In this document: piece after piece, positions 1-64,000 of the stretch
How positions within the stretch are numbered: position 1 is the first letter of the stretch
How the letters are laid out: every line of letters starts with the position of its first letter
Origin: Promethearchaeia archaeon
Lineage (GTDB): Archaea > Asgardarchaeota > Lokiarchaeia > Sigyniarchaeales > SOKP01
Reading direction: 5' to 3'
DNA: 64,000 nucleotides
Assembly: GCA_029856145.1 (NCBI GenBank)
Contig: JAHQWK010000004.1
Span: 128,001-192,000 of the forward strand
Position numbers and translations under genes: made by a program
The notes under the pieces: model-generated
The model's database searches: none
The model's input: only the letters and a program-made list of their open reading frames with translations
Told to the model about the DNA's origin: nothing

Positions 1-430
1 TGGTTTTGGATTGAGCCAAATCTTACCCGTATTGGTTGAGGGTTTAAGAATGATTTCTGGTGAATTTTTAATTCTAGAACAACCAGAAATTCATTTACAT
101 CCTCGCTTGCAAGGAGATTTAGCTGACTTTATCCTTTGTAATGCCAAATTGGGAAAAAATTTTATGATTGAGACACATAGTGAACACTTTTTAAAGCGTT
201 TATGTTTAAGAATAGCACAATTTAAGGAAGAAGATATTTCAAAACTGATAAGTATATATTTTGTTGTTCCCAATGTTAATAAGCTAGGGACCAAAGTTGT
301 AGAGATAAAAATTGATGAATTTGGAAGAATTCTGAATTGGCCAAAAGGATTTTTAGATGGAAGTGAGGACGCTTTACTCTTAAGAGCAAGTATATTAAAA
401 GAGAAAATTAAAAAAGAAAAAGCAAACTAA
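1..430 (+). CDS. AAA/ABC-type ATPase, C-terminal part (DUF3696-like), truncated by the window edge
   Basis: GFGLSQILP, Walker B/D-loop LILEQPEIHLHP, H-loop ETHSEH and terminal 'IDEFGRILNWPKGFLD'. Confidence 0.85.
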   Translation, partial: GFGLSQILPVLVEGLRMISGEFLILEQPEIHLHPRLQGDLADFILCNAKLGKNFMIETHSEHFLKRLCLRIAQFKEEDISKLISIYFVVPNVNKLGTKVVEIKIDEFGRILNWPKGFLDGSEDALLLRASILKEKIKKEKAN

Positions 431-431
431 A

Positions 432-1385
432 ATGATTCCTGTTTATTACTTTATAGATCCAGCACTACTTGCCACCAAAAATATTACTGCTTACTTAACT
501 GAGAATTCGATTTGGAAATTAACATCTTTTTATATTAATTTTAAAGAAATTGAAGATATTCTACTAGTCGATGGCGATATAAAGAAGATTTTTAATTTTC
601 CAATAAAAAAAGATATCGTTGAAGATTGCTTAAATGAAGCTCCAAGTTGCGACCAAATGTTATCAAATGCATTTTGGAATACTTTCTTAATTATTTATAA
701 TAAATATTTAAAATATTGTAATAAAGATTACATTGAAGATCCTAGTAATATCTATAATAATCCTAATATTTCTGAGAAAATAAAGATAAAGTTTGATAAA
801 TTTTTAACAGGATGTATAAGAGGAAGAAATAATCTATGTGAATGTGAGAATATTCTCAATATTATACCAATTTATACATCAGAATATACTCATATTAAAG
901 ATCTACAATATATTATTCCATTTACTAATCCAAATAAGGTTAAAAATCATTTTCCTTTAATGAATGTTTATCCTTCTAAAATTGATGACATTGAAAGCAA
1001 AGTGAGAAAATTTCAATTCATACTTGATTTAAACTGTATTAAAGAAGATTCTCATCCTTCTGAGAGAGAACTTGATCCTATAAATCGAAATTATAACTTC
1101 TTACCACAGTTCTGGGAAAGTGAATTATTGTATGATAATGATAAAGTAATTAAGAAAAAAATAATTGAAGTTATGACTAAATTGATAATGAATCCCGATA
1201 GGAATATTAATAGAATGCACAGATTAAAGAATGAATATATAATAATTGACGGAAGAAGAAAAAATCTTGATCAAATAGATATATTTCAGACTTATAATCA
1301 TAAAGGTGTGACTTTTTATCCTCGTTTGAGATTTCGTATCTTTAATGGCATAATTTATTTTAATGATATTATTGATAGTCATTAA
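432..1385 (+). CDS. Hypothetical protein, possible C-terminal RelE/ParE-like domain
   Basis: 317-aa ORF starting 1 nt after the ATPase stop; C-terminus 'MHRLK...YPRLRFRIFNGIIYFNDIIDSH'. Confidence 0.55.
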   Translation: MIPVYYFIDPALLATKNITAYLTENSIWKLTSFYINFKEIEDILLVDGDIKKIFNFPIKKDIVEDCLNEAPSCDQMLSNAFWNTFLIIYNKYLKYCNKDYIEDPSNIYNNPNISEKIKIKFDKFLTGCIRGRNNLCECENILNIIPIYTSEYTHIKDLQYIIPFTNPNKVKNHFPLMNVYPSKIDDIESKVRKFQFILDLNCIKEDSHPSERELDPINRNYNFLPQFWESELLYDNDKVIKKKIIEVMTKLIMNPDRNINRMHRLKNEYIIIDGRRKNLDQIDIFQTYNHKGVTFYPRLRFRIFNGIIYFNDIIDSH

Positions 1386-1436
1386 TTAATTTTAAAGTAT
1401 TATTAATTCTAAAAAAAAAGAGTTAATGATTTTTTA

Positions 1437-2114
1437 TTATAACAAAGCAGTGAATAAAACCCCTAGAGTAATAAAGAGTTGAGCCATAATATAGGTAGTC
1501 ATAATGATTAGTCGTCCATTGGTTACCTCGGTATCCCATTTATTTACTGCTATTGTAGCATCAGAAAATATGAAAGAAATCGAACCAACGTAAACTAAAA
1601 TAAATGGTAATCCTTGAAATTCTGCTAATCTTAAAATTGCTACCACGTGCATTAAAAAAATCGCTACTAAGTATACCAACACAGGAATCTTCATATCCTC
1701 TGTTTTATTGATGAATCTTGGTACCATGAAAATCAACATTAAGATTGCTGGCCCTAATAAAAACAATCCCCACCTATCGAAATTCGTAATGTTAGATATA
1801 GATAAGAAGAATGATATAATATAAAAGATTTGGTTAACTAGGAAAGCAAGCATTCCAAATAAAAACCATTTTTCTTGATTCTTAAGCATTAAGAAAATAT
1901 CGCCAGCACAACCGCCTATTAATGCAACAACAATTAGCCAATCAACTCGAGCTATTGAAGCACCTTCGATTACCCCAAAAATATAAAACAAGATCAGCAA
2001 AGGCATCAAAAGTGGCTTAGTACAATATTCAAGTTTTTTATTGTCTTTATATTCACTAAACACTTCTACTATAACAATAATGAAGAATATAACTAAAAAG
2101 ATGTATTCAATCAT
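1437..2114 (-). CDS. YhhN/lysoplasmalogenase-family membrane protein
   Basis: TKPLLMP, GDIFL, FLFGMLAF, FIFSD and TYIMAQ motifs; multiple TM helices. Confidence 0.9.
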   Translation of the reverse strand: MIEYIFLVIFFIIVIVEVFSEYKDNKKLEYCTKPLLMPLLILFYIFGVIEGASIARVDWLIVVALIGGCAGDIFLMLKNQEKWFLFGMLAFLVNQIFYIISFFLSISNITNFDRWGLFLLGPAILMLIFMVPRFINKTEDMKIPVLVYLVAIFLMHVVAILRLAEFQGLPFILVYVGSISFIFSDATIAVNKWDTEVTNGRLIIMTTYIMAQLFITLGVLFTALL

Positions 2115-2492
2115 AGTTTTTCACTAAAGAGACGTGTAATGTAGTGATATTCTATTAATTAAAACAAGTTTATATAATTTTAGAATAAGCATTTACAGAT
2201 TTGTTATTTGTTTGAAATAAAGGAATTATTCAATATAAGATAAAGATAGATAGAGATTCTTATCAAAAGATTTATATAGGAAAAAACAATATTTGTTCTA
2301 TATCGAACTATTCGATCTCGAACAAAAAATCTTTTTAAAAAAGGAATTGAACATGGACACGATGTCTGTTTTTTTTGGAATTGATGAAATACAGCGTTTA
2401 AAATACTCATTACATAATAAAAAAGAGGAATCTAAAAAAACAGACGTTATTGAAATGTTAAATTCTAATTTATATAATGAGTGTGAAAAAAA

Positions 2493-3062
2493 ATAAATAA
2501 AATTAAAACAGGATGGAAATTCCCATTAATGCCTCTCCCAATAGCCTTATTAGGTGCTCATGTTAATGGTAAACCAAACTTCAAAACTGTTGTGTGGTTT
2601 AACATGATCCATGATGACCCACCCCTAATTGGCGTTGCAGTGTCAAAAAAGCACTACACTACCCCCGGCATTAAGGAAAATAAAACATTTAGCATCAATA
2701 TTCCGACTAGTGATATGTATGTTGTAACAGATTATTGTGGTCTTCATTCAGGTTCAGAAGTTGACAAATCTAAGGAGTTCGATCTATTTTATGGGGATCT
2801 AAAAACAGCTCCAATGATTTTGGAATGTAGTATAAACATCGAGTGTAAACTTGTAGACATTAAAGATTTCAAGAATACTGAATTACTTATAGGAGAGATC
2901 ATTGAAATTTATTCAGATGAAAAATACATTAAAGATAAAGAGCCAGATGTGAAGAATTTTGATTCATTTATATTTTTAATGCCAAGTGGGCCTTACCGGA
3001 AAATGGGGGACTATTTAGCTGAAGCTTATGAAGTAGGAACAAGTTATAAACCTAAAAATTAA
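2493..3062 (+). CDS. Flavin reductase-like (flavoredoxin) protein; first ATG at 2529, frame open from 2487
   Basis: PLPIALLG, GKPN, PPLI, FSINIP, DYCGLHSG and APMILEC motifs; start position uncertain. Confidence 0.85.
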   Translation: MNKIKTGWKFPLMPLPIALLGAHVNGKPNFKTVVWFNMIHDDPPLIGVAVSKKHYTTPGIKENKTFSINIPTSDMYVVTDYCGLHSGSEVDKSKEFDLFYGDLKTAPMILECSINIECKLVDIKDFKNTELLIGEIIEIYSDEKYIKDKEPDVKNFDSFIFLMPSGPYRKMGDYLAEAYEVGTSYKPKN

Positions 3063-3119
3063 AATATTTTTTTGAATTTAAAATTGAATTATACTAAAAA
3101 TAAAATGTGAAATAATAAG

Positions 3120-3458
3120 ATGGAGAAAATAATAGCTTATTGTGGAATTTGTTGCTCTGAATGTCCAGCATATATGGCAACACAAAAGGATGATCGTGAA
3201 GAAATCAAAAAAGTCGCAAAAGAATGGTCAAGTGAAGCAATGTCGTTTAACCCTGAGGATATTTATTGTGATGGATGTGTTTCAGAAGGAAAGCATTTTA
3301 GTTGGTGTAGTGAGTGTCCTATAAGGAGTTGTTGCCAAGAGAAGGGATTAGAAAATTGCGCTTACTGTGATGATTATTTCTGTGATAACTTAAAGATGAC
3401 TTTCGATAAGACTCCTTCAGCTAAGGAAAGATTAGACAAAATTAGGGAAAAAAGATAA
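3120..3458 (+). CDS. DUF3795-like Cys-rich protein
   Basis: AYCGICCSECPAY...CDGC...CSECPIRSCC...NCAYC. Confidence 0.85.
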   Translation: MEKIIAYCGICCSECPAYMATQKDDREEIKKVAKEWSSEAMSFNPEDIYCDGCVSEGKHFSWCSECPIRSCCQEKGLENCAYCDDYFCDNLKMTFDKTPSAKERLDKIREKR

Positions 3459-3493
3459 GAAAAAATAATACTAAATGTAGAGAGGTATTTAAA

Positions 3494-3961
3494 ATGGAAT
3501 TAGAAGAAGCAAAAAGATCAAGTTTAGAGTTAATGGAGACCGCTAAAGCAGCGTATTTAACAACTATTAACATTGATGGATATCCCATAACAAGAGCGAT
3601 GTTTAATCTAAGAAATAAGGAACAATTTCCAGAATTTTCTGAGATTTTCGCTGGTTTAGGCAATAAATTCGAGATATATATCTCAACAAACACATCATCA
3701 TCTAAAACTGATCATATTAAGAAGAATCCTAAAATTTCTGTATATTACTGCGACCCTGAAGATTTCAAGGGAGTCATGTTTGGAGGTGAAGTAGAAGTGA
3801 TTAATGATATGAATATAAAGAAGAAAATATGGTTAGATTGGTGGACAAAATATTACTTAAAAGGTCTAGAGGATCCAGACTACACTTTACTCCGATTAAA
3901 ACCAAAAATGGCACAATTTTATTATAGATTACAAAAGGTCCAATTTGAACCATGTGAATAA
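3494..3961 (+). CDS. Pyridoxamine 5'-phosphate oxidase-like (general stress protein type) FMN-binding protein
   Basis: LTTINIDGYPITRAM, STNTSSSK...NPKISVYY, GLEDPDY. Confidence 0.85.
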   Translation: MELEEAKRSSLELMETAKAAYLTTINIDGYPITRAMFNLRNKEQFPEFSEIFAGLGNKFEIYISTNTSSSKTDHIKKNPKISVYYCDPEDFKGVMFGGEVEVINDMNIKKKIWLDWWTKYYLKGLEDPDYTLLRLKPKMAQFYYRLQKVQFEPCE

Positions 3962-3963
3962 TA

Positions 3964-4416
3964 ATGGAAAAGTTGAGGGAAGGAGGTTTTTTAATAACAA
4001 AGGTTCGTCAGCTTTCACAACGAATTTTTGACAAATTGTTAAAAGAACATAAAATTGATGAAATTAGTGCTGCTCAAGGTAGAGTAATGTTCCCACTTTG
4101 GCGTCAAGACAATGTTTCCTTCCAAGATCTTAAAAAAGAGACGATGCTGAGTAAAGCGACTCTATCATATATGCTAGACAACCTTGAAGAAGCCGGACAT
4201 ATAAAGCGAATACGTTCTGAAGATGATAAGCGAACTATATTTATAAAATTAACAAAAAGAAATAAAGAACTACAGGATAAATATCTTCAGGTATCGAATG
4301 AAATGAAAGATTTATATTATAAAGGGTTTTCAGAAAAGGAAATTGATGAGTTTGAAAGCTATTTAAGGCTACTTTTAGATAATCTTACAGACTATGGTGA
4401 AAAAAATAAGAAATAA
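3964..4416 (+). CDS. MarR-family transcriptional regulator
   Basis: SKATLSYMLDNLEEAGHIKR..SEDDKR wing motif. Confidence 0.9.
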   Translation: MEKLREGGFLITKVRQLSQRIFDKLLKEHKIDEISAAQGRVMFPLWRQDNVSFQDLKKETMLSKATLSYMLDNLEEAGHIKRIRSEDDKRTIFIKLTKRNKELQDKYLQVSNEMKDLYYKGFSEKEIDEFESYLRLLLDNLTDYGEKNKK

Positions 4417-4482
4417 AAAATCTAATTTAGTAATTTCTTTTTATTATTTTTACATTTTTTTTTTCAAAAAAAGAGAGTTTTC

Positions 4483-5376
4483 TTAATCATCACTATCTTT
4501 AACGCTTTTTGGTAGATGAATTTTTATTTTAGGAATAAGAATTTTTGGAACTTGAATTTTTGGCATTGTTATCTGAAAACTAGCATTTTCATTATCAACA
4601 GATTTTTGAAGTTTATCTTCTCTGACATTTGTAATCTTTGTCTCTTCTATTAACAGAGAATCGTTCTCTTCTTTAAGATCTAATTCTTCTACTTCAATTT
4701 CATCAGCTAATTCAATCAATGCTTCTTTATCATTATTTTCTTCGAGAAATTTGGATAATTGTTGGTTTTTTTCATATAATAATCCTTTATAAATCTTTAA
4801 ATGATTTTTATGGATCAAAAAATCTCTAAAATTCTCAGATTTAAAAATCCAACCAGTTTGAGTATCATATAACATTCCAGTGATTTCTATATCCGGAAAG
4901 ATAGCTTTAATTTTATGTAAATTATTAATCTGCTCTATTATATTACGGATTTCATTATCAAAAGGTTTAAAAAAATTTCTTAATTCTAAAAGAAGATCTG
5001 AATAATTTCTTGATAATCTTTTAAGAAATTCATTAGGAAGTTCTTCTCTTAACTTTTTTAGATTCATCTTCGTCATATCACATTCTAAGTGTCCTAAAAC
5101 AACAATGTATTTAATTTTATATTTATGAATTGCAATTAAAATAGATCTCATCATGTCTAGAGTGTATACATTTCCAGCATTTCTTAAGATGAATACATCT
5201 CCAGGATCAAGTTGGAATATTCGACGGACATCTATCCTTGGGTCCATGCAAGTAAGAAATAGTATAGGATATTTAGGAATTTTTTTTTCAAATGAATATT
5301 TTTCTGGATTTTGAATAATTTTGCTTTGAAACTGGAAGTTTCCTTCAATCAACAATTTTTCAATATCTTTTAACAT
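4483..5376 (-). CDS. Beta-class carbonic anhydrase with acidic and PKI-repeat tail
   Basis: TCMDPR, RNAGN and GHLEC (HxxC) zinc ligands. Confidence 0.85.
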   Translation of the reverse strand: MLKDIEKLLIEGNFQFQSKIIQNPEKYSFEKKIPKYPILFLTCMDPRIDVRRIFQLDPGDVFILRNAGNVYTLDMMRSILIAIHKYKIKYIVVLGHLECDMTKMNLKKLREELPNEFLKRLSRNYSDLLLELRNFFKPFDNEIRNIIEQINNLHKIKAIFPDIEITGMLYDTQTGWIFKSENFRDFLIHKNHLKIYKGLLYEKNQQLSKFLEENNDKEALIELADEIEVEELDLKEENDSLLIEETKITNVREDKLQKSVDNENASFQITMPKIQVPKILIPKIKIHLPKSVKDSDD

Positions 5377-5464
5377 TTAAACACACCCATTTTATATCTT
5401 CAATTGGAGCAAACTCCAATTTAATTTGTAACTTTAATATTTGAAAAAAAAAAAAAAATTGAAA

Positions 5465-6634
5465 TTATTTCTTTACTAAAATTTCTTTTATTTTTTTTGC
5501 TCCTCCATTGTTAAAAAAATCCTTGATTTTATCTGAATACTCCGGTAGTAGTTGCAGGAATGGCATTATTGCTCTTGAGAGTGAACTGAATGCTTCATTT
5601 CCATCTCCCATAATAAACATTTTGTCCGGACTAAGATGCTTAAATATCTCTGGAAGTATATTAGTTAATTGAACTGCTAAGAATCTTTCATCAGCACTAC
5701 CCATTGCTTCTACTTGCTTCTTAAAACCTTCAGCTTGAGCAAGCATTTGCTGTTTGATATTTTCAGCTTCACCTTCCGCTTGGGCTATTAATTTCCGCTT
5801 AATTTGTTGAGCATCAGCGTCAGCTTCAATAATCTTTTTCTGTCTATCGCCATCCGCTTCAATTTTTTTACGTTCTCTCTCTTGTTCTGCTATAGCAATT
5901 TCTTTATCTTTTCTTCGTAGCTCTATTTCTCTTTCTACGAATTGTTCTTGCGTACCAATCTCATTCTTCACTTCTAATTCTCTTGTTTTTGATTCTCTTT
6001 CAGCCTCCGCTTTAGCAATTCTAGCTTTTCTAAATTCTTCTGCTTGTTTAGTCGCTTCCATATTTTTCTTTAGCTCCGGTTCTACAATAATTACTTCTAT
6101 AATTTCTAAAGACTCGATGACTATTCCCCAATCCGCTGTCAATTCATGTAAATCTTTCTCAATATGATCAATTATCTCTCTCCTTTCTCGAATAATTTTT
6201 TCCAATGGCATATTAGCACAAGTTGTTCGGATAATTGCTTCTGCTGCGCCTTTTAATATTTTTTCAACATAGTTTTCATCTCTCATATTCCACGAAACCG
6301 CACTAAAAGCTTTTTCTGGATCAATAACTTTCCAAATCAATAACCCTTCAATTTCAATGTTTTGGTACTCACTTGATACTACTTGTTCATGTGCTTCTAC
6401 TAATGTTTGAATACTAGTCGTTGGGATTACAATGTATTCATCAATTAAAGGAAGCAAAAACAAACTTCCGCCTAACCCTGAATGTTTGACTTTCCCATTT
6501 CGTAAGTGTATAACAAATTGGTTTGTTTTGAATTTTCTATAACGAGCGGCAAGAAATATTACGAATAGGAAAATAATAATACCTATAGTAACTCCAAGTC
6601 CTACAAACCAAGGATTTAATTCTTGAAATATCAC
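5465..6634 (-). CDS. SPFH/flotillin-family protein
   Basis: N-terminal TM, SPFH domain, AEA/EAD-rich coiled coil. Confidence 0.9.
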   Translation of the reverse strand: MIFQELNPWFVGLGVTIGIIIFLFVIFLAARYRKFKTNQFVIHLRNGKVKHSGLGGSLFLLPLIDEYIVIPTTSIQTLVEAHEQVVSSEYQNIEIEGLLIWKVIDPEKAFSAVSWNMRDENYVEKILKGAAEAIIRTTCANMPLEKIIRERREIIDHIEKDLHELTADWGIVIESLEIIEVIIVEPELKKNMEATKQAEEFRKARIAKAEAERESKTRELEVKNEIGTQEQFVEREIELRRKDKEIAIAEQERERKKIEADGDRQKKIIEADADAQQIKRKLIAQAEGEAENIKQQMLAQAEGFKKQVEAMGSADERFLAVQLTNILPEIFKHLSPDKMFIMGDGNEAFSSLSRAIMPFLQLLPEYSDKIKDFFNNGGAKKIKEILVKK

Positions 6635-6743
6635 TTTTTTTATCTAAACCTCCTTTTCTTATTTTTAATAAATTATTTCTTTCCAATTTTTAGTAGATTT
6701 TTCAAATGAAAAAATAAAATTTATGTTAATCTTATACTTACCC

Positions 6744-6971
6744 TCATGAATTTTGTATAAATACAACTATAACCACAGGAAACACCATAAATAGAAGTAT
6801 TAATGAAAGACAAACCAAAAAAATGAGCATTAATCTATATTTACGTTTAATTCTTCCAAAGAATCTTTTTTGATCTTGCTCAATCTCTCCTATTTCTAAG
6901 GTTGATTTATCATTTTCTTTTGGATCTTTAGACTTTATAATCTTTTCATCAATTTCTTCTTTACCACTCAT
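6744..6971 (-). CDS. Small C-terminally anchored membrane protein
   Basis: Charged N-terminus plus one hydrophobic helix, inside the flotillin operon. Confidence 0.6.
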   Translation of the reverse strand: MSGKEEIDEKIIKSKDPKENDKSTLEIGEIEQDQKRFFGRIKRKYRLMLIFLVCLSLILLFMVFPVVIVVFIQNS

Positions 6972-6978
6972 ATTTTTT

Positions 6979-7833
6979 CTAGCTCCTTCTTTTTACTGAT
7001 TTTTTTTTATTATCAACTAACAAAACACCATTTTTTACATTACAGATATACACTTTATCACCTCTCTCGAATTGAGATGTCTCAAAGATAGGTTTAACAT
7101 GTATTCTTTCAAATCTCATAGGCGTTGATGAGGGTATTTTAATAACTCCTCCTCTATCATCAACATCTAATACTACTTCCCCTTGAATCCCAATCAAATT
7201 TTGCGTAGAAGAAATTCTGTAAAATCTAGATTTTGCTATAATTTTCCAGGCGAAATTAATAAATTTTGTAGTTAAATATGCTGCAGAAGGAGCAATAAAA
7301 AGTATAATAAATCGCAAAGTACCTACAATGAGTTGAAATAATAATAATCCTGAAATCCCAAAAATTAAAAAGGCGGAGGAGAATAGAAGCATGATTGGAG
7401 CAGGAGTGATTGTGGAAATTAGATCTATATCAACATCAGTATCTACATCTACATCAATATCAACATCAGCATCTACATCTACATCAATATCAACATCAGC
7501 ATCTACATCAATATCAACATCAGTATCTACATCTATATCAACATCAGAATCTACATCTATATCAACATCAGCATCTAGTTCTCCAGCTGCAGTAATGTTT
7601 GATTCCATTTGAGCTAGGAATGTTGATATTATTGATAATAATAACCCTCCAATAAATAACCCTAAACAAACGCTAAAAAAGATATCATAAAACTGATTGA
7701 AAGATAATCCTATAAATGAAAATATTAATCCTAAGAAAATAATTAAGAAAATGGCTATATTATCTTTTTTTTTCCATTGAATCTTATATAATTTATTTAT
7801 CGCCCTTATTTTCCTCATGATTGAATTAATCAA
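6979..7833 (-). CDS. NfeD/YqiJ-like flotillin partner with acidic (D-V/I)n loop
   Basis: TM helices, C-terminal OB fold 'LIGIQGEV...RGDKVYI', upstream of flotillin. Confidence 0.8.
   Translation of the reverse strand: MINSIMRKIRAINKLYKIQWKKKDNIAIFLIIFLGLIFSFIGLSFNQFYDIFFSVCLGLFIGGLLLSIISTFLAQMESNITAAGELDADVDIDVDSDVDIDVDTDVDIDVDADVDIDVDVDADVDIDVDVDTDVDIDLISTITPAPIMLLFSSAFLIFGISGLLLFQLIVGTLRFIILFIAPSAAYLTTKFINFAWKIIAKSRFYRISSTQNLIGIQGEVVLDVDDRGGVIKIPSSTPMRFERIHVKPIFETSQFERGDKVYICNVKNGVLLVDNKKKSVKRRS
7425..7578 (-). repeat. Coding tandem repeat encoding DVDIDVDA/T
   Basis: Repeated ATCTACATCAATATCAACATCAGC-like units on the plus strand. Confidence 0.85.
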
Positions 7834-7877
7834 TCCTCTCTTCCCTAGTTAAATTAACTTGAAAAAAAAATGTAATA

Positions 7878-8354
7878 TTATAGTTTTATTCCACACATAT
7901 GGCAAAAAACCGCATCCCTATCGATTTTTGAACCACAATATCTACAATAATTAATATCTGTAATTATAGGTATTTCTCGTTTAAGCTCTTTATTTATTGG
8001 TTCTTCTGGTTGCTTTGGAATTGAATCTCGGATTATATAAGGATTTGATTGTAAGGTTTGCCTTTGAGGTTGATATTGATATGATTTCATATATTCTTCT
8101 TTAGGTTTTTTCTTGTAAGCCGTACTCATAGATGCTGCAATAACACCAATCACTACAATAATTATTAAAAAAACACCGAAACCACTAATCATTACAAATA
8201 TCGGTGGTGTCAATCCATCAAAGCGATTAAAAAATACGAAAAACAGTAATCCAAATACAAATAACATTATTACAGCTGCAAATATTGCCCCAGCTGGTCT
8301 ATTTCTATAACCCCTATTCCGCCTATTTGGAACAACAATAGGAACCCAAGCCAA
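7878..8354 (-). CDS. Membrane protein with C-terminal zinc ribbon
   Basis: Two TM helices; CRYCG...FCHMCG. Confidence 0.8.
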   Translation of the reverse strand: MAWVPIVVPNRRNRGYRNRPAGAIFAAVIMLFVFGLLFFVFFNRFDGLTPPIFVMISGFGVFLIIIVVIGVIAASMSTAYKKKPKEEYMKSYQYQPQRQTLQSNPYIIRDSIPKQPEEPINKELKREIPIITDINYCRYCGSKIDRDAVFCHMCGIKL

Positions 8355-8374
8355 TTTTTTTTAACACACCTTAT

Positions 8375-8411
8375 TATATTTATTTATATTTATTTATATT
8401 TATTTATATTT
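8375..8411. repeat. 10-bp tandem repeat (TATTTATATT) x3+ in a divergent intergenic region
   Basis: Directly visible. Confidence 0.7.
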
Positions 8412-8699
8412 CCAATATTTATGTATATACCTATATATTTAAATGTTATGGTATTATTCAAATTTTATCTAAAAAACAGGAAACCTTTAAATCTGTGTAT
8501 TGAGATATATATATTAATATATATAAATAAATAGAAGATTAAAAATAAATAAGTATTTTTGAAGTATATAATTCTATATATACATTATAACTATCTAAAA
8601 AGCCTGTTATTCTTTTTCATGAATAAAATTAAACTTTATTAATATAAAGATATATATTCAAATTGATGCGCTATAAAAAATTAGCTAAGAATAAAGGAG

Positions 8700-9455
8700 T
8701 TGATTCTAATGGTTAAAAATAACGACAAAAAAAATAACTCTCATAATAATGATATTAAGGAACATGAACATAAGGATAAACCAATATATGTAAAAGTTAG
8801 TGATGAAACTAGGAATCTAATTGATAAATATAAGGAAAAAGGGACAACGATTTCAGATCTAGTAAGAAATGCTGTTAAGTGTTATGACGATTTTAATTCA
8901 ATCTCGCCTGAAATGCATGCAACTATCGAAAAATTTAAAGAAGTAGATGAACGAGATATTTCATTTATTGAACATGCGATTAAATACTATGGAGACCAAA
9001 AGGTTTTAGATAGAGATTTGTGGTTACGGGCGAGAGATGAGATGAAGATGATGCTCATAGGAAAAACAACCTTCAATCAATTGATCGCCGCTGCAGAAGC
9101 TCCAAAAGAAAGTTTAGAAAAACCTTGGAGAAAAAATGTAGCAATCGATTTAATATTATGGTATAATGATTCAAAACCACTCAAAAGTTTATCCATGGAA
9201 GAAATTATAAATACAGTTCAAAAGATGTGGGTTGTCGCAAATTATTTTCATACTATTGATGTAAAAAAAGAAAGTGCAGATTTGTTCTATTTACTTTTTA
9301 GACATCGGCAAAATAAACGATATGGTATTTATTGGCTCGGATACTTTACAGAATTATTCACATCAGAAGAATTGCCTTTTAAATGTGAAGTTGAGGGTCA
9401 AGCCTTCGATGAGTCCCTTTCAATGACAATTAAAATAGGATATAAAAAAGATTAA
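8700..9455 (+). CDS. Ribbon-helix-helix-like regulator with a C-terminal putative sensor domain
   Basis: PIYVKVSDETRNLIDKY...TISDLVRNAV RHH pattern. Confidence 0.6.
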   Translation: MILMVKNNDKKNNSHNNDIKEHEHKDKPIYVKVSDETRNLIDKYKEKGTTISDLVRNAVKCYDDFNSISPEMHATIEKFKEVDERDISFIEHAIKYYGDQKVLDRDLWLRARDEMKMMLIGKTTFNQLIAAAEAPKESLEKPWRKNVAIDLILWYNDSKPLKSLSMEEIINTVQKMWVVANYFHTIDVKKESADLFYLLFRHRQNKRYGIYWLGYFTELFTSEELPFKCEVEGQAFDESLSMTIKIGYKKD

Positions 9456-9472
9456 TTTAAAAGAGTTTGCTT

Positions 9473-10045
9473 TTAATCTGGAGTAAATTGATTTTTTAAT
9501 TCTTCTTTTTCTCCCTGATTTTCATACAAATTATACCAATCCCAAATTTTTAGAGCAAAATCCGAGAATGCATAACCCTTAGCTGTAATAATATTACCAT
9601 CTTGAATAACTCTTGTTTCTACATAAGTCTCCCTTGGAAAAGGATCTTTCTCATTTATCTCTTCATATGATTGGGGTTCTTTAGTTGTTGTATATTTTTT
9701 ACCATTTAATACACCACTTTTAGCAAGAAATTCAGGTCCCGCACAAATTGCTGCTAGCAATTTTTTCTTTGCATTTAATCGACTAATTAAATCATTTAAT
9801 TCAGGTTTAAAAATTCTAGTTCCTCCTCCAGGAATAATTAAACCTTCAATATCTTTTATATCAGATATTTCTGAAACTTTGCAGTCTGGTATAATTTTTA
9901 ATCCGCCGGAGCTATAAATTAATTCATTATTATACGCTATATAAATAATTTTGTAATTATCATCTTCATTTATAACGGAACAAGTAAGGACTGTTTCAAA
10001 ATCAGCAAATCCATCATAAATAAAACATAAAACTTTTTTTATCAT
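9473..10045 (-). CDS. DJ-1/PfpI-family protein (start corrected to MIKKVLC)
   Basis: GFADFE, LIIPGG, AAICAGP catalytic Cys, DGNIITA. Confidence 0.9.
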   Translation of the reverse strand: MIKKVLCFIYDGFADFETVLTCSVINEDDNYKIIYIAYNNELIYSSGGLKIIPDCKVSEISDIKDIEGLIIPGGGTRIFKPELNDLISRLNAKKKLLAAICAGPEFLAKSGVLNGKKYTTTKEPQSYEEINEKDPFPRETYVETRVIQDGNIITAKGYAFSDFALKIWDWYNLYENQGEKEELKNQFTPD

Positions 10046-10076
10046 ATTATCTCTAAATTTTATTTTTTGGTTAAAT

Positions 10077-10886
10077 CTAATTGAATTTGTTCCAGAAATC
10101 ATTAGAAGGATGGGATATATCCTTTTTATTACGAGTATCATGATAACAAAAATCACAATACTCATCACCTTCCATCAATGTATGGTTTCTGGTGAGAACA
10201 AAATTTGGGTTAAAGTTTTTTGCCCTTTCAAAATCTTGATGACAAATCATTGTATAGCCAATTTCAGGGTCAAAATCTTTTAAATCTTCGGCCCACCTAC
10301 ACTTTTTAATTTTATAAACCAATTTTTCTTTATCAATAATTTCTAGGATAGCTTCCAAATCATGCCATCTCTCCGAAAAATTTTTAAAATTATTAGCAAG
10401 ATCCTGCAAATTCTCTAGATAATTCTTTGGATCTCTTTTTGATTCGGTTAGCTCATTCACAAAATTTTGATAATGGTTAATTGCCTCTTCAACAGATAGG
10501 ATTTTCATCAATGATTCAATAAAATAATATTCAAAATGGTTGAAAGTGTGAATAAGATCAGAAACCTCTATTTCTATCTCCTCATCAATTGATATTTGTT
10601 GGTATTTTGTGAATTGTACTAAGTACAAGATTATATTTATACTTTTATTCATTAACTGAGGATATTCTTGAAATCCCTTTAATTCTAAATTTAATGACAC
10701 GTTGTAATCCTTTATTTTTTCAAAGTGAGAAGTCAAATTGTTAATAACAATTTCCAATAAATCTGGATAATTTTTTGATATATTATCCAAAAAAGCTTCA
10801 AGTCCAGATAAAGACATCTGAATAATATCCTTTATCCTAAACTTGATCTTAGAATTCTTAATACATTTAAATCTCATTTTTGTCAT
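10077..10886 (-). CDS. L-2-amino-thiazoline-4-carboxylate hydrolase-like (V4R-related) protein
   Basis: KCRWAE, ICHQDF, LTRNHTLMEGDEYCDF. Confidence 0.8.
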   Translation of the reverse strand: MTKMRFKCIKNSKIKFRIKDIIQMSLSGLEAFLDNISKNYPDLLEIVINNLTSHFEKIKDYNVSLNLELKGFQEYPQLMNKSINIILYLVQFTKYQQISIDEEIEIEVSDLIHTFNHFEYYFIESLMKILSVEEAINHYQNFVNELTESKRDPKNYLENLQDLANNFKNFSERWHDLEAILEIIDKEKLVYKIKKCRWAEDLKDFDPEIGYTMICHQDFERAKNFNPNFVLTRNHTLMEGDEYCDFCYHDTRNKKDISHPSNDFWNKFN

Positions 10887-10936
10887 ATTCTTTTCTCCAT
10901 TAATATTGATTCTAATAAAAAAATTAAAAAAAAAAA

Positions 10937-11746
10937 TTAGTTTAACTCAAGGAATTCCTTTTCTGAGGGGTGCATTATTTCTTTCTCATGCCGTGTATCG
11001 TGATAACAAAAATCACAATAATCATCCCCCATCATAATTGTTTTTGACCTTGTAAGAATGAAATTTGGATTGAGATTTTTTGCATTCTCAAAATCTGTAT
11101 AACACATTATAGCATAACTAAGTTCAAGATCAAAGTCTTTCATAACTTCTGCCCATCTACATTTCTTAACTTTATATAGAAGTTTCTTATCATTTAAGTT
11201 TTTAAAAACTACATCTTGTGCTTGCCATCTTTCCAAATTACCTTGAAAACGATCAATAAGCGCATCAAAAGTATCAAGATATCTACTTGGATCTTTTCTT
11301 GAATGGACAATATCATCTGCCATTCTTTTTATATACTCAATTGCTTCTTTACGAGACATGATTTTTAATAACATAATCATAAAAGAATATTCAAATTGGT
11401 TGAATGCGCGTATAAGATCTATAACATCAACATCAATTTGATCATAAATAGACTTTTGATTATATTTGCTATAATTTACTAGAGACAAAACATTATTTAT
11501 ACTACCTTTGATTAATTCAGGATACTGATTAAGGATCTCATAATCTGTATCGATTGAAATCCCAAAATCTTCTTTTTTTGCATACTTTGTATTTAAATTT
11601 TCAACTAGGGTAGTTAATGAATCTGGTATGTTCGCTTTTAAATCTTTTAAGAAAGTTTCAAGACCTGTTAAGCAAGCAGTAATAACATCAGCAACTTTAT
11701 AGCTGATTTTTGCATTCTCATCATAGGTATTTCTTATTTGTTCCAT
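10937..11746 (-). CDS. ATC-hydrolase-like protein, tandem paralog
   Basis: KCRWAE, MCYTDF, LTRSKTIMMGDDYCDF. Confidence 0.8.
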   Translation of the reverse strand: MEQIRNTYDENAKISYKVADVITACLTGLETFLKDLKANIPDSLTTLVENLNTKYAKKEDFGISIDTDYEILNQYPELIKGSINNVLSLVNYSKYNQKSIYDQIDVDVIDLIRAFNQFEYSFMIMLLKIMSRKEAIEYIKRMADDIVHSRKDPSRYLDTFDALIDRFQGNLERWQAQDVVFKNLNDKKLLYKVKKCRWAEVMKDFDLELSYAIMCYTDFENAKNLNPNFILTRSKTIMMGDDYCDFCYHDTRHEKEIMHPSEKEFLELN

Positions 11747-11779
11747 TTCTTCGATTCCTCCTTTAATTTACAATATCTA

Positions 11780-11947
11780 TCAGGATCTCTTAAACCTTCG
11801 TTTGATCATATTACTATAACCAAACCCACATGGAGTAGTTCGAAAGTCCTCAATTTTTTGCAATATATCACTTTCTCGTTTGATATTTTGCTTTCTTATA
11901 GCTTTCTGGAGCTTATCATTTTTTGATTTTTTAAAAAATTTTGACAT
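11780..11947 (-). CDS. Small basic protein, 55 aa, not in the ORF track
   Basis: MSKFFKKSKNDKLQKAIRKQNIKRESDILQKIEDFRTTPCGFGYSNMIKRRFKRS; GAGGGGA purine tract upstream; fills the operon gap. Confidence 0.6.
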   Translation of the reverse strand: MSKFFKKSKNDKLQKAIRKQNIKRESDILQKIEDFRTTPCGFGYSNMIKRRFKRS

Positions 11948-11992
11948 GTTTAATCATATCCCCTCGGAAATTTAAAAAAAGTTTAAATTATT

Positions 11993-14503
11993 TTAAGATT
12001 GTCTTTCTAATTCATCAATTTCAGCTAATAGATCTAATTTCTTTTCTTTCCATTCATTTCTCATCTTGATATCACAAAAACAGGTATGGATTGCTCTCTC
12101 TCCTTTTTGTAGACTATCCTTAGCTAAATCAAACTTACCAATTTCTTTATAGCATTTTGCCATCTGAATATATGTATTATAAGTAAACCAACCCAATGGA
12201 TCAAGATCTAATGCCTTTTGAAAGTATTTTAATGCCTCTTCATACTCGCCAAATTCAGTGAGAACTTCACCGTAAGAATCATGATAATTACCATTATCAG
12301 GCGCAAGTTTTACTAATTCCTTTGCTGCTTGCAATGATTCTTCTTTCTCATCACGATAATGATGCCAGTATACTTTATTATTTAATATATCAAAATCCTT
12401 AGGATTTTTTTCCCATAAAACATCAATAATCTCTAAGCCTTTATCATAGTTATTCCTCTTCTTATATAGAAATGCCTTATGCGTCATAAGCTTAGTTTCC
12501 ATTTCTGGAAACGCTTTTATCCCCTCATCGATGGCTGCCAAAGCTTCATCAATCTTCTCATCGCTAGCTAAAATATCATATTTCATAAAGTGTAAATGGA
12601 GATCCTTAGGATCAAGCTCAATAGCAGTTTCAATCATTTCAAAACCCTCTTCATATTTTTCTAATTGTTTTAAAATTAGACCCTTAAAATGATAATACTT
12701 CGCTTTGTTCTTGTCAATATCCTCTAGCGAAATTGCCTTATCGAGATCATGCAACACTTCATCCACTCTCATATCATCCATATCTAATTGGTAAACAATT
12801 TTATAGCCCCAAATTAACGCTCTTGTAACATAGGATAAAGGATGGTCAGAATAATATTCATTTAGTATGTCACTGATTTTAAGTGCCTCATCGAATTCAG
12901 CTAATGTTATATGACAATAAACCTTAATAAAATTATAAGGTACAAAAATTTCCTCATCTTTTCTATTTGGATAGCTCTTTAATGCATTTTTCAAAAATTT
13001 AATAGCCCTTTTATGCCTGTTTGATAAACTTAACACAATTGCTTTCAAGAACAGAAAATCCAAATTATCAGGATTATTTTCAATCTCAGAATTGATCTTA
13101 TCTAAAACATTATCAAAATCCTTTTTTTTCATTAAATGTTTGGCATCATTAAACATCTCCTCAATTTCTGGTGAAGAAAAAAATGGTAGCACCCTTAATA
13201 TTGAATAATCTACATAATACTTGAATTGAGTTTGTTCCGAATCATCAGACTGGGAGCTATTAGATTGAAATACTTCTGGAATATCTCTCCACATTACTCC
13301 TTCTAATTTATCACGGGTATCCTCTAGCTTTCTTTCAGTTTCTATTCTATAAGCTAAATGTTTGATGTATTCCGGTAGAAACTCTCTTAAAGTATCTTTT
13401 AGCTCATCATTAAATAAATTATTACAAATCTCGTCTAAAATCGCATTAACTGTAAAACTGAAATCCATTGAAGCACCTCTACTAAGATTACTTTCATACA
13501 ATTTATTTAAGTAAGTAAATTTTGTAATGTGATCTTCAGTTATTGCTGAAAGAACTTTCTCTATCTTTTCATCCTCCTGGAAATAATAAAATTTATCCTC
13601 ATCAACTTCTATATTAAAAAATTTGGTCGAGTAGATATTTTTCTCTATAATTTGACGAATATTAAATTTCAATTCCAATGAATTAATTTGATATTTCTTA
13701 GAAAAATCAGCAGGTGAAATGTAAAAGGGATACTGATTTGGATGATTCATAGACAGAAACAGTAACACTTTGTTAAAATCTTCCTCTGAATCTAAGGATC
13801 CTCTTAAATTAGCATAAGGTAGTTTCAAAACATTGTTTAAAAATCGAAACTTGATATCCTCATCCTGGATATCATATTTTTCAAAAAATATAATTGTACT
13901 TTTCGTGATTTCCTCGATTCTCTTGCTTTCCTCATTCAATATTGATTGTCGGTCTAAATCATATAACTTCAACATCCGAGAATATTCCGATTTCCCCTTT
14001 TTAGTAATTCTGTATTCCTTATTCTCTTTTCTAATAAATTCCATCTGTTGAAGCTCATTTAGATTTTTCGATAAACTGGATTGATTAATCCTTAGTGGAT
14101 CATCAATAAAATCTGACCATTTGCAAAATGTATTATTATAAACCATCCAAAGGAGCCAATGATCATAATTTCGGTCGTTTGTTATCGCTTTTGGAGGATA
14201 ATTTAAATTTCTTTCTCCGTCCTTAGCTTTTGATAGATGGTTGTATCGTTCCGTACCTTTAGAGGTTATTCTATATACTCCTCTTTCCGGCTTTTCAACA
14301 TATTCGTTCACCTTTAACGAGTTCAGGTAATAGGATAAAGTAGATTGAGGAATACTTACGGGTTCATCTAAGAAATTTGCCCATTCAACAATCTCATTAT
14401 TTTTTAACATCCATAGTATAACATGTTCTATATTTGGTCGCTCAATCCCTATTTGCCGAAAGATTTCTTCAGGTGGATAATTTATTTCTTGAGTTCTACT
14501 CAT
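11993..14503 (-). CDS. Tandem winged-helix plus TPR regulator, paralog 1
   Basis: Two N-terminal YPP...LWM..NN...W..F...QS.LS..L..L...Y.IT.KG repeats; C-terminal TPRs; start set at MSRT by comparison with paralog 2. Confidence 0.85.
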   Translation of the reverse strand: MSRTQEINYPPEEIFRQIGIERPNIEHVILWMLKNNEIVEWANFLDEPVSIPQSTLSYYLNSLKVNEYVEKPERGVYRITSKGTERYNHLSKAKDGERNLNYPPKAITNDRNYDHWLLWMVYNNTFCKWSDFIDDPLRINQSSLSKNLNELQQMEFIRKENKEYRITKKGKSEYSRMLKLYDLDRQSILNEESKRIEEITKSTIIFFEKYDIQDEDIKFRFLNNVLKLPYANLRGSLDSEEDFNKVLLFLSMNHPNQYPFYISPADFSKKYQINSLELKFNIRQIIEKNIYSTKFFNIEVDEDKFYYFQEDEKIEKVLSAITEDHITKFTYLNKLYESNLSRGASMDFSFTVNAILDEICNNLFNDELKDTLREFLPEYIKHLAYRIETERKLEDTRDKLEGVMWRDIPEVFQSNSSQSDDSEQTQFKYYVDYSILRVLPFFSSPEIEEMFNDAKHLMKKKDFDNVLDKINSEIENNPDNLDFLFLKAIVLSLSNRHKRAIKFLKNALKSYPNRKDEEIFVPYNFIKVYCHITLAEFDEALKISDILNEYYSDHPLSYVTRALIWGYKIVYQLDMDDMRVDEVLHDLDKAISLEDIDKNKAKYYHFKGLILKQLEKYEEGFEMIETAIELDPKDLHLHFMKYDILASDEKIDEALAAIDEGIKAFPEMETKLMTHKAFLYKKRNNYDKGLEIIDVLWEKNPKDFDILNNKVYWHHYRDEKEESLQAAKELVKLAPDNGNYHDSYGEVLTEFGEYEEALKYFQKALDLDPLGWFTYNTYIQMAKCYKEIGKFDLAKDSLQKGERAIHTCFCDIKMRNEWKEKKLDLLAEIDELERQS

Positions 14504-14561
14504 AAAATTCACATTATAGTACTCTATTTAATATATAGTAACAACTTCTATTTAAAAGTTT

Positions 14562-14635
14562 CGTGTTCAGTATAAAATTAGAACTCCAACTGAACTTCGA
14601 ATTACAATTGAACTTTCACGAATAAAACTATATAT
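14562..14635 (+). promoter_or_regulatory. Operator boxes plus TATA, site A
   Basis: GAACTCCA-AC-TGAACTTC (14581-14598) and GAATTACA-AT-TGAACTTT (14599-14616), then 11 nt, then CTATATAT (14628-14635). Confidence 0.75.
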
Positions 14636-14701
14636 TGAACTACAAACTTATGAGTATTAAGAAAAAAACAAATAAAAAAAACAAATAAGAGGTAAAAAAT
14701 A

Positions 14702-14779
14702 ATGAAAAAAATCGCAGAAAAAATAATTATAATAAAAAGTGGTACTTCAGCGTATAATCGAACTTATATTAGTTATTAA
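14702..14779 (+). CDS. Micro-peptide 1, 25 aa: MKKIAEKIIIIKSGTSAYNRTYISY
   Basis: GAGGT RBS at 14689-14693, first RBS-preceded ORF after promoter A, followed by a T-tract, homologous to 22685..22768. Confidence 0.75.
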   Translation: MKKIAEKIIIIKSGTSAYNRTYISY

Positions 14780-14872
14780 ATATTAAAAATTTTTTTTTTA
14801 TTTTTATGAAAAATAATCTATTGAACAATTTACGATAATTAACCGTTATTATATGATCACTAAGAGAAAACT

Positions 14873-14931
14873 CTTTTCCATCTCCATATTGAATATGTTT
14901 ATACGAGTTCGGGCGAGACTCTGACTCGCCC
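14873..14931. other. Conserved pyrimidine motif plus GC hairpin, copy 1
   Basis: CTTTTCCATCTCCATATT, then GGGCGAG-actctga-CTCGCCC. Confidence 0.6.
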
Positions 14932-14962
14932 ATAAATTATTACATTAAAAGGTTGAAAAGTT

Positions 14963-15169
14963 ATGGATATAAAAAATACAAGAATGGTTGGAAAACATCA
15001 TTGTCCTGAGTGTAATTGTATGTATATTAGAATTGATAATGAAATTATTTCTTGTCCTGGATGTGAACTATCTTCAAAAGGTAATAGATCGATCATCAAT
15101 GAAGAAGAATGCCAGGAAAGAATTAGTTCAATTTCAGATTTAAACTTCAATAAAAGTTCATGTTCTTAA
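14963..15169 (+). CDS. Small zinc-finger protein
   Basis: CPECNC...CPGC; AGGTTGA RBS. Confidence 0.7.
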   Translation: MDIKNTRMVGKHHCPECNCMYIRIDNEIISCPGCELSSKGNRSIINEEECQERISSISDLNFNKSSCS

Positions 15170-15234
15170 TCTATAAATAAAAAAAGTAATTTAAATATAA
15201 TAAAAAAGAAAATCAATTAAATAGGTAATTACAA

Positions 15235-16548
15235 ATGGAAGTAAAAAGCACAAAAAAATCTTATTGGCACTATATGTATTTCTTGATTGGACAACAATTC
15301 TCAATGTTAGGCTCAATGATAGTTGGTTTTGTAATAACTTGGTGGATGGCCGGTAACGTTATTTTTCTTTCAATTTCAGTGTTTTTAATGTTTCTCCCGC
15401 AAATTATTGTGACTCCACTTTCAGGTGTACTTTCGGATAGATGGAATAAAAAGGCAATAATTGCAATATCAGATTCTGGTCAAGCAGCTGCAACTCTTTT
15501 ACTGTTTGTATTTTTTCTTTTCGACATCCAAAACATCGTTTTTGTTCTCGCAATAAATACATTTAGAGCAGCATTATTTGCATTTCAACTACCAGCTGTT
15601 CAGTCTTTAGTCCCTATTATGATCCCTAAAAAAAGTCTAAGCAGGGTTAATGGAATGAACTTTTTGAGTACTGGAGTTATTTTCACTATGGGACCAATGA
15701 TAGCGGCAGGTCTTATGGCTATTTTTCCACAAACAGAACTGATCTTTCTTCTCGATATTATAACATTCCTGATTGCTATGGTCCCATTGTTAATTATCAA
15801 AATTCCTAAAGTACACCAAACTACAGAAGAAGCCGTAAAAAAGTCAATGTTTAAGGATTTCAAAACGGGACTATTAACAATCAAAATGATTCCGGGATTA
15901 TTTGCTATGATTGCTTTCGCAATGGTATGGAATTTTATTAACAGACCTTGGGCTGTTTTGCTACCTAATTTTATTTATGATACTCACGGAGGTACTGCCT
16001 TAAATCTTGCGTTATTAATGACTGTGAGTCAAGTTGGGAACATAATAGGATCTCTAATCACCTCACTTAAGAAAACGTGGAAGCATAAAATTAAAATAAA
16101 CATAATTGGAGGAGCAATATTTTTTGTATGTCAAATCCCCGCGATTCTTGCACCTCAAGGAAATTTCATTATTATGATGATATCTCTATTTCCTGCATGG
16201 GTGATTTTTCCAATTACAGTATCTACGTATTTAGCAATATTACAGACGGTTGTTTCGAAAGATAAAATTGGTAGAATTATGTCGATTGATCACATGATAT
16301 CTATGGCAATTGCTCCAATTGGAGCACTTATATCCGGGCCATTAGCATTATTAATAGGAATAAGATATTTATTTCTAATCGCTGCAATCCTTGGAGTAAT
16401 TCATCCGTTTATCATTTGGGGTTTCACGAAAATAAGACAACTTGAAGTTATAGAAAGAGAAATAGTAATGAAAGCAGATGAAGTTGCCGAAGTAGAAGAA
16501 ATCACAGAGCTTACTGAAGTTATTCAAGTTATTGAACCAATAGAATAA
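15235..16548 (+). CDS. MFS exporter (MefA/DHA3-like)
   Basis: GQQFSMLGS, GVLSDRWNKK motif A, about 12 TM helices. Confidence 0.9.
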   Translation: MEVKSTKKSYWHYMYFLIGQQFSMLGSMIVGFVITWWMAGNVIFLSISVFLMFLPQIIVTPLSGVLSDRWNKKAIIAISDSGQAAATLLLFVFFLFDIQNIVFVLAINTFRAALFAFQLPAVQSLVPIMIPKKSLSRVNGMNFLSTGVIFTMGPMIAAGLMAIFPQTELIFLLDIITFLIAMVPLLIIKIPKVHQTTEEAVKKSMFKDFKTGLLTIKMIPGLFAMIAFAMVWNFINRPWAVLLPNFIYDTHGGTALNLALLMTVSQVGNIIGSLITSLKKTWKHKIKINIIGGAIFFVCQIPAILAPQGNFIIMMISLFPAWVIFPITVSTYLAILQTVVSKDKIGRIMSIDHMISMAIAPIGALISGPLALLIGIRYLFLIAAILGVIHPFIIWGFTKIRQLEVIEREIVMKADEVAEVEEITELTEVIQVIEPIE

Positions 16549-16612
16549 TTTTTTTTTATTTTAATTTTTCATTTTTATTCTTTTTATTAGTATTTTTCAA
16601 TCTTCAATCTCT

Positions 16613-16668
16613 CCAGTTCATAATAAAGTATGAACTTCATATGAAGTCCGAATCAATAGTCTATATAT
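16613..16668 (+). promoter_or_regulatory. Operator box plus TATA, site B
   Basis: GAACTTCA-TA-TGAAGTCC (16632-16649), 11 nt, CTATATAT (16661-16668). Confidence 0.8.
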
Positions 16669-16801
16669 GAATTGAAAATCTAATAAGAATAAAGAATTTT
16701 AGGTTCAAAATTCGAATCATGTAGGAATAGGCTCCTACACTGAAGAAATGTAGCCTGTCATATTCCAATATTATTAATATCAATTAAAAGAGTGGTTTAA
16801 A

Positions 16802-17746
16802 TTGTCTGAAAAATCAGAAATCGAAAAAATATTAAAAGAACGCTCTAAATTTGAAGGTCTGGAAACATCAAATTCCGAATTTGTATTTATTGATAAAGTT
16901 GTTCAAGATTATGCACCAGAAATTGCTTTTTTATATCAATTTAGGGAGGACGAATCAGAAGAACAACAGATAAAAACAGGACGCCTTCATGAAAATCGCA
17001 TCTTAGGCATAATTCTAAAATTCTATTTAGAAGGAAAGAATAAGATCACTACTGGAGAAGTAGAACAGGAATATAAAAGATATTTTAGGGAAATTGCTCG
17101 ATCAACTACTTCAACATATTTAAATATGTTAAAGAAAGAATCTACTCTCTATACAGAAAGAGATGGTAGAGTAGCTTATTATATCTTTTATGAAGATCCT
17201 CCCGTTGATATTAAACCTTTTTGGTTTACTAGAATCTTTTGTATAGTTCCAGCTTACTTTAATAGAGCAATGAAATTTTCTAGTTTATACTTTAACGCTG
17301 AGAAATTTATCCAACAGTATATCAATGATATGGGTTATGGAGATAAAGAAATTTTAATAAGAAATTTCAAATTTATTATCGGTTTAATTGTATTAAATAT
17401 TTTGAAGAATCGAAGCTCTAAATGTATTGGTTGTCAGTTTAGTAAGAGGGAAATTTATAAGAAACTGGAAGAATTGATTAATGTAGCTATTAAAGATAGG
17501 TCTGATGTTTTACCAGGAGAATTATCGGTAGATTTGATTGAAAAGCATTCAGAAATACCAATATTTAAAGGAACTAATATTAAAGAAGATGAATTTAAAG
17601 GAAATATTATTAAGGAGATAGTAAGGAGCGCTGATATATTCAAAAAAGATTTAGATTTTCAAATTATGGTATCATCTCGAAGAAAAGATTCAAGATTAAA
17701 GCAAATACAAGCTTTAGAAGAAGACAGTGCAAAATTATCTTATTAA
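16802..17746 (+). CDS. Putative winged-helix DNA-binding protein
   Basis: ITTGEVEQEY...IARSTTSTYLNMLKKE..L...RDGRVAYY. Confidence 0.65.
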   Translation: MSEKSEIEKILKERSKFEGLETSNSEFVFIDKVVQDYAPEIAFLYQFREDESEEQQIKTGRLHENRILGIILKFYLEGKNKITTGEVEQEYKRYFREIARSTTSTYLNMLKKESTLYTERDGRVAYYIFYEDPPVDIKPFWFTRIFCIVPAYFNRAMKFSSLYFNAEKFIQQYINDMGYGDKEILIRNFKFIIGLIVLNILKNRSSKCIGCQFSKREIYKKLEELINVAIKDRSDVLPGELSVDLIEKHSEIPIFKGTNIKEDEFKGNIIKEIVRSADIFKKDLDFQIMVSSRRKDSRLKQIQALEEDSAKLSY

Positions 17747-17840
17747 TTTTATTTAACACTTTTTTTTAATATCTTAAGTAGTGAAATTTTTCGCACTATA
17801 ATCACCTTTAAATAAGATATTCAATTTTATAAAATTAGAA

Positions 17841-17865
17841 AGTTGTGAAAAAAAAACTCACAACT
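17841..17865. promoter_or_regulatory. Perfect inverted repeat AGTTGTGA-N9-TCACAACT upstream of thioredoxin
   Basis: Directly visible; a related TAGTG...CACTA at 17779-17798. Confidence 0.55.
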
Positions 17866-17894
17866 TAGAAAAAACAATTAAATGTGTATTTTAA

Positions 17895-18311
17895 ATGCAG
17901 AATGTAGATGATAACCTAGAAATGTTGAGAATAAAAAAAGCCGAAGCTTTATTAAAACACCAAAAAATGCCAGAAACTATAGTAGAGATACAGTCTTCAG
18001 AAGAATTTCATAAATTATTAAAGAATTACACTGACAAAACTATTATTATAGATTGTTGGGCTGTTTGGTGCGGACCTTGCATGTTTTTTGCTCCCATTTT
18101 TAAGAAACTTCATGGAGAATTTCAAAAAGATTTCGTATTTGTAAAGGTAAACGTTGATGAAAATAATGCCATAGCAAGGGAGTATGGGATAACTGGAATC
18201 CCAACGACTTTATTTATTAAAAATAAAGAAGTTATAAATCAAGTTGTTGGAGCAATGAATTATGAAGGTATGAAGCAGGTATTAATAAAATTAAAACAAT
18301 CAGATAGTTAA
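17895..18311 (+). CDS. trxA: Thioredoxin
   Basis: WCGPC active site, KVNVDE, GIPT. Confidence 0.95.
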   Translation: MQNVDDNLEMLRIKKAEALLKHQKMPETIVEIQSSEEFHKLLKNYTDKTIIIDCWAVWCGPCMFFAPIFKKLHGEFQKDFVFVKVNVDENNAIAREYGITGIPTTLFIKNKEVINQVVGAMNYEGMKQVLIKLKQSDS

Positions 18312-18362
18312 ATAAATACCCCTTTTTATTAATTTCTTTTTAAATTTTTAAGTTGATAACTA

Positions 18363-18827
18363 ATGGAAGTAATTGGAAACCAATTAAAAGAATTTGAAAT
18401 TATAGATGAGATATTAGAAAATAAAGATATTTTTTCTAGTACACGATTATTTAAATGTATTTTAGGCCTAAATAAAACCGAATCACAGGTATTTGGATAT
18501 ATTTTAAGAAATAAAGATGTAAGTACTTCTGAAATAGCAAAAGCTCTGAAGTTGGATAGAAGTTCAATTCAAAGAGCTGTTCAAGATTTATCTGAATTAA
18601 TACTTATTAATCGTAAGTCTATATCTATGAAAGAATATTCTAAGGTGAAAGGTAAGACTAATATCAAAAGGCAAGGATATCTTTATGTTTATAATGCTAA
18701 AGATATTAAGTCAATAAAAACCCAGTTTAAAGAACTATTAGATAAATGGTACGGTTCAATGTTAAAATACATTGAGAATCTCGAGAATCTATGTGAATGT
18801 TGTGGTTTCAAATTCGAACCATGTTAA
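18363..18827 (+). CDS. HTH regulator (TrmB/MarR-like) with Cys-rich C-terminus
   Basis: FKCILGL, EIAKALKLDRSSIQRAV, GYLYVY, terminal CECC....C. Confidence 0.8.
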   Translation: MEVIGNQLKEFEIIDEILENKDIFSSTRLFKCILGLNKTESQVFGYILRNKDVSTSEIAKALKLDRSSIQRAVQDLSELILINRKSISMKEYSKVKGKTNIKRQGYLYVYNAKDIKSIKTQFKELLDKWYGSMLKYIENLENLCECCGFKFEPC

Positions 18828-18858
18828 ATTTTTTAATAGGCTTAAGAAAAAAAGTTTT

Positions 18859-19521
18859 TTAGAACATAAAAATTACCTTGAAAGGGAGATCTTCCAATAA
18901 TTCTCTTAGTTCTTTTTTAAATTCTTCCGAAATGGGTTCAAAACCATCTAGAGTATAATTACTTACCGAATAATGATCTGGCATAACATCTAATAAGAAC
19001 TCCTTTAATTTTTCCACATTTATAACGGTATCATTTAACCCTTTCAAAAACATTGTGTAGATGCCCAACTTCCCCTTAAATTTTTTACTGAATTTCAAAA
19101 TGCCCTCTAAAACATTTTTAGGTTCTATCGATTCCGGACACTTATTAATTTTTGAAAAATGAAAGTGATCAACAGTATTAAGATTAATAGCAACCAAATC
19201 ACATCCGTTAAATACATTTCGAGCTTCCTTATCTTGAAAGATTCCACAATTTAAATAAATACCAATTTTTTGATTTGGATATATCGTCCTAATCATTTTT
19301 GTAATCAACTTAAAATTTGAATGGGTTATTGAATCTGTTATTCCCTTAAACCATATTAAACTGGGAATCCCTCGAACATTAATACAATCTCTAATTTCAT
19401 AAAAAACTTCTTCAGTAAGGTTAATTAGGCCTGAGCCTTCACAGTAAGAACTAAAATCAACTGATAAAAGTGTTCCAAAATTAAAATTAAACTCGAACGC
19501 TTTTACAAACCTGTAACCCAT
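18859..19521 (-). CDS. Radical-SAM-fold protein lacking CxxxCxxC
   Basis: 'DLVAINLNTVD...FSKINK', 'TMFLKGLND' resemble radical-SAM barrel motifs. Confidence 0.55.
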   Translation of the reverse strand: MGYRFVKAFEFNFNFGTLLSVDFSSYCEGSGLINLTEEVFYEIRDCINVRGIPSLIWFKGITDSITHSNFKLITKMIRTIYPNQKIGIYLNCGIFQDKEARNVFNGCDLVAINLNTVDHFHFSKINKCPESIEPKNVLEGILKFSKKFKGKLGIYTMFLKGLNDTVINVEKLKEFLLDVMPDHYSVSNYTLDGFEPISEEFKKELRELLEDLPFKVIFMF

Positions 19522-19547
19522 TTAAACCACATTTTTTATTTGCATTA

Positions 19548-22505
19548 TTAATTATTTTTTAATTCGTCTATCAATACCTTGATTTCAGAAATCAATATCT
19601 CCGCTTTTCGTAGATAATCCTCTCTTTCACTCGGATGCATCTTTTCTGTAAATTTTTTCCCTTTTTCATAATACTCGAGTGCGTTTTCAAATTTACCAAG
19701 TTCTTTAAAACATCTTCCCATTTTTAAGCATGTCTCGAATGCAAACCAACCAGTAGGTTCAAGATTCAAAGCTTCTTTTAATTTTTCAATAGCATCTTCG
19801 TACTCTCCTAAGGACATTAATATTTCACCATATGTATCATAAACGTTTCCATAATTTGGATTAAGACTTATCAGATATTCTGCAGTCTCAATAGCTTCCT
19901 TTCTTCTCCCTAAATACCCTAATATTATGGCTTTATTGTTAATAATATTAGTATCTTGTGGGTTTAATTCAAGGGCTTTATCAACAGCTTCTAAACCTTC
20001 ATCATACTGTTTTAGATGTACATAGATAAACGATTTTTGTAAGAGAAGACTTCTTTTCAAGGAGGGGTGGCTTTCTAACAAGTCATCAATCAAATTCAAA
20101 GCTTCAGATTCTCTCTTGGACATAATCAAATTGTATGTTTTCCTAGCATATAAAGAATTCAATCCGGGAACCAATTCAATAGCCTTATCAATAGATTCAA
20201 TAGCTTCATCATGTTTTCCAAGTCCATTAAAAACGTATGCTTGAAATAAAAGATATCTTGTTTTATCATATGTAAAAGGGTCAAAAGAGATTGTAAGTTT
20301 TATTAATTCAGTAAAAGTATCAATATTTGGTTCTTTTAATGTAAATCTATAAATCAAATTATAACCAAGTACAATGGCTTTTGTGATAAATGAAATTGGA
20401 TGATCAGGATAAAGAGTTAAAACTAGATTTGCAATTTCTAAAGCTTTTTCAAATTTCCCTCTTGCTAAATATGAGTATGCTAAAATAAAATAAGCTTCTG
20501 TATCAATTCCAGGATTCTTTTTAAGGGTATTTATATCGATTTCACTTGTTATCAGTTGCTTCGCCTCTTTATATTTATAAATCTCACAATAGTAGAGACT
20601 TCTCAAAAGTAGAATTTCTTTATCGTTTGGTTTCAAGGCGATTAATTGATTTATAACATCTAAGGGATCATTATAATCCTTTACCAATGTCATCCAATGA
20701 GTAATATAAATTATGAATTTTGTTTTTAATAGAAGAGTATTATCTGGATATTGAGATAATGACTCGTTAATAAGATGGAGTGCTTTTTCTCCTTGAAACA
20801 TTCTCAACAATATTTGAGCTTTATGACTAATTAAAACAACATTAGATGATTTCTTTAGTCCTTTTTCAACATTTTCTAAAGATCTCTCATAATTGTCCAT
20901 TAAAAAGTAAGTTAATGATTGCAATAAATATCCAATATACTCCTCTGGATATTTCTCAATAATTTCATTAGTTATATCAATTGAATCATCTAATTTATTA
21001 TTCGCTGTTGTTATAATATCTTTTATAATTAACTGATTAATGGTTTTTAACTTTGTGCTATTATTCTGATATAGTTCCCTCGCTTTAGAAGCTTTATTTC
21101 TGTATAATGTTTTTACAATTTTTTTAAATAGATCTATTTTATTCAGATAATAAGTCTCCTGAACTTCTTTTGAGTTCACAAAATACAATTTTGTTAGGTG
21201 CATAATACTTAGTACGCTAAAAATACTACCATCTAAGGTATAATGATACTCATCCTCATCTCCTGCTATTGGTTTTGAAGGTTCAAAAGTTTGGAATTCC
21301 TCAAAAATATTTTGCCAAACAAATCCTTCTAATTTTGCTTCGCTATCAACTAATTTTTTCTCAGTCTCAAATTTATATGCTAAATATTTAATATATTCAG
21401 GTAAAAATGATTTTAATGAGGGCTTCAGATGTTCATGGAATAATTTATCACAAATACCATCTAAAATTTCATCTAATAACAATCCTACATCTATCGTCAG
21501 GGCTTCATGAAATTTGTTTAGATATGTAAATTTAATGATATGTTTTTCCACAATCGCATTAAGAACTTTCTCAATTGTCTCATTCTTTTGAAAATAATAA
21601 ATCCCTCCTTGTTCATCTTCTACTTTAAAAAACTTAATATCAAAAAATTCATTATCTACAATCTCTCCTATATAATAATCTAACGTAGTTTTGTCAACTT
21701 TATACTTTAATGAGAATTCTTGAGGTGAAATGAATTCGGGATAATTATCTGGATGATTAATCGAAAGGAACAACAAAATTTTATTAAAGATTTCCTCGTT
21801 TTTTAACATTGGCTCTACTTTAGAATAAGAAAACTTTAAAATATGATCAAGATATCGAAATTTCAATTCATCATCTTCAATTTTATATTTCTTGAAAAAC
21901 ATTCTAGTTTTTTCTGTTATTTCTTCAATTCTCTTACTTTCTTGTTCTAATATAGATTGACGATCCAAATCGTAAGACTTTAATATTCTTAAATACTCAT
22001 TCTTTCCCAAGGGTGTTATTATATATTCCTTGTTTTCTCTTGCTACGAATCCATCATCTATTAATGAATTTAAATTGTTAGATAAGGAGGATTGATTAAT
22101 CGATAGTGGCTCTTGTTTAAAATCTGACCATTTGCATGAATAATTATTATAAAGCATCCACAAAATCCAATGATCATAATTCCTAATTTTAGTTATTGTT
22201 TTTGGTGGATACTTTAATCTCCTCTTTCCTAATTTCTTGTCATAGACTAATTCACTAAATCTATCTCTCCCTTGTGCTGTAATTAGATACTTGCCTTTTT
22301 CAGGTTTTTCAATATAATCCTTATTCATTAGTTTATTCAAATTACCTGATAATGTTGAAGGACTTATTTCTACCTCAAAATCCGACCACTCACAAATATC
22401 ATTATTACTGAGCATCCATAGTATTACATATTCAAAATCAGTTTTTCCCATTATTGGATTTAATATCTCTCCTGGAGGATATATGATTCCTTCTGATCTA
22501 CTCAT
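19548..22505 (-). CDS. Tandem winged-helix plus TPR regulator, paralog 2
   Basis: Collinear with 11993..14503 (RNYDHW.LWM.YNN..CKWSDF, YDLDRQSIL..ESKRIEEIT, P.GWF); longer TPR region. Confidence 0.85.
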   Translation of the reverse strand: MSRSEGIIYPPGEILNPIMGKTDFEYVILWMLSNNDICEWSDFEVEISPSTLSGNLNKLMNKDYIEKPEKGKYLITAQGRDRFSELVYDKKLGKRRLKYPPKTITKIRNYDHWILWMLYNNYSCKWSDFKQEPLSINQSSLSNNLNSLIDDGFVARENKEYIITPLGKNEYLRILKSYDLDRQSILEQESKRIEEITEKTRMFFKKYKIEDDELKFRYLDHILKFSYSKVEPMLKNEEIFNKILLFLSINHPDNYPEFISPQEFSLKYKVDKTTLDYYIGEIVDNEFFDIKFFKVEDEQGGIYYFQKNETIEKVLNAIVEKHIIKFTYLNKFHEALTIDVGLLLDEILDGICDKLFHEHLKPSLKSFLPEYIKYLAYKFETEKKLVDSEAKLEGFVWQNIFEEFQTFEPSKPIAGDEDEYHYTLDGSIFSVLSIMHLTKLYFVNSKEVQETYYLNKIDLFKKIVKTLYRNKASKARELYQNNSTKLKTINQLIIKDIITTANNKLDDSIDITNEIIEKYPEEYIGYLLQSLTYFLMDNYERSLENVEKGLKKSSNVVLISHKAQILLRMFQGEKALHLINESLSQYPDNTLLLKTKFIIYITHWMTLVKDYNDPLDVINQLIALKPNDKEILLLRSLYYCEIYKYKEAKQLITSEIDINTLKKNPGIDTEAYFILAYSYLARGKFEKALEIANLVLTLYPDHPISFITKAIVLGYNLIYRFTLKEPNIDTFTELIKLTISFDPFTYDKTRYLLFQAYVFNGLGKHDEAIESIDKAIELVPGLNSLYARKTYNLIMSKRESEALNLIDDLLESHPSLKRSLLLQKSFIYVHLKQYDEGLEAVDKALELNPQDTNIINNKAIILGYLGRRKEAIETAEYLISLNPNYGNVYDTYGEILMSLGEYEDAIEKLKEALNLEPTGWFAFETCLKMGRCFKELGKFENALEYYEKGKKFTEKMHPSEREDYLRKAEILISEIKVLIDELKNN

Positions 22506-22573
22506 AATAAAACTCAGTCTTATAAGATCTTATTTTGTTACATATATATTAGTTCATCTGCTTTTTAAGCTTT

Positions 22574-22629
22574 TCACTTCAGACTAAAGTGTGAACTTCA
22601 TGTGAAGTTCGAAGTGCGAATCTATATAT
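22574..22629 (+). promoter_or_regulatory. Operator box plus TATA, site C
   Basis: Perfect GAACTTCA-TG-TGAAGTTC (22593-22610), 11 nt, CTATATAT (22622-22629). Confidence 0.85.
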
Positions 22630-22684
22630 TGGAGTTCAAGTTAAATAATCATAAGAAAAAAATGAAAAAAAAGTGATAAAAAAG

Positions 22685-22768
22685 ATGGTTCAAGTATTAG
22701 AAAAGAAGTCGAGGTTGATAATTATAACGAATGATACGGACAGATATCATTCGAGATATATAACTTAG
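22685..22768 (+). CDS. Micro-peptide 2, 27 aa: MVQVLEKKSRLIIITNDTDRYHSRYIT
   Basis: AGTGA RBS, first RBS-preceded ORF after promoter C, T-tract after the stop, homologous to peptide 1. Confidence 0.75.
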   Translation: MVQVLEKKSRLIIITNDTDRYHSRYIT

Positions 22769-22814
22769 TAAAACTTTTTTTTTCCTATTTATATCAAAAT
22801 GGAGAGTGAAAAAT

Positions 22815-22955
22815 ATGGTTAAAATAATGATAAATTGTAGAAAATGTGGTAAAGAGATAAAACTTGACCTGAACGACTCGACGGCGCTTTGCCGAAAGTG
22901 TCGGAAGAATCATGCTGTAATTGAGGTAACAACAACGAGGAATTTTGATTTTTAA
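22815..22955 (+). CDS. Micro zinc-finger protein, 46 aa
   Basis: MVKIMINCRKCGKEIKLDLNDSTALCRKCRKNHAVIEVTTTRNFDF; GGAGAGTGA RBS. Confidence 0.8.
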   Translation: MVKIMINCRKCGKEIKLDLNDSTALCRKCRKNHAVIEVTTTRNFDF

Positions 22956-23017
22956 TGAAAATAATAGAGAATAATAAAAAATTAAATAGAAAATGAAAAA
23001 ATAAAAGAGGGACAAAT

Positions 23018-23116
23018 ATGCCAAAAAAAATAAGGATACCCTGTATGAAATGTGGTAAAGAGATAAAGTTAAATTTTACCGAATCACGGGCAATTTGTAA
23101 GGATTGTGGAAGGTAA
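23018..23116 (+). CDS. Micro zinc-finger protein, 32 aa, paralog of 22815..22955
   Basis: MPKKIRIPCMKCGKEIKLNFTESRAICKDCGR; GAGGGA RBS. Confidence 0.8.
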   Translation: MPKKIRIPCMKCGKEIKLNFTESRAICKDCGR

Positions 23117-23196
23117 ATTTCGAGAGATTTTTTAAATCTTTCAAATTTTTTAATTGTTTAATTATTTAATTTTTTAATTTTTTTTACGGTTCTTTT

Positions 23197-23245
23197 CTTT
23201 TCCATTCCAAATTAAGGGGCGAGAGTTTATCTCACCCTTTAATTT
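23197..23245. other. Conserved pyrimidine motif plus GC hairpin, copy 2
   Basis: CTTTTCCATTCC, then AAATTAAGGGGCGAG-agtttat-CTCACCCTTTAATTT. Confidence 0.6.
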
Positions 23246-23422
23246 TATTGAAAAAATTGTTCTGAAATTCAGTTAATCCTTTTGATATTTAAAAAAGGAC
23301 ATTTTCTCTTTTGATTTAACAATTAATCTTAAAACATCGCAAATTCGTTACATAACTTTATATTGAGAAAAAAGAAAATATTTAGTGATTAAAGAGAAAA
23401 CCAGATCATATACATATTTTTT

Positions 23423-23956
23423 ATGATGAAATTTAAGAATTTGAGGCTGAGAATGGCATTATTTTTAGGATTATTAATGTTACTCATTCCTCAAGTGAGA
23501 GCCAATCCAGTTGTTGTCCCTATGTTTCAAATCCACCCATTTATTATGGGTATATACTTAAATTTTCTATTTGTTGCTACTCTTGCCATAGAAATCTTAA
23601 TCATTAAGACTTTTTTAAAAAACAATAAAATATTTGAACGTTCAAAAGAATTCTACAATTCAATTTTTCTTGTTAATCTAATTTCTTATCCTATGACGCA
23701 ACTTTTTGCATTTCTTATATATCAATCTTCTTTAGGTGATTATGATGTTGCCTCCGTGTTATTTAATTCTATTTTAATTGAAGTATTTCCTATTATGTTA
23801 GAATGTGTATTATTTTTGAAAATCTTTAAAAAACTAAATAGAACTGCTTGTTTTGTACGTTCAGTTAATAATAAGATGATAGTAAAATCCACAATTACCG
23901 CAAATTTAGCATCTTTCGCGTTTGGGTTTCTTACATTTTTCTTATTTTTAATTTGA
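23423..23956 (+). CDS. Membrane protein with cleavable signal peptide
   Basis: Signal ending VRA|NP; four further hydrophobic helices. Confidence 0.7.
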   Translation: MMKFKNLRLRMALFLGLLMLLIPQVRANPVVVPMFQIHPFIMGIYLNFLFVATLAIEILIIKTFLKNNKIFERSKEFYNSIFLVNLISYPMTQLFAFLIYQSSLGDYDVASVLFNSILIEVFPIMLECVLFLKIFKKLNRTACFVRSVNNKMIVKSTITANLASFAFGFLTFFLFLI

Positions 23957-23975
23957 TTAAAATTGAGAGGTTATA

Positions 23976-25757
23976 ATGAGATATAATAATGATCATAAAT
24001 TTTTGAATTCTGCAATATGCATTGCTGTTATTCTAAATATCATTGTTTTTGGGATTTTTAGTTCTGATTTATTTATATATAGATACTCTCGTCCTTATGA
24101 TTGGAGGGTGGAAGTTCTTAAAGTACCAACAACGTCCAATCCTGTTACCATGGATCCTTGCGATTCATGGGATAGTGTATCAAATGATATACTTGATCAG
24201 GTAATAGAAACCCTAATTGCATATAATTTATCTGACCCAGAATTTCCACTTGTAGGAAGACTTGCCTCAGCTTGGGATTTCCAAAGCTCAAAATTTGGGC
24301 ATAATATAACTTTCACACTAAGACCAAATGTATATTTCCATGATGATTCATTACTTACTGGAGACGATGTTTTACATTCTTTCGCAAGAATTAATTACTT
24401 CGGTAATGCAACTGGTACCTTAACAGAGCCTGATCATATGGCTTTTCCACACTCTCTCTATAAATTTCCTGGTAAGCCTCCAGGTTTAACACCAATCTTC
24501 AATCATACCTTAAGCTTTGTTAATCCAACTGATAACTTAGAAGTTACTATTGTAATGAATGGTCCATTTGCTCCTGCTGAAGGATTATTAGCCTATGTAG
24601 CAAGTGGAATTGTACCTCTTAATTGTCCTGCAGAGGATATGTGGGAACTCGGTACGGATCTAGCCATTGGAACTGGTCCATTCAAATTAGTTAGTTATGT
24701 ACCAAATTCAGAGACTAGATTTGAGCGTTGGGATAGATATTGGGATGCTCCCGCTTATTGGGATGAAATTGTCTATGTCTATTATAGAGATGCTGTCACC
24801 GCTAATAATGCTATGTTGGCTGGAGATATTGACTACTTAGGCCAGGGTATTGCTGCACTAAAAGAATACTTTAATGCGAGTCCTTATATCACGGTAACTG
24901 GAGATGGAGTTGCTGATTTTATCAATGGTTCTATCTATTGGTATATTGCTTTTAACTCCCCTTATATAAATGTTACGTGGAGAAAAGCTATTTCATCTGC
25001 CTTTAACTATACATATCTTAACGAAGAAATAGATGAAGGCACTACTGTGAAAGCTAATTCCTTAGTTCCTCCCGGTTTTCCTGCTCATAATGCTTCATGT
25101 AAAGGTGGTGTTTTTAATATACCTTATGCTAGACTAAAAATGCAGAGCATGGGGCATGGTGTAGGATGGGACATTGGCAGTCAGGTTGGAGATATATTTA
25201 CTCCTGGTCTTGATGAAGCTCTATGGAAAGCAGCCGCATGGGTTCCAGATGTAGGTAACTTTACTGCAAATCAGTTTAATTTCCGGTTTAGACAAGGAAG
25301 TCATTGGATGGAACTCCTAATTGCTCAATTTCGAGATGATATGGACAGGATTGGAATTGAAATTAACGTGCAAATATTGACTTGGTGTGAATTCATAGAA
25401 ATGGGTGAAGGCTATCCTGACAGACTCCATATCTATCAAGTAGGTTGGGGTCCTGCTTACTTTGAAACCTTCACCATGATTGATCCATTAGTAAATCCCG
25501 CATCTTCATCAAACTTTGCTCGAATTGATAATCCTGAAATAAACACTTACTTAGCCCTTGCTGCTTCTGAAACCGATACTGCTACGAGATATGGATACTA
25601 TATGAAACTTCAGTATTTAATTATGGATAAATACTCTTACCATATGGGCATACAATTTGATAAGCTTTATCATGTTCATGCTGCTAATTTGAAAGGCGTC
25701 CCATATAATACTATGAGGAACTTATACTGGTATCCAACTTATCGCGAAACCGCATAA
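23976..25757 (+). CDS. ABC transporter family-5 (OppA/DppA-like) substrate-binding protein
   Basis: TMDP, LASAW, FTLRPNVYFHDD, IGTGPF, RKAISSAFN. Confidence 0.9.
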   Translation: MRYNNDHKFLNSAICIAVILNIIVFGIFSSDLFIYRYSRPYDWRVEVLKVPTTSNPVTMDPCDSWDSVSNDILDQVIETLIAYNLSDPEFPLVGRLASAWDFQSSKFGHNITFTLRPNVYFHDDSLLTGDDVLHSFARINYFGNATGTLTEPDHMAFPHSLYKFPGKPPGLTPIFNHTLSFVNPTDNLEVTIVMNGPFAPAEGLLAYVASGIVPLNCPAEDMWELGTDLAIGTGPFKLVSYVPNSETRFERWDRYWDAPAYWDEIVYVYYRDAVTANNAMLAGDIDYLGQGIAALKEYFNASPYITVTGDGVADFINGSIYWYIAFNSPYINVTWRKAISSAFNYTYLNEEIDEGTTVKANSLVPPGFPAHNASCKGGVFNIPYARLKMQSMGHGVGWDIGSQVGDIFTPGLDEALWKAAAWVPDVGNFTANQFNFRFRQGSHWMELLIAQFRDDMDRIGIEINVQILTWCEFIEMGEGYPDRLHIYQVGWGPAYFETFTMIDPLVNPASSSNFARIDNPEINTYLALAASETDTATRYGYYMKLQYLIMDKYSYHMGIQFDKLYHVHAANLKGVPYNTMRNLYWYPTYRETA

Positions 25758-25808
25758 ATGAAATATAAAGAAATATAAAAAATTAAAAAAAGAATAAAGG
25801 AAGGAAAA

Positions 25809-27623
25809 ATGAAATCTGAAATGAAAGAGTTAGCGATATTTATTTTAATAATTTTAATTATTTTTTCTGGTTTCGGAAACGTTATCATGTTACTGATGTA
25901 TAGTCCTCCGCATTCTCATCCTACTTTCGAAGTACTTAAAGTAGCAAGAACTTCAAATCCAGTTACTATGGATCCATGTGATTCTTGGGATAGTGTGTCA
26001 AATGATATGCTTGATCAGGTAATGGAAACCCTCATTGCTTATAATTTATCTGACCCAGAATTTCCGCTTGTAGGAAGACTTGCCTCAGCTTGGGACTTCC
26101 AAAGCACGCCTTTAGGCACGAATATCACATTCCAATTACGACCAAATGTATATTTCCATGATGATACATTACTTACTGGAGAATGTGTTATCCATACCTT
26201 TACAAGAATAAATTTTTTTGGCAATTGGACAGGGACATTAACTGCTCCTCATCATATGGCAGCTCCACACTCTCTTTATAAATTTGCTAATGGAACACCA
26301 ATCTTTAATGAAACGCTCAGTTTTGTTAATCTAACTAACCCATTAGAAGTTACTCTTGTATTAAATGGTCCATTTGCTCCTGCTGAAGGATTACTAGCCT
26401 ATACAGCAAGTTCAATCGTACATCCTTATTCTACTCCTGTAAATGAGATGTTAGAACTCGGCGAGGATCGAGCCATAGGGACTGGTCCATTCAGATTAGT
26501 TTATTATGTACCAAATTCAGCGATTTGGTTTGATCGTTGGAAGAGATATTGGGATGGTCCCGCATATTGGGATGAAATCGTCTATGTCTACTATAGAGAT
26601 GCTGTCACCGCTAATAATGCTATGCTGCGTGGAGATATTGACTACTTAGGTCAGGGTATTGCTGCACTAAAAGAATACTTTAATGCGAGTCCTTATATCA
26701 CGGTAACTGGAGATGGAGTTCATGATTACATCAACGGGGCTACTTATAACTGTATTGTATTTAAATCAGAATGGATCAATCGTACATGGAGAAAGGCGAT
26801 TTGTCATGCTTATAACTATTCCTATCTTATCCATAATATCATGGAAGACACAGTTGTGAGAGCTAATTCTTTAGTCCCTCCAGGTATCCCGGGTCATAAC
26901 AGTTCAGTTGTAGGTGGTACGTTCAATATTACAAAAGCAAGACAGATTATGCAGAGCATGGGTTATGGTTATACGGATAATGTTCCTTGGGACGTAGGAT
27001 CTCAGGTTGGAGATGTGTTCACCCCTGGTGCTAATGAAACTCTATGGAAAGCAGCAGAATTTATACCAAACGTAGGAAACTTCTCTGGTAATGTATGGAA
27101 TTTCTATGTAAAACCAGGAAGCCTTTTATTGGAATTTCTAACTCAACGCTTTATAGAGGATATGGATTTAATTGGAATTAAGGTAGAATATTATTGGTAC
27201 TGGTGGGCTGAATGGCCGATACCACTATGGTGGTGGAAAGGAATCCATTTATGTTGGTTGAGTAAATATCCTAATTATTATGAAGCTTTTAATATGATTG
27301 ATTCATTAGTCAACCCAGATTCTACCCTTTATTCCGAAACTTTAAATATACTTGATTCAATAGTCGACCCAGCATCTACCCTCAATATCCTTAAAATTAA
27401 CAATACAGAAATAAATACTCTTTTAGCTACTACTGTAGCTGAAACTAGTACTGCTACAAGATATGAATACTATAAGAAACTTCAATATTTAATTCATGAT
27501 AAGTACTACTACCATATGCCTCTGTTTTATGACAAGCTCTACTATGTTCATGCTGCCACCTTGAAAGGATTTCCATATAATTGTATGAGGAATTTATACT
27601 GGTATCCAACTTATCGTGATTAA
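25809..27623 (+). CDS. Family-5 substrate-binding protein, tandem paralog
   Basis: Same motifs; long near-identical DNA blocks shared with the upstream gene. Confidence 0.9.
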   Translation: MKSEMKELAIFILIILIIFSGFGNVIMLLMYSPPHSHPTFEVLKVARTSNPVTMDPCDSWDSVSNDMLDQVMETLIAYNLSDPEFPLVGRLASAWDFQSTPLGTNITFQLRPNVYFHDDTLLTGECVIHTFTRINFFGNWTGTLTAPHHMAAPHSLYKFANGTPIFNETLSFVNLTNPLEVTLVLNGPFAPAEGLLAYTASSIVHPYSTPVNEMLELGEDRAIGTGPFRLVYYVPNSAIWFDRWKRYWDGPAYWDEIVYVYYRDAVTANNAMLRGDIDYLGQGIAALKEYFNASPYITVTGDGVHDYINGATYNCIVFKSEWINRTWRKAICHAYNYSYLIHNIMEDTVVRANSLVPPGIPGHNSSVVGGTFNITKARQIMQSMGYGYTDNVPWDVGSQVGDVFTPGANETLWKAAEFIPNVGNFSGNVWNFYVKPGSLLLEFLTQRFIEDMDLIGIKVEYYWYWWAEWPIPLWWWKGIHLCWLSKYPNYYEAFNMIDSLVNPDSTLYSETLNILDSIVDPASTLNILKINNTEINTLLATTVAETSTATRYEYYKKLQYLIHDKYYYHMPLFYDKLYYVHAATLKGFPYNCMRNLYWYPTYRD

Positions 27624-27711
27624 AACTCAATAAAGTCCATTTTCTAATATATTATTGTTTATCATTTAATCATAGATAAAAATCTGAGAAGTAAAAAAAA
27701 GAAAAAAAAGT

Positions 27712-28080
27712 TTATTTTGCATTTTCATCTTCTTCCATAATTCCTAGTTGATTTCCTTCAGTATCTTTGAAGACTGCATAATATCCAACACTGGGAATTG
27801 GGTTCTTTGGTTTTAAAATTTCTCCACCATTTTCTTTTATTTTTTTAAGTGTTTTTTCTACGGATTCCACACCAACATAATTAAAGATACCATCACCTTT
27901 ATTCTCTCGTTTTTGCAGACCGCCATTTATTCCTTCCTCATCTTCTTCACCAGCAGAGATATTCCAGTATTCAAGAGGGCCTCCCCATCTTTCGATTTTC
28001 CAATTAAATACTTTTTCATAAAATTCTTTAGCCCGTTGAATATCATCTGCATTAATTTCAAAATGGTTAATTTTTGGCAT
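27712..28080 (-). CDS. VOC/glyoxalase-family protein
   Basis: HFEI...RAKEFY..VFNW, INGGL, DTEGN. Confidence 0.9.
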   Translation of the reverse strand: MPKINHFEINADDIQRAKEFYEKVFNWKIERWGGPLEYWNISAGEEDEEGINGGLQKRENKGDGIFNYVGVESVEKTLKKIKENGGEILKPKNPIPSVGYYAVFKDTEGNQLGIMEEDENAK

Positions 28081-28214
28081 AAATTCACCTCACATATGAT
28101 TCTTAGTTTAAATCATTCGCAAAAAATATAAATTTTTAGCTTGAGATTCAAAGTGATCTAAATATATTTAATAGAAAAGAGTCTCAATTTTTTTTTAGAT
28201 TTAGAAAAAGAGGA

Positions 28215-30137
28215 TTAAATTTTTAATTTACTTCTCCAAAAGCTGATTTTACTTCTTAATTCTTCTTTTTCAACGTTATTTAACAAATTCATATTTCTTT
28301 TAAGAGGGTTAATGCCCATTCTTATTTGCCTTAAAATAGCACTGAAACCTTTTCTCTCAAGGATATCATCTTGCAATTTCTCTAAAAGTAGAGCTATTTG
28401 TTCTCCAGGCAATGTGTCGATTTTTCCGAAGATATTGTCAAATTGAGTTGATAGATAAGCGTCTGTTGATATAACTACTCCTGGTTGGATATCTGGAGTT
28501 GTTTTAACAGGTTCTAGTTGAGGTCTTAGAGGTTCCGGAGGTGTTGGTATAGGAGTAAGAGGTATTTGTTGGGAAACTTTTGGTATAGGTGGAGTGACAG
28601 GTTGTTGATACTGTGGTTGTGCGAAACTGGGTTCAGGAGTGTGTTTTATCGCGTGTGTAATCTCTACTTGTTCAAATTTCTTACTCTGAATCCAAACATC
28701 CTCTAAAACTGCGGCGAATAATTTTACATGTTCTTCTAATACTGAACCCATTCCAGCTATTTCAAATTCTCCTGTTTCTGTTTTTGATACAACACATACA
28801 ACCACTTCTTCGAAATCTTTATTTATCGACCATAAATTTTCTCTGGAATAATGTCTTATTGTTAAATTTGTATAATCTGCTGCTTGTTTAAATCTCATTT
28901 GATCCTCTGGATTAGTTAAATCAAAATTTGTTGAAATTCTAATATTAACATGTTTTTTCAATCTTGTTAATGCAACTAAATCAATGTCTTCTAACTTAGG
29001 AGCTATAACATGAACTCGCATTTTCACCCGAGATAATGATTCATTTATTTGTGCTTTGATTCCTTCTATACTTCTTACAAACCATACATCTTTAAAGCTT
29101 AACAATGATGCTTCCTTCGAACGGTCCCAAAACTCTTGCATTGTCATCTCTGCACTTTCTAATTGATTTATGATATTATTGATAATATCATCTTGTATGG
29201 ATTCAAAAATTTCTGTGCGGAATAAATCTTTAAGTTCTGCGATTCCAGAAAGGATATCATCATGGACTCCTGAAACTCTTTTTTCTAAGTCTTCTAATGT
29301 AGTAACCATTCCACTCTGAATATCGGTAAATATAGTACCTAAGTCAGTACTGATCTCACCTGCGGTATCTGTAATACTACCTAACTGATTTATGACTTGA
29401 TCTAACATGTTTTGAGTAGTTTGCACGAATTTTTCTCGAAAAGTTTTAGTTATCTCTGTAAATTGTTCTGAAATTACTTTAGATACAATTTTTTCTGCCA
29501 TACTGCTTAATGCTCCAATTCTAAATTGTTTTTCGAATCGAGTCGCAATTTCAGATTTTACTGAATCTAAACGAGACTCCATTGCTTCAAAGTCTCTAGT
29601 TATATCTGCTGGAACAATTTCTTTTAAATTAAGTATAAATCTTCTTACATCTCGAAACTTATTTACCTGTTCAAGTTCTTTTTCAAATCGATCAAATTGT
29701 GTTTTTATTTGAGCTGGTAATTTTGACTTCATTATCTGAAGGTAAGTTTTATAGTCATCTAATTTCTTAAGTTTTGCCGATTGTTCACCTAAGGAATCGA
29801 ATTTCTCTTGGATATTCTTAGGAGCTATTTGTTGAAAATTTTTTATCGCCTCTTTGAATTGATGAATCTGGCTAACAAGTGCAGCATAAGGAGGTAAAGC
29901 TTCATAAATTGGCATTTTTCCAGGAATTTGCTTAAGAAGGCCCTTTTCAAATAAATTATTAGCTATTTCTGCTGCTCTTTCTTCAGTTACATTATTAAGT
30001 AGAGCTATTTCTCCAACCATTACAGGGCCTCTTCCTGTAATCTTATAATATGTATCGACCTCATCGTGAGCTAATCCGATGAGTTCCAAAACATGCTTTG
30101 TTGCTGAATCATCTTCTCCTGACAAGTTAACCATCAT
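28215..30137 (-). CDS. TrmB-like HTH, long helical region, PLD/TrmB-like domain, Pro-rich linker
   Basis: N-terminal 'LELIGL..DEVDTY...GEIALL...NLFEKGLL'; 'IKAQINESLSRVKMRVHVIAP'; start set by AAGGAG RBS. Confidence 0.6.
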   Translation of the reverse strand: MMVNLSGEDDSATKHVLELIGLAHDEVDTYYKITGRGPVMVGEIALLNNVTEERAAEIANNLFEKGLLKQIPGKMPIYEALPPYAALVSQIHQFKEAIKNFQQIAPKNIQEKFDSLGEQSAKLKKLDDYKTYLQIMKSKLPAQIKTQFDRFEKELEQVNKFRDVRRFILNLKEIVPADITRDFEAMESRLDSVKSEIATRFEKQFRIGALSSMAEKIVSKVISEQFTEITKTFREKFVQTTQNMLDQVINQLGSITDTAGEISTDLGTIFTDIQSGMVTTLEDLEKRVSGVHDDILSGIAELKDLFRTEIFESIQDDIINNIINQLESAEMTMQEFWDRSKEASLLSFKDVWFVRSIEGIKAQINESLSRVKMRVHVIAPKLEDIDLVALTRLKKHVNIRISTNFDLTNPEDQMRFKQAADYTNLTIRHYSRENLWSINKDFEEVVVCVVSKTETGEFEIAGMGSVLEEHVKLFAAVLEDVWIQSKKFEQVEITHAIKHTPEPSFAQPQYQQPVTPPIPKVSQQIPLTPIPTPPEPLRPQLEPVKTTPDIQPGVVISTDAYLSTQFDNIFGKIDTLPGEQIALLLEKLQDDILERKGFSAILRQIRMGINPLKRNMNLLNNVEKEELRSKISFWRSKLKI

Positions 30138-30144
30138 CTCCTTA

Positions 30145-31275
30145 TTATTTTTTATATGCTGCTTCAAGAAATTCTAGATGCTTAATTGCTACATTTTTGT
30201 TTAGTTTTCCTTCCATTCTATCTTTACGAATCTTTTCTATTAAATATTCGGGATAAAAAGTTTGAACAACTATATCAGTTAATAAAAATACCCATATTGT
30301 ATCGTTGTTACTATCTTTTATGACTTTTAGAATTTGATCATCTTCCATACCCTTTAAGAGACCTCCTATTTGGTCTAAACTCTCTCCAGGCCCTTTTGGA
30401 ATTTTATTTATTGGATATCCTCTCTCTCTAAATAAAGTTATGTAATCATAGTTATCTGGATTCATTAAATTTCGAGCTATTTTTAAGTTATCCTCAAAAG
30501 TGGGTTTGTAATTTGTAAAAAATTGAGTGACTTCTTCAAGATATTTTGATGCAACTTCAGGTGTTGGAATATTCTTTTTGGCGTCTTCGATTAACTTAGA
30601 AACTGGTGATCTAAAAATAGTAAAATCAGTGAGAAGAAATAACGTTATATCAGTATCACCTTCAACCCAATCTTGCATTAACAAGCCAGTTTTAATAAAA
30701 GGATCCAAGACATATTCGATATTTGGGATTATTTTTTGCAATTTCTCTTCTATAATCCCTTGTAATTCCCTTCTAGATAATGATCTTTCTTGTAAAGCCT
30801 CTAATATCGTCCGTGCTTTTTCACTAGTATATATTTGTGCTAATCTTTGTTCTTTTGATAAATTTTTTAATCGATCCAAGAGAATTAGTGTATTTCTCAG
30901 ATAGAGTTTTATTGTTTTTACAATTTCATAACTTTGTGATATATTAGTGCTCATCTGCCTTAAGTATTTTACTAAATCTTCATTAATTTCTTTTAGTACA
31001 GCTTCGCCGAACATTTCAGGGTCTTCTCCTAATTCTAACATTAAATTTATCATTATAGGCATATCAGATTCCATGCCAGTAAAATAACTCGATACATTCG
31101 AACGAGCTTTTTCTAATCGTACTAATACATTTCCTGCCGCTCCTGCACCCGTAATATGTGCATAAAAGATTCGCATCATATCGTCTAAGTCTATCTCAAG
31201 ATCTTCTGGATAACTTAGTTTAACAACTAGTCCCTGATCTTCTGTCCATTCAGTTATAATATAACCATGTGGCAT
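30145..31275 (-). CDS. Longin/uDENN-like N-terminal domain plus HTH-like domains
   Basis: 'HGYIITEWTEDQGLVVKLSYP' start pattern. Confidence 0.55.
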   Translation of the reverse strand: MPHGYIITEWTEDQGLVVKLSYPEDLEIDLDDMMRIFYAHITGAGAAGNVLVRLEKARSNVSSYFTGMESDMPIMINLMLELGEDPEMFGEAVLKEINEDLVKYLRQMSTNISQSYEIVKTIKLYLRNTLILLDRLKNLSKEQRLAQIYTSEKARTILEALQERSLSRRELQGIIEEKLQKIIPNIEYVLDPFIKTGLLMQDWVEGDTDITLFLLTDFTIFRSPVSKLIEDAKKNIPTPEVASKYLEEVTQFFTNYKPTFEDNLKIARNLMNPDNYDYITLFRERGYPINKIPKGPGESLDQIGGLLKGMEDDQILKVIKDSNNDTIWVFLLTDIVVQTFYPEYLIEKIRKDRMEGKLNKNVAIKHLEFLEAAYKK

Positions 31276-32874
31276 TTAAATTTCTCCCTCTTTTTTAATT
31301 GGATTTTTTTCAATTTTTTTTTCAATTTGTTCTTGTTGAATGGTTTCAAATATTAAAATATTCTTTCGTTCATATAAACTATTCTTAATTATATCCTCTC
31401 GGTTATTTACCAATATTGGCTTTTTGGCTTTTCCTTTACTAACTCTTTTCTTTAATTTCCTTATTTTTCTAACTAATGGAGGATATTTAAAATGAAATTG
31501 ATATAAACTAAATGCTATAACAATACTAATAATTCCAACAGTTAACCCAATAACGAGAAGACTTAAATCTGTTCCCGGTTTGACATAAATATATGAAATG
31601 TAAAGATAAATATCATCAATCGAAATTGTTATTGTTCTGTTTAATCCAAATGTATTTGCTATATAAGTTTGTATTGAAATTGATATATTTACTCCTTCTC
31701 TAAATAATGATGCAAAATCTACTCCTTCAAACCTTATATGTTGTAAGCTAGTAGTCAAAGAACTTAACTGAATTGTTTCTCTATAGGGATTATCATTAAT
31801 TAAAATCCTTATTTCTGAAAATGGAGATAGATCATAGGGCCAAGCTTCGCTTATTGAATAATTAAAATAACATATAGCGTTAGTAATTTGTACATTTTCA
31901 CCACTTACAGCATCCCCAATTTGATTCCACGCCACAGTTGTGAATTTTTCAATTTTTCTCTCATATGAAAATGTTAAATTACATTCTTTTATTCTTAGAT
32001 AATTAAATGTGTCTCTATCGTTTCCCCAATTATCTTCACAGTATATATCTATTCCCAATGTTATAGTGAAATTAGAATGAGAAGGATCTTTCTCAAATGC
32101 TGAATTTAATGCTGTTATTAACACACTTTCTCCATATATATATAGGAGACTATTATTTATTATCGAAGTAAGTCCATCTGAATCTACTCCTAAATCAACA
32201 GTTCGATTGAAAGCTACTATATAAGGATTTATAAAATCAATATCTGAAATAAGAACGTAAAAAGTTACAAAATCTCCAATACCAAATTGATTAAGAGCAC
32301 TTTCACCCAAAACATCCACACCCCCAGCAGAATCATCTCCCTGACCAACCACAGAAGCATTAAATACCACATCTAAGTCTGCAGAAGTAATTTCATATTT
32401 TGACATATCTACTGGCATACTAATATTTTTCCTCCAGTGAACTCCAGGAAATTGATTGGAACGTTCATTCCATGAATGAGAAACATAACAACCAAATGAA
32501 TCAATACTTGTAGTGTCTGGTAGGTAGTAATCAGGTTTTGCATATTCATACCAATTTGGTGAATCTGTTGAATTTGGAACGCCATATAATTGAAAAACGC
32601 TCCTTTCTCCTAAAACATGAAAATTTCCCATACCACTGCTAATATTTGCATCTACAGATGAATTATCCCCTTGATCACCTTTTGTATAAAACCAGTTCTG
32701 CTGAGTTGAAAAATCATTATTTTCTAACCATTGGGTTTGAGCAGAAAGATGAATCTCTTTTTGATCATTGTTTTCTAATGAATTCAATATATGATTAGAA
32801 ATATTAGTTTGAGTTAAAAATATGAGAAAAACTATTGACACCAATAAATATTTTGTATTTTTCGTCTTTCTCAT
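31276..32874 (-). CDS. Secreted, C-terminally anchored surface protein
   Basis: Signal peptide, many NxS/T sequons, TM plus YPPLVRKIRKLKK. Confidence 0.75.
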   Translation of the reverse strand: MRKTKNTKYLLVSIVFLIFLTQTNISNHILNSLENNDQKEIHLSAQTQWLENNDFSTQQNWFYTKGDQGDNSSVDANISSGMGNFHVLGERSVFQLYGVPNSTDSPNWYEYAKPDYYLPDTTSIDSFGCYVSHSWNERSNQFPGVHWRKNISMPVDMSKYEITSADLDVVFNASVVGQGDDSAGGVDVLGESALNQFGIGDFVTFYVLISDIDFINPYIVAFNRTVDLGVDSDGLTSIINNSLLYIYGESVLITALNSAFEKDPSHSNFTITLGIDIYCEDNWGNDRDTFNYLRIKECNLTFSYERKIEKFTTVAWNQIGDAVSGENVQITNAICYFNYSISEAWPYDLSPFSEIRILINDNPYRETIQLSSLTTSLQHIRFEGVDFASLFREGVNISISIQTYIANTFGLNRTITISIDDIYLYISYIYVKPGTDLSLLVIGLTVGIISIVIAFSLYQFHFKYPPLVRKIRKLKKRVSKGKAKKPILVNNREDIIKNSLYERKNILIFETIQQEQIEKKIEKNPIKKEGEI

Positions 32875-34502
32875 TGAATTACCCCTCCGTTATTGTATAT
32901 ATTGCCTGGTTTTTCTTGATTAGGCTTTTCAATACTTAAATCTTTTTTCACTATAGCTTCGGACTCTAAATCTAAGATTTGTAACTTATTCTGTAAACTA
33001 CTATTTACAATTAAATCTCTTTGGTATAGCATTATAGGTTTAAGTTTCCTCCCTTTCCTAACCTTTTTCTTTAATTTTCTTATTTTTCTAACCATTGGAG
33101 GAAACTGAAAAATTTTAAAATACAATCCAAGAGCCGTAGCAAGGATAATGATTCCTGCACTTAATCCAATTATTACTGGAGTCCAATCCCCACCAACATG
33201 TATGATTGTGATATAGAGATATACATCATCAATAGAAATTTCAATCTCTTTATCTAAATTGAAATTATCAGCAAGAAATAACTGAATTGAGAGATTTACT
33301 CCTGAATTTAAGTCAATAAAATCAGTAATGTCAAGTCCTCCTAATTTCACCTCTTGAAATGATGCATTAGCAGAACTTAATTTTAAAGTTTGCCTATCAT
33401 AAAAAATATCATTCAAATAGATTCTAAATTCAGAAAGGGGAGCCGTTGTTGGCCAAGTATCATTTATCTTATATTTGAAATTTAAATTACCATCTGTTAT
33501 TCGAATATTTCTACCACTTACCTCTTCCCCTATTTGATTTAATGATAATGATGTAAAATAATCTATTTTCTTTTCATAAGTTATGGTAAGATTACAGGTT
33601 TTAAAGATCAAATAATTCCATAAATCTTGATCTCCTCCACCAGCAGCTTTATTATCTTCACAATATATATCTAAACCTAAAGTAATAGTAAAATTTTGAT
33701 TATCTGTCTGCAGAGCAGTATTTAAAGCGGCAATTAAGTCTGGCTCATTAACATAATTTAATTCTGTGTCATTAATTTCTAAAATATCTGGAAATCCAAC
33801 CCGATCACCTTGTCCTAAAGCAACATCACGAGTTTCGAAGCTAGCAACAGGAAACGGATAGGTATAATTTGTATCTGATAATTGAACATAAAAATTTGCT
33901 GAATCACCAATAAGGAATTTGTCCGCATCAATATAGAACGTATTTGAAGTATTATCCCAATCATTATAACTATCTACATTAATGTCAACACTTGCATTAA
34001 AGATGACTTCTAATGATGCATCAGTAATAACATAGTCAGACATATCAACTGGCATACTTATATTCGTTCTAAAATGAACACTTGGAAAATTATGTACTTG
34101 TCCAGGGCCCGTACTTTCATCTAAATAATGATAAACCCAACAACCATAGGATCTTATTTCTGAATCATCTGGAAGCATAAAATTACTATTGTTATATATT
34201 CCCCACCCGGGAGAAGTTGAACTATTAGGCGTCCCAGAAATTAATGTAAATGTTCTTTTTTCTCCAAGAATCCTATAGTTTGCTTGATTTTGACTTGCTA
34301 TTAGCTCAAGATCTGAATTATCACCTTCTGATCCATATTCCCAAAACCAATCTGGAGTGATAGGAGAATCTAGAGTTGGATTTTCCACCCACAATTCCGG
34401 TTCGGAAGGTTTAGGAGTTAATAAAATAAAAGATCCATAAATTAATGCCCCTATTACTACTACGCCAAGTATACTCCCGATTAATACTTTTTTATTTACC
34501 AA
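32871..34502 (-). CDS. Surface protein, paralog of 31276..32874
   Basis: Shared NISMPVDMS, NFTITLG.DIYCEDN, PP.VRKIRKLKK. Confidence 0.75.
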   Translation of the reverse strand: MVNKKVLIGSILGVVVIGALIYGSFILLTPKPSEPELWVENPTLDSPITPDWFWEYGSEGDNSDLELIASQNQANYRILGEKRTFTLISGTPNSSTSPGWGIYNNSNFMLPDDSEIRSYGCWVYHYLDESTGPGQVHNFPSVHFRTNISMPVDMSDYVITDASLEVIFNASVDINVDSYNDWDNTSNTFYIDADKFLIGDSANFYVQLSDTNYTYPFPVASFETRDVALGQGDRVGFPDILEINDTELNYVNEPDLIAALNTALQTDNQNFTITLGLDIYCEDNKAAGGGDQDLWNYLIFKTCNLTITYEKKIDYFTSLSLNQIGEEVSGRNIRITDGNLNFKYKINDTWPTTAPLSEFRIYLNDIFYDRQTLKLSSANASFQEVKLGGLDITDFIDLNSGVNLSIQLFLADNFNLDKEIEISIDDVYLYITIIHVGGDWTPVIIGLSAGIIILATALGLYFKIFQFPPMVRKIRKLKKKVRKGRKLKPIMLYQRDLIVNSSLQNKLQILDLESEAIVKKDLSIEKPNQEKPGNIYNNGGVIQ

Positions 34503-34687
34503 ATCTGTTTACCTCAATATCTACAATTTGGGATGCAATTATAAAATTGGAATCTTATTTAGATATCACTTTTATAATATCAAGATCTTGGTTGCTTATT
34601 CCAGTTTTTCACTACTTTTATAGGATAATAGTAGCAATATGCCATATAAAAATCTTCTTCTATTTAAATTTACATCTATCATTATTT

Positions 34688-35491
34688 TTATAAAGCACTT
34701 TTTACAAATCCGCCATCAACTTGTATTACCGTCCCAGTAATGTAACTTGCCTTTTCAGATGCTAAGAATACTACTAAATTTGCTAGTTCTTCAGGCTTTC
34801 CTAATCGTCCTAATGGTATAGGATCTATCCACGTTTTCTCAACTTCTTCATAAGATTTACCTGTCTCTTTAACTGTTTTACGTATCAATTCTTTCATACG
34901 ATCTGTTAAGGTCGGACCAGGACATACAACATTCACTAATATATTATGATCACCATACTCATTAGCAAGTGTTTTCGCAAAGCCTACAATGCCTAAACGT
35001 GTTGTGTTAGATAAAACAAGATTGTTTAAAGGTTGTTTAACTGAGACCGATGTAATCGCAATAATCCTTCCGGACTTTTGTTTCCGCATAATAGGAATTA
35101 TTAAATCAGTTATACGAACTATTGAAAGGAGATTTAAATCAATTGAATTTTTCCAGTCTTCTTTCGTAATGTTCTCTATAGTCCCAGAAGGAGGTCCTCC
35201 AGCATTATGGACTAGAATATCAATCTTACCAAATTCATTTAATGTTTTTTCTACAAGATTATTTAGTTGATATTCATGCCTTAAATCAGCCACAATAGGA
35301 AAGACTTTATTATTTGAATTCTTTGAATCTATCTTTTCTATTTTTTCTTTTGCGATTTTAAGGTTTTCTTCAGAACGACTACATATTACAACATTAGCTC
35401 CCTCTTTATAAAGTCCACTTGCGCAAGCAAGCCCTAAACCTTTACTGGATGCTAGTACTAAAGCAACTTTATTTTCTAATCCTAAATTCAT
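34688..35491 (-). CDS. SDR-family oxidoreductase
   Basis: ASSKGLG, HNAGGPP, NVVCPG, IPLGRLG, VDGG. Confidence 0.9.
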   Translation of the reverse strand: MNLGLENKVALVLASSKGLGLACASGLYKEGANVVICSRSEENLKIAKEKIEKIDSKNSNNKVFPIVADLRHEYQLNNLVEKTLNEFGKIDILVHNAGGPPSGTIENITKEDWKNSIDLNLLSIVRITDLIIPIMRKQKSGRIIAITSVSVKQPLNNLVLSNTTRLGIVGFAKTLANEYGDHNILVNVVCPGPTLTDRMKELIRKTVKETGKSYEEVEKTWIDPIPLGRLGKPEELANLVVFLASEKASYITGTVIQVDGGFVKSAL

Positions 35492-35509
35492 TCTTAATAA
35501 TCATCCTCA

Positions 35510-35722
35510 TTATTTCGAATCTGAAATGAAACCTGTGAATTTAGCACATTTTCGGAAAAATTTATTACACCTACTACAATTTTCAGCACTTATACACTCA
35601 ATAGCATAAGGACAAGTGATTTGTTTTTTGTCTAATTTTATCATGACTCTATGTAATCTGTTCTGTATTTCATTTCTCACAGCATTACACCACATATCCC
35701 CGGTTTTCACATCTAATTTCAT
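35510..35722 (-). CDS. Small Cys-rich protein
   Basis: CPYAIEC....CSRC....RKC. Confidence 0.55.
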   Translation of the reverse strand: MKLDVKTGDMWCNAVRNEIQNRLHRVMIKLDKKQITCPYAIECISAENCSRCNKFFRKCAKFTGFISDSK

Positions 35723-35947
35723 TTCTAATTATACTATCTCTTTAATAATATAAGAAAAATATCTTTCATTAAAATTATTAGCTTTTTAATATAATACTTC
35801 TAAAATCTACCTCTTAAAAACGAGTTTTCCTAAATTTCCTATGAAAGATTTTAAAAAGATAGTTTTATAAATTCAAATAATTATAATAGTTTTAAAGATT
35901 GAAGAATATATTATTAAATATCTAAACATAATTTGTATAAAAGGTGT

Positions 35948-36409
35948 ATGAGTATTAGTATTGACACGAAAAGTTTCGATAACATTCTCAGCAAGATTAT
36001 AAAGAGTGAAAGTGGCATTAAAAAAGTAATTTTGGTCGATAGAACGGGATTAACTATTGCAAGTGTCTCGAAATTCTCCTATTTCCCAGCTGATGTTGAT
36101 GGGATTGGTGCTATTGCGAGTGCAGTTTTTTGCGCCTCTGAAGAACAAGGTAAAAATCTAGAGCTTGGTAATCTTGAAATTGTCACTTCAGAATTTATCG
36201 GAGGTAAAATCTTTGCATCGTCGTGTGGTCCTAAAGGTGTATTAACACTTATATCTGATCCGGAGATCAACATTGGATTAATTAGGCTTATTTTGAAACG
36301 ATCCGGAGATGAGTTAAAGGATATTCTAGATGAATTTTTATCAGAAACCGTTGATGTTATGGATAGTGGCTTAGATTTATCAGATCTTGACTCACTTACA
36401 CCAGATTAA
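35948..36409 (+). CDS. Roadblock/LC7 (MglB-like) protein
   Basis: VILVDRTGLTIAS, IGAIASAV, INIGLIRL. Confidence 0.9.
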   Translation: MSISIDTKSFDNILSKIIKSESGIKKVILVDRTGLTIASVSKFSYFPADVDGIGAIASAVFCASEEQGKNLELGNLEIVTSEFIGGKIFASSCGPKGVLTLISDPEINIGLIRLILKRSGDELKDILDEFLSETVDVMDSGLDLSDLDSLTPD

Positions 36410-36548
36410 AAAATATCGTTTTTAATCTAAATTTATTTTATTTGAAATAAACTTAATCTCTCAAATTTCTATAAATTGAATTTGTTGTCTGAAGTTCATT
36501 TATTTAAGTTTACAATGAAAATTAAAAAAAAAAAAAGTAAATTTCTAC

Positions 36549-37052
36549 CTAATTATATAACATTATTAAGAGAGAGCATGATTCTATACGATTTCCACCT
36601 GGAGCACCCAGAGTCCCTGCACCATAAGATCGTACTGATATGGTATACGTGTTTGCAGCCAAATTTAATAGATTATCCTGTGTTGTGAGAGAAAGCCTTG
36701 TATTTACTATTGAAGGTATATCGGCAACGGTTCTAACAGAACTTGTTATTTGAAGTCCATTGTAATATAAACTTACAGTAAGTTGCTCAGGTGTTGCTGA
36801 ATTTCTTAAAATTACTTCACATTCAAATAATATGTGTAAATTTTGACCTTCTCGTACATCAACGTCTATTGATGTTACTTCTGTATATGTCCCTGTGGGA
36901 TACCAGGGGACAGATCTCTCAGTATAATATATATTTTCTATTTTCGAGTATGGTGTTGTTATTATATCTTTTATAACAGTATAAGATCCAAGGCTCACTG
37001 CGATTAGACTTATTAATAATGTAACTATAGTTAAACCTTTTCTATTTCCCAA
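36549..37052 (-). CDS. N-terminally anchored beta-rich extracellular protein
   Basis: N-terminal TM; AGGTGA RBS before TTG. Confidence 0.65.
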   Translation of the reverse strand: MGNRKGLTIVTLLISLIAVSLGSYTVIKDIITTPYSKIENIYYTERSVPWYPTGTYTEVTSIDVDVREGQNLHILFECEVILRNSATPEQLTVSLYYNGLQITSSVRTVADIPSIVNTRLSLTTQDNLLNLAANTYTISVRSYGAGTLGAPGGNRIESCSLLIMLYN

Positions 37053-37396
37053 ATTTAATTCACCTTTTATGGTAAATTTTCTATTATTTTATAATTAAAA
37101 ATTAATTAATGGATAAGACAACCTTTATATAAATAATTAGCTATAAGGTAAATTTTACTTTTTGTTCTTTAGATCTTTATATACCTTTAATTGTTAAGAT
37201 TCAAAAATCGCGAGTTTCGATACTTTTATCGAGAGTTTGTTGAATTAATTCCCTTCTAGCTTTTATTACAGCTTCACTTTTCTAAACCATTATAAAAAAA
37301 AATAATTTTTGTAGGATTTAAAATAGAGGAGAGTTATATATTATTCTGTTAGAAATTGAGAAAAAAAATTAAAATAAAAAAAAAGAAAAAAGAATT

Positions 37397-38887
37397 TTAT
37401 GTTTTAGGTTTTCGTTTTCTAATGAAATAAATTCCAATAATCGCTCCAAGAGCAGCGCTTTCAATAATAACAAAAACTAATAAGACAATACTCAAGGTCA
37501 CCGTGTCTATTCCTGGGAGTCCCGCAGTACATATATTATTTTCAAATAAATTTCCGGTACTTCCTCCTGTTTCATTGTAACATACCAAATTCCCTAACAA
37601 AATATTATTGGCAATTATATTATTATCGCTATTATCTAAATATGTACCGTTCCTGTTATTATTCGCTGTGTTAGATATAATCGAATTTGAGTTACTATCT
37701 AATAAATGGATTCCATTCTTTTCATTATTATTAGCTGTATTTTCTACTAATGCGATATTATTGCTTGTTTCTAACAAGATTCCATGTTCTTCATTATTTG
37801 TTGCTAAATTATTCATTAGCAAATTATTATGACTATTAAAAACTACATGAATTCCACTTAAGTTATTGTATTGTATAGTGTTAGATTTTAAAATGCTTCT
37901 TAGACTAGAATATAATCTTATCCCATCTAAACCATTATGATGAGCGTTATTATTCTCTATTACACAATCGTCTGGATTGTTCACGAATATTCCATTTTGT
38001 TTATTTTCATAAACTGTGTTTTGAGAGCATATAAGACTATTTCCGCCATCAAGAATAATTCCATGTAATACATTTCCGTAAACTAAATTATTGGAAATAG
38101 TTGTTTCATCACAGGAATCAATTTCAATTCCATTTTGACCATTAAGATTAGCTGTATTACCTGAGATAGTATTATAATCACTATTTGAAGTTAAAGAAAT
38201 TCCATTTATATTTTCATTCTCGTTTGCTTGATTATAAGAAATGGTATTAGAAGTACTCTGGGTGAGAAATATTCCGTGGTTAAAATTTGCAGAGGCGTTA
38301 TTATTTGAAATGGTGTTATGATGAGAATTTGATAGGCGTAAACCTTCATTATTTCCATATATATGATTGCCACTAACTTCTGTGTTATTCACAAACGATA
38401 ACTCAATACCTCTTAAACAATTGTATACGAAGCTATTAATAATTTCACCATTGGTTACATTGTTTAGATATAATCCAGATTCCAGAGAGTCTGAATTTCT
38501 AAATATACAATCTCTAATAATAAAATAATCTCTTGAATTAAATATTCTTAAGCAGTCATCAAATGCAACACCATTATCAAAAATATGATTTCGAATTAAA
38601 TAAGGACTTGCAGGTGTACCATATCCTGTACAAATTCCAATATCTTTTGCCCAAGTCCAATTGCCAGAACTTGTAGTGTTAGTGGTGGCTAACGCATCAA
38701 TTTCAATATCAACAAATGTAGAAGCAATCTTTGGTAATATTGTATCGTAATCATTTTCATATTTAATCGTAGTATTTGAAACATGGAAATTGAAACCTAT
38801 TGAAAACCCCAAAATTGAACATGCTAAAAAAATTGTAAATAAAACCGCAATTTTTTGTTTTTTTCTATTGATCATTAGTTTAACCAT
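37397..38887 (-). CDS. NosD/CASH right-handed beta-helix surface protein
   Basis: GI.L..S..NTIS.N repeats; signal peptide; C-terminal TM plus RKRKPKT. Confidence 0.9.
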   Translation of the reverse strand: MVKLMINRKKQKIAVLFTIFLACSILGFSIGFNFHVSNTTIKYENDYDTILPKIASTFVDIEIDALATTNTTSSGNWTWAKDIGICTGYGTPASPYLIRNHIFDNGVAFDDCLRIFNSRDYFIIRDCIFRNSDSLESGLYLNNVTNGEIINSFVYNCLRGIELSFVNNTEVSGNHIYGNNEGLRLSNSHHNTISNNNASANFNHGIFLTQSTSNTISYNQANENENINGISLTSNSDYNTISGNTANLNGQNGIEIDSCDETTISNNLVYGNVLHGIILDGGNSLICSQNTVYENKQNGIFVNNPDDCVIENNNAHHNGLDGIRLYSSLRSILKSNTIQYNNLSGIHVVFNSHNNLLMNNLATNNEEHGILLETSNNIALVENTANNNEKNGIHLLDSNSNSIISNTANNNRNGTYLDNSDNNIIANNILLGNLVCYNETGGSTGNLFENNICTAGLPGIDTVTLSIVLLVFVIIESAALGAIIGIYFIRKRKPKT

Positions 38888-39010
38888 TTTTTAGTAAATA
38901 GTATGTAATTGAATATAGATATGATATAAAAAGGATTTAGGAATGATTCTTCCCAATTAAACTAAAAATGCCCTAAAATTATATTTAGAAAAAAAATAAA
39001 AAGAAGAAGT

Positions 39011-40756
39011 TTAGGTTTTAGGTTTTCGTTTTCTGACAAAATATACAGCAATTATTACTCCGATAAAAGCACCTTCAATAATACAAAGAATCAATAACAC
39101 TGTACTCAAATCTATTGCTGGGCCGCCAATTGCTCCAGTACAAATATTACCCTCAAAGATATTTCCTGAGCTTCCTGTTTCGTTATAACATACGATATTA
39201 CCTAATAAGATATTGTTAATGATTTTATTGTTATTACTCGTGTCCAGAAATGTACCGTTTTTATTATTATTAGCAGTATTTGTAATAATAGTATTATCAT
39301 TGCTTGTGAGTAAATGAATCCCATTCTCACCATTATTACTCGCTGTGTTACCTGAAATAATATTGTTATCACTATTCATCAGAAATACTCCATGTTCAAC
39401 ATTATTAGATGCTAAATTATTTAATAATAGGTTATCATCACTATTTGTATGAATGTATATTCCACTTAAATTATTATACTGGAAAGTATTAGATTTTATG
39501 AGATTTCTTAGAGATCCACCATCTAGAAGAAAACCATTCATACCATTATGATGCGCATTATTATCTTCGATTATACTATCAGTTATAAGAGAATAATAGA
39601 TTCCAGAATTTTTATTTTCATAAACTGTATTCATAGTACAACTCATATTAATCCCGAGGCCTGTAAAAATTCCATAACCGCTATTATTATAAGCTGTATT
39701 TTTATATATAATAGAGTCAATACAAAACGCTGCATAAAGTCCTGTCCCTGTGTTATGCTTCACTAAATTCTGAATATACTCATTATTATCAGCGAAACCA
39801 GCACTTATTCCATTATTACCATTAGATTTTGCTGTGTTTTTAGAAACAGTATTGAAATCACTTCCCGAAGTCAATGATATACCATTAACATCATTCTTAT
39901 TAGCAGTATTAGATATTATCGTATTCCTATCTCCATCACCAATAAGAATTCCATTATCTGTATTATCATTAGCTTCATTATAAGAAATGGTGTTGTAACT
40001 AGCTGTATCAATACTAATCCCGCTTTGACCATTACGATTGGCTGTATTGTGCAAAATATCATTGTTATCGCTATTTAAAACAATCCAGATTCCGGGAAAA
40101 TTTTGATTATCGTTTAGAAGATTATAGGAGATGGTGTTAAAAGTACTCTGAGTGAGGTATAATCCAATATCTATATTTGCCGATATATTATTATTAGAAA
40201 TAGTGTTAAAATGAGAATTATCTACTGTTAATCCAGCAGTAGTAATGTAAATATGATTTCCATCTAAAACAGTATTATTTACAAATTCCATCTCAATTCC
40301 TATATAGTTATCATAAGAAAAACTGTCAATGACCCTTCCATTAGTAACATTGCTTAAATAAAGTCCGGCCGACATGAAACCAGCGTTTATAAAGGTACAA
40401 TCTTGAATGATAAAATATTCTCTTGAATTTAAGATCCTTAAACAATCATCCATTGCTAAAGCATTATCAAAAGTATGCCCTTGAATTCTGTAAGGATTTC
40501 CAAGTGTGCCCAATCCTGTACACAGTCCAATATCTTTTGCCCATGTCCAATTACCATTGGTTGAAGTATTTGTAGTTAATAGTGCATCAATTGTAATATC
40601 ACCAAAAGTAGCTGCAATTCTCAACGAATCATTATCATAATCCCCATTAATTTCTCTAGAAGTATAAAAATTAGTGCTTACAGTGAGCGCCATGATTGTG
40701 CTTGTTAAAAAAATTGTTACAAAAAATGCAAGTTTTTGGTTTTTTCTATTTAACAT
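39011..40756 (-). CDS. NosD/CASH beta-helix surface protein, tandem paralog
   Basis: Same repeats; GNWTWAKDIG shared; RKRKPKT tail. Confidence 0.9.
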   Translation of the reverse strand: MLNRKNQKLAFFVTIFLTSTIMALTVSTNFYTSREINGDYDNDSLRIAATFGDITIDALLTTNTSTNGNWTWAKDIGLCTGLGTLGNPYRIQGHTFDNALAMDDCLRILNSREYFIIQDCTFINAGFMSAGLYLSNVTNGRVIDSFSYDNYIGIEMEFVNNTVLDGNHIYITTAGLTVDNSHFNTISNNNISANIDIGLYLTQSTFNTISYNLLNDNQNFPGIWIVLNSDNNDILHNTANRNGQSGISIDTASYNTISYNEANDNTDNGILIGDGDRNTIISNTANKNDVNGISLTSGSDFNTVSKNTAKSNGNNGISAGFADNNEYIQNLVKHNTGTGLYAAFCIDSIIYKNTAYNNSGYGIFTGLGINMSCTMNTVYENKNSGIYYSLITDSIIEDNNAHHNGMNGFLLDGGSLRNLIKSNTFQYNNLSGIYIHTNSDDNLLLNNLASNNVEHGVFLMNSDNNIISGNTASNNGENGIHLLTSNDNTIITNTANNNKNGTFLDTSNNNKIINNILLGNIVCYNETGSSGNIFEGNICTGAIGGPAIDLSTVLLILCIIEGAFIGVIIAVYFVRKRKPKT

Positions 40757-40933
40757 TAAATTAACCCTTTTTATGTAAAGACAGTATGTAAATTAACACC
40801 ATTCAAATATATAAATCTATTACATAAGATTCTTCATTTATCAAAGCATCAAAATCAGAATTCTTGTAAGAATTTGAAGGTGTAAGTCAGAAAAATCACA
40901 AAAGTTTTTCAAGAGTATATCCTAAAAAAATTT

Positions 40934-41881
40934 ATGTCATTTGATTTTGTGAAAAAATTAGATTTTGAATCAGAATTCTTTGATCTCTATAAACTTTCAG
41001 AAAGTGCTTATGGCGCGATTGGTAAAGAAAATTCTGGTATGGGTGGAAATGCTGGGTTCATTGATATTGAAGACTATTTGATAATTATCGATACTACTGC
41101 AAATGTAGACGCTGCTAAAGATTTAAAAAAAGCAGCTATCCAATACACTCAAAAAGAGCCTAATTTTATTGTAATTACCCATTATCATATGGATCATCTT
41201 ATGGGAACATCATTGTTTGATAAATCAACTCAAATAATGACATCTGATCGAACCCTTAAAAATATTCAAACAGATGGTAAGAAAAGAATTGAAGAGTATA
41301 AGAATATGGATCTAACCGAAATGGAAGATACTCTTAAAAATGAAACAGATGAGGCGAAGAAGAAAGATATTGAAAATGATCTTAAATTTCTTAAGGCTGT
41401 TCGTTCAGATGATTTTTCTCTTCGAGAACCTAATCTTACATTTAAGGAAGGTTGTGTCATATATGGAAAAGGAGAGTCTGTTCAGTTGAGAACTTTTAAA
41501 AAAGCTCATACTGATGGAGATGTAATAGTATATATCCCTGAGGAAAAAGTATTATTTGCCGGAGATCTTTTATTTGCACGTGAAGATCCCTGGCTAGGTT
41601 CTGGAGATCCTGAAGGATGGATTTCTGTAAATGATGAAATAATGACATTAGATTTTAAAGTTGTAGTTCCTGGACACGGTGAATTAGCTTCTAAAGAACA
41701 ATTTTCCCTTGAAAATAAATATATTAAAGAAATTCTCGATTTAGTTAAAAAACGTATTGATGCTGGAGAAGATCCAACACAATTAAAAAGAGAGGATTTT
41801 TCAGACGAGTTACAATCCTTTGATAGCCAACTTTTAGAATGGAATCTTAATTTTCTCGCCGAATTCTTAAAAAAGTCCTAA
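40934..41881 (+). CDS. MBL-fold metallo-hydrolase (cyclase-like)
   Basis: THYHMDH, AHTDGD, FAGDL, VPGHG. Confidence 0.9.
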   Translation: MSFDFVKKLDFESEFFDLYKLSESAYGAIGKENSGMGGNAGFIDIEDYLIIIDTTANVDAAKDLKKAAIQYTQKEPNFIVITHYHMDHLMGTSLFDKSTQIMTSDRTLKNIQTDGKKRIEEYKNMDLTEMEDTLKNETDEAKKKDIENDLKFLKAVRSDDFSLREPNLTFKEGCVIYGKGESVQLRTFKKAHTDGDVIVYIPEEKVLFAGDLLFAREDPWLGSGDPEGWISVNDEIMTLDFKVVVPGHGELASKEQFSLENKYIKEILDLVKKRIDAGEDPTQLKREDFSDELQSFDSQLLEWNLNFLAEFLKKS

Positions 41882-41986
41882 TTATATTTTTAATTTTTTT
41901 TGAAGAAAGTTATGTTCTTTTATAATCGTTGAATATTATTTGTAAATACGATAATTTAACCATACTCTTTTCTAAATAAGAAAAAA

Positions 41987-42041
41987 TTAGTTCAAATATT
42001 ATGTAAAGTTCATGTGAAGTTTATCAAATTAATCTATAAAT
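41987..42041 (+). promoter_or_regulatory. Operator box plus TATA, site D
   Basis: AAAGTTCA-TG-TGAAGTTT (42005-42022), 11 nt, CTATAAAT (42034-42041). Confidence 0.7.
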
Positions 42042-42101
42042 AAATGTATTACATTTTATCATTTATTTACACAATTCTGATAAATTTAAAGGAAATATAA
42101 A

Positions 42102-42941
42102 ATGAATTATAAAAAAATAGATTTTAAATCAAATTATTTTGATCTTTTTGAATTAGTAGAAGGAATTTATGCCGCAATATCCAAAAATGATTCTGGAGCA
42201 AGCGTAAGTGCCGGATTCTTTGATTTAGGTAATTATCTAATTGTATTTGATACTCATATATATCCAGGTGCTACTCACGATTTATATAAAGCAATAAAAG
42301 AATTATATGATAAAGATCCCTCATTTATTATTAATAGCCATTATCACAGTGATCATATGTTTGGTAATTACCTCTTTCCAGAGAACATTCCAATTATGAG
42401 TACCCCTCTTACATTGGAAAAAATCAAAGAAGTATGCTGTGATCAGCTTAAACATTTTAGGGAAACCGCAGATGAAGAAATACTAAAACGTAAGGAAATG
42501 TTAAAATCTGAAGATGCTCCTTTTGGCGAGATTGAAATTTATAATGACTTAGAATTCTATAAATATGTAAAAGATCCAAATTTCAACATCAGATTACCAG
42601 ATTTCTTGATTAAAGATGAAATAATAATAAATGGAACCAAAAAGACTGTTCATTTGATTCCTTACGGTGTTGGACATACAGAATCTGACATTATCGCTTA
42701 TTTTCCAAATGAAAAAATCTGTTTTATGGGGGATTTATTATTTGCTGATTTGGACGAGAGCTGGGCACCAAACGAAACTGGAAGATTTAATGCCGTTAAT
42801 CCATCAAATTTATACAAAATTCTGAAATCTATAATAGAGAAAGATATTGAGATTTATGTGCCGGGACACGGAGAGCTATCAAAAAAAGATGCTGTTCAAA
42901 TGAATATAGACTTTATAAAAAAATATTTTATTGAACAATGA
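42102..42941 (+). CDS. MBL-fold metallo-hydrolase, paralog
   Basis: SHYHSDH, GHTESD, FMGDL, VPGHG. Confidence 0.9.
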   Translation: MNYKKIDFKSNYFDLFELVEGIYAAISKNDSGASVSAGFFDLGNYLIVFDTHIYPGATHDLYKAIKELYDKDPSFIINSHYHSDHMFGNYLFPENIPIMSTPLTLEKIKEVCCDQLKHFRETADEEILKRKEMLKSEDAPFGEIEIYNDLEFYKYVKDPNFNIRLPDFLIKDEIIINGTKKTVHLIPYGVGHTESDIIAYFPNEKICFMGDLLFADLDESWAPNETGRFNAVNPSNLYKILKSIIEKDIEIYVPGHGELSKKDAVQMNIDFIKKYFIEQ

Positions 42942-43073
42942 ATGGATTAGATAGCTATATTCCCTTTTAGTATGAATAATAAGTGGTTAAGTTTCAATTT
43001 TAAGTATTAGACATTTTTGATCAATCCGCTATGTTGATGCTTAATTTTATTTCTCTCTAAACCTAAAAACAAG

Positions 43074-44120
43074 CTAAATAAGATTCTTTTTTTTTATAAT
43101 TTTATAATACTTATCACGTTCTTGGCGTATAAGTTTTATTTCTTCTCTTAAATCTGTTAATTCTCGTTTAATATTCTCCTTTTCATTATTTACACCCAAG
43201 ATCCTATCGTTCAATTTCTTAATTTCGATTTCTAAATTCGGAACTGATTCACTGTCTCTTTTTGCTTTTAGTACTTGAAATTTTAACTTTTTATTAGTTT
43301 CATTCAATTTTTCAATTTCATGATTTAAGGTATCGTTTTCCATCTTAATTTTTTTAATTTCTGTTAGTAGTTGTTCAGCACCTTTTTCGATTTCATCTGT
43401 ATCACCTAATTTTGCTTTTAAGTTATTAATTCGTTCATCTTTCTGGTCCAATGCTAATTTTTGTACATTTAATAATCTAGTTGATTCTCTATTTTTTGAT
43501 GTTAAAGTGGCGTTATATTCATTTAAATCTGCCATTTGGTTACTCCAATTTTCTAATTTTGAATATAATCCAGTTACCTCATTTTTTAAAGCTTCAACGT
43601 TTCTTAAATGTTCAGATCTGTCAGAAACTAACATAGAAACTTTTTGAGCAAGATCATTAATTTTTCCTTTCTTTTCTCCTATTTCTTGTTCAAATCCTCG
43701 TCTCTCTTGCCAATAGGCATCGAGTTCACCTTTTTCTAACAACTCGTAGGATTTTGCAAATAGTTCTTTAAACTTTTTTTCCTTTCTTTGAGGTAATAAT
43801 TCAAAAGCAATTCTTCGTACTTGACCCTCAAAATTTTTTGGAAGTATATCCTCATCAGAAAGGAATACTGTAATTACATGATCTCCCTTCCCAATAAAAT
43901 GCTTGGAAGAATGACCCGTAAAAAAACTAGCTACACTAAGATCACGCTTTATTTGCATTTCTAAATAATTGGAACCTGTCCTCACCCTCTTATGTTCCTC
44001 AAAAACAGTCGAAAGCATTGAATCTGTTACTCCTAATTCTTCACAGATATTTTGCGGATATTCAACATCTTTAGTTAATTCTGATTTCTTATCTAGATTT
44101 AAAATCACAATTCCTTTCAA
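43074..44120 (-). CDS. Longin-like domain plus long coiled coil
   Basis: 'KGIVILNLDKK.......EYP' start; heptad-rich C-terminal half. Confidence 0.6.
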   Translation of the reverse strand: MKGIVILNLDKKSELTKDVEYPQNICEELGVTDSMLSTVFEEHKRVRTGSNYLEMQIKRDLSVASFFTGHSSKHFIGKGDHVITVFLSDEDILPKNFEGQVRRIAFELLPQRKEKKFKELFAKSYELLEKGELDAYWQERRGFEQEIGEKKGKINDLAQKVSMLVSDRSEHLRNVEALKNEVTGLYSKLENWSNQMADLNEYNATLTSKNRESTRLLNVQKLALDQKDERINNLKAKLGDTDEIEKGAEQLLTEIKKIKMENDTLNHEIEKLNETNKKLKFQVLKAKRDSESVPNLEIEIKKLNDRILGVNNEKENIKRELTDLREEIKLIRQERDKYYKIIKKKNLI

Positions 44121-44265
44121 TTTATATCCCTAATAAGTAATAAATTAGCTAATTCCAAATATGCAAATATAATGTTCACTCTAATATTAATTAAGATTAT
44201 CAAATTTTTTAAAATTGCTATATATCATTAATGCATTTCAAAAAAAAACCACAAACTATTAATCC

Positions 44266-44634
44266 TTACTTTAAGTATGTGTTCACCAATTCTCTAAATT
44301 CATTAACTTTAATTGGTTTAGAGATATATTCATTAAATCCTGCTGATAAAATTCTATCTTTATCACCTTTCATTGCAAAGGAGGTTACTGCAATTATTGG
44401 TATTTCCCTAAATTTCTCAATATTTCGTAGTTCGGTACATATATCAATTCCACTCATTTCTGGAAGTTGGATATCTAAAATAACTAAATCAGGATTCCCA
44501 GTTTTTATTAGTTCTAATCCTAAATCTCCACGTGTTTCTTCAAAAATTTCAACATTCGGTATTAATTTTAAAATTGCTCTAAACAACTTCATGTTTTTTT
44601 CATTATCCTCAATAACATACACATTTCTAGTCAT
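44266..44634 (-). CDS. Single-domain response regulator (DivK-like)
   Basis: IEDN, LDIQLPEMSG, AVTSFAMKGD, ISKP. Confidence 0.95.
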   Translation of the reverse strand: MTRNVYVIEDNEKNMKLFRAILKLIPNVEIFEETRGDLGLELIKTGNPDLVILDIQLPEMSGIDICTELRNIEKFREIPIIAVTSFAMKGDKDRILSAGFNEYISKPIKVNEFRELVNTYLK

Positions 44635-44798
44635 AAATAATAACCCCGATTCTCTTCTATTGAAATTATTAAATATTTTTTTTTCTAATTTTATTTTAAA
44701 ACCATTTTCTTGAAACGGTTATATAAATCATTTTTGATTTATTATTTAAATCTATTTTTAAAAATATCAAATTGAAGTAGCAAAATCAAAAATAATAA

Positions 44799-46340
44799 TC
44801 ATGATATAAATTTTGCTTTTAATTCTTGAGCAACCTTAGCAATTTTTTTCAGTTCTTCAAAATCTTTCTCTATCATTGATTTCATTATGTCAATCTTGAG
44901 TTTTTTAACTTTTTCAAGGGTTACAGAAAATTCCTTGTTGATATCATCATAGAGTTCATCGATGTTGTTATAAAGAATCTGAGCATGTTCTTTATCCATA
45001 ATCTCAGAGTTAATAATCATGTTTTGATATGAATTATTTAATTCATCTAACCAATTCCTTCCGAGTTCCTTTATTGGGAAAAGATCATCGAGTTTACCCG
45101 TTCTAATCGCTATTTCAAACTTATCTCTATAGTTTTCAAATAACTTCTTAAAATAATTATTGATTTTATTTTCAATAGCTTTTAAGTTAATATTTGGGTT
45201 CATAAAAAGAGTCACTGTATAATTGTCATAACCAAATATATTCATTTTCAAATTACTCCCTTTTAAGCCAAAACCTGTTAAGTTTTGAATGTTTAATTCT
45301 AAGGAAAACTTTTCAAGTGCGCTAATAAACATTGGAATTAATTCAAGATCAACTGGAATTATTGTATCGTCATTTGGCATACTTTGAGAAATAAAGTCTT
45401 TAAGAGCATCATCAAATAATTCAAGCTTTATTAAAGATTTTCCATCCTTATCTGCTATTATTGCTCCTATAATTGACGGTACTACTTCCTTTATTGCTAA
45501 TTTAGTAGGGACTAAACGCCTTTCAGATTTATTAAAAGGAGCAGATGAAAAACTGCTTAATATCTTATTGTATATAACTTTACCTTTATTTGTCAAGCTA
45601 AGAAGGTCTTTATTCTCAACGTGCTTTATTTCAATATGCCCTTTGTTAGCGAGGCTTTCAACAAGATAATTAGTTAATTTTTTAGGATGGTTTAATTTTT
45701 CATGAAGATTTTCTTTAGTAATTACAACTTCTTTATCAATTTGATGTATAAGTTTAATTGATTCATCAACAATATTTAATAGTAAACCTTCATCATCGGG
45801 TATAATATCTTGAAGACAGATTTTCATAATATCAATCAAATTTGAAAAAGTCTGGGTAAAATAATCCCTTTTTAAACTTGTAAATAAAAAATTTATTAAA
45901 TTTTCATTTGGAAATTCAGTTTTGACAAGTGATTTGATTTCCCTAACTTTTTTTTCACTCACTAGATCTATTTTATGTAATAAAACAAAGATATATGTTG
46001 AAGGTGTTATGGTATTCCTTAAATCTATTATTTTTCTTACGAATTTAAAAATTTCATCATAACTAGACACAATATCTATTACAACTAAAATCAGTTTAGT
46101 GCCAATGAAAATTCTTTTTTCATCTGTATCAAGCCATCGCTTATTTTCTTGTCCTGCAAGATCAAATATACCAACGTCTTGATTTAAACTAGGCAATCTC
46201 ATTATTAATGATTCTTCACCGTAGGTTGGTTCTAATGCATATTCTAATAATTTTGTTGAACTTTCACCTTCAAAAAAGACCTTACGGAGCGTTGTTTTTC
46301 CTGCACCGGGAGGTCCTACAAAGATAATTTTTTCACTCAT
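44799..46340 (-). CDS. Rag/Gtr-like small GTPase plus winged helix plus roadblock/longin-like domain
   Basis: GPPGAGKT, EPT, DLAGQ, HKID, FTS; 'IIGAIIADKDGKSL'. Confidence 0.8.
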   Translation of the reverse strand: MSEKIIFVGPPGAGKTTLRKVFFEGESSTKLLEYALEPTYGEESLIMRLPSLNQDVGIFDLAGQENKRWLDTDEKRIFIGTKLILVVIDIVSSYDEIFKFVRKIIDLRNTITPSTYIFVLLHKIDLVSEKKVREIKSLVKTEFPNENLINFLFTSLKRDYFTQTFSNLIDIMKICLQDIIPDDEGLLLNIVDESIKLIHQIDKEVVITKENLHEKLNHPKKLTNYLVESLANKGHIEIKHVENKDLLSLTNKGKVIYNKILSSFSSAPFNKSERRLVPTKLAIKEVVPSIIGAIIADKDGKSLIKLELFDDALKDFISQSMPNDDTIIPVDLELIPMFISALEKFSLELNIQNLTGFGLKGSNLKMNIFGYDNYTVTLFMNPNINLKAIENKINNYFKKLFENYRDKFEIAIRTGKLDDLFPIKELGRNWLDELNNSYQNMIINSEIMDKEHAQILYNNIDELYDDINKEFSVTLEKVKKLKIDIMKSMIEKDFEELKKIAKVAQELKAKFIS

Positions 46341-47658
46341 TTTTATCAAGCAGTTTTTTTTTCAAATAGTAAACATTTTTTAGTTTTAATCTAATTTGAC
46401 CAATTATCCATATTAGTTTATTTGCACTAAGGGTCTCAGAAAGGCAAATTAAATTTTTAAGACTAAATTTTTTGTAATTCAAGCTATTCATAATGATATT
46501 AAAATTAGAACTTGAGAGGATTAAATGCTCAATTTTATCATTCATAGCCATGTTTTCAAAAGTTTTATTCAACTGTGTTATAAGTCTATGCGAATGATTA
46601 ATAATCACTGTATTAAAATCTTTAGACATCGATTGTACTATTATATTATCATTTAAGTTAGTTATAAAAAACATTGTTTTAGAAAAATCTCCAATTATAT
46701 CATCCAATATCTTTTTTAGATATATATTTTCTTTAGAAAAACCACTTAATAGTTCATAAAATGCGTTGTATAGGCTGTATATTAATTTTGGATAAATGCT
46801 TGTGTAATAAATAGAAATGTCAAATTTTCTTTTTATTTCATTAGTAATTTCCTTTAGAATCTTTCGTCTAGACTCCTTTCCAATCAGATCTATTTTATGA
46901 ATAAAAAGGATTACCTTGGCACTATAGGATTTATTAGTCATAATATCTCTAACTTTTTGGATATCATCTACAATTTGTTGGGAGTTAGAAACCCAAGTTG
47001 GATAATCGAATAGATATATAATAATATCAGTATTTTCAAATGCTAAGATATGATCACTATCATTTTCATTTTCCAGTAAATAACTTAACTCTTGTCCAGA
47101 AGAATCAAATAATCCTAATTTTAAATCCAACCATGAGTAGACAGATGGTGATATTCCACGTGTTGGTTCTAAAGGATTATATAATAAATCCTTGGGATTA
47201 TATCCTTCAAAAACAATTTTCTTAATACTTGTTTTTCCCGTACTAGCTCTTCCTATTAATAAGAATTTTTTTGTTGACGATTCTTCAAAAAAGGTGCCAA
47301 TTCTTTCCATAAAATATTTTTTTCTGTCATCCCTGGTTTTTTGTAAAGCTTTTTTTGAAAAATCAATAAATTTAGCTTTCAATGTATAAAGGTTAATCTT
47401 TTCCTTTTCATCAAGAATAATTACAAATATTTCATATCCTACATCCGTAACTTTAGATTTATCACAAAAACTCAGAATGGTTTGATCTTCATATGTAATC
47501 TCAATAATTTCGTCTTTAGTAAAATCTTCTTCATATGAATGAGTCATATATATTTTATTAATTAATTCATCTGTTAATTTTAAATCTAAAGGATATTTCA
47601 TCTCAAGTGTAGCACCCATCTTTGTATCCCAACTGAAGAATGCTAATCCTATAATCAT
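46333..47658 (-). CDS. Longin/uDENN-like plus Rag-like GTPase plus roadblock-like protein
   Basis: 'IGLAFFSWDTKMGATLEMKYP'; GRASTGKT, EPTRG, DSSGQ, HKID, TSIY; start set by AGGTGA RBS. Confidence 0.8.
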   Translation of the reverse strand: MIIGLAFFSWDTKMGATLEMKYPLDLKLTDELINKIYMTHSYEEDFTKDEIIEITYEDQTILSFCDKSKVTDVGYEIFVIILDEKEKINLYTLKAKFIDFSKKALQKTRDDRKKYFMERIGTFFEESSTKKFLLIGRASTGKTSIKKIVFEGYNPKDLLYNPLEPTRGISPSVYSWLDLKLGLFDSSGQELSYLLENENDSDHILAFENTDIIIYLFDYPTWVSNSQQIVDDIQKVRDIMTNKSYSAKVILFIHKIDLIGKESRRKILKEITNEIKRKFDISIYYTSIYPKLIYSLYNAFYELLSGFSKENIYLKKILDDIIGDFSKTMFFITNLNDNIIVQSMSKDFNTVIINHSHRLITQLNKTFENMAMNDKIEHLILSSSNFNIIMNSLNYKKFSLKNLICLSETLSANKLIWIIGQIRLKLKNVYYLKKKLLDKNE

Positions 47659-47668
47659 GTTTAAATTA

Positions 47669-49804
47669 TCACCTATTTTTTTCCTCAAATTTTTTAGATA
47701 TACTAAAAGTAAATGTAGATCCCATACCTAAAACACTTGTGAAGGTAATTTCACCACTATGTAATTCAATAAGCCTTTTAGTTAATGACAATCCGAGTCC
47801 AGTTCCAGGCACAGATCGTACATATGTGGAATTAACTCTTTTAAATTCTTTAAAGATTAAAGGAAAATCTTTGCGTGCTATTCCTATCCCTGTGTCTCTT
47901 ACTTTAAAAACCCATTGATTATACCCTTCTTTAACTATTAATTCAACTTGCCCTTCAATCGTAAATTTAATAGCATTACTTACCAAATTCAATAAAATTT
48001 CCTTAAATCTAATAGGATCAGCAAATATAAATTTTTCTTCTTTTAATCCTTTAATCTTGAATTTTAAATCTTTTTTACTATATAAAGGTTTTAGACTGGA
48101 TTTAATTTGATCTATCATAGGGTTCAAAGGAAACTTCTGAATATTTAAGGAGATCTGTCCAGATTCAATTTTAGAGATATCCAATATATGTTTGATCATA
48201 TCAAATTGATGTTCAGCCGAACTTTTAATATCTGTTATAAATTCCTTTTGTTCCTCATTCAATTGCCCATAAACTCCTTCTAAAAGCAAATCAGCGAATC
48301 CAATTATAGCATTCAACGGAGTTCTTAATTCATGCGACATAGTAGCCATAAATTCTGTTTTGAACTGTGATGATTTTACAATTTGATCTAAATAATATTT
48401 CTGTTGTTCAAGGGCTTCATTTAATTCTCTTGTTCGAATTTGAACTTCGGTTTCTAATTCATCTTTAAATTTATGTTCTAAAAGCTCTACCTTCTTTTTT
48501 TCAGTAATGTCTTCAAAAATCAGTTGAATTAAAGTTTTAGCATCCTGCTTTATGACAGATGCTTGAATTTCAACCCACAATAAATCTCCTTTAAAAGTTT
48601 TAACTTTGACTTCTATAGGTTCAGGAAAATCTTTTAAAAAAGAGGTTTTGAAAATTTGTTTAAAATATTTTTTAATTTCTATATGAAAAATATTATTATA
48701 AGCATCAATGGATTTTCCAATGATATCACTTCGATCCAAACCGAATAAAACTTCTGTTGTAGGATTAGAATCTACAATAATACCATTCAAATCAATAATA
48801 AATATTGCATTAGGAGAATTATCAAATAAAGCCTTATATCTCTCTTCAGCTAATTTGCGCTCATTAATATTCCTTGAAATTATCAAGCCTTTCAATTCTT
48901 TATCTCTATCAATAATAATCTGTCCACTACACTCAAACCAGAGCCAATATCCCTCCTTATGCTTAAATCGTAATTCAATCACAGATTCTCCTGGTTGAAA
49001 TCCTTTCTTAAAAGTATTAACGGCTCGTTCAACATCCTCCGGATGAATATATTCTAGAGCAGAGTTTCCTATAACATCCTTCTTTCGATATCCTAATAAT
49101 CTGAAGACAGTTTCTTCATTTAAATATTCGAATTTAATTTTACGGTCAATTATAACTATGAGATCATTAATGTTTTCAATAATAAGACGATATTTTTCTT
49201 CAGATTCTTTTAACAGATTTTCCATTTTACTTCGTTCTAAGGCATTTCCAATAATTTGTGATGATATGCGTAAAGGTGACAAATCACTCTCTTTCCATTC
49301 TTTTTGTATTGAATCATTTGCATACCCTATAAATCCAGCTAAATCTGTTTTAATATAAAGTGGGAATACTAATAAAGATCTAATATTATTAAGGTTCAAT
49401 AATCTTTTTGTAGCTTTAGCTTCATCTGGTAAACTTGAAGCATCATAAACATTAATTATATTTCCCCTTCTAAGTTGCTCGTTCCACCATGGAAAACTAT
49501 GAACCCATGAATTTTCAAAGTATTGAAATAGTGGATTTATTCCTTCTGTACACCATTCATATGTGTGATTTAAATTAATTCTGTTATCATTAAAAATACA
49601 CAAAACAACACGACTAGCTCCACTTAAAATTCCTATATCACGTAGTGTAGCATTAATTGCATCATTAATTTCTATATTTCCAAGAAAACGGGAGGATATT
49701 GTATAGGCTAAAACCTCTAAACTTGACCAGTTCTTAAATATTCTATCTGCTTCTTTAACTAAATTTTTTTCAGTCCCTGAAATTTCTTTTTCTCCTAAAA
49801 ACAC
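47669..49804 (-). CDS. Cytoplasmic GAF-PAS-PAS histidine kinase
   Basis: SHELRTPLN H-box; N, DTGIG and GTGLGL boxes. Confidence 0.95.
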   Translation of the reverse strand: MFLGEKEISGTEKNLVKEADRIFKNWSSLEVLAYTISSRFLGNIEINDAINATLRDIGILSGASRVVLCIFNDNRINLNHTYEWCTEGINPLFQYFENSWVHSFPWWNEQLRRGNIINVYDASSLPDEAKATKRLLNLNNIRSLLVFPLYIKTDLAGFIGYANDSIQKEWKESDLSPLRISSQIIGNALERSKMENLLKESEEKYRLIIENINDLIVIIDRKIKFEYLNEETVFRLLGYRKKDVIGNSALEYIHPEDVERAVNTFKKGFQPGESVIELRFKHKEGYWLWFECSGQIIIDRDKELKGLIISRNINERKLAEERYKALFDNSPNAIFIIDLNGIIVDSNPTTEVLFGLDRSDIIGKSIDAYNNIFHIEIKKYFKQIFKTSFLKDFPEPIEVKVKTFKGDLLWVEIQASVIKQDAKTLIQLIFEDITEKKKVELLEHKFKDELETEVQIRTRELNEALEQQKYYLDQIVKSSQFKTEFMATMSHELRTPLNAIIGFADLLLEGVYGQLNEEQKEFITDIKSSAEHQFDMIKHILDISKIESGQISLNIQKFPLNPMIDQIKSSLKPLYSKKDLKFKIKGLKEEKFIFADPIRFKEILLNLVSNAIKFTIEGQVELIVKEGYNQWVFKVRDTGIGIARKDFPLIFKEFKRVNSTYVRSVPGTGLGLSLTKRLIELHSGEITFTSVLGMGSTFTFSISKKFEEKNR

Positions 49805-49840
49805 GTTTTTAATTTTTCCTCATTTAATTTTCATTTTATA

Positions 49841-52768
49841 TCATAAATATTTTAATAATTCTTCTACTCTAAGACTGTTTGTTATCTTTTTAGGGATATA
49901 AAAAGAAAATGTTGATCCCATCCCTAATTTACTTGTAAAAGAAATATTTCCACCATGTAAATTAATAATTCTCTTGGTTAGAGACAATCCTAAGCCTGAA
50001 CCTGGCATAGAATCAACATATGGAAATTTTACCCTTTTAAAATCTTTAAATATAATGTTAAGATCTTCTTTAGCAATTCCTATTCCTGTATCTTTTACAT
50101 TAAATTCCCAATTATCTTTTTTATCTATAAATTCAAATGTAACAGTCCCCCTTTCAGTAAACTTTATGGCATTACTTAGTAGATTATAAATAATTTGTTT
50201 AAATTTAAGTCGATCAGCTAATATAATCTGTTTTTTTTTCACATCTTTTAATTCAATCTTTAAATCCTTTTTGCTATATAGGGATTTTAAAGTTGAGATT
50301 ACTTGATTAACTAGATCATATAATTGGATATTGTCAATTTTTACAGAAACTTGCCCCGATTCAATCTTTGATATATCTAGGATATTTGATATCATATCCA
50401 ATAAATGTTTTGATGATTCTTCAATATCTTTAATGAATTCTAATTGTTCTGAATTTAATTGACCGTAAACTCCTTCCAGGAGCAAATCCGTAAAACCAAT
50501 AATGGCATTTAATGGGGTTCTTAATTCGTGAGACATAGTTGCTAAAAATTCTGTTTTAAAATGAGATGCTTTTAAAATCTGATCTAAATACAGTTTTTGT
50601 TGGTCAAGCGCAACTTTCAATTCTTTGGTTCTCAGTTTAACTTCCCTTTCTAATTCTTGACTAAACTTCTTTCTTAAAGCTTCTGCTCTCTTTCTTTCGC
50701 TGACATCCCGGAAAAAACCTTTAAAACCAATTATTTCTCCATTAGAATTATATCTTAAATATACAGAAGTTTCTTGATATATTCTGTCCCCATCTTTTCT
50801 TATAACTTGAGAATTAATTAATTTGAATCCTTCTCCTTTCTTATATAAATCATTATATACACGAAATACTCTCTCTTTGGTTTCTTCATCAAACACCATG
50901 CTATAACTCTTATTTAATAATTCTTCACGTGAATACCCGCTACTCTTACATAACGCATCATTGAAAAATGTGAAATTCCCTTCAAGATCAACTTCAAAAT
51001 ATCCTTCATTAATATTTTCAAGCACACTTCTATATTTTTCTTCTGACTCACTTAATTTTTGTTCAGCTTTCTTACGTTCGGTAACATCTACAAGTGCAGC
51101 CAAAATTGCGTCTTTTCCTTGATATTGGATAGTTTTAGAATAGGTGTCCATCCATTTTATTTCACCATTTTTAGTAAAAATCCTATACATTCTGTCGAAT
51201 TTCTCATCAATCAATCCTTTTTGTCTATGGCTCAATCGTTTTATAATAAGACCTCTATCCTCAGGATGAACAACATTGAGAAATTCTTTCATGGACCATT
51301 CTTTTATTTCTTTTTCAGAATATCCCAACATTTTCGTAATGGTTTTATTTATATATTGGATACTAGAATCCTTTATTATACAAATCCCCATAAAAGATTG
51401 TTCGGTGATCTCTCTAAAGTTTTCTTCAGATTCTTTTAAGCGTTGTTCTGATAATTTTCGCTCGGTTATATCTCTTGAGACTGTTATTGCTCTTAATTGA
51501 TCATCAGACCCCTTAAAGACTGATCCCGTTGTATCTACCCAGATATAATTTCCATTTCTGTGTCGAAGTCTTAATTCACCCCTTCCTCTGCCCCTTTTAA
51601 AACTCTCTCTTATTATTTTTAAAGCTCGCTTAATATCATCTGGATGGATAATATCATGTCGGGTCTTTCCTAACATATCTTTATTATTATATCCTAAAAT
51701 TCTTTGATATGTATTTTCATTTATATATTCATGTTCATATTTACTATTTAGAACCACAATTAAGTCATTGGCATTTTCAGTAATTAAACGATACTTCTCT
51801 TCTGATTCTTTTAACTTTTTTTCGATTTCAGCTTTTTCTGTAAGATCATTATAAATGGCAACAATCTCCCCAGAAGGAAGTTTATATACGTAGTTTTCCC
51901 TCCAACCAGCGATTCTCTCGTCCTGGTAAAGAGAAATAGGGTGATATAATGGTTCTCCTGTCTTCCACACCCTTTGAAAAACTTCAAAAAGACCAAATTC
52001 TTTTATACTTGGAAAGATTTTTGTGACTTTTTTACCAATAACCTCTTTTTTCTTAATCTTTTCTATTTTTTGAGCTGCTAAATTTAAATCTTTAAAAATA
52101 AAGGCTTCACCATTATGAATCGCCTTATATACTGCTACACCACTACTCATTGTGTTAAAAAGTTCTCGATATCTTTTTTCAGATTCTTTTAATATATCTT
52201 CAGTTAGTTTTCTCTCAATTGCGTTTCCAATTATTCGTGAAGAAATTTGCAATAGATTTAAATCCTCTTCTACCCAATTTCTCAACTCTAAATCATCATC
52301 GAATCCTATAAATCCTCCAATTTCACCATTGATATACAAAGGAATAGTTATGTTAGCTTTTACTCCATGATTTTTCAATAAATTTTTAATATTTTTAGCT
52401 TCTGGTGGAAGTCTTGAAACATCTTCAATAATTAGTGGGTTTCCTTTAAGAAGTTGTTTTATTACCCATGGAACTTCGTTCAATTGCAAGTGTTTATAAT
52501 CATTAATATGAGATTCTGCATTCACATTACACCATTCATGAGTATTTATCATATATGGTTTTTCTTTATTAAAGAGGAAAATGAAAACCCTACTGGCATG
52601 TATAAATTCCCCCATATCAGCAAGCGATTTATTTATAACTTTATCAAGTTCATAATTTCCAACAAATCGGGAAGAAATCGATGAAACTAGTTTCTCAAAC
52701 CTTAGTTTTCTTGTAATTGATATATCTTCTTTCACTTGTGTAGTTTTATCTCTCAAATTAGACACCAT
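49841..52768 (-). CDS. Cytoplasmic GAF-PAS(x4) histidine kinase
   Basis: SHELRTPLN, NAIKFT, DTGIG, GSGLGL; repeated HPD/ED and DITE. Confidence 0.95.
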   Translation of the reverse strand: MVSNLRDKTTQVKEDISITRKLRFEKLVSSISSRFVGNYELDKVINKSLADMGEFIHASRVFIFLFNKEKPYMINTHEWCNVNAESHINDYKHLQLNEVPWVIKQLLKGNPLIIEDVSRLPPEAKNIKNLLKNHGVKANITIPLYINGEIGGFIGFDDDLELRNWVEEDLNLLQISSRIIGNAIERKLTEDILKESEKRYRELFNTMSSGVAVYKAIHNGEAFIFKDLNLAAQKIEKIKKKEVIGKKVTKIFPSIKEFGLFEVFQRVWKTGEPLYHPISLYQDERIAGWRENYVYKLPSGEIVAIYNDLTEKAEIEKKLKESEEKYRLITENANDLIVVLNSKYEHEYINENTYQRILGYNNKDMLGKTRHDIIHPDDIKRALKIIRESFKRGRGRGELRLRHRNGNYIWVDTTGSVFKGSDDQLRAITVSRDITERKLSEQRLKESEENFREITEQSFMGICIIKDSSIQYINKTITKMLGYSEKEIKEWSMKEFLNVVHPEDRGLIIKRLSHRQKGLIDEKFDRMYRIFTKNGEIKWMDTYSKTIQYQGKDAILAALVDVTERKKAEQKLSESEEKYRSVLENINEGYFEVDLEGNFTFFNDALCKSSGYSREELLNKSYSMVFDEETKERVFRVYNDLYKKGEGFKLINSQVIRKDGDRIYQETSVYLRYNSNGEIIGFKGFFRDVSERKRAEALRKKFSQELEREVKLRTKELKVALDQQKLYLDQILKASHFKTEFLATMSHELRTPLNAIIGFTDLLLEGVYGQLNSEQLEFIKDIEESSKHLLDMISNILDISKIESGQVSVKIDNIQLYDLVNQVISTLKSLYSKKDLKIELKDVKKKQIILADRLKFKQIIYNLLSNAIKFTERGTVTFEFIDKKDNWEFNVKDTGIGIAKEDLNIIFKDFKRVKFPYVDSMPGSGLGLSLTKRIINLHGGNISFTSKLGMGSTFSFYIPKKITNSLRVEELLKYL

Positions 52769-52823
52769 TTTATCTCCTCAATCTTCAACCCAAATTTGAT
52801 GAAATGATTAATTTTTATTTAAC

Positions 52824-53705
52824 TTAATCTTCTTTCTCCTTAAGATAGAGAAAAATATTAAAAAATTCAATCTCTTTATTGAAATGTGAATTTTCCATAT
52901 TAATACAATCTCTTTCTAATCCAATTTTAAAATAATATGCTCTATTAGTTAATTTAAAGAAGTCGTATTCATCAAAACTTTCTACAACACCTAATTTCTC
53001 TAACTCTTCTATATAGAGTTTGGCCTTTTTAGAATTGATTTTAAATTTTTGAGATACATCATCGATACTATACTTTACATTAATATCGGATTTTAATATC
53101 ATAGATAATTGGTTTTTCAGCTTTTGAAATTCTTCACTCTTGATTGGAATTTTATTTCTTTTAATAATTAAATTTAAAATTTCTGAAATTATACAAAAGG
53201 TATTATAAAAGTTGTCTTTTGTAATAGATGTTTGATATATCTCAAAATCCTTACCTTGTGGATGTTGAATTGTAATGAACTCTTGGATAGTCTTTAATTT
53301 ACTACATACATAGGCATTACTCCTAAGATCTATTTTATGTAAAAAAGCAATAATATTACATGAATGAAGGTGAAGATCTTTTTTCACTTTATATATATTG
53401 ATTAAAAATTTAATTATAGATTCTAATGAATTTCCAATGTCAAAAACACAAATTATGATATTACTTTCACTAAATACATCTTTCCCTTTATCTGAAAACC
53501 AAGTTTCATTTTCTTGTCCTGCTAAATCAAAGACTCCTAAATCAGTATTAGATGTTGTATAAATTCTAGAGCTAATCCCTCTTGATGGTTGCAAAGGTTC
53601 TTCTAAAAGTGAAATTGGGCTCACTTGATCGAAATAGACTTTCTGGAGTGTTGTTTTTCCTACTCCAGATGGACCAACAAGAACAATTTTTTTTCTACTT
53701 ATCAA
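52824..53705 (-). CDS. Rag/Gtr-like small GTPase plus C-terminal winged helix
   Basis: GPSGVGKT, QPSRG, DLAGQ, HKID, TSI. Confidence 0.8.
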   Translation of the reverse strand: MISRKKIVLVGPSGVGKTTLQKVYFDQVSPISLLEEPLQPSRGISSRIYTTSNTDLGVFDLAGQENETWFSDKGKDVFSESNIIICVFDIGNSLESIIKFLINIYKVKKDLHLHSCNIIAFLHKIDLRSNAYVCSKLKTIQEFITIQHPQGKDFEIYQTSITKDNFYNTFCIISEILNLIIKRNKIPIKSEEFQKLKNQLSMILKSDINVKYSIDDVSQKFKINSKKAKLYIEELEKLGVVESFDEYDFFKLTNRAYYFKIGLERDCINMENSHFNKEIEFFNIFLYLKEKED

Positions 53706-53740
53706 AGGTATTAACCGATTTTTAAATAAATTTGTATTAT

Positions 53741-54424
53741 TTATTGCATGGAATTTTTTAGATATTTTTCTAGAGATATAATTATATCTTTACATGATTC
53801 TAACATCATTTCTATAAAATTTATTAAATTCTCATTTGATAGACTTTTATTTTCCTTTTTATCTTCTAAAATTAAATCACAAAATCCTTGAATTGTATTA
53901 ATACCACTACGAATTTGTAGATTAAATCTTTCTAATGGAAGAATTTCATTTTTTTTTATATAGATATAGCTTAATTCTTTAAAAAAACTCTCAAATACAT
54001 TTTTATCATCTGATAATATTTTATCTTCACCAATTTTACGAAACATCATTTCAATTTTTCTAAAATGTATTATAGGAATTAAAGGATATTCGATATCACG
54101 AAGTAAAATGATAGAATATAATTGCTTTCCACCTCGAGCATTATTATCTTCGACTTCGATTTTATAGATTTGAGAATAGAAATAATTAAAATCTAAAATT
54201 ACAAATTGATTTTTTGTATTTAAAGCATCTCTTAGAAGATTTCTAATAAAATGTTTCTGTCTTTCAATATTGACTGACGTGTATATAGCTCTTGGTCCTA
54301 GGGTATGATCATATTTACCAATAATTATTATGAAAGGATTTTTTTCTAAAATTGATTGAAAATTCTTATAAGTATCCGAAATTTCATTTTCTATGGATTC
54401 TTTTGTTAAATTTTTTTCTATCAT
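53741..54424 (-). CDS. Longin/uDENN-like domain fused to a degenerate HisKA (DHp) helix pair
   Basis: 'IIIIGKYDHTLGPRAIY'; 'NLQIRSGINTIQGFCDLIL'. Confidence 0.6.
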   Translation of the reverse strand: MIEKNLTKESIENEISDTYKNFQSILEKNPFIIIIGKYDHTLGPRAIYTSVNIERQKHFIRNLLRDALNTKNQFVILDFNYFYSQIYKIEVEDNNARGGKQLYSIILLRDIEYPLIPIIHFRKIEMMFRKIGEDKILSDDKNVFESFFKELSYIYIKKNEILPLERFNLQIRSGINTIQGFCDLILEDKKENKSLSNENLINFIEMMLESCKDIIISLEKYLKNSMQ

Positions 54425-54658
54425 AAAATTTCCTCATTTCTGAATAAATATTTCTTATCTATATCATTTTCAGAATAATACAATAGAGATTTTTGAATTA
54501 AAATTTTAAATTAATATACACTAAAATAGATACTAATTTGGTATAATAGTAACAAATTTTATTTATTAATTTATTTATTTTACTAAATAATTATTATTCA
54601 GTACAAAAAAATGATAATTTAGTAAAAATTTATAAAACAATAAAATTATTAGTAAAAT

Positions 54659-56158
54659 ATGTCAGAATCTGCAAAAACAATCATAAAATATTTCTGTGAT
54701 CGATTTCTTGACTTAGATTATTATCCAACTAATTTAAAAACCATATTAGATTTGGAATTAGATAAATTACGAAGTATAAAAGATGATGAAATAGAGAAAT
54801 TTAAAAAAATCGATATCGTGAGTCTACGCGACCTTACTAAACTAGAGGATTATGGATTTGAAAATTTGATTGAAAAACTGCATATTGAAAAATCAACTAT
54901 AAAAAATGCTCTTATCGCATCAACTCTTATATCTAACGCTTGGAATAAAAGGAATTTATATCTGAAAAAACAAAAATTGAAGGTTGTAGTGGCTGGTCTT
55001 GATTTCGCGGGTAAAACATCTCTCATAAATAGATTGATTAATGATTATAATTATAATGATATGGCTAATCTAGAACCCACAATAGGAGCAAATGTAGAGG
55101 AATATCAATCTGATAAATTAGATTTAATTCTCTGGGACCTTGGAGGACAGAAAGATCATGTAGACGAATATCTTGCTTCTCCAGAAAGTTTTTTTATAAA
55201 CGTAGATATCATGATATTTGTAATTGATTCACAAGATGATGTTAGATATTTAGAAGCTGTAAACTTTTTGAATGATATAATTGATATTCTCAAATTCTTG
55301 AAAGAGAATCCTTTTATTGTAGTTTTATTGAATAAAGCAGATTTAGATATCAGAAAAGATCCTGATTTTCAAATTAAGCTTGAATATCTAGCAGATAAAA
55401 TTTCAGAGATTTTTAAAAAATCTGAAAATCCTTGGAATTTTGAGATCATTCCCACAAGTATTTATAATTATTATTCTAATCAACCAGAAATAGTTAAAAG
55501 TATTAAAAATATCTTTTCAAAAGGAAAAGAGGAGACAGATAAAGAGATTGTGATACCTGACATTGAAGAAAAATTTCAGAAAATTTTAGATCTTAATCTG
55601 AAATTGATGGATAAATTCGTATCTGAGCTTGCGGAAATTAAACGAGCTTTACTACGATTAAATCCATCAGATATAACTCAATCTCTTTTTTCAGTTCCTT
55701 TCAAAAAAGTACAACCAGATTATATATCTCCAGACTTAAAATCAAATGGAAAAAGTAAAAAAAAGAAGAAGAAAGCTAAAATTGATGAATTTCAAAAAAA
55801 GAAAAAAACTAAAAAAGGTTCAGGACCTCCAAAACCACTGCCAACACACCCTTCTTTAAAAATAGAAGAAGAAAAAATAGTTAAAAACGAAAAACTCACA
55901 ACTAAGAAATTAGAAAAAGTTAAATCTTCTTTAAAATCAAAATCTCAATTATCTAAGATGTCATCTAGTCCACCAACAGCTCCACTAACAACACCTAAAC
56001 AGGATGAAATCAACTTAAATTCGCTTAAACCTCCACCTCCCCCTCCAAGAATTTCAACAAGTGGCAATATTAGATCAACCTCACCTAGAGGTGAAGTCCT
56101 TTCAGAATTAAAAGAAATGTTCTTGAAGCGAGGCTTAGTCAATCGTTATGACTTCTAA
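54659..56158 (+). CDS. Arf-like small GTPase with N-terminal HhH-like domain and basic/polyproline C-tail
   Basis: GLDFAGKT, EPTIG, WDLGGQ, NKAD. Confidence 0.85.
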   Translation: MSESAKTIIKYFCDRFLDLDYYPTNLKTILDLELDKLRSIKDDEIEKFKKIDIVSLRDLTKLEDYGFENLIEKLHIEKSTIKNALIASTLISNAWNKRNLYLKKQKLKVVVAGLDFAGKTSLINRLINDYNYNDMANLEPTIGANVEEYQSDKLDLILWDLGGQKDHVDEYLASPESFFINVDIMIFVIDSQDDVRYLEAVNFLNDIIDILKFLKENPFIVVLLNKADLDIRKDPDFQIKLEYLADKISEIFKKSENPWNFEIIPTSIYNYYSNQPEIVKSIKNIFSKGKEETDKEIVIPDIEEKFQKILDLNLKLMDKFVSELAEIKRALLRLNPSDITQSLFSVPFKKVQPDYISPDLKSNGKSKKKKKKAKIDEFQKKKKTKKGSGPPKPLPTHPSLKIEEEKIVKNEKLTTKKLEKVKSSLKSKSQLSKMSSSPPTAPLTTPKQDEINLNSLKPPPPPPRISTSGNIRSTSPRGEVLSELKEMFLKRGLVNRYDF

Positions 56159-56363
56159 TTAAGTTTATTGATTAAAATAGCTGTATAAGATTTATGTCTT
56201 ATCTTAATACTAACAATGAAATTTCTCACAATCAGAGATATGATATTTATAATTCTTTAGAATTATTTGATCAATTTTAAATATTTATTAGTGTAAAATT
56301 CAACTAAAGAATAGAATAAAAAAATGAATTATTGGATAATTTTCTAATCAAAGGTGAAAGTTC

Positions 56364-57227
56364 ATGTCGAATAGTGACAAAAAAACAAAGGAAATGGAAC
56401 AATATGAGCAAGAGACTGGAAAACAAGCAATTTGGCAGGGAAAAACCACTAAGGGATTCCTAAGATGGAAAAAAGGTGAAAAAAATTATTATGCTGATAA
56501 AAAAAGAATTTCCGTTTATGTATCAAGTGAAACTGAAAGGAATTGGAAGGAATATATTAACACACATAAAATTACTTCATTTTCTAAACTAATTAGAGAA
56601 AGCGTTAATTATTATATTAAAGAAAGATCTAAATTTGGTGGAAATTTATTTCCGGATTTAGAAACTAGTACTAAATCTAAAATGACTCACACTTTGAAAG
56701 AAAAGCTAACAACGATAAAAGGATTTTCGCAATTATTACTTGAAAAATATAGTGGGAATTTAAATGATGAAATAAAAACGATTATTAATAATGTCTTGAA
56801 GGAAACTAAACAATTGGAAAATAAATTCATAGTTCAATTAGAAGAAAAAGAATTTAAACCTTCACAATATGATATTTTACTCATTGAAGATAATTTGTCT
56901 ACTATAGATTTATTGAAAAATTATTTTGAAAGCAAGGGGTATTCTTTTAAAGGAGTATTAACAGGTTTGGAAGGAATTGAAGAACTATCCTCGTCTACTC
57001 CAAAATTAATATTGCTGGATATAATTTTACCAGATGTTAGTGGATATGATATTTGTAAGGACATAAAATCTAATATGAATTTAAAAGAAATACCTGTATT
57101 TTACTTAACTGCTTTACCCGGTATTAACGTAGAGAATAAAATAGAAGAAACAATGGCAGATGGTTTTATTTTAAAACCTTTTGATTTACTAGATTTAGAA
57201 TTTTTATTTGATTATCTCCAAACTTAG
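56364..57227 (+). CDS. RHH-like plus DHp plus receiver hybrid response regulator
   Basis: RISVYVS...FSKLIRESV; THTLKEKLTTIKGF; IEDN, LLDIILP, ILKP. Confidence 0.8.
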   Translation: MSNSDKKTKEMEQYEQETGKQAIWQGKTTKGFLRWKKGEKNYYADKKRISVYVSSETERNWKEYINTHKITSFSKLIRESVNYYIKERSKFGGNLFPDLETSTKSKMTHTLKEKLTTIKGFSQLLLEKYSGNLNDEIKTIINNVLKETKQLENKFIVQLEEKEFKPSQYDILLIEDNLSTIDLLKNYFESKGYSFKGVLTGLEGIEELSSSTPKLILLDIILPDVSGYDICKDIKSNMNLKEIPVFYLTALPGINVENKIEETMADGFILKPFDLLDLEFLFDYLQT

Positions 57228-57277
57228 CACAAATAGCATTTAAGTCAATTAATTACTTGTTTTAAACATAGTTGTCA

Positions 57278-57394
57278 TTACTTATAATTGGAAGTGAAAT
57301 TTAAATCTAATTCTCCAACCACATTTGAGATATTATTTATTATATATTGATATCTCATTTCGGAATCATGTAATACATTTTCAATTTCAGTCAA
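57278..57394 (-). pseudogene. PAS-domain relic
   Basis: LTEIENVLHDSEMRYQYIINNISNVVGELDLNFTSNYK* resembles LSESEEKYRSVLENINEGYFEVDLEGNFT in the neighbouring kinase. Confidence 0.55.
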
Positions 57395-57763
57395 TTTTTA
57401 TACAACCCTTTTAATTTTTAAGAAGATTAGTAAATTAAGAATTAAATCGTCTTTTTTTTAGTAATTTACGTTATTTTTAATCCTAATCTTTTACCCAATT
57501 TTGAAGTAAGTTAACTTTTTATTTAATAAATTCGATGATAATGTTGAAACTAGATCATAGGCATATTTTTTTGCACTACTAAACTTGATTTAGGTAACCT
57601 TAAAAATAAAAAATTTTATCTCTAGTGTAAATATTAAAAAATTTTGCATCTGATTCAACTTGATAATAATCACTATAATTTCGAGAATTTCAAAGTGTAA
57701 TCGATCATACTTTATTATGTAAAGTGTTACGCAATTATTAAAAGAAAAGAGTATGAATTTAAC

Positions 57764-58714
57764 ATGCCGGAAAAAATAACTTTGATAGGAAGAGCGGGGG
57801 TTGGAAAAACAAGTATACTTAGAGTATTATTCGAAGGAGAATATTCTAAAGATCTTATGATTAATCCGCTTGAACCTACACGTGGTATAATACCTAAGAT
57901 TTATTCATGGATGGACATAGAATTAAGTATTTTTGACACTTCCGGACAAGAATTACCATTTCTGTTAGAGGATGAGAATGAACAGATGATCGCCTTTGAT
58001 AAGGTTGCTATTGTTATCTACATCTTTGATTATCCAAATTGGATAAATCAATCTCAAGATATTGTTAATGAAATAAACATGGTATTCAAAATATTAAAAC
58101 TTAAAAATATTGAAAATAATCTTGTATTAATCTTTCATAAGATTGATTTAATAAAACAAAAAGCTAGTGTTAATTACCAGTTAATGAAAAGTGGAATTAA
58201 AGAACGATTAAATCTCCCAAAAAATATACCTCTTTACCTTACAAGTATATCTCCAGAATTAGATTTCACATCATATAATGCTTTTTCTGAGATATTGAGT
58301 AGTTTATCACAAGATTCCAATAATTTAAAGTTAATTGTTGATGAAAAGATCAGGTTTCTCTCAGAATCGATCTGTTTTATTACTAATAAAGAGAATTTTA
58401 TAATAGTTCAATCAATTACACAAGATTTCAATACAGATTTAATTTATAAATTATATATTTTGGTTTCCTATTATGTAAAATCTATTTCTACAAATAGTGA
58501 TTTTGAAAATGTTATTCATTCAATTGATTCAACGACCCTTACTTTAAGCTTAATTGTTAGTAATCTTGAAAATTTAAATCCAAATCTTAAAAACTTAGTT
58601 TTAATATCGGATACTAATAACAAAGATGATTTATTCAAGGTAAAGGAAAATATAAAGTTAGAGATTGAAAAATATTATGATTCTGCTGATAATAAAAATA
58701 TCAAAAAGAAATAA
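57764..58714 (+). CDS. Rag/Gtr-like small GTPase plus roadblock-like domain
   Basis: GRAGVGKT, EPTRG, DTSGQ, HKID, TSI; paralog of 46333..47658. Confidence 0.85.
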   Translation: MPEKITLIGRAGVGKTSILRVLFEGEYSKDLMINPLEPTRGIIPKIYSWMDIELSIFDTSGQELPFLLEDENEQMIAFDKVAIVIYIFDYPNWINQSQDIVNEINMVFKILKLKNIENNLVLIFHKIDLIKQKASVNYQLMKSGIKERLNLPKNIPLYLTSISPELDFTSYNAFSEILSSLSQDSNNLKLIVDEKIRFLSESICFITNKENFIIVQSITQDFNTDLIYKLYILVSYYVKSISTNSDFENVIHSIDSTTLTLSLIVSNLENLNPNLKNLVLISDTNNKDDLFKVKENIKLEIEKYYDSADNKNIKKK

Positions 58715-58813
58715 CAACTGAAAATCACTATATTTTCTTAGGTAATTTCTATTCTAATTCTGAAAATTGTTAAGGAATATTAAACATAATATATTTCTAT
58801 TAAGATCCTTCAT

Positions 58814-59102
58814 TTAAGTGTAAATATGTGAAAAAGTCTCTACAGTTTTTACAATATCTGTAGCTAAATAATTTTACTTAAACACTGAAGCAAAGAAAGC
58901 ACGATCTCTTGGGTTGAAATAATTATACCCAAACTTTTTCCATTCAATACTGACTTGTAAAGGGGCAAAAAGAGAAATCTGATCTTTCATTAAATTCATC
59001 AATAATAAGTTTCTCTCTTGCAGAGTATTATTAGATATAGTATTTAATAAAATACATTCACTAAAAAAATCCCAAGAATCCTTAAATTGAATACAGAATT
59101 TT
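58814..59102 (-). pseudogene. Diverged copy of the 3' end of the amidohydrolase gene
   Basis: ...IEWKKFGYNYFNPRDRAFFASVFK*NYLATD...FSHIYT; internal TAA at 58874-58876. Confidence 0.9.
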
Positions 59103-59108
59103 TATATA

Positions 59109-59205
59109 GAAGGAAGGAGAAAAGGATTATTATTATATTGATAATAAAAGAAATTCTGGCTCTGTATCAAGTGAAACTGAAAAGAATTGGTAGAAATTTA
59201 TGAAT
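59109..59205 (+). pseudogene. Fragment of a paralog of 56364..57227
   Basis: YYIDNKRNSGSVSSETEKNW*KFMN versus YYADKKRISVYVSSETERNWKEYIN. Confidence 0.75.
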
Positions 59206-59210
59206 TATTT

Positions 59211-60764
59211 TTATTGTCCCTTTATATCATCATCTATATTCTTTATAATTGGTAGTGAAAAATGGAATATACTTCCTTTATTTTTACCTTTTGATTCAAC
59301 CCATATCTTCCCTCCATGTAAATCTATAATCTCTTTTGAGAAATATAGCCCTAATCCAATCCCATCAGAAATTATGTCCCAACCTTTTCCATATCTCTCA
59401 ATCTTTCCAAACGGTCTAAATAATTGTTCTATTTCTTTTTTCTGTAAACCTATTCCATTATCTTTAATAGAGATTATTATAGATTTTTTATTGATTCGAG
59501 ATTGAATAGTAATATTACCTTCTTTAGGTGTAAATTTAATTGCATTCTGTAAGAGATTTATAAATACGCTATAAATTTTATTTTTATCAAAATCTATAAA
59601 TAGTTTATCATGAATATCTATAATTAATGTGTGTTTTCTTAATTTAATCAATCCCTCCATCTCTGCTATACTCTCTTTAATTAAATCATGTAGATTTTCC
59701 CGATTTAAATTTAATTCTATTAACTGCCTATCTAACATTATACATTCTATGAAATGATCTATAAGTAATTTCAGCTTATCTGCTCCTTTATCGATCTTCT
59801 TCAAAGATGATATTGTATCATTATCTAGATTTTTCCTAGTCTCTGTTAGTAAAAATTTAGAAAATCCCTTAATAGATATGAGAGGTGTTTTGAACTCATG
59901 TGAAAACCTTGTTAATAAATTTGATTTCATTTCTTCCATCTCTTTTCTTTCAGTAATATCTTGCACCCATAATCTTAGAGTCGCCAAAGATCCATCATCT
60001 TGATAATGAGGTAAGATTTTTCCTGATAACCAAATAATTCTCCCTTCTTTGTTAATTATTTTAAACTCTATATTTCTTTCATCAAATAATTTTTTAATAT
60101 TATGAATATCTTCTGGATATACCGCTTTATAAAAAACTCCTTCATTTTTTAGTTCTTCTTGGGTATAACCAATAATCTCTAACAATCTAGGATTAATATA
60201 AATAACTCCTCCTTTTGTAGAATCAATCTCCAATAACCCCATTGAAGATGTTTCGATTAAATTCCGATATTTTTTTTCCGATTCTTTTAATTTTTGCTCG
60301 GCTTTCTTATGTTCGGTAATGTCTCTTAAGAATCCTTTATATCCGATTTTTTCTCCCTTAATATTGTATCTTAAATAATCAGAGGAATCAACAAATAATT
60401 TTTTCCCATTCTTTGTGATAATTTCATATTCACCTGAATTAAATCCTTTTCCTGCTTTATATAGGTTGTTAAACCCACTTAATACTTTCTTTCTAGTTTC
60501 TTCATCGTATAATTGACTATATTTCATATTCATTAAGTCTTCATTTGTATAACCAGTACACTCTCGTATTACGTTATTGCAATAAGTAAAATTACCTTTA
60601 AGATCAAGTTCAAAATAACCATCCTTAAGAATTTCTATTATATTCTTATATTTTTCTTCTAATTTTTTAATGGATTCTTCTAATTCTTTTATTTGTATAA
60701 GTAAATAATTGCTATCCCTTTCATATTCGTTCTTATTTTTTTCTAAATCTTGTTTAAAATGAAT
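59211..60764 (-). CDS. PAS-PAS histidine kinase, probable ATT start at 60764
   Basis: SHEFKTPL, NAIKFT, DNGIG, GIGLGL; the first PAS extends upstream of ATG 60533 in an open frame of 77 codons. Confidence 0.9.
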   Translation of the reverse strand: MHFKQDLEKNKNEYERDSNYLLIQIKELEESIKKLEEKYKNIIEILKDGYFELDLKGNFTYCNNVIRECTGYTNEDLMNMKYSQLYDEETRKKVLSGFNNLYKAGKGFNSGEYEIITKNGKKLFVDSSDYLRYNIKGEKIGYKGFLRDITEHKKAEQKLKESEKKYRNLIETSSMGLLEIDSTKGGVIYINPRLLEIIGYTQEELKNEGVFYKAVYPEDIHNIKKLFDERNIEFKIINKEGRIIWLSGKILPHYQDDGSLATLRLWVQDITERKEMEEMKSNLLTRFSHEFKTPLISIKGFSKFLLTETRKNLDNDTISSLKKIDKGADKLKLLIDHFIECIMLDRQLIELNLNRENLHDLIKESIAEMEGLIKLRKHTLIIDIHDKLFIDFDKNKIYSVFINLLQNAIKFTPKEGNITIQSRINKKSIIISIKDNGIGLQKKEIEQLFRPFGKIERYGKGWDIISDGIGLGLYFSKEIIDLHGGKIWVESKGKNKGSIFHFSLPIIKNIDDDIKGQ

Positions 60765-61573
60765 TTTTTTTTACCTCTTTAGATTCTAATTAAATAGGAT
60801 TCATATGAATTTTTATAAAGAATCCAATTCATAACTAATATATTTAGATTTCCATGTTTTGAAAATCCAAGATTTTTCTCAGTGAAATTTAAGTAAGGAA
60901 CTTGTAAAACAATTAAAACCATTTTTAATTATTAGAGTAATCATTTATCCTGCCTAACTCTATTTTTTTACTGCTTCAGCTAATTGTTATAAGCTACCCT
61001 ATTTTGAGAACTTTTATTGTAATATCAAAACTTTGAGATAAATACGTTACCAGTTTCACTTATAAATATTTCCATTAAAGAGTAAAACAATGAGTAGAAG
61101 CTTTCTTTTCAACAAATTCAAATTATGGATAGTATAAAAAACCACGATTTTTTAATTTTGCTTGTCATTGACAAAAAAGTCAATCGAGGAAAAAGATATT
61201 ATAATTTAAAGACTAGTAAATCTATAACTCATTTATCCAGGGGTAAAATCTTATTAAAGATTTTTATAAATAGAAGGGATAATTCAGAAAATATATAACT
61301 ATACCATTTAGTAAATAATCGTTTCACCTTTGAAGACTGCTTCTCCTTTAAACTCTTGGCTTCTATTTTATTTTTATGATTCCGCTTATTTATTTTCATA
61401 TTACTGTCTTTCTGTTAATCTATTGATCTTTAAAGGCGTTAAGGAATACAAAATCCTTTTAAAAGTTCTTCTATAATACTAATTTTTGCCTATTGCTTGT
61501 AGAAAGCTCAATTAAAGGATTAGACTTAGAAATAATTCTGATTTTTTATAGATTTACTGTGAGTATTTACAGA

Positions 61574-63121
61574 TTATGTATAAATATGTGAAAAAGTATC
61601 TACTGTTTTTAAAACATCTGTAGCTAAATAATTCTGCTTAAACACCGAAGCAAAAAAAGCGCGATCTTCAGGGTTGAAGTAATTATAACCAAATTTTTTC
61701 CATTCAATACTAGAATGTAAGGGAGCAAAAAGAGTTATTTGATCTTTCACCAGATTCATTAATAATAAATTTCTTTCTTGTTTGGTTTTATTTGTCAACG
61801 TAGTTAATAAGATATCCTCATTAAAAGTGTCCCAAGTATCTTTAAATTGTAAACAAAACCTTTTAATGTCGATTTTATTTTCAACAATTAACCTTGCTAA
61901 AGCCATTATAGATGTCTCATAAGTACTCATCTTATTTTGATGAAATTGAGGGTTTGAAATAATTATGCTTGGTACAGACTTTGCTTCTTTTTGATTTTGA
62001 GACACATTATACTCTGGTAAAATTCTTAACTGGTTTAATCCAAGTATATTTCTAACATCTGCAATTTTTCCCCCTGTATCAAAGAACTGCTTATTAATAA
62101 TATATACCATTAATTTTTGAGCATGAACATCACCAAAATATGGGTAATCTGAAGCATAGAGGAGATATTCAGACCAATCTCGATTATCTACACTCTTTTT
62201 GTTATTAGATTGAAACCATTTGCGAAAACTTTCAAAAAAATTCCCAGCACCCGCACCATGCAACATTGAAAGATCTCCATATGTGTTTGGCTGGACAATA
62301 GTATTGTATACTTCGTAATCATCAATGTTTCCTTGAGCAAAATGGGCAATTATCACTTTAAAATGAGGTAATAAATCAGGATATTTAGATTGAATTACAT
62401 TTCTTGCAGATCTAATTAATTTTCCAATTTCTAAAATCGAACCCCGACCTCTTGTATCAAAAATAACTGGTAAGGAATAGCTAGCAGCTTCAATAAGAAC
62501 ATTTATTACCTTTTCAGAAGTCATTTTGTCAATATATCCCTCTGACCTAGGATGCAATTTTAAACCTCGAAGTCCTAGTGTCTCTCTTATATATTTCACT
62601 TCATTTACAGCTTTTTGTCCTTCCATTGGATCACAGCGACCATAACCAATTAATTTCATAGAAAATGGAAATCTAGTTGTAAAACGTGAAACATTTATGT
62701 TACTTGCTCTATACAATGCTTCTGGCATTTTCGCCCTAAAAATGTCTTGAAAGGGGAAACACACCCCCATATCTATGAAAGAATAAAATTTGGATTTCTC
62801 TTTTAAATCGGAAAATCTTTTTCCTAACTTTTCAAGCTCACTATAGAGCCTGATTGTAAAAGGAAAGGGTGTAAAAGACCACGAAATTTTTGTAAATTTT
62901 CCATCCATCGTAGTTGTAAAAGACTGTTCTCCAGTCTTTTCCCAATCACTTTTTATTCTACCTTGTACATTACCCCAAAAATCGAACGTCCCAACTCCTG
63001 GAGCTAAAGGGTTCATCATCGTTGCCCCATCTACATCTTGACCAAGATGAGAATGAGCATCAATTACAAGTAAATGTTCTACTCTTTTTTTTCCATCTTG
63101 TTCTATAGTACATGTTAACAT
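61574..63121 (-). CDS. Amidohydrolase_2-family protein
   Basis: DAHSH, GLKLHP, IIAHF, ASDYPY. Confidence 0.85.
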   Translation of the reverse strand: MLTCTIEQDGKKRVEHLLVIDAHSHLGQDVDGATMMNPLAPGVGTFDFWGNVQGRIKSDWEKTGEQSFTTTMDGKFTKISWSFTPFPFTIRLYSELEKLGKRFSDLKEKSKFYSFIDMGVCFPFQDIFRAKMPEALYRASNINVSRFTTRFPFSMKLIGYGRCDPMEGQKAVNEVKYIRETLGLRGLKLHPRSEGYIDKMTSEKVINVLIEAASYSLPVIFDTRGRGSILEIGKLIRSARNVIQSKYPDLLPHFKVIIAHFAQGNIDDYEVYNTIVQPNTYGDLSMLHGAGAGNFFESFRKWFQSNNKKSVDNRDWSEYLLYASDYPYFGDVHAQKLMVYIINKQFFDTGGKIADVRNILGLNQLRILPEYNVSQNQKEAKSVPSIIISNPQFHQNKMSTYETSIMALARLIVENKIDIKRFCLQFKDTWDTFNEDILLTTLTNKTKQERNLLLMNLVKDQITLFAPLHSSIEWKKFGYNYFNPEDRAFFASVFKQNYLATDVLKTVDTFSHIYT

Positions 63122-63152
63122 TAATTTATCCTCCAGTTTTTAATAATGGTAA

Positions 63153-64000
63153 CTAATCCCTCATTTCTTTTGGAAGGGTTAAAACACCTGTAAGTGGATT
63201 ATTTAAAGGATCCTGGCAATATTGAATTGTAAAATATATCAAATCATATAAGATGCTTGGATCCTCTCCGTTTTTTAATTTGTAATCATAAAGTGAAAGC
63301 TGATATTCTGCCTCTGTTATTGGCGGTTCGGCATAGCTTACACTTCCAAATACGGACTGGAGCACTGGTTTTAAAAAGGGACTGTAGAGAAATCCTAACT
63401 CTTTCAATTCATCTTTTAAGTAGAAAAACATTCTCTGAACTGCTTGCATCATATAACGTATCGGTTGATCTTTTGGTCCTAAATATTGCACTGCAAATTC
63501 TGGATCATATTGAGCAAGCTTCTCGTGACTAATATTAGGAGCAGGCCTAAATAAAGAAATCAACCCCCTCTCAATTGCTCCTTGACGATTTATTGCAATT
63601 GTTTCACTACCCGCATCAGGCACCCAAACTCCTTTTTCTAGCAATTTTCTTGCTTTATAGCACATAGCTTGAATCAGCATTCCGACTCCGATACGGCGAC
63701 AAATAGAAATCTGCGCATCACTAATTCTAACTTCGATTGTCCCCCAATCCGTTAGTGGGAACACATCTTGAAATCTTCCGTCTTCTAAACTTGCTTTCTG
63801 GACAGTTTGAAGAAAGAAATTAACAGAATTCTCACTAAGATCAGTTAAATAGGGAATATAATATTTTGGGTCATTCCCACTTAACATGGTAGTGTTATAT
63901 TTTAAACGCAAAGATCTAGTGCAGTTTGGTGCAGTAATTCTTCTATTAATAATTTTTACCACATCAGTCGGTTTATTATTCAAAATCGGAGAATTACATG
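63153..64000 (-). CDS. GCS2/glutamate-cysteine ligase-like carboxylate-amine ligase, truncated by the window edge
   Basis: 'DVFPLTDWGTIEVRISDAQ' resembles the GCS2 TiEvRv.D motif. Confidence 0.65.
   Translation of the reverse strand, partial: CNSPILNNKPTDVVKIINRRITAPNCTRSLRLKYNTTMLSGNDPKYYIPYLTDLSENSVNFFLQTVQKASLEDGRFQDVFPLTDWGTIEVRISDAQISICRRIGVGMLIQAMCYKARKLLEKGVWVPDAGSETIAINRQGAIERGLISLFRPAPNISHEKLAQYDPEFAVQYLGPKDQPIRYMMQAVQRMFFYLKDELKELGFLYSPFLKPVLQSVFGSVSYAEPPITEAEYQLSLYDYKLKNGEDPSILYDLIYFTIQYCQDPLNNPLTGVLTLPKEMRD

Follow-up and report, generated by a model that had tools for sequence, protein, structure and literature searches.

Paralogous winged-helix/TPR regulators and divergently encoded microprotein genes in an Asgard archaeon

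Gene content of the two regulator loci

The window, i.e., the whole stretch of 64,000 nucleotides analysed here, contains two loci at which a regulator gene (R1 or R2) faces a divergent promoter followed by short open reading frames (ORFs) and a hairpin-containing element (Table 1). Both hairpins were more stable than 200 of 200 shuffles (z = −3.7 for 14911-14931 and −6.1 for 23214-23239), and the hairpin occurs just twice in the 3.55-Mb genome; searched against Rfam, the element matched no family at E ≤ 1 and gave chance matches only. The original prediction had placed peptide, Zn-finger micro-ORFs, and hairpin in the same order at both loci. All of these elements are present, but the order is not shared: at locus 1 the Zn finger comes after the hairpin, and at locus 2 the Zn fingers come before it.

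Table 1 Features of the two regulator loci (positions refer to the window)
Feature	Position	Strand	Basis or remark
Two PF14196 (ATC_hydrolase) genes	10077..11746	-	Co-oriented after R1; Pfam
R1 regulator, 836 aa	11993..14503	-	N-terminal wHTH and C-terminal TPR array (Pfam)
Operator-like GAACT repeats	14581..14617	.	Upstream of divergent TATA box; 33.4 bits
BRE/TATA-like element, locus 1 divergent promoter	14626..14635	+	Position conserved in relatives
Peptide 1 (family B), 25 aa	14702..14779	+	AGAGGT RBS at 14688-14693; relatives
T10 tract after peptide 1	14790..14799	+	Archaeal terminator-like, judged from sequence
Motif-plus-hairpin element, copy 1	14874..14931	+	TTTTCCA-pyrimidine motif and 7-bp GC hairpin (14911-14931)
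Zn-finger microprotein, 68 aa, CxxC..CxxC	14963..15169	+	Conserved in R1 orthologs
Second operator+TATA-like site	15142..15178	+	Directly 5' of MFS gene; 23.6 bits
MFS transporter, Mef(A)/H+-antiporter-like	15235..16548	+	Pfam
Third operator+TATA-like site	16632..16668	+	5' of 314-aa gene; 39.0 bits
Probable wHTH protein, 314 aa	16802..17746	+	Weak Pfam match
Radical-SAM-fold protein without CxxxCxxC	18859..19521	-	Co-oriented directly after R2
R2 regulator, 985 aa	19548..22505	-	R1-like architecture, more TPRs (Pfam)
Perfect palindrome GAACTTC-N4-GAAGTTC, operator-like	22593..22610	.	46.7 bits, best site of the genome
BRE/TATA-like element, locus 2 divergent promoter	22620..22629	+	Operator+TATA consensus
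Peptide 2, 27 aa (31 from GTG 22673)	22685..22768	+	Family-A start fused to family-B core
T9 tract after peptide 2	22775..22783	+	Sequence
Zn-finger microprotein, 46 aa	22815..22955	+	Sequence and relatives
Zn-finger microprotein, 32 aa	23018..23116	+	Paralog of 46-aa protein; repeat D2
Motif-plus-hairpin element, copy 2	23198..23239	+	Hairpin 23214-23239
Two SBP_bac_5 genes	23976-25757, 25809-27623	+	Pfam

Regulator family

R1 and R2 are members of a lineage-expanded archaeal transcription factor family, which 34 of the 36 Promethearchaeota genomes of this genus encode, with 3–10 paralogs per genome and lengths of 630–1000 aa; the surveyed loci represent what is essentially a single genus and are non-independent. 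For R1, MarR/PadR-type winged helices were predicted at residues ~21–96 and 104–183 (Pfam; AlphaFold2 pLDDT 84), and in the AlphaFold2 model the TPR array follows a conserved middle region, within which lies another wHTH-like unit, the third (~264–309). The tandem winged helices resemble MarR/PadR/BldR structurally (VIA, Z~10). In the predicted structure, the domain between winged helices and TPRs measures ~220 aa; its shape is closest to one Promethearchaeota cluster, and a usable Atlas feature match was not found for it. About ten generic TPRs were modeled in the array, the best Foldseek matches of the regulator among those listed were long generic TPR proteins (TTC7B, OGT, APC), and no RRNPP structure was among the top 50. 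Conservation of the TPR residues K641, K710, D742, and E746 was equal in regulators with and without an adjacent micro-ORF.

R1 and R2 are 37% identical over 806 aa (53% in the N-terminal 410 aa, about 32–37% in the TPRs). The predicted paralogy and the tandem-winged-helix TPR architecture (Pfam) were confirmed, but in the regulator tree the two are old paralogs and not sisters, and the source genome encodes seven full copies plus one fragment.

Operator-like sites

A consensus of operator and TATA box, built from 122 promoters, identified 16 sites above 20 bits in the genome and none in shuffles. Such sites also precede AOR-like, flavin-reductase-like, MFS, and secreted-protein genes with no regulator adjoining. 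Archaeal activators bind upstream of BRE/TATA (PMC4158304). The palindromic operator-like site, which was absent from the original prediction, sits upstream of the TATA box, and a putative operator in this activator position fits a feedback layout.

Microprotein families

At least six microprotein families, i.e., conserved genes of 22–90 aa, were recovered that are absent from the annotation. Values of pN/pS were 0.28 for family B (16 orthologs) and 0.25 for the 32-aa Zn-finger microprotein (19 relatives), in sets that were chosen by amino-acid pattern and are hence biased toward conservation. In family B, amino-acid conservation reaches the C-terminus and Ile codons vary freely. The micro-ORFs are conserved and apparently translated, and coding of the microproteins is supported.

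Peptides 1 and 2 are homologous in frame at the DNA level and belong to the same subtype (assigned by motif). Peptide 2 joins the first ~7 codons of family A in frame to the C-terminal ~20 of family B; the fusion spans the family-A deletion, and the terminal Tyr codon, which the remaining 15 of the 16 orthologs retain, has become a stop. Locus 1 has likewise lost a family-A gene of 82–84 aa that comes first in orthologs. Tiny peptides lead the operons at both loci because the usually-first gene, which has 70–85 aa, was deleted. Across 201 flanks, the first recognised ORF was a family-A gene (70–90 aa) in 87 cases and a B-type peptide in 15, family B usually being the second or a later ORF in its array. 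A tiny RBS-preceded peptide at the head of the divergent operon is therefore present at both loci as predicted, but it is a derived state and not the general layout. In sister loci, family A can be dispensed with, and so can family B.

No homology between families A and B was detectable (hhalign probability 0.3%), and family A had no recurring Pfam match; IF3_N was considered for it and rejected, as Atlas scores of 0.80 or less are at chance level. Genome-wide searches recovered family A in 31 of the 36 same-genus genomes and in G038, and not in the other 23 genomes searched. This distribution matches that of the regulator, as would fit ligands and outputs alike, and most micro-ORFs adjoin regulators. 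Aromatic C-termini, which would suit a TPR pocket, were found in 71% of family A and 51% of family B (background 11%). The peptides have a median length of 25 aa, a net charge of about +4, a median best 11-residue hydropathy of 0.76, and no signal h-region (median uncharged run of 4 vs 9–23 for secreted proteins encoded by this genome). A predicted complex between the TPR region of an R2 ortholog (L037, residues 400–986) and its 32-aa B peptide scored 0.01, a value that speaks neither for nor against binding.

Linkage and co-variation across loci

Flanks of 1.4–3.5 kb around the regulators were examined with micro-ORF HMMs that were built from the flanks they count, the genome-wide searches serving as independent check. 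At least one micro-ORF was found near 114 of 184 regulators, two or more at 66, and none within the examined flank at 70. Orphan cassettes with an operator but no adjacent regulator were found at G000 C15:21820 and L251, and another (L253) lies 70 kb from the nearest regulator; an orphan-B candidate (G005:1819939) adjoins an assembly gap and was left out of the counts. Three distant regulator homologs face ordinary genes. Conserved micro-ORFs beside homologous regulators, on which the original prediction depended, hence occur across the genus, while its assumption of one cognate peptide per receptor does not agree with these counts.

Peptide similarity correlated with that of the TPRs (rho 0.25) about as with that of the wHTH (0.23) and middle (0.31) domains, and the partial rho for peptide and TPR was 0.11–0.15 in a test made noisy by the short peptides. 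Peptides that are 61–73% identical adjoin TPRs just 32–34% identical, and discordant pairs occur both ways. Each subtype requires 2–3 changes on the regulator tree, clustering at shallow depth and being spread over distant clades; placing the regulators of one subtype in a single clade was rejected (p-AU ≤ 4e-7). Neither the predicted receptor-peptide co-variation nor two channels of different specificity were recovered, the two peptides of the window sharing one subtype despite their divergent TPRs. The ratio of TPR to N-terminal-half divergence was somewhat higher in peptide-linked regulators in 4/4 clades (2.26 vs 1.90, 2.15 vs 1.72, 1.65 vs 1.50, and 1.64 vs 1.30; non-independent pairs), which speaks against the microproteins as outputs.

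Neighboring genes

Locus 1 had been proposed to continue into the MFS gene and locus 2 into two oligopeptide-binding proteins. All of these genes are real, but the MFS gene has its own operator+TATA-like site, and a 177-aa membrane gene stands between locus 2 and the SBP genes. MFS genes are linked at 7/20 R1-cluster loci and 11/184 loci overall; SBP genes are found at 3/184 loci, among them 2/42 R2-cluster loci, one of which lies in this window. The SBP_bac_5 genes do not form a conserved component of the module. Homologs of the 314-aa protein are the first divergent gene at nine other regulator loci, and this protein might read some of the operators, which would count against R1 and R2 as activators there.

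Behind the regulators, a radical-SAM-fold gene, not part of the original prediction, was found at 46/170 loci. The Fe-S triad CxxxCxxC is intact in 6/46 of these copies and deleted in 40/46; the copy in the window is 18 aa shorter than intact homologs and 33% identical to an intact copy. At nine R1-cluster loci, the gene that comes first downstream is a PF14196 member, small GTPases flank regulators at 69/184 loci, and an oligoendopeptidase-F-like gene (sequence motif) adjoins other paralogs.

Interpretation

That the regulators are activators whose regulons include exchangeable arrays of cytoplasmic microproteins has, in our estimate, an even chance of being correct. Their targets would be exchangeable cargo, often polycistronic arrays of microproteins (A, B, C-F, Zn fingers); elsewhere the cargo would consist of small GTPases, proteins that are secreted or membrane-bound, genes for efflux and redox functions, or another regulator. 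As outputs, the microproteins would have an intracellular target in common and probably act on it through two conserved features, a hydrophobic strand and an aromatic C-terminus. The TPR input would come from something besides a private neighboring peptide, the best candidates from linkage being clade-specific companion proteins, i.e., the radical-SAM-fold pseudoenzyme (R2), the PF14196 protein (R1), and small GTPases (other clades).

Alternatively, B and/or A could bind the TPR groove as co-activators or anti-activators with loose specificity across the 3–10 paralogs, as in an RRNPP system without its extracellular leg. Tight linkage and matching distributions of peptides and regulators, peptide genes under the regulator's presumed operator, the conserved aromatic C-terminus, TPRs that diverge slightly faster in clades with linked peptides, and the shallow clustering of subtypes are consistent with such intracellular feedback, and orphan receptors occur among RRNPP families as well. 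We nevertheless consider it rather unlikely, as co-variation with the TPRs is weak and not TPR-specific, several unrelated microprotein families occur per locus, and peptide-less regulators keep the same conserved TPR residues. Cell-cell signaling by MFS export, maturation, SBP re-import, and cognate TPR sensing is very improbable. The divergent layout, the MFS and SBP genes within the window, and the oligoendopeptidase-F-like gene would agree with it, and leaderless signals are known from Firmicutes (PMC10518010); those are mostly 8–10 aa and highly hydrophobic, unlike the charged peptides found here, which lack an h-region. The scarcity of linked SBP and MFS genes (although Opp need not be linked), the absence of one-to-one pairing, and the recent fusion origin of peptide 2 further argue against export and Opp re-import as originally proposed.

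Rgg-controlled radical-SAM RiPP clusters exist, and the micro-ORF products could be precursors that the radical SAM protein modifies and the Mef-like MFS exports. Multiple short ORFs, MFS genes at R1-type loci, and the six intact enzymes would fit; the triad is deleted in most copies, including that of the window, while purifying selection on the peptides persists, the intact homolog is just a 238-aa bare core, and most peptide-bearing regulator clades lack the gene, making RiPP-like precursors a strongly disfavored explanation. Translation of B might instead control read-through via its Ile run, the T-tract right after the stop at both loci, and the conserved downstream hairpin element, with the Mef-like MFS as target at locus 1 and the peptide itself inert. 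The usual position of B as second or later ORF, its amino-acid conservation to the C-terminus with freely varying Ile codons, and the promoter-like site of the MFS gene make such a leader peptide very unlikely.

Returning to the regulators as activators of exchangeable arrays, the microprotein genes look real and look to behave as swappable regulator outputs, not as one-to-one secreted signals. More tentatively, Asgard archaea may have independently evolved a multi-channel network. Microproteins induced by the regulators would bind the TPRs of paralogous wHTH-TPR proteins, in the cell or, with lower likelihood, once exported, and would act back on regulons including small GTPases; the odds are against this broader proposal, though not heavily. 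The literature searched held no description of this regulator/microprotein family. Read cautiously, the results define a regulator family, a candidate 18-bp operator, and at least six overlooked conserved gene families of 22–90 aa in a lineage that stands near eukaryote origins. Should the peptides bind the TPRs, archaea would have a feedback system of peptides and receptors that converged with RRNPP; should they not, several dozen basic microproteins and the regulator-GTPase linkage would call for another explanation.

Comparison with known systems

The HTH of RRNPP regulators is XRE-type. With RRNPP(A) systems, especially Rgg/SHP and RopB/SIP (PMC12700828, PMC10518010), R1 and R2 share an N-terminal DNA-binding domain joined to a TPR array, many paralogs per genome, and a short, divergently oriented ORF that the regulator presumably controls. 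RRNPP(A) receptors have a core of five (or nine) homologous TPRs; the about ten generic TPRs modeled here place the Asgard array neither inside nor outside that group. A small adjacent ORF conserved with the receptor, as in RRNPP(A), accompanies the 114 micro-ORF-linked regulators. Where RRNPP(A) receptors have no more than one N-terminal HTH, immediately followed by the TPRs, the Asgard regulators have two MarR/PadR-type winged helices and the ~220-aa middle domain, and in place of one propeptide their loci carry arrays of several basic microproteins. The Asgard peptides have neither a Sec/PptAB export region nor the form of ultrasmall hydrophobic leaderless peptides, export and import genes are not conserved, a single cognate peptide co-evolving with the TPR was not recovered (in a test that is noisy for short peptides), and the host is an archaeon.

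In regulators of the MalT/AfsR (STAND) type, a single long polypeptide carries a winged helix, a helical arm, and a TPR sensor. R1 and R2 join the same elements, but no NTPase domain was detected in the regulators by Pfam. From radical-SAM RiPP clusters, which have an intact CxxxCxxC enzyme, locus 2 differs by its triad-less copy.

The archaeal activators Ptr2, TFB-RF1, and TrmBL1/Tgr are small regulators, and to our knowledge they lack both TPR arrays and arrays of microproteins. The Asgard regulators share with these upstream-of-BRE activators (PMC4158304) a predicted wHTH domain and a conserved, putatively bound palindromic site just 5' of BRE/TATA. As far as their description goes, the one-domain zinc-finger micro-proteins of Haloferax volcanii (PMC6562870, PMC10716476) resemble those found here in being under 70 aa, having two CxxC motifs, and having been missed by annotation; the Asgard Zn fingers differ from that description in clustering with Cys-free microproteins under one regulator family.

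Regulators and their relatives

The two long minus-strand ORFs of the original prediction, R1 and R2, were recovered, each with winged-helix Pfam matches in the N-terminal and TPR matches in the C-terminal part, and their paralogy was confirmed by alignment (37% over 806 aa). Seven full paralogs and one fragment were found in the genome of the window. An AlphaFold2 model (pLDDT 84) placed a helical middle region, which holds a third wHTH-like unit, between two winged helices and an array of about ten TPRs; the winged helices matched MarR/PadR/BldR folds (Z about 10), and the top structural matches of the TPR part were generic long TPR proteins. Relatives with a named source came mostly from Promethearchaeota (Loki-type Asgard) MAGs. 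A search of 1.8 billion proteins yielded 220 relatives, among which distant members have only one wHTH; three distant homologs were looked up and had ordinary genes opposite. Matches numbered 2–10 per genome in 34 of 36 same-genus genomes, and the 24 genomes searched outside the genus gave one strong (genome G038) and four weak matches. Regulators of clusters 9 and 10 (e.g., at loci L203, L207, and L242), paralogs of ~640 aa, were without micro-ORFs, and many lay opposite a conserved gene for a ~130-aa membrane protein or opposite secreted proteins.

Features of the two loci (window positions)
Feature	Position	Strand	Length	Remark
R1	11993-14503	-	836 aa	locus 1
Peptide 1 ORF	14702-14779		25 aa	divergent from R1; RBS-like sequence
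Pyrimidine motif + GC hairpin	14874-14931			locus 1
Radical-SAM-fold gene	18859-19521	-		CxxxCxxC loop deleted in frame; missed in the original prediction
R2	19548-22505	-	985 aa	locus 2
Peptide 2 ORF	22685-22768		27 aa	divergent from R2; RBS-like sequence
Pyrimidine motif + GC hairpin	23198-23239			locus 2

Microprotein arrays

Flanks of 222 distinct regulators were compared, and recurring small ORFs on the divergent side comprised families A to F and Zn fingers. Family A proteins are 70–90 aa long; family B (22–30 aa, basic N-terminus, IIIxN core) includes both window peptides, whose ORFs are homologous in frame and each followed by a T-tract. Flanks of 1.4 kb or more were available for 184 regulators, of which 114 had a micro-ORF beside them (two or more at 66) and 70 had none, which bears out the expectation of conserved small ORFs beside homologous regulators, in several families. 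In sixteen orthologs of peptide 2, pN/pS was 0.28 in frame without internal stops, a value somewhat flattered by selection of the set on an amino-acid pattern; four of five other frames gave 0.79–1.32, and the codon-mirroring antisense frame 0.52 with three stops per sequence. The micro-ORFs are real but organised as arrays, in which the first ORF belongs to family A at 87 loci and to family B at 15. In genome-wide searches, family A had the same distribution as the regulator, and B of the window subtype was found in no genome outside the genus. Family C microproteins (L216:1746-1829, L202:1807-1890, L090:4611-4700) carried a T-L-x-D-F/Y motif, which presumably resembles the archaeal PCNA-interacting (PIP) box minus its Gln.

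The micro-ORFs for Zn fingers, the MFS gene, and the pair of oligopeptide-binding-protein genes (SBP_bac_5) described originally were all present, and the shared hairpin scored better than all 200 shuffles at both sites, its only two places in the genome. It recurred in 13 related sequences with one pair exchanged (C-G/U-A); the motif-hairpin element had no Rfam match and was limited to a subset of the arrays of R1 and R2 type. The MFS gene is followed by a 314-aa wHTH-like gene, a thioredoxin, and an Lrs14/Sta1-like regulator (16802-18827); the order MFS, 314-aa gene, thioredoxin was found again in locus L248.

Putative operator and regulon

A palindrome, GAACT-N7-AAGT, was common to the promoters, with a TATA-like box about 10 bp downstream. 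The regulator probably binds this palindrome, to judge by the type of its domains, the location of the site, and the site variants that distinguish clades. A model built from 122 promoters gave 16 sites above 20 bits in the genome of the window and none in shuffles; four lay in the window, including sites before the MFS and 314-aa wHTH genes. Sites without an adjacent regulator preceded genes named from sequence motifs as AOR-like, flavodoxin-like, and flavin-reductase-like, another MFS gene, and secreted proteins. Operator-plus-peptide cassettes away from regulators occurred in genome G000 (contig C15, position 21820) and at locus L251, and an A gene at L253 lay 70 kb from the nearest regulator.

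The C15:21820 cassette (minus strand; operator, TATA, 23-aa B-type peptide) lies on a contig without a regulator, its promoter hardly differs from the one at the C23:103012 regulator, and a small GTPase gene follows 2.4 kb downstream. The same promoter type at G000 C26:61612 (minus strand) precedes 93-aa, 57-aa, and 19-aa IIIR-type ORFs, followed by a 110-aa protein that is ubiquitin-like by eye. The divergent flank at G000 C23:98830 has no peptide ORF; a purine-rich leader and a strong hairpin with T-run precede a small GTPase gene, similar sequence occurs in relatives L208, L212, L232, and L196, and such leaders are possibly cis-regulatory RNAs.

Companion genes

A radical-SAM-fold gene lay 3' of the regulator at 46/170 loci, mostly within 70 nt where its start was fully called. 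The CxxxCxxC triad was intact in six copies and deleted in forty, which suggests a conserved pseudoenzyme whose ORF was kept behind 40 regulators. A PF14196 gene often came next after R1-type regulators (9 loci), and a small GTPase gene in convergent orientation after other regulators (27 loci). Within clades, companion genes were at least as constant as the peptides, and by this linkage their products are candidate TPR partners. Ten regulators of one subclade were followed by a ~300-aa gene with an N-terminus longin-like by eye (e.g., G000 C32, downstream of the 37162 regulator, and L100, L200, L204, L211).

Interpretation

The regulator/micro-ORF feature is real; the literature searched held no earlier description of it. 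In archaea, sites upstream of BRE/TATA mark activation (PMC4158304). We consider it most likely, with moderate confidence, that the regulators are a family of activators with exchangeable microprotein cargo, which would act in the cytoplasm. The main rival, intracellular feedback of the peptides on the TPRs, appears possible though doubtful: linkage of micro-ORF and regulator is tight, C-termini are frequently aromatic (A 71%, B 51%, background 11%), and TPR divergence is slightly faster in peptide-linked regulators (4/4 clades). Against it, conserved TPR residues were the same with or without a neighbouring peptide. An exported pheromone is improbable, as uncharged runs in B peptides (net charge +4) reach a median of 4, versus 9–23 in secreted proteins of the same genome. 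Export and import genes, originally considered part of the module, flanked few of the 184 loci (SBP at 3, MFS at 11), while small GTPases flanked 69. A RiPP precursor is equally unlikely, and a leader peptide slightly more so.

The proposed receptor–peptide co-variation was not borne out: peptide similarity correlated with TPR identity (rho 0.25) about as with wHTHs (0.23) and less than with the middle domain (0.31). Peptides 61–73% identical stood beside TPRs 32–34% identical, and TPRs 63–72% identical beside dissimilar peptides. Three peptide subtypes were each spread over 2–3 regulator clades that lie far apart (p-AU 4e-7 or lower); R1 was nested in the tree among regulators of a different subtype. 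This scatter would be explained either by exchange of cassettes or by differential loss where arrays were mixed, and neither implies fixed regulator–peptide pairs.

Measured against the defining features of RRNPP systems (PMC12700828, PMC10518010), the family departed in its domain architecture, in the character of the propeptide, and in lacking one-to-one pairs, and is not a member of RRNPP; the original reading of one cognate peptide per receptor was not supported. A tiny peptide does come first in the window, but orthologs of both loci have A first and B second. A was cleanly deleted at locus 1; at locus 2, a deletion that spans from one run of Lys codons to another and preserves the frame joined its first codons to the B core, a fusion shared by the closest relative (L107), which kept the terminal Tyr that the window lost to a stop. 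The Rgg/SHP-like layout with a single first peptide is therefore an accident of this lineage.

Follow-up and report, generated by a model that had tools for sequence, protein, structure and literature searches.

An 18-bp palindrome repeated 11 bases before TATA boxes: a predicted control site in one genus of Loki-type Asgard archaea

Archaeal transcriptional activators typically bind upstream of the BRE, and the known sites lie directly upstream of BRE/TATA and frequently comprise a set of short boxes in repeat, with TBP or TFB being recruited (PMC5512572). Repeated boxes near TATA, as at the locus described here, are found for Ptr2 of Methanocaldococcus jannaschii, EarA at the fla operon of Methanococcus maripaludis, TFB-RF1 of Pyrococcus furiosus and the Sulfolobus ara-box. 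On the protein side, the RRNPP(A) regulators of Firmicutes (Rgg/SHP, PlcR/PapR, PrgX, ComR/ComS) resemble the regulators considered below in combining an N-terminal DNA-binding part with a TPR sensor. They are also alike in that the regulator gene adjoins a micro-peptide gene controlled (here putatively) via a shared intergenic operator, with many paralogous pairs per genome. A winged-helix (wHTH) fold is shared with SarS/Rot-type tandem wHTH proteins and with the single-wHTH proteins MarR, PadR and HxlR, albeit at the level of weak fold and sequence matches; SarS carries two wHTH domains in one chain, mimicking a dimer.

Here, we follow up an earlier note on a 64,000-nucleotide stretch of a 3.55-Mb Asgard genome (the window), which had described an 18-bp palindromic operator exactly 11 nt upstream of TATA at four promoters. 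The relevant features of the window are as follows:

11993..14503, minus strand: 839-aa-frame regulator of clade D, two tandem wHTH domains and a C-terminal TPR region (Pfam TPR families, HTH_45/HTH_34; tree)
14566..14578, plus strand: upstream box of site A, TTCA-gta-TAAAAT; GTTCAGT kept in clade D loci
14581..14616, plus strand: site A, two tandem 18-bp units (14581-98 and 14599-616), clade-D operator subtype
14628..14635, plus strand: TATA box CTATATAT, 11 nt downstream of site A
14702..14779, plus strand: peptide 1, a 25-codon ORF behind the site A promoter
15142..15178, plus strand: fifth site, AAACTTCAATAAAAGTTC (15142-15159), 11 nt, then CTATAAAT (15171-78)
15235..16548, plus strand: MFS transporter, 437 aa (Pfam MFS_1), putative target gene
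16617..16668, plus strand: site B, box (16617-29), palindrome GAACTTCATATGAAGTCC (16632-49), 11-nt spacer and CTATATAT (16661-68)
16802..17746, plus strand: 314-aa protein with a weak wHTH signal (Pfam weak Penicillinase_R/RTP), genus-restricted family, putative target gene
19548..22505, minus strand: 985-aa regulator of clade A, tandem wHTH, third winged-helix-like domain and long TPR region (Pfam, AF2, tree)
22578..22629, plus strand: site C, box ACTTCAGACTAAAGT (from 22576), perfect palindrome (22593-610) and CTATATAT (22622-29)
22685..22768, plus strand: peptide 2, a 27-codon ORF (MVQV...), first gene after site C; MVQV start kept in clade A loci
42005..42041, plus strand: site D, AAAGTTCATGTGAAGTTT, 11 nt, then CTATAAAT; regulator gene absent from the vicinity
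42102..42941, plus strand: metallo-beta-lactamase-fold (MBL) hydrolase, 279 aa (Pfam Lactamase_B), putative target gene

All the sites described earlier are present, each followed after exactly 11 nt by CTATAWAT; after the TATA-proximal copies, the spacer leads into CTATATAT or CTATAAAT at 14628-35, 16661-68, 22622-29 and 42034-41. The palindrome GAACTTCA-NN-TGAAGTTC occurs at 14581 (two mismatches), 16632 (one), 22593 (none) and 42005 (three), and at up to three mismatches the window holds six matches where 0.53 are expected, a number reached in none of 100 shuffles. To the four promoters a fifth has to be added, which had been overlooked: its operator (15142-15159) precedes the MFS gene, 56 nt upstream of the start codon, and an identical site stands before the MFS orthologue in genome G016. 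The copy at 14599-14616, previously taken as a consensus site, is present but weak, with four mismatches against two in its neighbour at 14581. Site A is not the same operator as sites B-D; its two tandem 18-bp units, with GAAST repeats in 11+7+11 spacing, form a distinct direct-repeat subtype that is related to the B-D palindrome and kept in orthologues. The weaker upstream box TTCA-N3-TAAA(G/A)T was found as described at A (14566-78), B (16617-29) and C (22578-90), and is kept in orthologous loci of the 985-type regulator. Within the spacer of site C lies an additional GAAGTGC half-site (22611-17). Rfam and tRNA scans of the window returned no matches, so the operator elements are not part of known RNAs.

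The distance to TATA is close to invariant. A genome scan for the palindrome with its TATA spacing gave a clear preference for 11 nt: at up to three mismatches there were ten matches at this spacing and one in total at spacings 7-10 and 12-15, and seven further sites lie elsewhere in the genome. Searching 54 genomes of the genus with a variable gap yielded about 75 unique sites (four matches for the reversed-pattern control). The gap is identical in all but two of them, and a C precedes TATA in all but one. This C is no general promoter rule in the organism, since C-initial boxes are a minority among upstream NTATAWAW (164 of 1633); that CTATAWAT is simply the organism's ordinary TATA box is thereby ruled out. 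An 8-mer enrichment gave no clear general promoter consensus, and aragorn, used in the search for a strong-promoter BRE/TATA consensus, found only 11 tRNAs. Shuffles, spacing controls and reversed-pattern controls together rule out a chance origin of the sites. As the operator ends 11 nt before TATA, it lies upstream of the BRE, and the geometry claimed in the note, that usual for archaeal activator sites (PMC5512572), holds. At the five window promoters, the seven other sites of the genome and the roughly 75 sites of the genus, the 18-mer overlaps neither TATA nor the expected TSS; between divergent genes, it stands upstream of both core promoters and covers neither TATA.

Across species, the sampled genomes contain about 100 sites (~101): 17 of 18 from the genus have them, and none of 12 from other genera. 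The regulator is encoded in 18 of 18 and in one of 12, respectively, and the sole outside regulator (L134) adjoins a GAACTTC-N4-GAAGT palindrome; motif and regulator share their taxonomic range. The sites precede orthologous genes in different species while the flanks diverge, which led us to reject a mobile-repeat origin. Judged by this comparison of genomes, the repeated 18-bp palindrome 11 bases before TATA is a genuine control site of one Loki-type Asgard genus.

But which protein reads it? The note had proposed the wHTH-TPR proteins, which are 630-1000 aa long and present in 3-10 paralogues per genome. The AF2 model of residues 1-395 of the 985-aa protein (pLDDT 81.6) confirms two tandem wHTH domains, and many TPR Pfam families match the C-terminal sensor with E down to 2e-30. 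The 839-aa regulator probably starts at the ATG at 14503 (MSRTQEINYPPEE), a start kept in orthologues. No XRE-type HTH is present at the N terminus, which instead holds the two winged-helix domains. Beyond TPR, Pfam returns generic wHTH families (HTH_45, HTH_34, MarR), and neither Pfam nor a PDB profile search found homology to a known archaeal activator family such as Lrp/AsnC. The profile search gave weak PadR/ArsR/HxlR-like matches (E >= 0.018), and Foldseek and sequence searches no significant match (best E 6e-3, TM < 0.2 for the whole model). These matches are all of the generic winged-helix type, so the proteins cannot be assigned to a known family.

For at least 21 of the ~101 sites, a divergently oriented tandem-wHTH/TPR regulator gene has its start codon 43-218 nt away. 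Such adjacency of a conserved site to a regulator gene is no proof that this regulator is the binder. A second sampling, by regulator and not by motif, comprised 87 regulators that a quick tree search divides into eight clades. A C-TATA-like anchor was found at 75 of the 87. The 18-mer that ends 11 nt before this anchor is conserved within each clade and particular to it; the intergenic DNA flanking the operator is not conserved. The clade A consensus (site C type) is kept in 11-12 of 13 loci, and clade D has TGAACTnCAnnTGAAsTAC-aAACTACaatTGAAgTaT (11 anchored loci). Clades A and H use ACTTC..GAAGT, clades B and C ACTCC..GGAGT or ACTCT..AGAGT, the change being symmetric on both arms. The recognition helix of wHTH1 differs between clades in parallel with the class of operator, and that of wHTH2 is invariant. 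The operator variant thus covaries with the regulator paralogue, with eight clades, eight consensuses and one offset. These clade-specific operators are the best in-silico support for the wHTH-TPR proteins as binders. The binding proposed earlier gains strong comparative support from the covariation and, in many genomes, from the distances to regulator starts. Most likely, the 18-bp element docks a large family of adjacently encoded DNA-binding proteins with TPR sensors. Within the window, sites C and B are most likely bound by the clade A 985-aa protein, which may bind the site at 15142 and site D too; for the clade D 839-aa protein, site A appears to provide a separate direct-repeat subtype. 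A flavour of their own, AAGTTCA plus an A/T-rich spacer, marks the unlinked sites (AOR, MFS, MBL, DUF6144) and matches no clade's operator exactly. They also occur in genome G002, for which the regulator sample includes no clade A regulator, and a search for a common regulator gene beside them found none.

The predicted regulon is broader than first described. As claimed, the MFS gene, the gene at 16802, both peptides and the MBL gene at 42102 are fronted by sites, but the MFS gene is preceded by a separate operator with its TATA box and so is not simply a member of the peptide-1 operon. The number of genes had been far underestimated: AOR, aldo/keto reductase (AKR), a second MFS, DUF6144, PepF, further MBLs and micro-peptides are to be added. 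Unlinked sites precede conserved AOR, aldo/keto reductase, MBL hydrolase and MFS genes, and also micro-peptide genes; sites of the D type also stand before MBL orthologues in genomes G016 and G003, and among AOR orthologues only about half keep the site. In many genomes, ORFs of 22-31 codons begin 47-57 nt after the TATA of clade H sites and form conserved peptide families. A micro-peptide gene thus stands beside the operator at clade H and clade A loci but not in orthologues of the 839-aa locus, where a longer ORF (MAQAIKNKD...) takes the place of peptide 1. The micro-peptides have no evident signal peptide.

Our preferred reading, to which we give moderate confidence, is that lineage-specific, highly paralogous one-component regulators have the 18-bp element as their cognate operator and would most likely act by ligand-dependent activation. 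What the analysis shows is that the sites exist, how they are spaced and conserved, that they are linked to regulator genes and that their variants follow the clades; we infer the identity of the binder, the sign of regulation and the ligand. In the regulators, two winged-helix domains in tandem are combined with a third, winged-helix-like domain that has long helices and with the C-terminal TPR sensor. The element comprises a pair of RAASTTC boxes separated by one helical turn (11 bp), and additional boxes are frequent upstream or within the spacer. Two recognition helices, which could come from both wHTHs of a single chain or from a dimer, would touch the boxes on one face of the DNA. With the fixed 11 nt to the invariant C-TATAWAT, the protein would sit immediately before the BRE in fixed stereochemistry to TFB/TBP and would, depending on ligand, recruit the basal factors. 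This geometry fits an activator role and makes ligand-dependent recruitment the most likely mode. Peptides are probably the ligand, since the proteins carry a TPR domain and micro-peptide genes come first among the targets. The same proteins could also act as repressors or dual regulators, the ligand-free form sitting on operator and spacer boxes and blocking TFB from the BRE until ligand releases it. We regard this as unlikely. At clade A loci, the extra GAAGTGC half-site in the spacer is conserved and lies where the BRE is expected, which could accommodate repression. Repressors are also numerous among archaeal wHTH regulators (the MarR/PadR-like proteins being the closest single-domain folds), and TrmB-type regulators are described as either repressing or activating. 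However, the core 18-mer never lies over TATA or the expected TSS, clades H and D and the unlinked sites have no spacer box, and the strict helical phasing with the invariant C-TATA better matches contact with the basal machinery than plain occlusion.

Two further readings take the operator away from the wHTH-TPR proteins. The earlier note had named the 16802 protein as an alternative binder, and either this 314-aa protein, then autoregulated through site B, or an unlinked regulator might occupy the palindrome and count the wHTH-TPR genes among its targets. Near-identical copies of site B are indeed kept before its orthologues in genomes G006, G010, G016, G013 and G015, at least six loci in other genomes pair a clade A regulator directly and divergently with a 314-like gene, and the family shares the genus-restricted range (16 of 18 in the genus, none of 12 outside). 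We nevertheless consider this improbable. In genomes G012 and G018 (both assemblies are incomplete) sites are present while a search for 314-aa homologues found none, the paralogue on contig 4 of the same genome has no site upstream, the unlinked sites lack a common neighbouring regulator gene, and the one to three copies of this small family per genome cannot account for eight operator variants tracking eight clades. Very improbable, in our view, is that element and C-TATA form an extended promoter class read by an alternative basal factor, a TFB or TBP paralogue, with no dedicated regulator. The genome does encode seven TFB paralogues and two to three TBP-domain proteins, and exact spacing and C are invariant in this class and not in promoters generally. 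However, TFB touches ~6-7 bp directly upstream of TATA and not an 18-bp two-box element 12-29 nt away (PMC5512572), and the clade-specific variants adjoin regulator paralogues, not TFB genes.

Finally, we would place binding by the wHTH-TPR proteins, the reading we prefer, into the context of the described systems. It provides a testable and cloneable Asgard regulator-operator pair for which nature supplies eight specificity variants, while the promoter geometry is rigid and the regulon conserved. For tests of these, recombinant protein and synthetic DNA suffice and a genetic system is not needed. The paralogue-specific operators with their symmetric arm change are a natural experiment on how winged-helix specificity diverges. 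The proteins are unrelated to Ptr2 (which is of the Lrp type), EarA and TFB-RF1, and known activators do not combine tandem wHTH with TPR. In contrast to those systems, each genome here has 3-10 paralogues with operator variants of their own, spacing and C are invariant, and activation is predicted from geometry. SarS/Rot and MarR/PadR/HxlR proteins, for their part, are bacterial and lack a TPR sensor. Compared to RRNPP(A), there are two winged helices instead of an XRE-type HTH, the proteins reach 630-1000 aa, and the host is archaeal with TATA/BRE promoters; a secretion signal is not evident in the peptides, a longer ORF replaces the peptide in orthologues of the 839-aa locus, and peptide sensing is putative. 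If the TPR domains sense the micro-peptides, this would be the first such peptide-signalling circuit proposed in archaea. Speculatively, these Loki-type Asgard archaea might then possess an equivalent of the peptide quorum sensing of Gram-positive bacteria: as many as ten paralogous TPR regulators per genome with private, TATA-locked operator codes, each autoinducing its own micro-peptide and also turning on genes for detoxification and efflux that they share (AOR, aldo/keto reductase, MBL hydrolase, MFS).

The window is part of contig 3 (128001-192000) in a genome of 3.55 Mb, 30% G+C and 32 contigs. Close relatives retrieved with the regulator protein are Asgard MAGs without exception, under the titles Promethearchaeota or Promethearchaeia (e.g. 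Loki_b32, ABR06), and the promoters are therefore of the archaeal TATA/BRE type. Within the window, the palindromic consensus GAACTTCA-NN-TGAAGTTC is matched six times with up to three mismatches, compared to 0.53 matches expected; six matches were reached by no shuffle.

Matches to the 18-mer operator in the window
14581 (2 mismatches): site A (14581-14616), between the 839-aa-frame regulator gene (11993..14503, - strand) and peptide 1 (25-codon ORF, 14702..14779)
15142-15159 (3 mismatches): before the MFS transporter gene (MFS437, 15235..16548)
16632-16649 (1 mismatch): site B, before the gene of a 314-aa weak-wHTH protein (16802..17746, + strand)
22593-22610 (0 mismatches): site C, between the 985-aa regulator gene (19548..22505, - strand) and peptide 2 (27-codon ORF, 22685..22768)
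25948 (3 mismatches): within an ORF, without TATA; looks like a chance match
42005-42022 (3 mismatches): site D, before the MBL hydrolase gene (MBL279, 42102..42941)

All sites that the earlier note had placed at four promoters (A-D) are present, but its second site A copy (14599-14616) is weak, with four mismatches, and it missed the promoter at 15142-15159. There, an 11-nt spacer and CTATAAAT precede the MFS start codon, 56 nt downstream, so that the MFS gene possesses a module of its own. The exact spacing described at the time was borne out: between each copy nearest a promoter and its CTATATAT or CTATAAAT lie exactly 11 nt. Sites A, B and C likewise have the upstream box TTCA-N3-TAAA(G/A)T; in the form AGTTCA, it recurs 10-11 nt ahead of the 18-mer at 15142, D and two other genome sites.

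A hairpin (GTAGGA-ataggc-TCCTAC, 16727-16750) lies in the ~110-nt leader that runs from the site B TATA to the 16802 start codon. Directly after the peptide 2/zinc-finger genes, a G+C-richer stretch (0.36; 23423-27623) encodes, on the same strand, a 177-aa membrane protein and two tandem solute-binding-type proteins. These genes may be co-transcribed from site C; an internal operator was sought in this stretch, and none was found except the chance-like 25948 match.

When the genome was scanned with the TATA spacing, as the earlier note had proposed (palindrome with up to three mismatches and any NTATAWAW, spacings 7 to 15), 10 hits fell at spacing 11, compared to 1 in total at the eight other spacings. 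A C precedes TATA in all ten. Since C-initial boxes are a minority genome-wide (164 of 1633 upstream NTATAWAW), this C is a feature of the operator promoter class.

Further sites in the genome
Contig 8: before a DUF6144 protein gene
Contig 9: before an aldehyde:ferredoxin oxidoreductase (AOR) gene
Contig 13: before genes for a 106-aa protein and an MBL fragment
Contig 15: before a 23-codon ORF, an MBL fragment and a small GTPase
Contig 18: before a second MFS transporter gene
Contig 23: before a 23-codon ORF and an M3 oligoendopeptidase
Contig 26: before a gene for a 93-aa protein, with a nitroreductase further on

Unlinked sites have a flavour of their own, AAGTTCA followed by an A/T-rich spacer, and front AOR, aldo/keto reductase (AKR), MBL hydrolases, MFS transporters and DUF6144, with nitroreductase and thioredoxin further downstream. 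Judging by Pfam names, this looks like carbonyl/xenobiotic detoxification and efflux. The MBL-hydrolase fragments on contigs 13 (L002:2844-3065) and 15 (L007:6387-6869), downstream of two operators, resemble the 42102 product and are probably decayed paralogues of this regulon member.

Across species, the strict pattern (18-mer, 11 nt, CTATAWAW; at most one mismatch) matches 17 of 18 sampled genomes of the genus at ~100 sites, compared to one hit for the reversed control, and has no match in 12 genomes that represent eight other genera of the same order. A relaxed search of 54 genus genomes (exact matches, gap free at 7-15 nt, C optional) gave ~75 unique sites in 33 genomes; the gap is identical in all but two and the C present in all but one. 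In other species, sites precede orthologues of AOR, MFS422, MFS437, MBL279, the 314-aa protein and the 93-aa protein. Among 30 AOR orthologue loci, 16 have a site (up to three mismatches) within 1.5 kb upstream, 11 of them within 260 nt of the start and five at 1.1-1.45 kb. In these five, an aldo/keto reductase gene (PF00248) lies between site and AOR, which indicates an AKR-AOR operon. The order operator, AKR, AOR occurs in five species (L141, L151, L154, L161, L166), and genome G006 has a separate site before a lone AKR (L038). The promoters listed by the earlier note belong to a larger regulon than it proposed: its observation is confirmed and now spans the genus instead of four promoters, and its interpretation is partly supported.

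Which protein reads this element? The 839-aa-frame and 985-aa products, encoded by large divergent genes, combine two N-terminal wHTH domains with a TPR C-terminus, and the genome has at least seven full paralogues. The N-terminal 400 aa are found in all 18 genus genomes (3-10 copies each) and in 1 of 12 outside, matching the taxonomic range of the motif. At least 21 of ~101 sites lie 43-218 nt from a divergent regulator start codon, 20 of them within 90 nt; fewer than one is expected by chance. AlphaFold2 modelled residues 1-395 of the 985-aa protein (60-sequence alignment, pLDDT 81.6) as follows.

Modelled N-terminal region
wHTH1: helices 24-34, 40-43 and 49-61; wing 65-75
wHTH2: helices 110-120, 126-130 and 138-150; wing 154-163
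Remainder: long helix 182-206, third winged-helix-like unit 237-306, more long helices

Foldseek and a PDB profile search gave weak generic matches only (RPC62, the tandem-wHTH protein SarS, MarR, PadR, HxlR, PhiH1-repressor-like proteins), with no assignable known family. A limited literature search found no description of the family or its operator.

To avoid motif-based selection, 80 regulator loci were fetched by protein match and joined with the seven of this genome. The N-terminal tree (quick IQ-TREE search; main clades 95-100 SH-aLRT) has eight clades, and in 75 of the 87 loci a C-TATA-like box is found at a distance of 80-195 nt from the start codon. Every clade shows a conserved 18-mer peculiar to it that ends 11 nt ahead of this box, in surrounding DNA that is not conserved.

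Operators by regulator clade
A (985-aa type): ACTTCrgAcTAAAGT-at-GAACTTCAcaTGAAGTgC-GAAGTgcGAAT-CTATATAT
H (contig-23 type): TTC-GAACTTCannnaAAGTTt-cntAAtaaAAA-CTATATAt
D (839-aa type): TGAACTnCAnnTGAAcTaC-aAACTACaatTGAAgTaT + 11 nt + CTATAaAT
B: AGACTCcAcTtAGAGTTt
C: gACTCcantTgGAnTT
E, F, G: direct repeats, GGAAyTnyC type

The single operator once proposed for A-D needs dividing, with site A a separate, clade D subtype of two 18-bp units in tandem. Where A and H have ACTTC..GAAGT, B and C have ACTCC..GGAGT or ACTCT..AGAGT; such symmetric change of both arms is expected when specificity shifts in a reader that is two-fold or has two domains. All clades share one invariant recognition helix in wHTH2 (INQSSLSKNLN), whereas the wHTH1 helix tracks operator class: STLSG/K/N in A, H and D, STLSIYLN in B and C, TLSRH in E, F and G. 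The sole regulator found outside the genus (L134) has GAACTTCGATCGAAGTAT alongside, at a different distance to TATA. Clade E, F and G genes (contigs 32, 12 and 10; L008-L010) diverge from secreted-protein genes with signal-peptide-like N-termini.

After clade H and clade A operators, the first ORF usually has 22-31 codons, starts at a fixed 47-57 nt past TATA, carries a Shine-Dalgarno-like sequence and belongs to recognisable peptide families across species. Rab/Ras-like small GTPase genes (KFRFKITVIGDG.VGKTSL) recurrently follow such ORFs at clade-H-type operators (L032, L036, L046; contig 15, L007:4881-5432), and in more distant loci (L025, L026, L028) a small GTPase gene is the direct divergent partner of the regulator. 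In orthologues of the 839-aa locus (L012-L015, L017, L020, L022), a longer conserved ORF (MAQAIKNKDVRKNCVDVE...) follows the operator; peptide 1 is unrelated to it and thus not conserved at this locus.

Linkage to start codons and clade-wise covariation lend strong comparative support to the wHTH-TPR family, suggested by the earlier note, as the best candidate binder. The rival binder it named, the 314-aa protein, belongs to a genus-restricted family present in 16 of 18 genus genomes. Three points speak against it as the binder: two site-bearing genomes have no detectable homologue, its contig-4 paralogue lacks an upstream site, and eight clade-specific operators would be left unexplained. Its gene recurs as the divergent partner of clade A regulators, which makes it a conserved target.

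How would a wHTH-TPR protein act on these promoters? RAASTTC is itself a 7-bp palindrome about its central base, so the 18-mer can be read equally well as a pair of RAASTTC boxes set one helical turn (11 bp) apart; hence both 'inverted' (AACTTC..AAGTTC) and 'direct' (AAGTTC..AAGTTC, GAACT..GAACT) forms occur. Clade A operators have, in addition, a box pair upstream, whose arms stand one base further apart, and a half-site in the spacer; together with the tandem units of site A, these boxes would fit several DNA-reading heads per complex. Given the extra half-site over the BRE position in clade A, the regulator may instead act as a repressor or in a dual mode. The genome encodes seven TFB paralogues and 2-3 TBP-domain proteins. 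A particular TFB might also go with this promoter class; more generally, individual classes of promoters may be paired with certain basal factors. The TFB genes lie on contigs 9, 13, 18 and 20 and the TBP genes on contigs 4, 9 and 13, with one TBP repeat in a 437-aa frame. We favour ligand-controlled activation by the operator-bound regulator, to which the position and phase of the operator point: it sits between two divergent core promoters, overlaps neither TATA and is fixed in phase to the invariant C-TATA. The position is that of archaeal activators, which typically bind upstream of BRE and recruit TBP or TFB, whereas the binding of archaeal repressors overlaps promoter or TSS (PMC5512572).

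Follow-up and report, generated by a model that had tools for sequence, protein, structure and literature searches.

A tandem winged-helix/TPR regulator cassette with unannotated micro-peptide genes in a Promethearchaeia genome

Two very short ORFs in a Promethearchaeia genome lie divergently from two paralogous regulator genes, raising the question of whether they are genuine genes, whether they are related to each other and what their products might do. Both are on the forward strand of the DNA analysed here (64,000 nucleotides, hereafter the window): micro-peptide 1 (14702..14779, 25 aa) and micro-peptide 2 (22685..22768, 27 aa), with exactly the limits assigned in the initial annotation. 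At each locus, the start codons of peptide and regulator are ~180–200 nt apart. At orthologous loci, the peptide gene is found within ~0.6 kb of the regulator gene.

Two homologous micro-peptide genes

Micro-peptide 1 is preceded by the ribosome-binding site (RBS)-like motif GAGGT (14689..14693, +), 8 nt 5′ of its ATG. The corresponding GTGAT of micro-peptide 2 (22673..22677, +), inherited from a deleted upstream gene, lies 7 nt from the ATG, or 8 nt if counted from GTGA; the spacing of 8 nt described initially for both thus holds strictly for the first. As had also been noted, an oligo-T tract follows each stop codon (14790..14799 and 22775..22783, +), and the tract behind peptide 1 is terminator-like and retained in 13 of 13 orthologues. 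TATA boxes at 14626–14634 and 22620–22628 are separated from the ATG by 77 and 66 nt, respectively.

Direct comparison of the two peptides gives a score of 38 (shuffle p = 0.0004) and ranks fourth among the 22,880 small ORFs of the genome. This match by itself is suggestive, and orthologues were therefore sought. Profiles were built from the sequences of other genomes, leaving out those of the window. The peptide-2 profile recovers peptide 2 at E = 7e-14 and places peptide 1 second among the small ORFs (E = 0.004), while the peptide-1 profile recovers peptide 1 at E = 3e-10 and places peptide 2 fifth (E = 0.12). This cross-recovery bears out the homology proposed initially. Furthermore, pooled pairwise dN/dS, calculated from non-independent pairs, is 0.45 for 13 peptide-1 sequences and 0.22 for 11 peptide-2 sequences, in agreement with the earlier claim of coding selection. 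Frame, start context with RBS, and stop are kept across the 24 sequences; neither set contains a frameshift, and L002 alone ends early, at 20 aa. The IIIx[NS] codons show pN near 0, with Ile codons that differ synonymously, while four linker residues vary freely (pN 0.4–0.7) and the aromatic tail is kept inside subfamilies. Judged from these sequence comparisons, both ORFs are real, homologous genes, because the orthologue profiles, dN/dS, codon pattern and intact frames all point the same way. Chance ORFs in AT-rich DNA might have been expected from a GC content of 30% and from a pairwise match that only ranks fourth, but this reading, now of negligible probability, is refuted by the orthologue data: the low dN/dS, the preserved frame, RBS and stop, the independent profile matches and the members in other genera. 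Neither peptide has a match in Pfam.

The detailed pattern by which the two peptides had been aligned matches these two alone among the small ORFs of the genome, and is satisfied by only one of 22 orthologues. Its E6K7 pair occurs in three of the 22, its Thr is not conserved, and Y-x3-YI, previously taken as a fixed element, is limited to these two subfamilies; the element fixed across the superfamily is IIIxN. As read from the sequences, the true core runs from a basic start with IIIx[NS] through a linker of variable sequence to an aromatic tail, YNxxYISY in peptide 1. The closest relative of peptide 1 adjoins the L207 regulator and has the C-terminus GTSMYNRTYISY.

Cassette anatomy and peptide families

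In the 204 distinct regulator loci examined, the usual cassette order is a 70–90 aa gene, the micro-peptide gene, and one or two zinc-ribbon genes. The normally first gene belongs to a family of 70–92 aa proteins (L004:2302-2547 and ~65 other loci) with an acidic start, a basic middle and the end YNAKYxEE...YRNYGIY. Pfam and the ESM Atlas gave no match for this family, and nothing useful was found in the Atlas for its 82-aa gene. DNA alignment reveals that the upstream gene is absent at both window loci. Its deletion at locus 1 spared the RBS of peptide 1 itself. The deletion at locus 2 preserved the reading frame and fused MVQVLE (22685–22702), the start of the lost 70–77 aa gene, to KKSRLIII, so that peptide 2 is a chimera and the E6K7 match is largely an accident. 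The initial annotation had placed both peptides in the same position behind the same promoter type; operator and TATA are indeed present at both, but the positions are equal because each locus independently lost its 70–90 aa gene. The window allele of peptide 2 ends in ACT TAG, as opposed to TAT TAA in orthologues, and has thereby lost the conserved terminal Tyr; in L153, a 99% identical strain, the peptide ends in YVSY. Retention of the peptide with loss of the 70–90 aa gene is seen at window locus 1, at locus 2 of the window and L153, and at L154/L087, and the reverse case at L043, L073 and L086.

Downstream of peptide 1 are a conserved RNA element (14874..14931, +), composed of TTTTCCAT(T/C)TCC and a GC hairpin, and the gene of a 68-aa CxxC/CxxC zinc-ribbon micro-protein (14963..15169, +; family 4, 12 members) that is conserved in A-type cassettes, those of the regulator A type. 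Cassette 2 contains a 46-aa zinc-ribbon gene (22815..22955, +; family 2) and its 32-aa paralogue (23018..23116, +), and ends with the same RNA element (23198..23240, +). The TTTTCCATTTCC-plus-hairpin element lies 3′ of ~30 cassettes; in this genome, no intergenic site clearly comparable to the two window cassettes was found. Rfam gave no real match to it, and covariation in the stem is modest, with both sides changed in 2 of 13 and 1 of 7 pairs.

Between the window and L153, the small-ORF cassette differs at ~8% of bases, compared with <1% over most of regulator B, and seven of the eight amino-acid changes of regulator B sit in the last TPRs. The differences cluster at window positions 22638–23172 and 19000–20000, suggesting recombination patches.

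Clustering of ~60 peptides resolves six subfamilies, all with a basic start and IIIxN; the tails are constant within subfamilies and differ between them. The family is distributed over one Promethearchaeia (Loki) family, including other genera of that family. Several operator-bearing peptide genes are orphans with no regulator within 1.5 kb, of the AGFAF type (L284, L285, L288, L301) or the HPKKY type (L290, L308), and different peptide families occur in tandem arrays in which some members have their own operator (L286, L302, L306). This genome itself encodes an orphan, MKKKENAQIIIKNVGFAFQSIAK (C15:21752-21820, −), with no regulator nearby, and a further micro-peptide, MRKNQKKPLLATGYWNTYVLLNK (C23:102758-102829, −), adjoining a 633-aa regulator; the promoters of the two are near-identical. 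A KKPL..GYWN.Y relative of the C23 peptide is present in another genus (L233/L237/L238).

A separate, strongly conserved family of 24–30 aa, LxD[FY]L[LS][NH]PK[KR]YxFGxKDL (L018, L027, L093, L099, L116, L215, L290, L308), is often found in tandem with IIIxN peptides, and this motif also forms the end of some 70-aa proteins (L218, L219). Further small families read MKKGPVCYxYY and WxCxxFCSxxCR. An operator-led, regulator-free cassette (downstream of C26 61577, −, in this genome, and in L291, L304 and L312) comprises 93-aa and 57-aa ORFs, a 19-aa IIIR[YN]D peptide and a ubiquitin-like 110-aa gene. Another cassette type (upstream of C23 98830; L029, L097, L118) begins with an ultra-short MGEMGS(S)-stop ORF and continues with a long GAGAGCTC...GAGCTCTC hairpin; it could represent a leaderless peptide or an sRNA. 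The 70–90 aa, HPKKY and IIIxN families have a Phi-N-[PA]-x-[YF] motif in common, which is enriched over shuffles, in sequences that are related, and is only a lead; it may resemble eukaryotic NPxY motifs.

Operator, regulators and neighbouring genes

Cassette 1 is preceded by the half-sites GAACTCC, GAACTTC and GAATTAC-N4-GAACTTT with TATA (14581..14634, +), and cassette 2 by a perfect palindrome, GAACTTC-ATGT-GAAGTTC, with TATA (22593..22628, +). The consensus GAACTTC-N4-GAAGTTC is common to 107 distinct promoters, ends ~9 nt before AAACTATATAT and is accompanied by additional half-sites with an 11-nt period. With a matrix of this operator, 14 genomic sites score above 20 bits, compared with 0.3 per shuffle; the matrix was trained on these loci, so that the cassette matches are circular while the others are not. 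The 14 sites include both cassettes, the peptide of the C23 regulator, the C15 orphan, the MFS gene 15235, the wHTH gene 16802, the metallo-beta-lactamase-fold gene 42102, and oxidoreductase-like, secreted and several enzyme genes. The strict pattern is present in 13 of 31 genomes, with none for the reversed control. In other genomes the same operator also lies ahead of orphan peptide genes and of tandem arrays in which some peptides have their own promoter. Both the palindrome and its spacing from TATA are conserved, and the operator is enriched over chance. Sites immediately 5′ of BRE/TATA can serve as activator positions in archaea, for example with Ptr2.

Judged by linkage, the predicted binder of the operator is the wHTH/TPR family encoded divergently. 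Regulator A (11993..14503, −; 836 aa) has two winged helices, a helical middle domain that includes a third wHTH-like unit, and ~11 TPR-like helical hairpins. Its paralogue, regulator B (19548..22505, −; 985 aa), has a longer TPR array and is 37% identical to A over 806 columns. The winged helices match HTH_34, HTH_45 and MarR. A single-sequence model reached a pLDDT of 43, and a model from a 98-row alignment (pLDDT 84) was used instead; it contains two wHTH units, the helical middle domain and a TPR superhelix. The best fold and profile matches are generic TPR proteins (OGT, APC/C, TTC7, CTPR), and RRNPP structures are absent from the top 50 Foldseek fold matches and the top 60 profile matches. 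The ESM Atlas returned generic TPR matches alone, all under 0.9. Near-invariant residues are found in the last TPRs (N856, K858, D890, G893 and E894, B numbering).

The genome contains eight regulator paralogues, one of them truncated (C12:36795-37169, −), which stops after ~105 codons and lies opposite the gene of a secreted binding protein. Of 126 genomes sampled from the same archaeal family, 100 encode such regulators, mostly in 2–10 copies, and almost no genome outside it does; relatives are mostly labelled Promethearchaeota. An IIIxN peptide is detectable within 1.1 kb of ~17 of 79 TPR regulators of 635 aa, 18 of 33 of 840 aa and 12 of 31 of 985 aa, and beside none of nine TPR-less 450-aa regulators, all nine from one clade of a FastTree phylogeny. 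Genes for peptides, secreted proteins and small GTPases can stand in for one another in the divergent slot. Opposite most 635-aa TPR regulators there is a gene for a secreted protein or a small GTPase, or no recognisable gene. At many 635-aa regulator loci (L022, L023, L065, L066, L071, L113, L193, L232 and others), the slot contains or is followed by a Ras/Rab-like small GTPase gene.

Behind cassette 1, an MFS transporter gene (15142..16548, +) with its own operator and TATA (15142–15177) is conserved in A-type loci alone. It is followed by the gene of a 314-aa wHTH-like protein (16632..17746, +) with its own operator (16632–16649), homologues of which fill the divergent slot of some B-type regulators; profile comparison detects no homology between this protein and the regulator (probability 4.6%). 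Among 61 peptide loci, the neighbours include MFS (12), OppA-like (2) and PepF-like (3) genes, and no transporter or peptidase is common to them. Two tandem family-5 solute-binding proteins, with no permease genes, are encoded at window positions 23976–27623; such a pair adjoins the cassette solely in the window and L154, and, with OppA-like genes at 2 of 61 loci, the pair does not qualify as a conserved part of the cassette. A radical-SAM-family gene (18859–19521, −) lies directly downstream of regulator B; a gene of this family is found downstream of B-type regulators at seven loci. The window copy has no CxxxCxxC, a motif that a longer homologue next to a related regulator does possess. No modifying enzyme is conserved beside the peptide family.

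Possible roles of the peptides and likeness to known systems

Our preferred reading, to which we give a probability of roughly 40%, is that both peptides are intracellular micro-proteins of a regulon. wHTH/TPR dimers would bind the operator and activate transcription, and the activated cassette would release a pulse of small basic proteins. Each peptide would dock on a cytoplasmic partner, its invariant IIIx[NS] strand joining a β-sheet edge or a groove, while the aromatic tail, fixed per subfamily, would select that partner, which need not be the neighbouring regulator. This reading is favoured because the peptides have few apolar residues, no transporter is common to the loci, the HTH class and TPR lineage differ from those of RRNPP and the pairing with regulators is loose. 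It is in line with selection centred on the strand and tail with a free linker, with operators before MFS, metallo-beta-lactamase-fold, oxidoreductase-like and secreted genes, with the interchangeable contents of the divergent slot, as expected of a target slot, and with orphans, arrays and a missing export leader. Against it stand the presence of peptides beside all three TPR-bearing size classes and not beside the TPR-less clade, and the retention of the peptide where the 70–90 aa gene was lost, although the reverse also occurs.

The same linkage can be read as a feedback loop inside the cell, a possible but doubtful explanation in which the TPR groove of the wHTH/TPR family would hold the peptide, and the peptide would thereby modulate its own operator as an amplifier or anti-activator, with orphans acting in trans. 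Peptide–regulator linkage across several genera, the absence of peptides beside TPR-less regulators and the near-invariant residues of the last TPRs speak for it; a conserved Asn is the usual TPR way of holding extended peptides. A peptide is detectable, however, at only a part of the TPR regulators, and no TPR-specific covariation was detected. Peptide divergence follows that of the TPR region (rho 0.49–0.52 in 18 A-type and 0.41–0.42 in 10 B-type loci, both small, related samples) no better than that of the N-terminal region (0.50 and 0.47). The peptides are at most candidates for the ligand with specificity positions envisaged initially; a conserved core with variable positions as a binding motif is plausible from codon-level pN. 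The L207 regulator is not the nearest relative of regulator A in any region, despite having the closest peptide. Complex prediction for TPR residues 425–985 of the L153 regulator B with the peptide, supplied as a 32-residue GTG-started ORF, scored 0.00 ('no answer') and is evidence neither way.

If the peptide instead left the cell, by the MFS or an ABC exporter in trans, was trimmed to its C-terminal part, re-imported in an OppA-type manner and activated the divergent HTH-TPR receptor, the cassette would operate as RRNPP-like quorum sensing. We consider this unlikely, as we do the corresponding idea of an independently evolved Asgard cell-to-cell network in which paralogous wHTH/TPR receptors read IIIxN peptides and orphan or arrayed genes provide cross-talk. 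The divergent layout, the length of 21–29 aa, the basic N-terminus and Ile-rich run recalling SHP, the operator-controlled MFS behind peptide 1 in 12 loci and the OppA-like genes near locus 2 are compatible with it; adjacency of the exporter PptAB, protease Eep and importer Ami is not required in streptococci (PMC7564271), and leaderless signal peptides exist (PMC10518010). SHP precursors, however, have a long hydrophobic core, an uninterrupted L/V run in SHP1358 (PMC7564271), as opposed to four to five apolar residues here, and neither a Sec leader nor the hydrophobic core of PptAB substrates is found in the window peptides. Their best 10-residue Kyte-Doolittle means are 1.3 and 0.45 (family median 0.9), giving no sign of an export leader, and the family median net charge is +4. 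A winged rather than Cro/Xre-type HTH, an OGT/APC/CTPR-like TPR array, multi-peptide arrays and orphans that misfit one-to-one pairs, and OppA-like neighbours at 2 of 61 loci also count against it. The contrast between cassette and regulator B in L153 could be counted in its favour, but the ~8% patch is explained by recombination because it also spans the zinc-ribbon genes. A cis-acting leader, in which translation of the ORF, or its basic N-terminus on the downstream hairpin, controls oligo-U read-through into the zinc-ribbon genes, would account for the T-tract behind every orthologue and the hairpin element of ~30 cassettes. It is improbable in view of orphans with no downstream gene to regulate, of an RNA element at or near the cassette 3′ end, and of selection on tail amino acids with synonymous freedom at Ile codons, which points to a function of the product. 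More improbable still is a precursor of a cationic, Tyr-rich modified or antimicrobial peptide: positive charge, aromatic tail, the MFS of A-type cassettes and the radical-SAM-family gene at seven B-type loci would agree with it, but there is no family-wide modifying enzyme, and the radical-SAM gene lies on the regulator's side, at B-type and few related loci, without CxxxCxxC in the window. Overall, the layout recalls bacterial peptide signalling, but an intracellular site of action agrees slightly better with the data.

We found no description of the peptide family or the module in the literature. The micro-peptide family is apparently genuine and unannotated, and the Asgard regulatory module apparently undescribed. 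The analysis delineates a regulator family and its probable operator, together with five or more classes of unannotated micro-proteins that the family appears to control, every part being small enough for synthesis and in vitro testing.

As in Rgg/SHP and ComR/ComS, an HTH-plus-TPR regulator adjoins the gene of a ~25-aa peptide with a basic N-terminus, the peptide promoter is plausibly regulator-controlled and several paralogous systems coexist per genome; a small propeptide-like gene next to a receptor-like gene is likewise a feature of RRNPP pairs. In RRNPP receptors, a five-TPR core bears a single N-terminal HTH (PMC12700828), whereas here two winged helices and a 250-aa middle domain precede generic OGT/CTPR-type TPRs. 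Unlike in those systems, the peptides are hydrophilic outside a strand of 4–5 residues, a cassette encodes several unrelated micro-proteins, operator-bearing orphans exist and the host is an archaeon. Homology to a five-TPR receptor with an optional N-terminal Cro/Xre-type HTH is not supported, given the winged helices and the absence of RRNPP structures among the top 50 fold and top 60 profile matches.

Arbitrium (AimR/AimP/AimX) also combines a TPR regulator, a short peptide and a structured RNA element in a single cassette. AimP has a Sec leader, however, the Arbitrium genes are co-directional, and no sequence or fold match to AimR was found. LCPs are ultrashort and themselves constitute the mature signal, while the peptides here have 21–29 aa with a basic third. 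The RopB/LCP arrangement (PMC10518010) is nevertheless similar: a very short ORF without a secretion leader has a strong RBS and is oriented divergently to the regulator gene. Ptr2/TrmB/MarR-type archaeal regulons resemble the module in their palindrome directly upstream of BRE/TATA and winged-helix regulator. Targets of archaeal regulons include CxxC-CxxC zinc-finger micro-proteins; the TPR extension and the arrays of 21–30 aa non-zinc peptides with no Pfam match set the present module apart. By the tests run, it behaves like a regulator-plus-small-protein cassette and is no RRNPP member. If the peptides are effectors, it would place a large hidden micro-proteome under one switch; if they instead bind the TPRs as ligands, archaea would have a counterpart of the Firmicute RRNPP systems that arose by convergence.

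Follow-up and report, generated by a model that had tools for sequence, protein, structure and literature searches.

A gene cluster of Lokiarchaeia joining two-component signalling proteins, Rag-like GTPases and a longin protein with a histidine-less kinase hairpin

Make-up and co-inheritance of the cluster

Good support for a functional link between a His-Asp phosphorelay and Rag-like GTPases comes from gene neighbourhoods conserved in shuffled order, from the co-occurrence of the genes across genomes and from one protein, LonDHp, that fuses a longin domain to a DHp hairpin. An earlier note on the window (the whole stretch of 64,000 nucleotides analysed here) had wired phosphorelay and GTPases together across twelve genes; the functional link is supported, whereas a single twelve-gene unit was rejected, as the RHH-DHp-REC, longin-coiled coil, Rag-roadblock and HK3 genes fall outside the core. 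This core is put at seven co-inherited genes of the twelve (44266-56158); it holds LonDHp, two kinases of the GAF/PAS type, a receiver resembling DivK and four GTPases of the Rag/Arf-like kind.

An ORF check of the window recovered all twelve previously listed ORFs with their positions and orientations. The minus-strand run begins with the core genes for LonDHp (longin-pseudoDHp, 53741-54424), RagW (Rag-wHTH, 52824-53705), HK2 (49841-52768), HK1 (47669-49804) and LonRag (longin-Rag-roadblock, 46333-47658), separated by 35, 55, 36 and 10 bp, respectively; LonRag overlaps by 8 bp with RagWR (Rag-wHTH-roadblock, 44799-46349), which is followed after 164 bp by the core receiver gene REC (44266-44634) and, a further 145 bp on, by the peripheral longin-coiled coil gene (43074-44120, 348 aa) at the left boundary. 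On the plus strand, the core gene ArfL (54659-56158) lies 234 bp from the divergent LonDHp gene and precedes the peripheral RHH-DHp-REC (56364-57227, 287 aa) and Rag-roadblock (57764-58714, 316 aa) genes. Sequence comparison places a decayed duplication remnant, listed without a strand, at 58814-59205, and the convergent, peripheral HK3 gene occupies 59211-60764 of the minus strand (up to 517 aa). LonRag probably starts at ATG 47658, judging by its orthologues, and RagWR probably at ATG 46340. The HK3 frame is open from 59211 to 60770 with its first ATG at 60533, the part upstream of this ATG is homologous to other kinases, and the ATT at 60764, preceded by GAGGT, is probably the start. No conserved motif was found in the spacers between divergent LonDHp and ArfL genes (n = 22). 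Pfam bore out the Rag GTPases, three histidine kinases and REC domains that had been called from the sequence, with five Gtr1_RagA matches above cut-off, three HisKA plus HATPase_c kinases (all with PAS, HK1 and HK2 also with GAF) and two REC domains in the cluster.

The clustering of these genes far exceeds what chance would give. The genome has 54 small-GTPase matches and 23 HisKA matches, of which 5 and 4, respectively, share 17.7 kb (Poisson P about 1e-5 in each case); of the other 49 GTPases, only 2 have a HisKA domain within 10 kb. When four markers (LonDHp, the HK clade, the receiver and RagW/WR) were profiled in 161 genomes of the class, all were present in 43 and all absent from 92, a split that recurs inside genus g1 (9 all, 41 none) and genus g22 (14 all, 24 none), the genomes counted being related and therefore not independent. 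The neighbourhood comparison that the earlier note had proposed as a check revealed linkage kept in shuffled order in three families, and did not refute the link. Among 55 LonDHp loci of these families, a Rag/Arf-like GTPase gene is present at 50, a two-component gene at 46 and the two kinds together at 43, with widely varying gene order; several of the 12 loci without both kinds are short contigs. Homologues that are only about 20% identical sit in similar clusters, and within genera the core has been lost blockwise while flanking genes remain. The receiver and RagW/WR were not found in genomes G024 and G111, where LonDHp is interrupted by stops. The LonRag and RagWR genes adjoin in most loci; this pair is often inverted, and the co-oriented run of eight genes, real in this genome, does not keep its orientation across loci. 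A single conserved operon was rejected. The LonDHp family was found only in Lokiarchaeia, and in none of 239 other Asgard genomes searched. A literature search found no published paper on the gene cluster.

The peripheral genes follow their own distributions. The longin-coiled coil gene occurs in 94/161 genomes (45/53 of its genus) and is resident also where the core is absent. RHH-DHp(His)-REC was rejected as a core member since it occurs in 124/161 genomes independently of the core; its hairpin is nearer the HK3 clade in 13/16 comparisons, the ribbon-helix-helix call is supported by RHH_1 matches in 6/20 orthologues, and the architecture has been described for Lokiarchaeum (PMC5847659). Rag-roadblock is a paralogue of the C-terminal part of LonRag (40%) that stands at only 3/55 LonDHp loci and whose family also occurs in core-less genomes. 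HK3 (PAS-PAS-PAS-HisKA-HATPase) was likewise rejected as core, as it belongs to the genome's common 'KTPLISIKGF' clade and not to the island clade. The remnant at 58814-59205 derives from the 3' end of the gene at 61574-63121 (79% amino acid identity, one stop) and also holds the 5' part of the RHH-DHp-REC gene. We rejected a recent mobile island: there is no tRNA in the window and no mobility gene among its ORFs, the GC content (25-30%) is inside or just below the range of the flanks, and several genera share the same flanks.

LonDHp, its kinases and receiver, and the GTPases

LonDHp (227 aa) consists of a FLCN/NPRL2-type longin domain (about 29-165) and a His-less DHp hairpin (about 162-226). 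Its AlphaFold model (pLDDT 87.8) is closest in fold to NPRL2 (8fw5_B, Z 12.3, rmsd 3.0 over 135 aligned residues), with further matches to Npr2 and a FLCN-complex chain (6nzd_H, Z 11.1); among 50 orthologues, Pfam finds Folliculin in 49, below cut-off, and HisKA in 16, and the longin-pseudoDHp label is thereby upheld. When the PDB was searched by sequence with LonDHp profiles, neither FLCN nor NPRL2 came up, and the CheY matches were short and by chance. All 50 orthologues keep the GP pair of the b1-b2 hairpin (G43-P44) and an arginine, R97, in the b4-b5 loop, which is flanked by strands 82-92 and 100-110. Topology and the sub-threshold Pfam match suggest that this arginine corresponds to FLCN R164. 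According to PMC12290439, the GP motif and an arginine finger mark GAP longins and are absent from GEF-type ones, and longin GAPs require two longins. With fold, GP motif and Arg finger all of the GAP type, LonDHp is predicted to be a GAP and adaptor. The family is not mechanistically uniform, because two distant homologues have no Arg and several keep the DHp His.

The hairpin has L169 at the His position, which is occupied by L, M, I or V in 49/50 orthologues and by His or Tyr in distant homologues. It retains R+3, N+7, G+11, F+12, D/E+14, L+15 and E+18, of which +3, +7, +11, +12, +14 and +18 are docking positions that presumably form the outward-facing surface. In 50/50 cases the hairpin is closer to the island kinase clade than to the HK3 clade, and no kinase of the genome other than HK1 and HK2 has the R+3/N+7/G+11/F+12 helix; the signature is widespread among bacterial kinases. 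HK2 (975 aa, GAF-(PAS)n-HisKA-HATPase) has H747, intact H/N/G1/F/G2 boxes and an ExxT motif; HK1 (711 aa, GAF-like-PAS-PAS-HisKA-HATPase, H491) is 62% identical to it in the core. No transmembrane helix was found, and both kinases are soluble. The HK1 clade occurs in 51/161 genomes, 47 of them with LonDHp. The receiver, likewise found in 51/161 genomes, is a single domain of 122 aa (E9-D10, D54, T84, K106) whose best solved match is DivK (1m5t, E 6e-27), in agreement with its DivK-like label.

The Rag calls of the earlier note are borne out for RagW, RagWR, LonRag and Rag-roadblock, which have HKID and PF04670 above cut-off, with RagD and RagA as best matches; ArfL has NKAD instead. RagW (293 aa) joins a Rag-like G domain (G3 DLAGQ, G4 HKID) to a winged helix, is without a roadblock and stands at 31/55 LonDHp loci; its G2 residue is Ser (Ser in 14 and Thr in 9 orthologues). 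RagWR (about 513 aa) carries a G domain, a MarR-like winged helix (193-276), a probable roadblock (about 290-407) and a helical tail; its model resembles RagD (Z 18.5) and aligns with LokiRagO to residue 407. Two results confirm the winged-helix call: likeness to the MarR fold (Z 13.4, with 84 residues at rmsd 1.6) and Pfam matches in orthologues. LonRag (about 441 aa), present in 43 genomes, 40 of which have LonDHp, consists of a putative N-terminal longin, a Rag G domain (PTRG, HKID) and a roadblock-like C-terminus, and its profile matches human RagA best (E 7e-26), reaching into the C-terminal domain. Its N-terminus has a WD..G hairpin and no Arg finger, and could be a non-catalytic longin partner. 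The longin calls for this N-terminus and that of the longin-coiled coil protein survive only as weak leads, ESM Atlas feature matches being under 0.9 and profile comparisons among the cluster's putative longins not significant. A roadblock in RagWR is suggested by its topology and by an alignment with RagA/LokiRagO that extends to residue 407; for LonRag and Rag-roadblock, the RagA alignment runs into the domain and roadblock matches are weak (E 0.2), and profile comparisons among the cluster's roadblocks were not significant.

ArfL (499 aa; in 45 genomes, 39 with LonDHp) has an N-terminal domain, a G domain (GLDxAGKT, PTIG, WDLGGQ, NKAD, TSIY), a Lys/Pro-rich linker and a conserved C-terminal helix. 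A WH2 reading of this helix found no support, Pfam listing no WH2 there and a literature search giving nothing relevant. The label 'Arf-like' needs qualifying, as the protein lies between Rag and Arf: Pfam scores Arf at 82 bits and Gtr1_RagA at 78, and the best solved match is LokiRagO (E 6e-17), followed by Arl3 (E 6e-15). Asgard 'Arfl' has been placed near Rag, outside Arf (PMC11914678).

When two LonDHp, as a homodimer, were modelled with RagW and GTP/Mg, the complex scored 0.71 versus 0.00 for the best control, passing a mark reached by 58/80 solved complexes and 2/110 mismatched pairs. Contacts agree between runs to 93% or more, with a partner pLDDT of 84 or higher, and the parts of RagW that face LonDHp 38-44 and 97-100 in the model are its P-loop (13-14) and both switches, I and II. 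This pass may reflect likeness to solved longin-GAP complexes, and since the test also lets through near relatives of a true partner, RagW is a candidate GAP substrate only.

Direction of signalling

We tentatively favour, at somewhat below an even chance, a single cytoplasmic module in which kinases act through the receiver on the LonDHp pseudo-DHp to tune GAP action on Rag-like GTPases. HK1 and HK2, which have the motifs required and are co-inherited with the DivK-like receiver, would phosphorylate or dephosphorylate it; the receiver, having no output domain, would dock on the hairpin of the LonDHp dimer as DivK~P does on DivL, as the docking residues suggest. LonDHp would be a homodimeric folliculin/NPRL2-type GAP with Arg97 as finger, as its modelled docking suggests, its longin pair forming the platform that FLCN-FNIP2, NPRL2-NPRL3 and SMCR8-C9orf72 build as heterodimers. 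Receiver binding would then alter GAP activity and so determine whether the GTPases carry GTP or GDP, RagW and RagWR being the likeliest targets and LonRag and ArfL possible ones, with outputs that might run through the winged helices (binding DNA or protein) and the Pro-rich tail of ArfL. A bolder form, possible though doubtful, is a proto-GATOR/folliculin pathway in which the relay gates the homodimeric GAP via the pseudo-DHp, winged-helix Rag-like GTPases are transcription switches and, in His-retaining relatives, the GAP itself is phosphorylated.

A DHp hairpin is first of all a dimerisation module. It is conceivable, if unlikely, that LonDHp is a constitutive GAP whose hairpin only dimerises it, relay and GTPases serving one process and meeting elsewhere, for example where the receiver binds a GTPase or promoter complex directly. 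The need of longin GAPs for two longins (PMC12290439) would suit this, as would the DHp-less and PAS-fused GP/Arg longins that accompany similar GTPases in other genera; yet the docking positions have been kept as in the island kinases, something that a purely dimerising hairpin would not need, and LonDHp decays where the receiver is not found. In G025 and G032, DHp-less GP/Arg longins neighbour LonRag and RagWR, and no kinase lies closer than 20 kb; the GTPase part can therefore exist without the relay.

Fusion, co-inheritance and modelled interface suit either direction of flow, and we consider it rather improbable that the GTPases lie upstream with the relay as output. GTP- or GDP-loaded Rag-like proteins on the longins would then set the action of the pseudo-DHp, which would sequester or dephosphorylate the receiver or inhibit the kinases by forming heterodimers with the DHp of HK1/HK2. 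Conservon interactions depend on both kinase and GTPase activities (PMC4316618), and phosphotransfer is conceivable in the several distant homologues that retain His. However, an output domain is missing from the receiver, no other conserved target was seen at the loci, the kinases have their own GAF/PAS inputs, and the GTPase winged helices resemble outputs.

There is a slim chance that the longin is a GEF or scaffold, like most longin and roadblock platforms, within the wiring that we favour: longin platforms are mainly GEFs (PMC10933270), two homologues are without the Arg, and RagW, often with Ser for the G2 Thr, may cycle unusually, whereas the GP motif and invariant Arg are reported to be specific to GAP longins (PMC12290439) and the modelled R97 loop sits against the P-loop and switch I. 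Very improbable is a mere hotspot of expanded paralogue families in a GTPase- and kinase-rich genome (54 and 23 matches), where a locus that has taken in signalling genes unrelated to the core, along with a duplication now decayed, would be syntenic by descent, the gene order of relatives being inherited, since the linkage outlasts shuffling, inversion and divergence to 20% identity, the core disappears as a whole while its flanks stay, and one protein unites both systems.

Relation to known systems and significance

Among eukaryotic longin GAPs are FLCN-FNIP2 (for RagC/D), NPRL2-NPRL3 of GATOR1 (RagA/B) and SMCR8-C9orf72 (Arf1). LonDHp resembles them in its longin fold, GP motif, b4-b5 Arg and predicted two-longin platform on a Rag-like GTPase; unlike them, it has a two-helix kinase-derived hairpin in place of the DENN/NPRL2 C-terminal region and is modelled as a homodimer rather than a heterodimer, the proposed input being His-Asp instead of lysosomal amino-acid sensors and the output not mTORC1. 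Longin/two-component fusions and GP/Arg longins of Asgard archaea are already published, and LonDHp is of that kind: Liu et al. (bioRxiv 10.1101/2020.10.19.343400) show an Asgard NPRL2-like longin fused to two-component domains (Fig. 5c) and propose growth regulation centred on two-component systems and eukaryote-like regulators. PMC12290439 leaves open the partner GTPase of GP/Arg Asgard longins, and neither source, as far as available, describes a conserved cluster, a cognate GTPase or pseudo-DHp docking.

Two kinases, a DivK-like single-domain receiver and a His-less DHp with an H+3 Arg recall Caulobacter DivJ/PleC-DivK-DivL, where the H+3 Arg of DivL (R553) is required for binding of DivK~P and the PAS and CA domains distinguish DivK~P from DivK (PMC4211667). 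DivL keeps both domains and signals to CckA, whereas LonDHp is without them, a bare hairpin on a GTPase regulator. As in conservons (CvnA-D) and Myxococcus Frz-RomR-MglA/MglB, a prokaryotic small GTPase is coupled to histidine-kinase signalling (PMC4316618), but the conservon analogy of the earlier note is loose. Those systems use MglA-family GTPases and a stand-alone roadblock (MglB/CvnB), whereas here there are Rag-like GTPases and a longin; in conservons the kinase sits in the membrane and a receiver is lacking (PMC4316618), in contrast to the soluble kinases and the receiver of this cluster. With no stand-alone roadblock gene among the window's ORFs and no transmembrane helix, conservon membership was rejected. 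HKxD G domains, and probably roadblock C-termini, are shared with Rag/Gtr and with Lokiarchaeal LokiRagO (8YL2) and LokiRagM (8ZLA/9M28), and the longin-GTPase-roadblock architecture has been described (PMC10933270); the winged-helix insertion or tail of RagW and RagWR, and the missing roadblock of RagW, set them apart from known Rag/Gtr proteins.

The native GAPs and GEFs of Asgard GTPases are described as unidentified (PMC11914678), genome layout seldom pairs GTPases with regulators, and MK-D1 GTPase genes are generally not in operons with them (PMC10933270). The cluster supplies a candidate GAP, candidate substrates and a candidate upstream input as a set of small, soluble proteins open to in vitro reconstitution, and, if the wiring that we favour is true, makes the hypothesis of Liu et al. 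directly testable. Because the family is found only in Lokiarchaeia, the LonDHp system may be a lineage-specific invention and not that of the eukaryotic ancestor. If that wiring is true, the longin Rag-GAP platform of human folliculin and GATOR1 worked in archaea under two-component control, and if the proto-GATOR/folliculin reading is true as well, the cluster would show the form of this platform before heterodimeric FLCN/GATOR1 and mTOR.

Gene content and core of the cluster

All twelve genes of the signalling run described in the earlier note were found in place when the open reading frames of the window were checked. Across the cluster, Pfam recognised five Rag/Arf-like GTPases, three complete PAS kinases and two receivers, with a weak Folliculin match on LonDHp (53741-54424, minus strand), a longin fused to a His-less DHp hairpin, and a HisKA match on the RHH-DHp-REC protein (56364-57227, plus). 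Sequence motifs revealed that the catalytic boxes are all intact in the kinases HK1 (47669-49804, minus), HK2 (49841-52768, minus) and HK3 (59211-60764, minus), that the receiver (44266-44634, minus) keeps its acidic pair, Asp54, Thr and Lys, and that the Rag-type HKxD G4 read earlier is present as HKID in four GTPases. No transmembrane helices were detected in any of the cluster proteins. The genome is Lokiarchaeia-like, with 54 small-GTPase, 23 HisKA and 19 REC matches in genome-wide searches; five GTPases and four HisKA matches fall within the 17.7-kb cluster (Poisson P ~1e-5 each), and only 2 of the 49 other GTPases of the genome have a HisKA match at most 10 kb away.

LonDHp, the best marker of the cluster, is present in one copy in this genome and in 54 of 161 class genomes (18 genera, three families), and was not found in the 239 other Asgard genomes searched. 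At the 55 LonDHp loci, whose gene orders and orientations vary, we observed a Rag/Arf-like GTPase in 50, a two-component gene in 46 and both in 43, and homologues at ~20% identity are surrounded by the same type of cluster. The DivK-like receiver (51 of the 161 genomes), the HK1/HK2 clade (51), RagW/RagWR (59), LonRag (43) and ArfL (45) all track LonDHp. LonDHp, receiver, HK1/HK2 clade and RagW/RagWR all occur in 43 genomes and none occurs in 92, an all-or-none pattern also seen inside single genera, these counts being descriptive only because kin are non-independent and many genomes incomplete. LonDHp is broken in two genomes, G024 and G111, both without a detected receiver or RagW/RagWR.

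The RHH-DHp-REC protein, an architecture already reported (PMC5847659), and the longin-coiled coil protein (43074-44120, minus) occur in 124 and 94 of the 161 genomes, respectively, also where the core is absent; Rag-roadblock (57764-58714, plus) is found at 3 of the 55 LonDHp loci, and HK3 falls in the kinase clade that is common in this genome. We therefore place the core at 44266-56158: this part of the proposed island proved to be linked across relatives, whereas the four peripheral genes are not tied to it.

Each part of the cluster has a precedent. Liu et al. (bioRxiv 10.1101/2020.10.19.343400) reported longin/two-component fusions and proposed the general hypothesis that Asgard growth regulation is centred on two-component systems with eukaryote-like regulators, longin-Rag-roadblock proteins (PMC10933270) and GP/Arg longins (PMC12290439) were described previously, and bacterial kinase-GTPase coupling is known from conservons and the Mgl system (PMC4316618). 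The cluster is not a conservon; it would operate like folliculin/GATOR1 as a predicted GAP, but is no member of that family, and its predicted relay input is similar to that of DivK-DivL, a family outside which it falls. In a literature search, with subscription journals mostly outside its reach, neither the cluster nor the pairing turned up in any paper.

History and surroundings of the locus

The LonDHp tree mostly follows genera, with some mixing (18 changes, compared to a minimum of 16 and a shuffled mean of 33). Because the window contains no tRNA, the GC of the locus is ordinary and its flanks are shared with relatives, we rejected a recent mobile island in favour of an old locus, which looks to have been lost whole and to have moved now and then.

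A decayed duplication at 58814-59205, comprising the last 95 codons of the gene at 61574-63121 (79% amino-acid identity, one stop) and the 5' part of the RHH-DHp-REC gene, shows that the DNA around HK3 was rearranged locally. At 61574-63998 lie an amidohydrolase-like gene (motif reading; no Pfam or NCBIfam match) and a YbdK/glutamate-cysteine-ligase-like gene (weak NCBIfam matches), and in at least five genera these two genes border the cluster. Left of the cluster (37397-42941) are two tandem membrane-anchored repeat proteins, with repeats that look parallel beta-helix-like by eye, together with a tandem pair of metallo-beta-lactamase-fold genes.

LonDHp and the GTPases

The predicted structure of LonDHp (pLDDT 87.8) consists of a longin domain and then a two-helix hairpin, which matches HisKA (Pfam) in 16 of 50 orthologues. 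The best structural matches of the longin are NPRL2 (Z 12.3), Npr2, a Loki longin and the folliculin complex (Z 11.1), and a structural search with LonDHp found its neighbours among Promethearchaeota proteins. Of the other longins called earlier, 43074-44120 and the N-terminus of LonRag (46333-47658, minus) gave weak leads only. One study describes the GAP longins FLCN, NPRL2 and SMCR8 as marked by a GP motif at the b1-b2 hairpin of the longin and a neighbouring arginine finger, both also occurring in Asgard longins, and poses as a question which GTPases these target (PMC12290439). G43-P44 and R97 of LonDHp are invariant in 50 orthologues.

A complex model of two LonDHp with RagW (52824-53705, minus), GTP and Mg scored 0.71 versus 0.00 for the best control. 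Of 80 solved complexes put through this test 58 attained the mark, and of 110 mismatched pairs 2 did. Contacts agree to at least 93% between runs, partner pLDDT is at least 84, and in the model longin residues 38-44 and 97-100 touch RagW at its P-loop and at both switches, which supports LonDHp-RagW binding. The score may perhaps be due to likeness to solved longin-GAP complexes, and relatives of RagW, for example RagWR or LonRag, might pass as well.

RagWR (44799-46349, minus) folds as a Rag G domain, MarR-like winged helix, roadblock and helical tail; RagW is its paralogue without the roadblock, often with Ser in G2. The top profile match of LonRag is human RagA, and ArfL (54659-56158, plus) falls between Rag and Arf. 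The ArfL C-terminus (~56020-56155) bears a Pro run, then a conserved helix (R..I.SELK..F.KRG), in 31 of 33 orthologues, an end shared in this genome by a 149-aa Pro-rich protein (C18:40581-41030) and an ArfL paralogue (C9:503512-504750). We take this helix to be reminiscent of the actin-binding WH2 motif; Pfam gave no confirmation of WH2 there.

Other groupings were seen in relatives. Genomes G025 (L039:3763-15322) and G032 (L040:1119-15564) have a GP/Arg longin that lacks the DHp, with LonRag, a small GTPase and RagWR only a few genes away; neither a kinase nor a receiver was seen within 20 kb, and this may be the GTPase module without its relay. A second, smaller conserved grouping has Rag-roadblock and a neighbour of 345 aa opposite a kinase-like gene of 552 aa (loci L126, L127 and L130, the last being C2:143000-160000 of this genome), and is also found in G001, a genome without the core. 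In genus g5 (L035:8404-11163, L036:1433-4186), a LonRag paralogue sits between a small-GTPase-like gene and another that presumably resembles TATA-binding protein.

The predicted relay and its alternatives

Among the kinases of this genome, only HK1 and HK2 carry an R+3/N+7/G+11/F+12 helix (counted from the phospho-accepting His). In 49 of 50 LonDHp orthologues the hairpin is without the His, yet it keeps this pattern, and is nearer the HK1/HK2 clade than the HK3 clade in 50 of 50, a comparison in which two of the scored positions defined the clades and LonDHp had no part in defining them; the DHp of RHH-DHp-REC leans toward the HK3 clade. DivK is the best solved relative of the receiver. The His-less DivL of Caulobacter binds DivK~P and requires the H+3 Arg (PMC4211667); the H+3 position of LonDHp, R172, is Arg in 49 of 50 orthologues.

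On the domains, motifs, linkage and co-inheritance observed, the most likely reading, which we hold tentatively, is an HK1/HK2-receiver-LonDHp relay that would tune an arginine-finger GAP on Rag-like GTPases. HK1 and HK2 would set phosphorylation of the receiver, which we infer would dock on the pseudo-DHp of the LonDHp dimer and so tune the predicted GAP activity; the GAP would act on Rag-like GTPases through the modelled longin-GTPase docking, with putative direction and outputs. That the hairpin, His-less and with its kinase-like pattern, would serve for dimerisation only is rather unlikely, and reverse flow slightly more so. A longin contacting the RagW switches, with GP and arginine invariant, as a GEF or scaffold seems improbable, and we find it very hard to credit that relay and GTPases, neighbours at most LonDHp loci, have no link.

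The phospho-accepting His is kept in the distant longin-DHp homologues P0008, P0012, P0019, P0021, P0025, P0046, P0049 and L047:723-1403, the arginine finger being absent from P0008 and P0012; P0026 and P0034 have Tyr at this position, like DivL. PAS-longin-hairpin and longin-PAS-PAS fusions adjoin Rag- or Arf-like GTPases (L111:7535-8701, L112:7959-9230, L116:4106-5380), and their make-up suggests a GAP under direct ligand control. Because the His persists in some distant homologues while PAS domains are fused to the longin in others, the predicted GAP-type longin has, to judge by these sequences, been joined to sensory inputs more than once.
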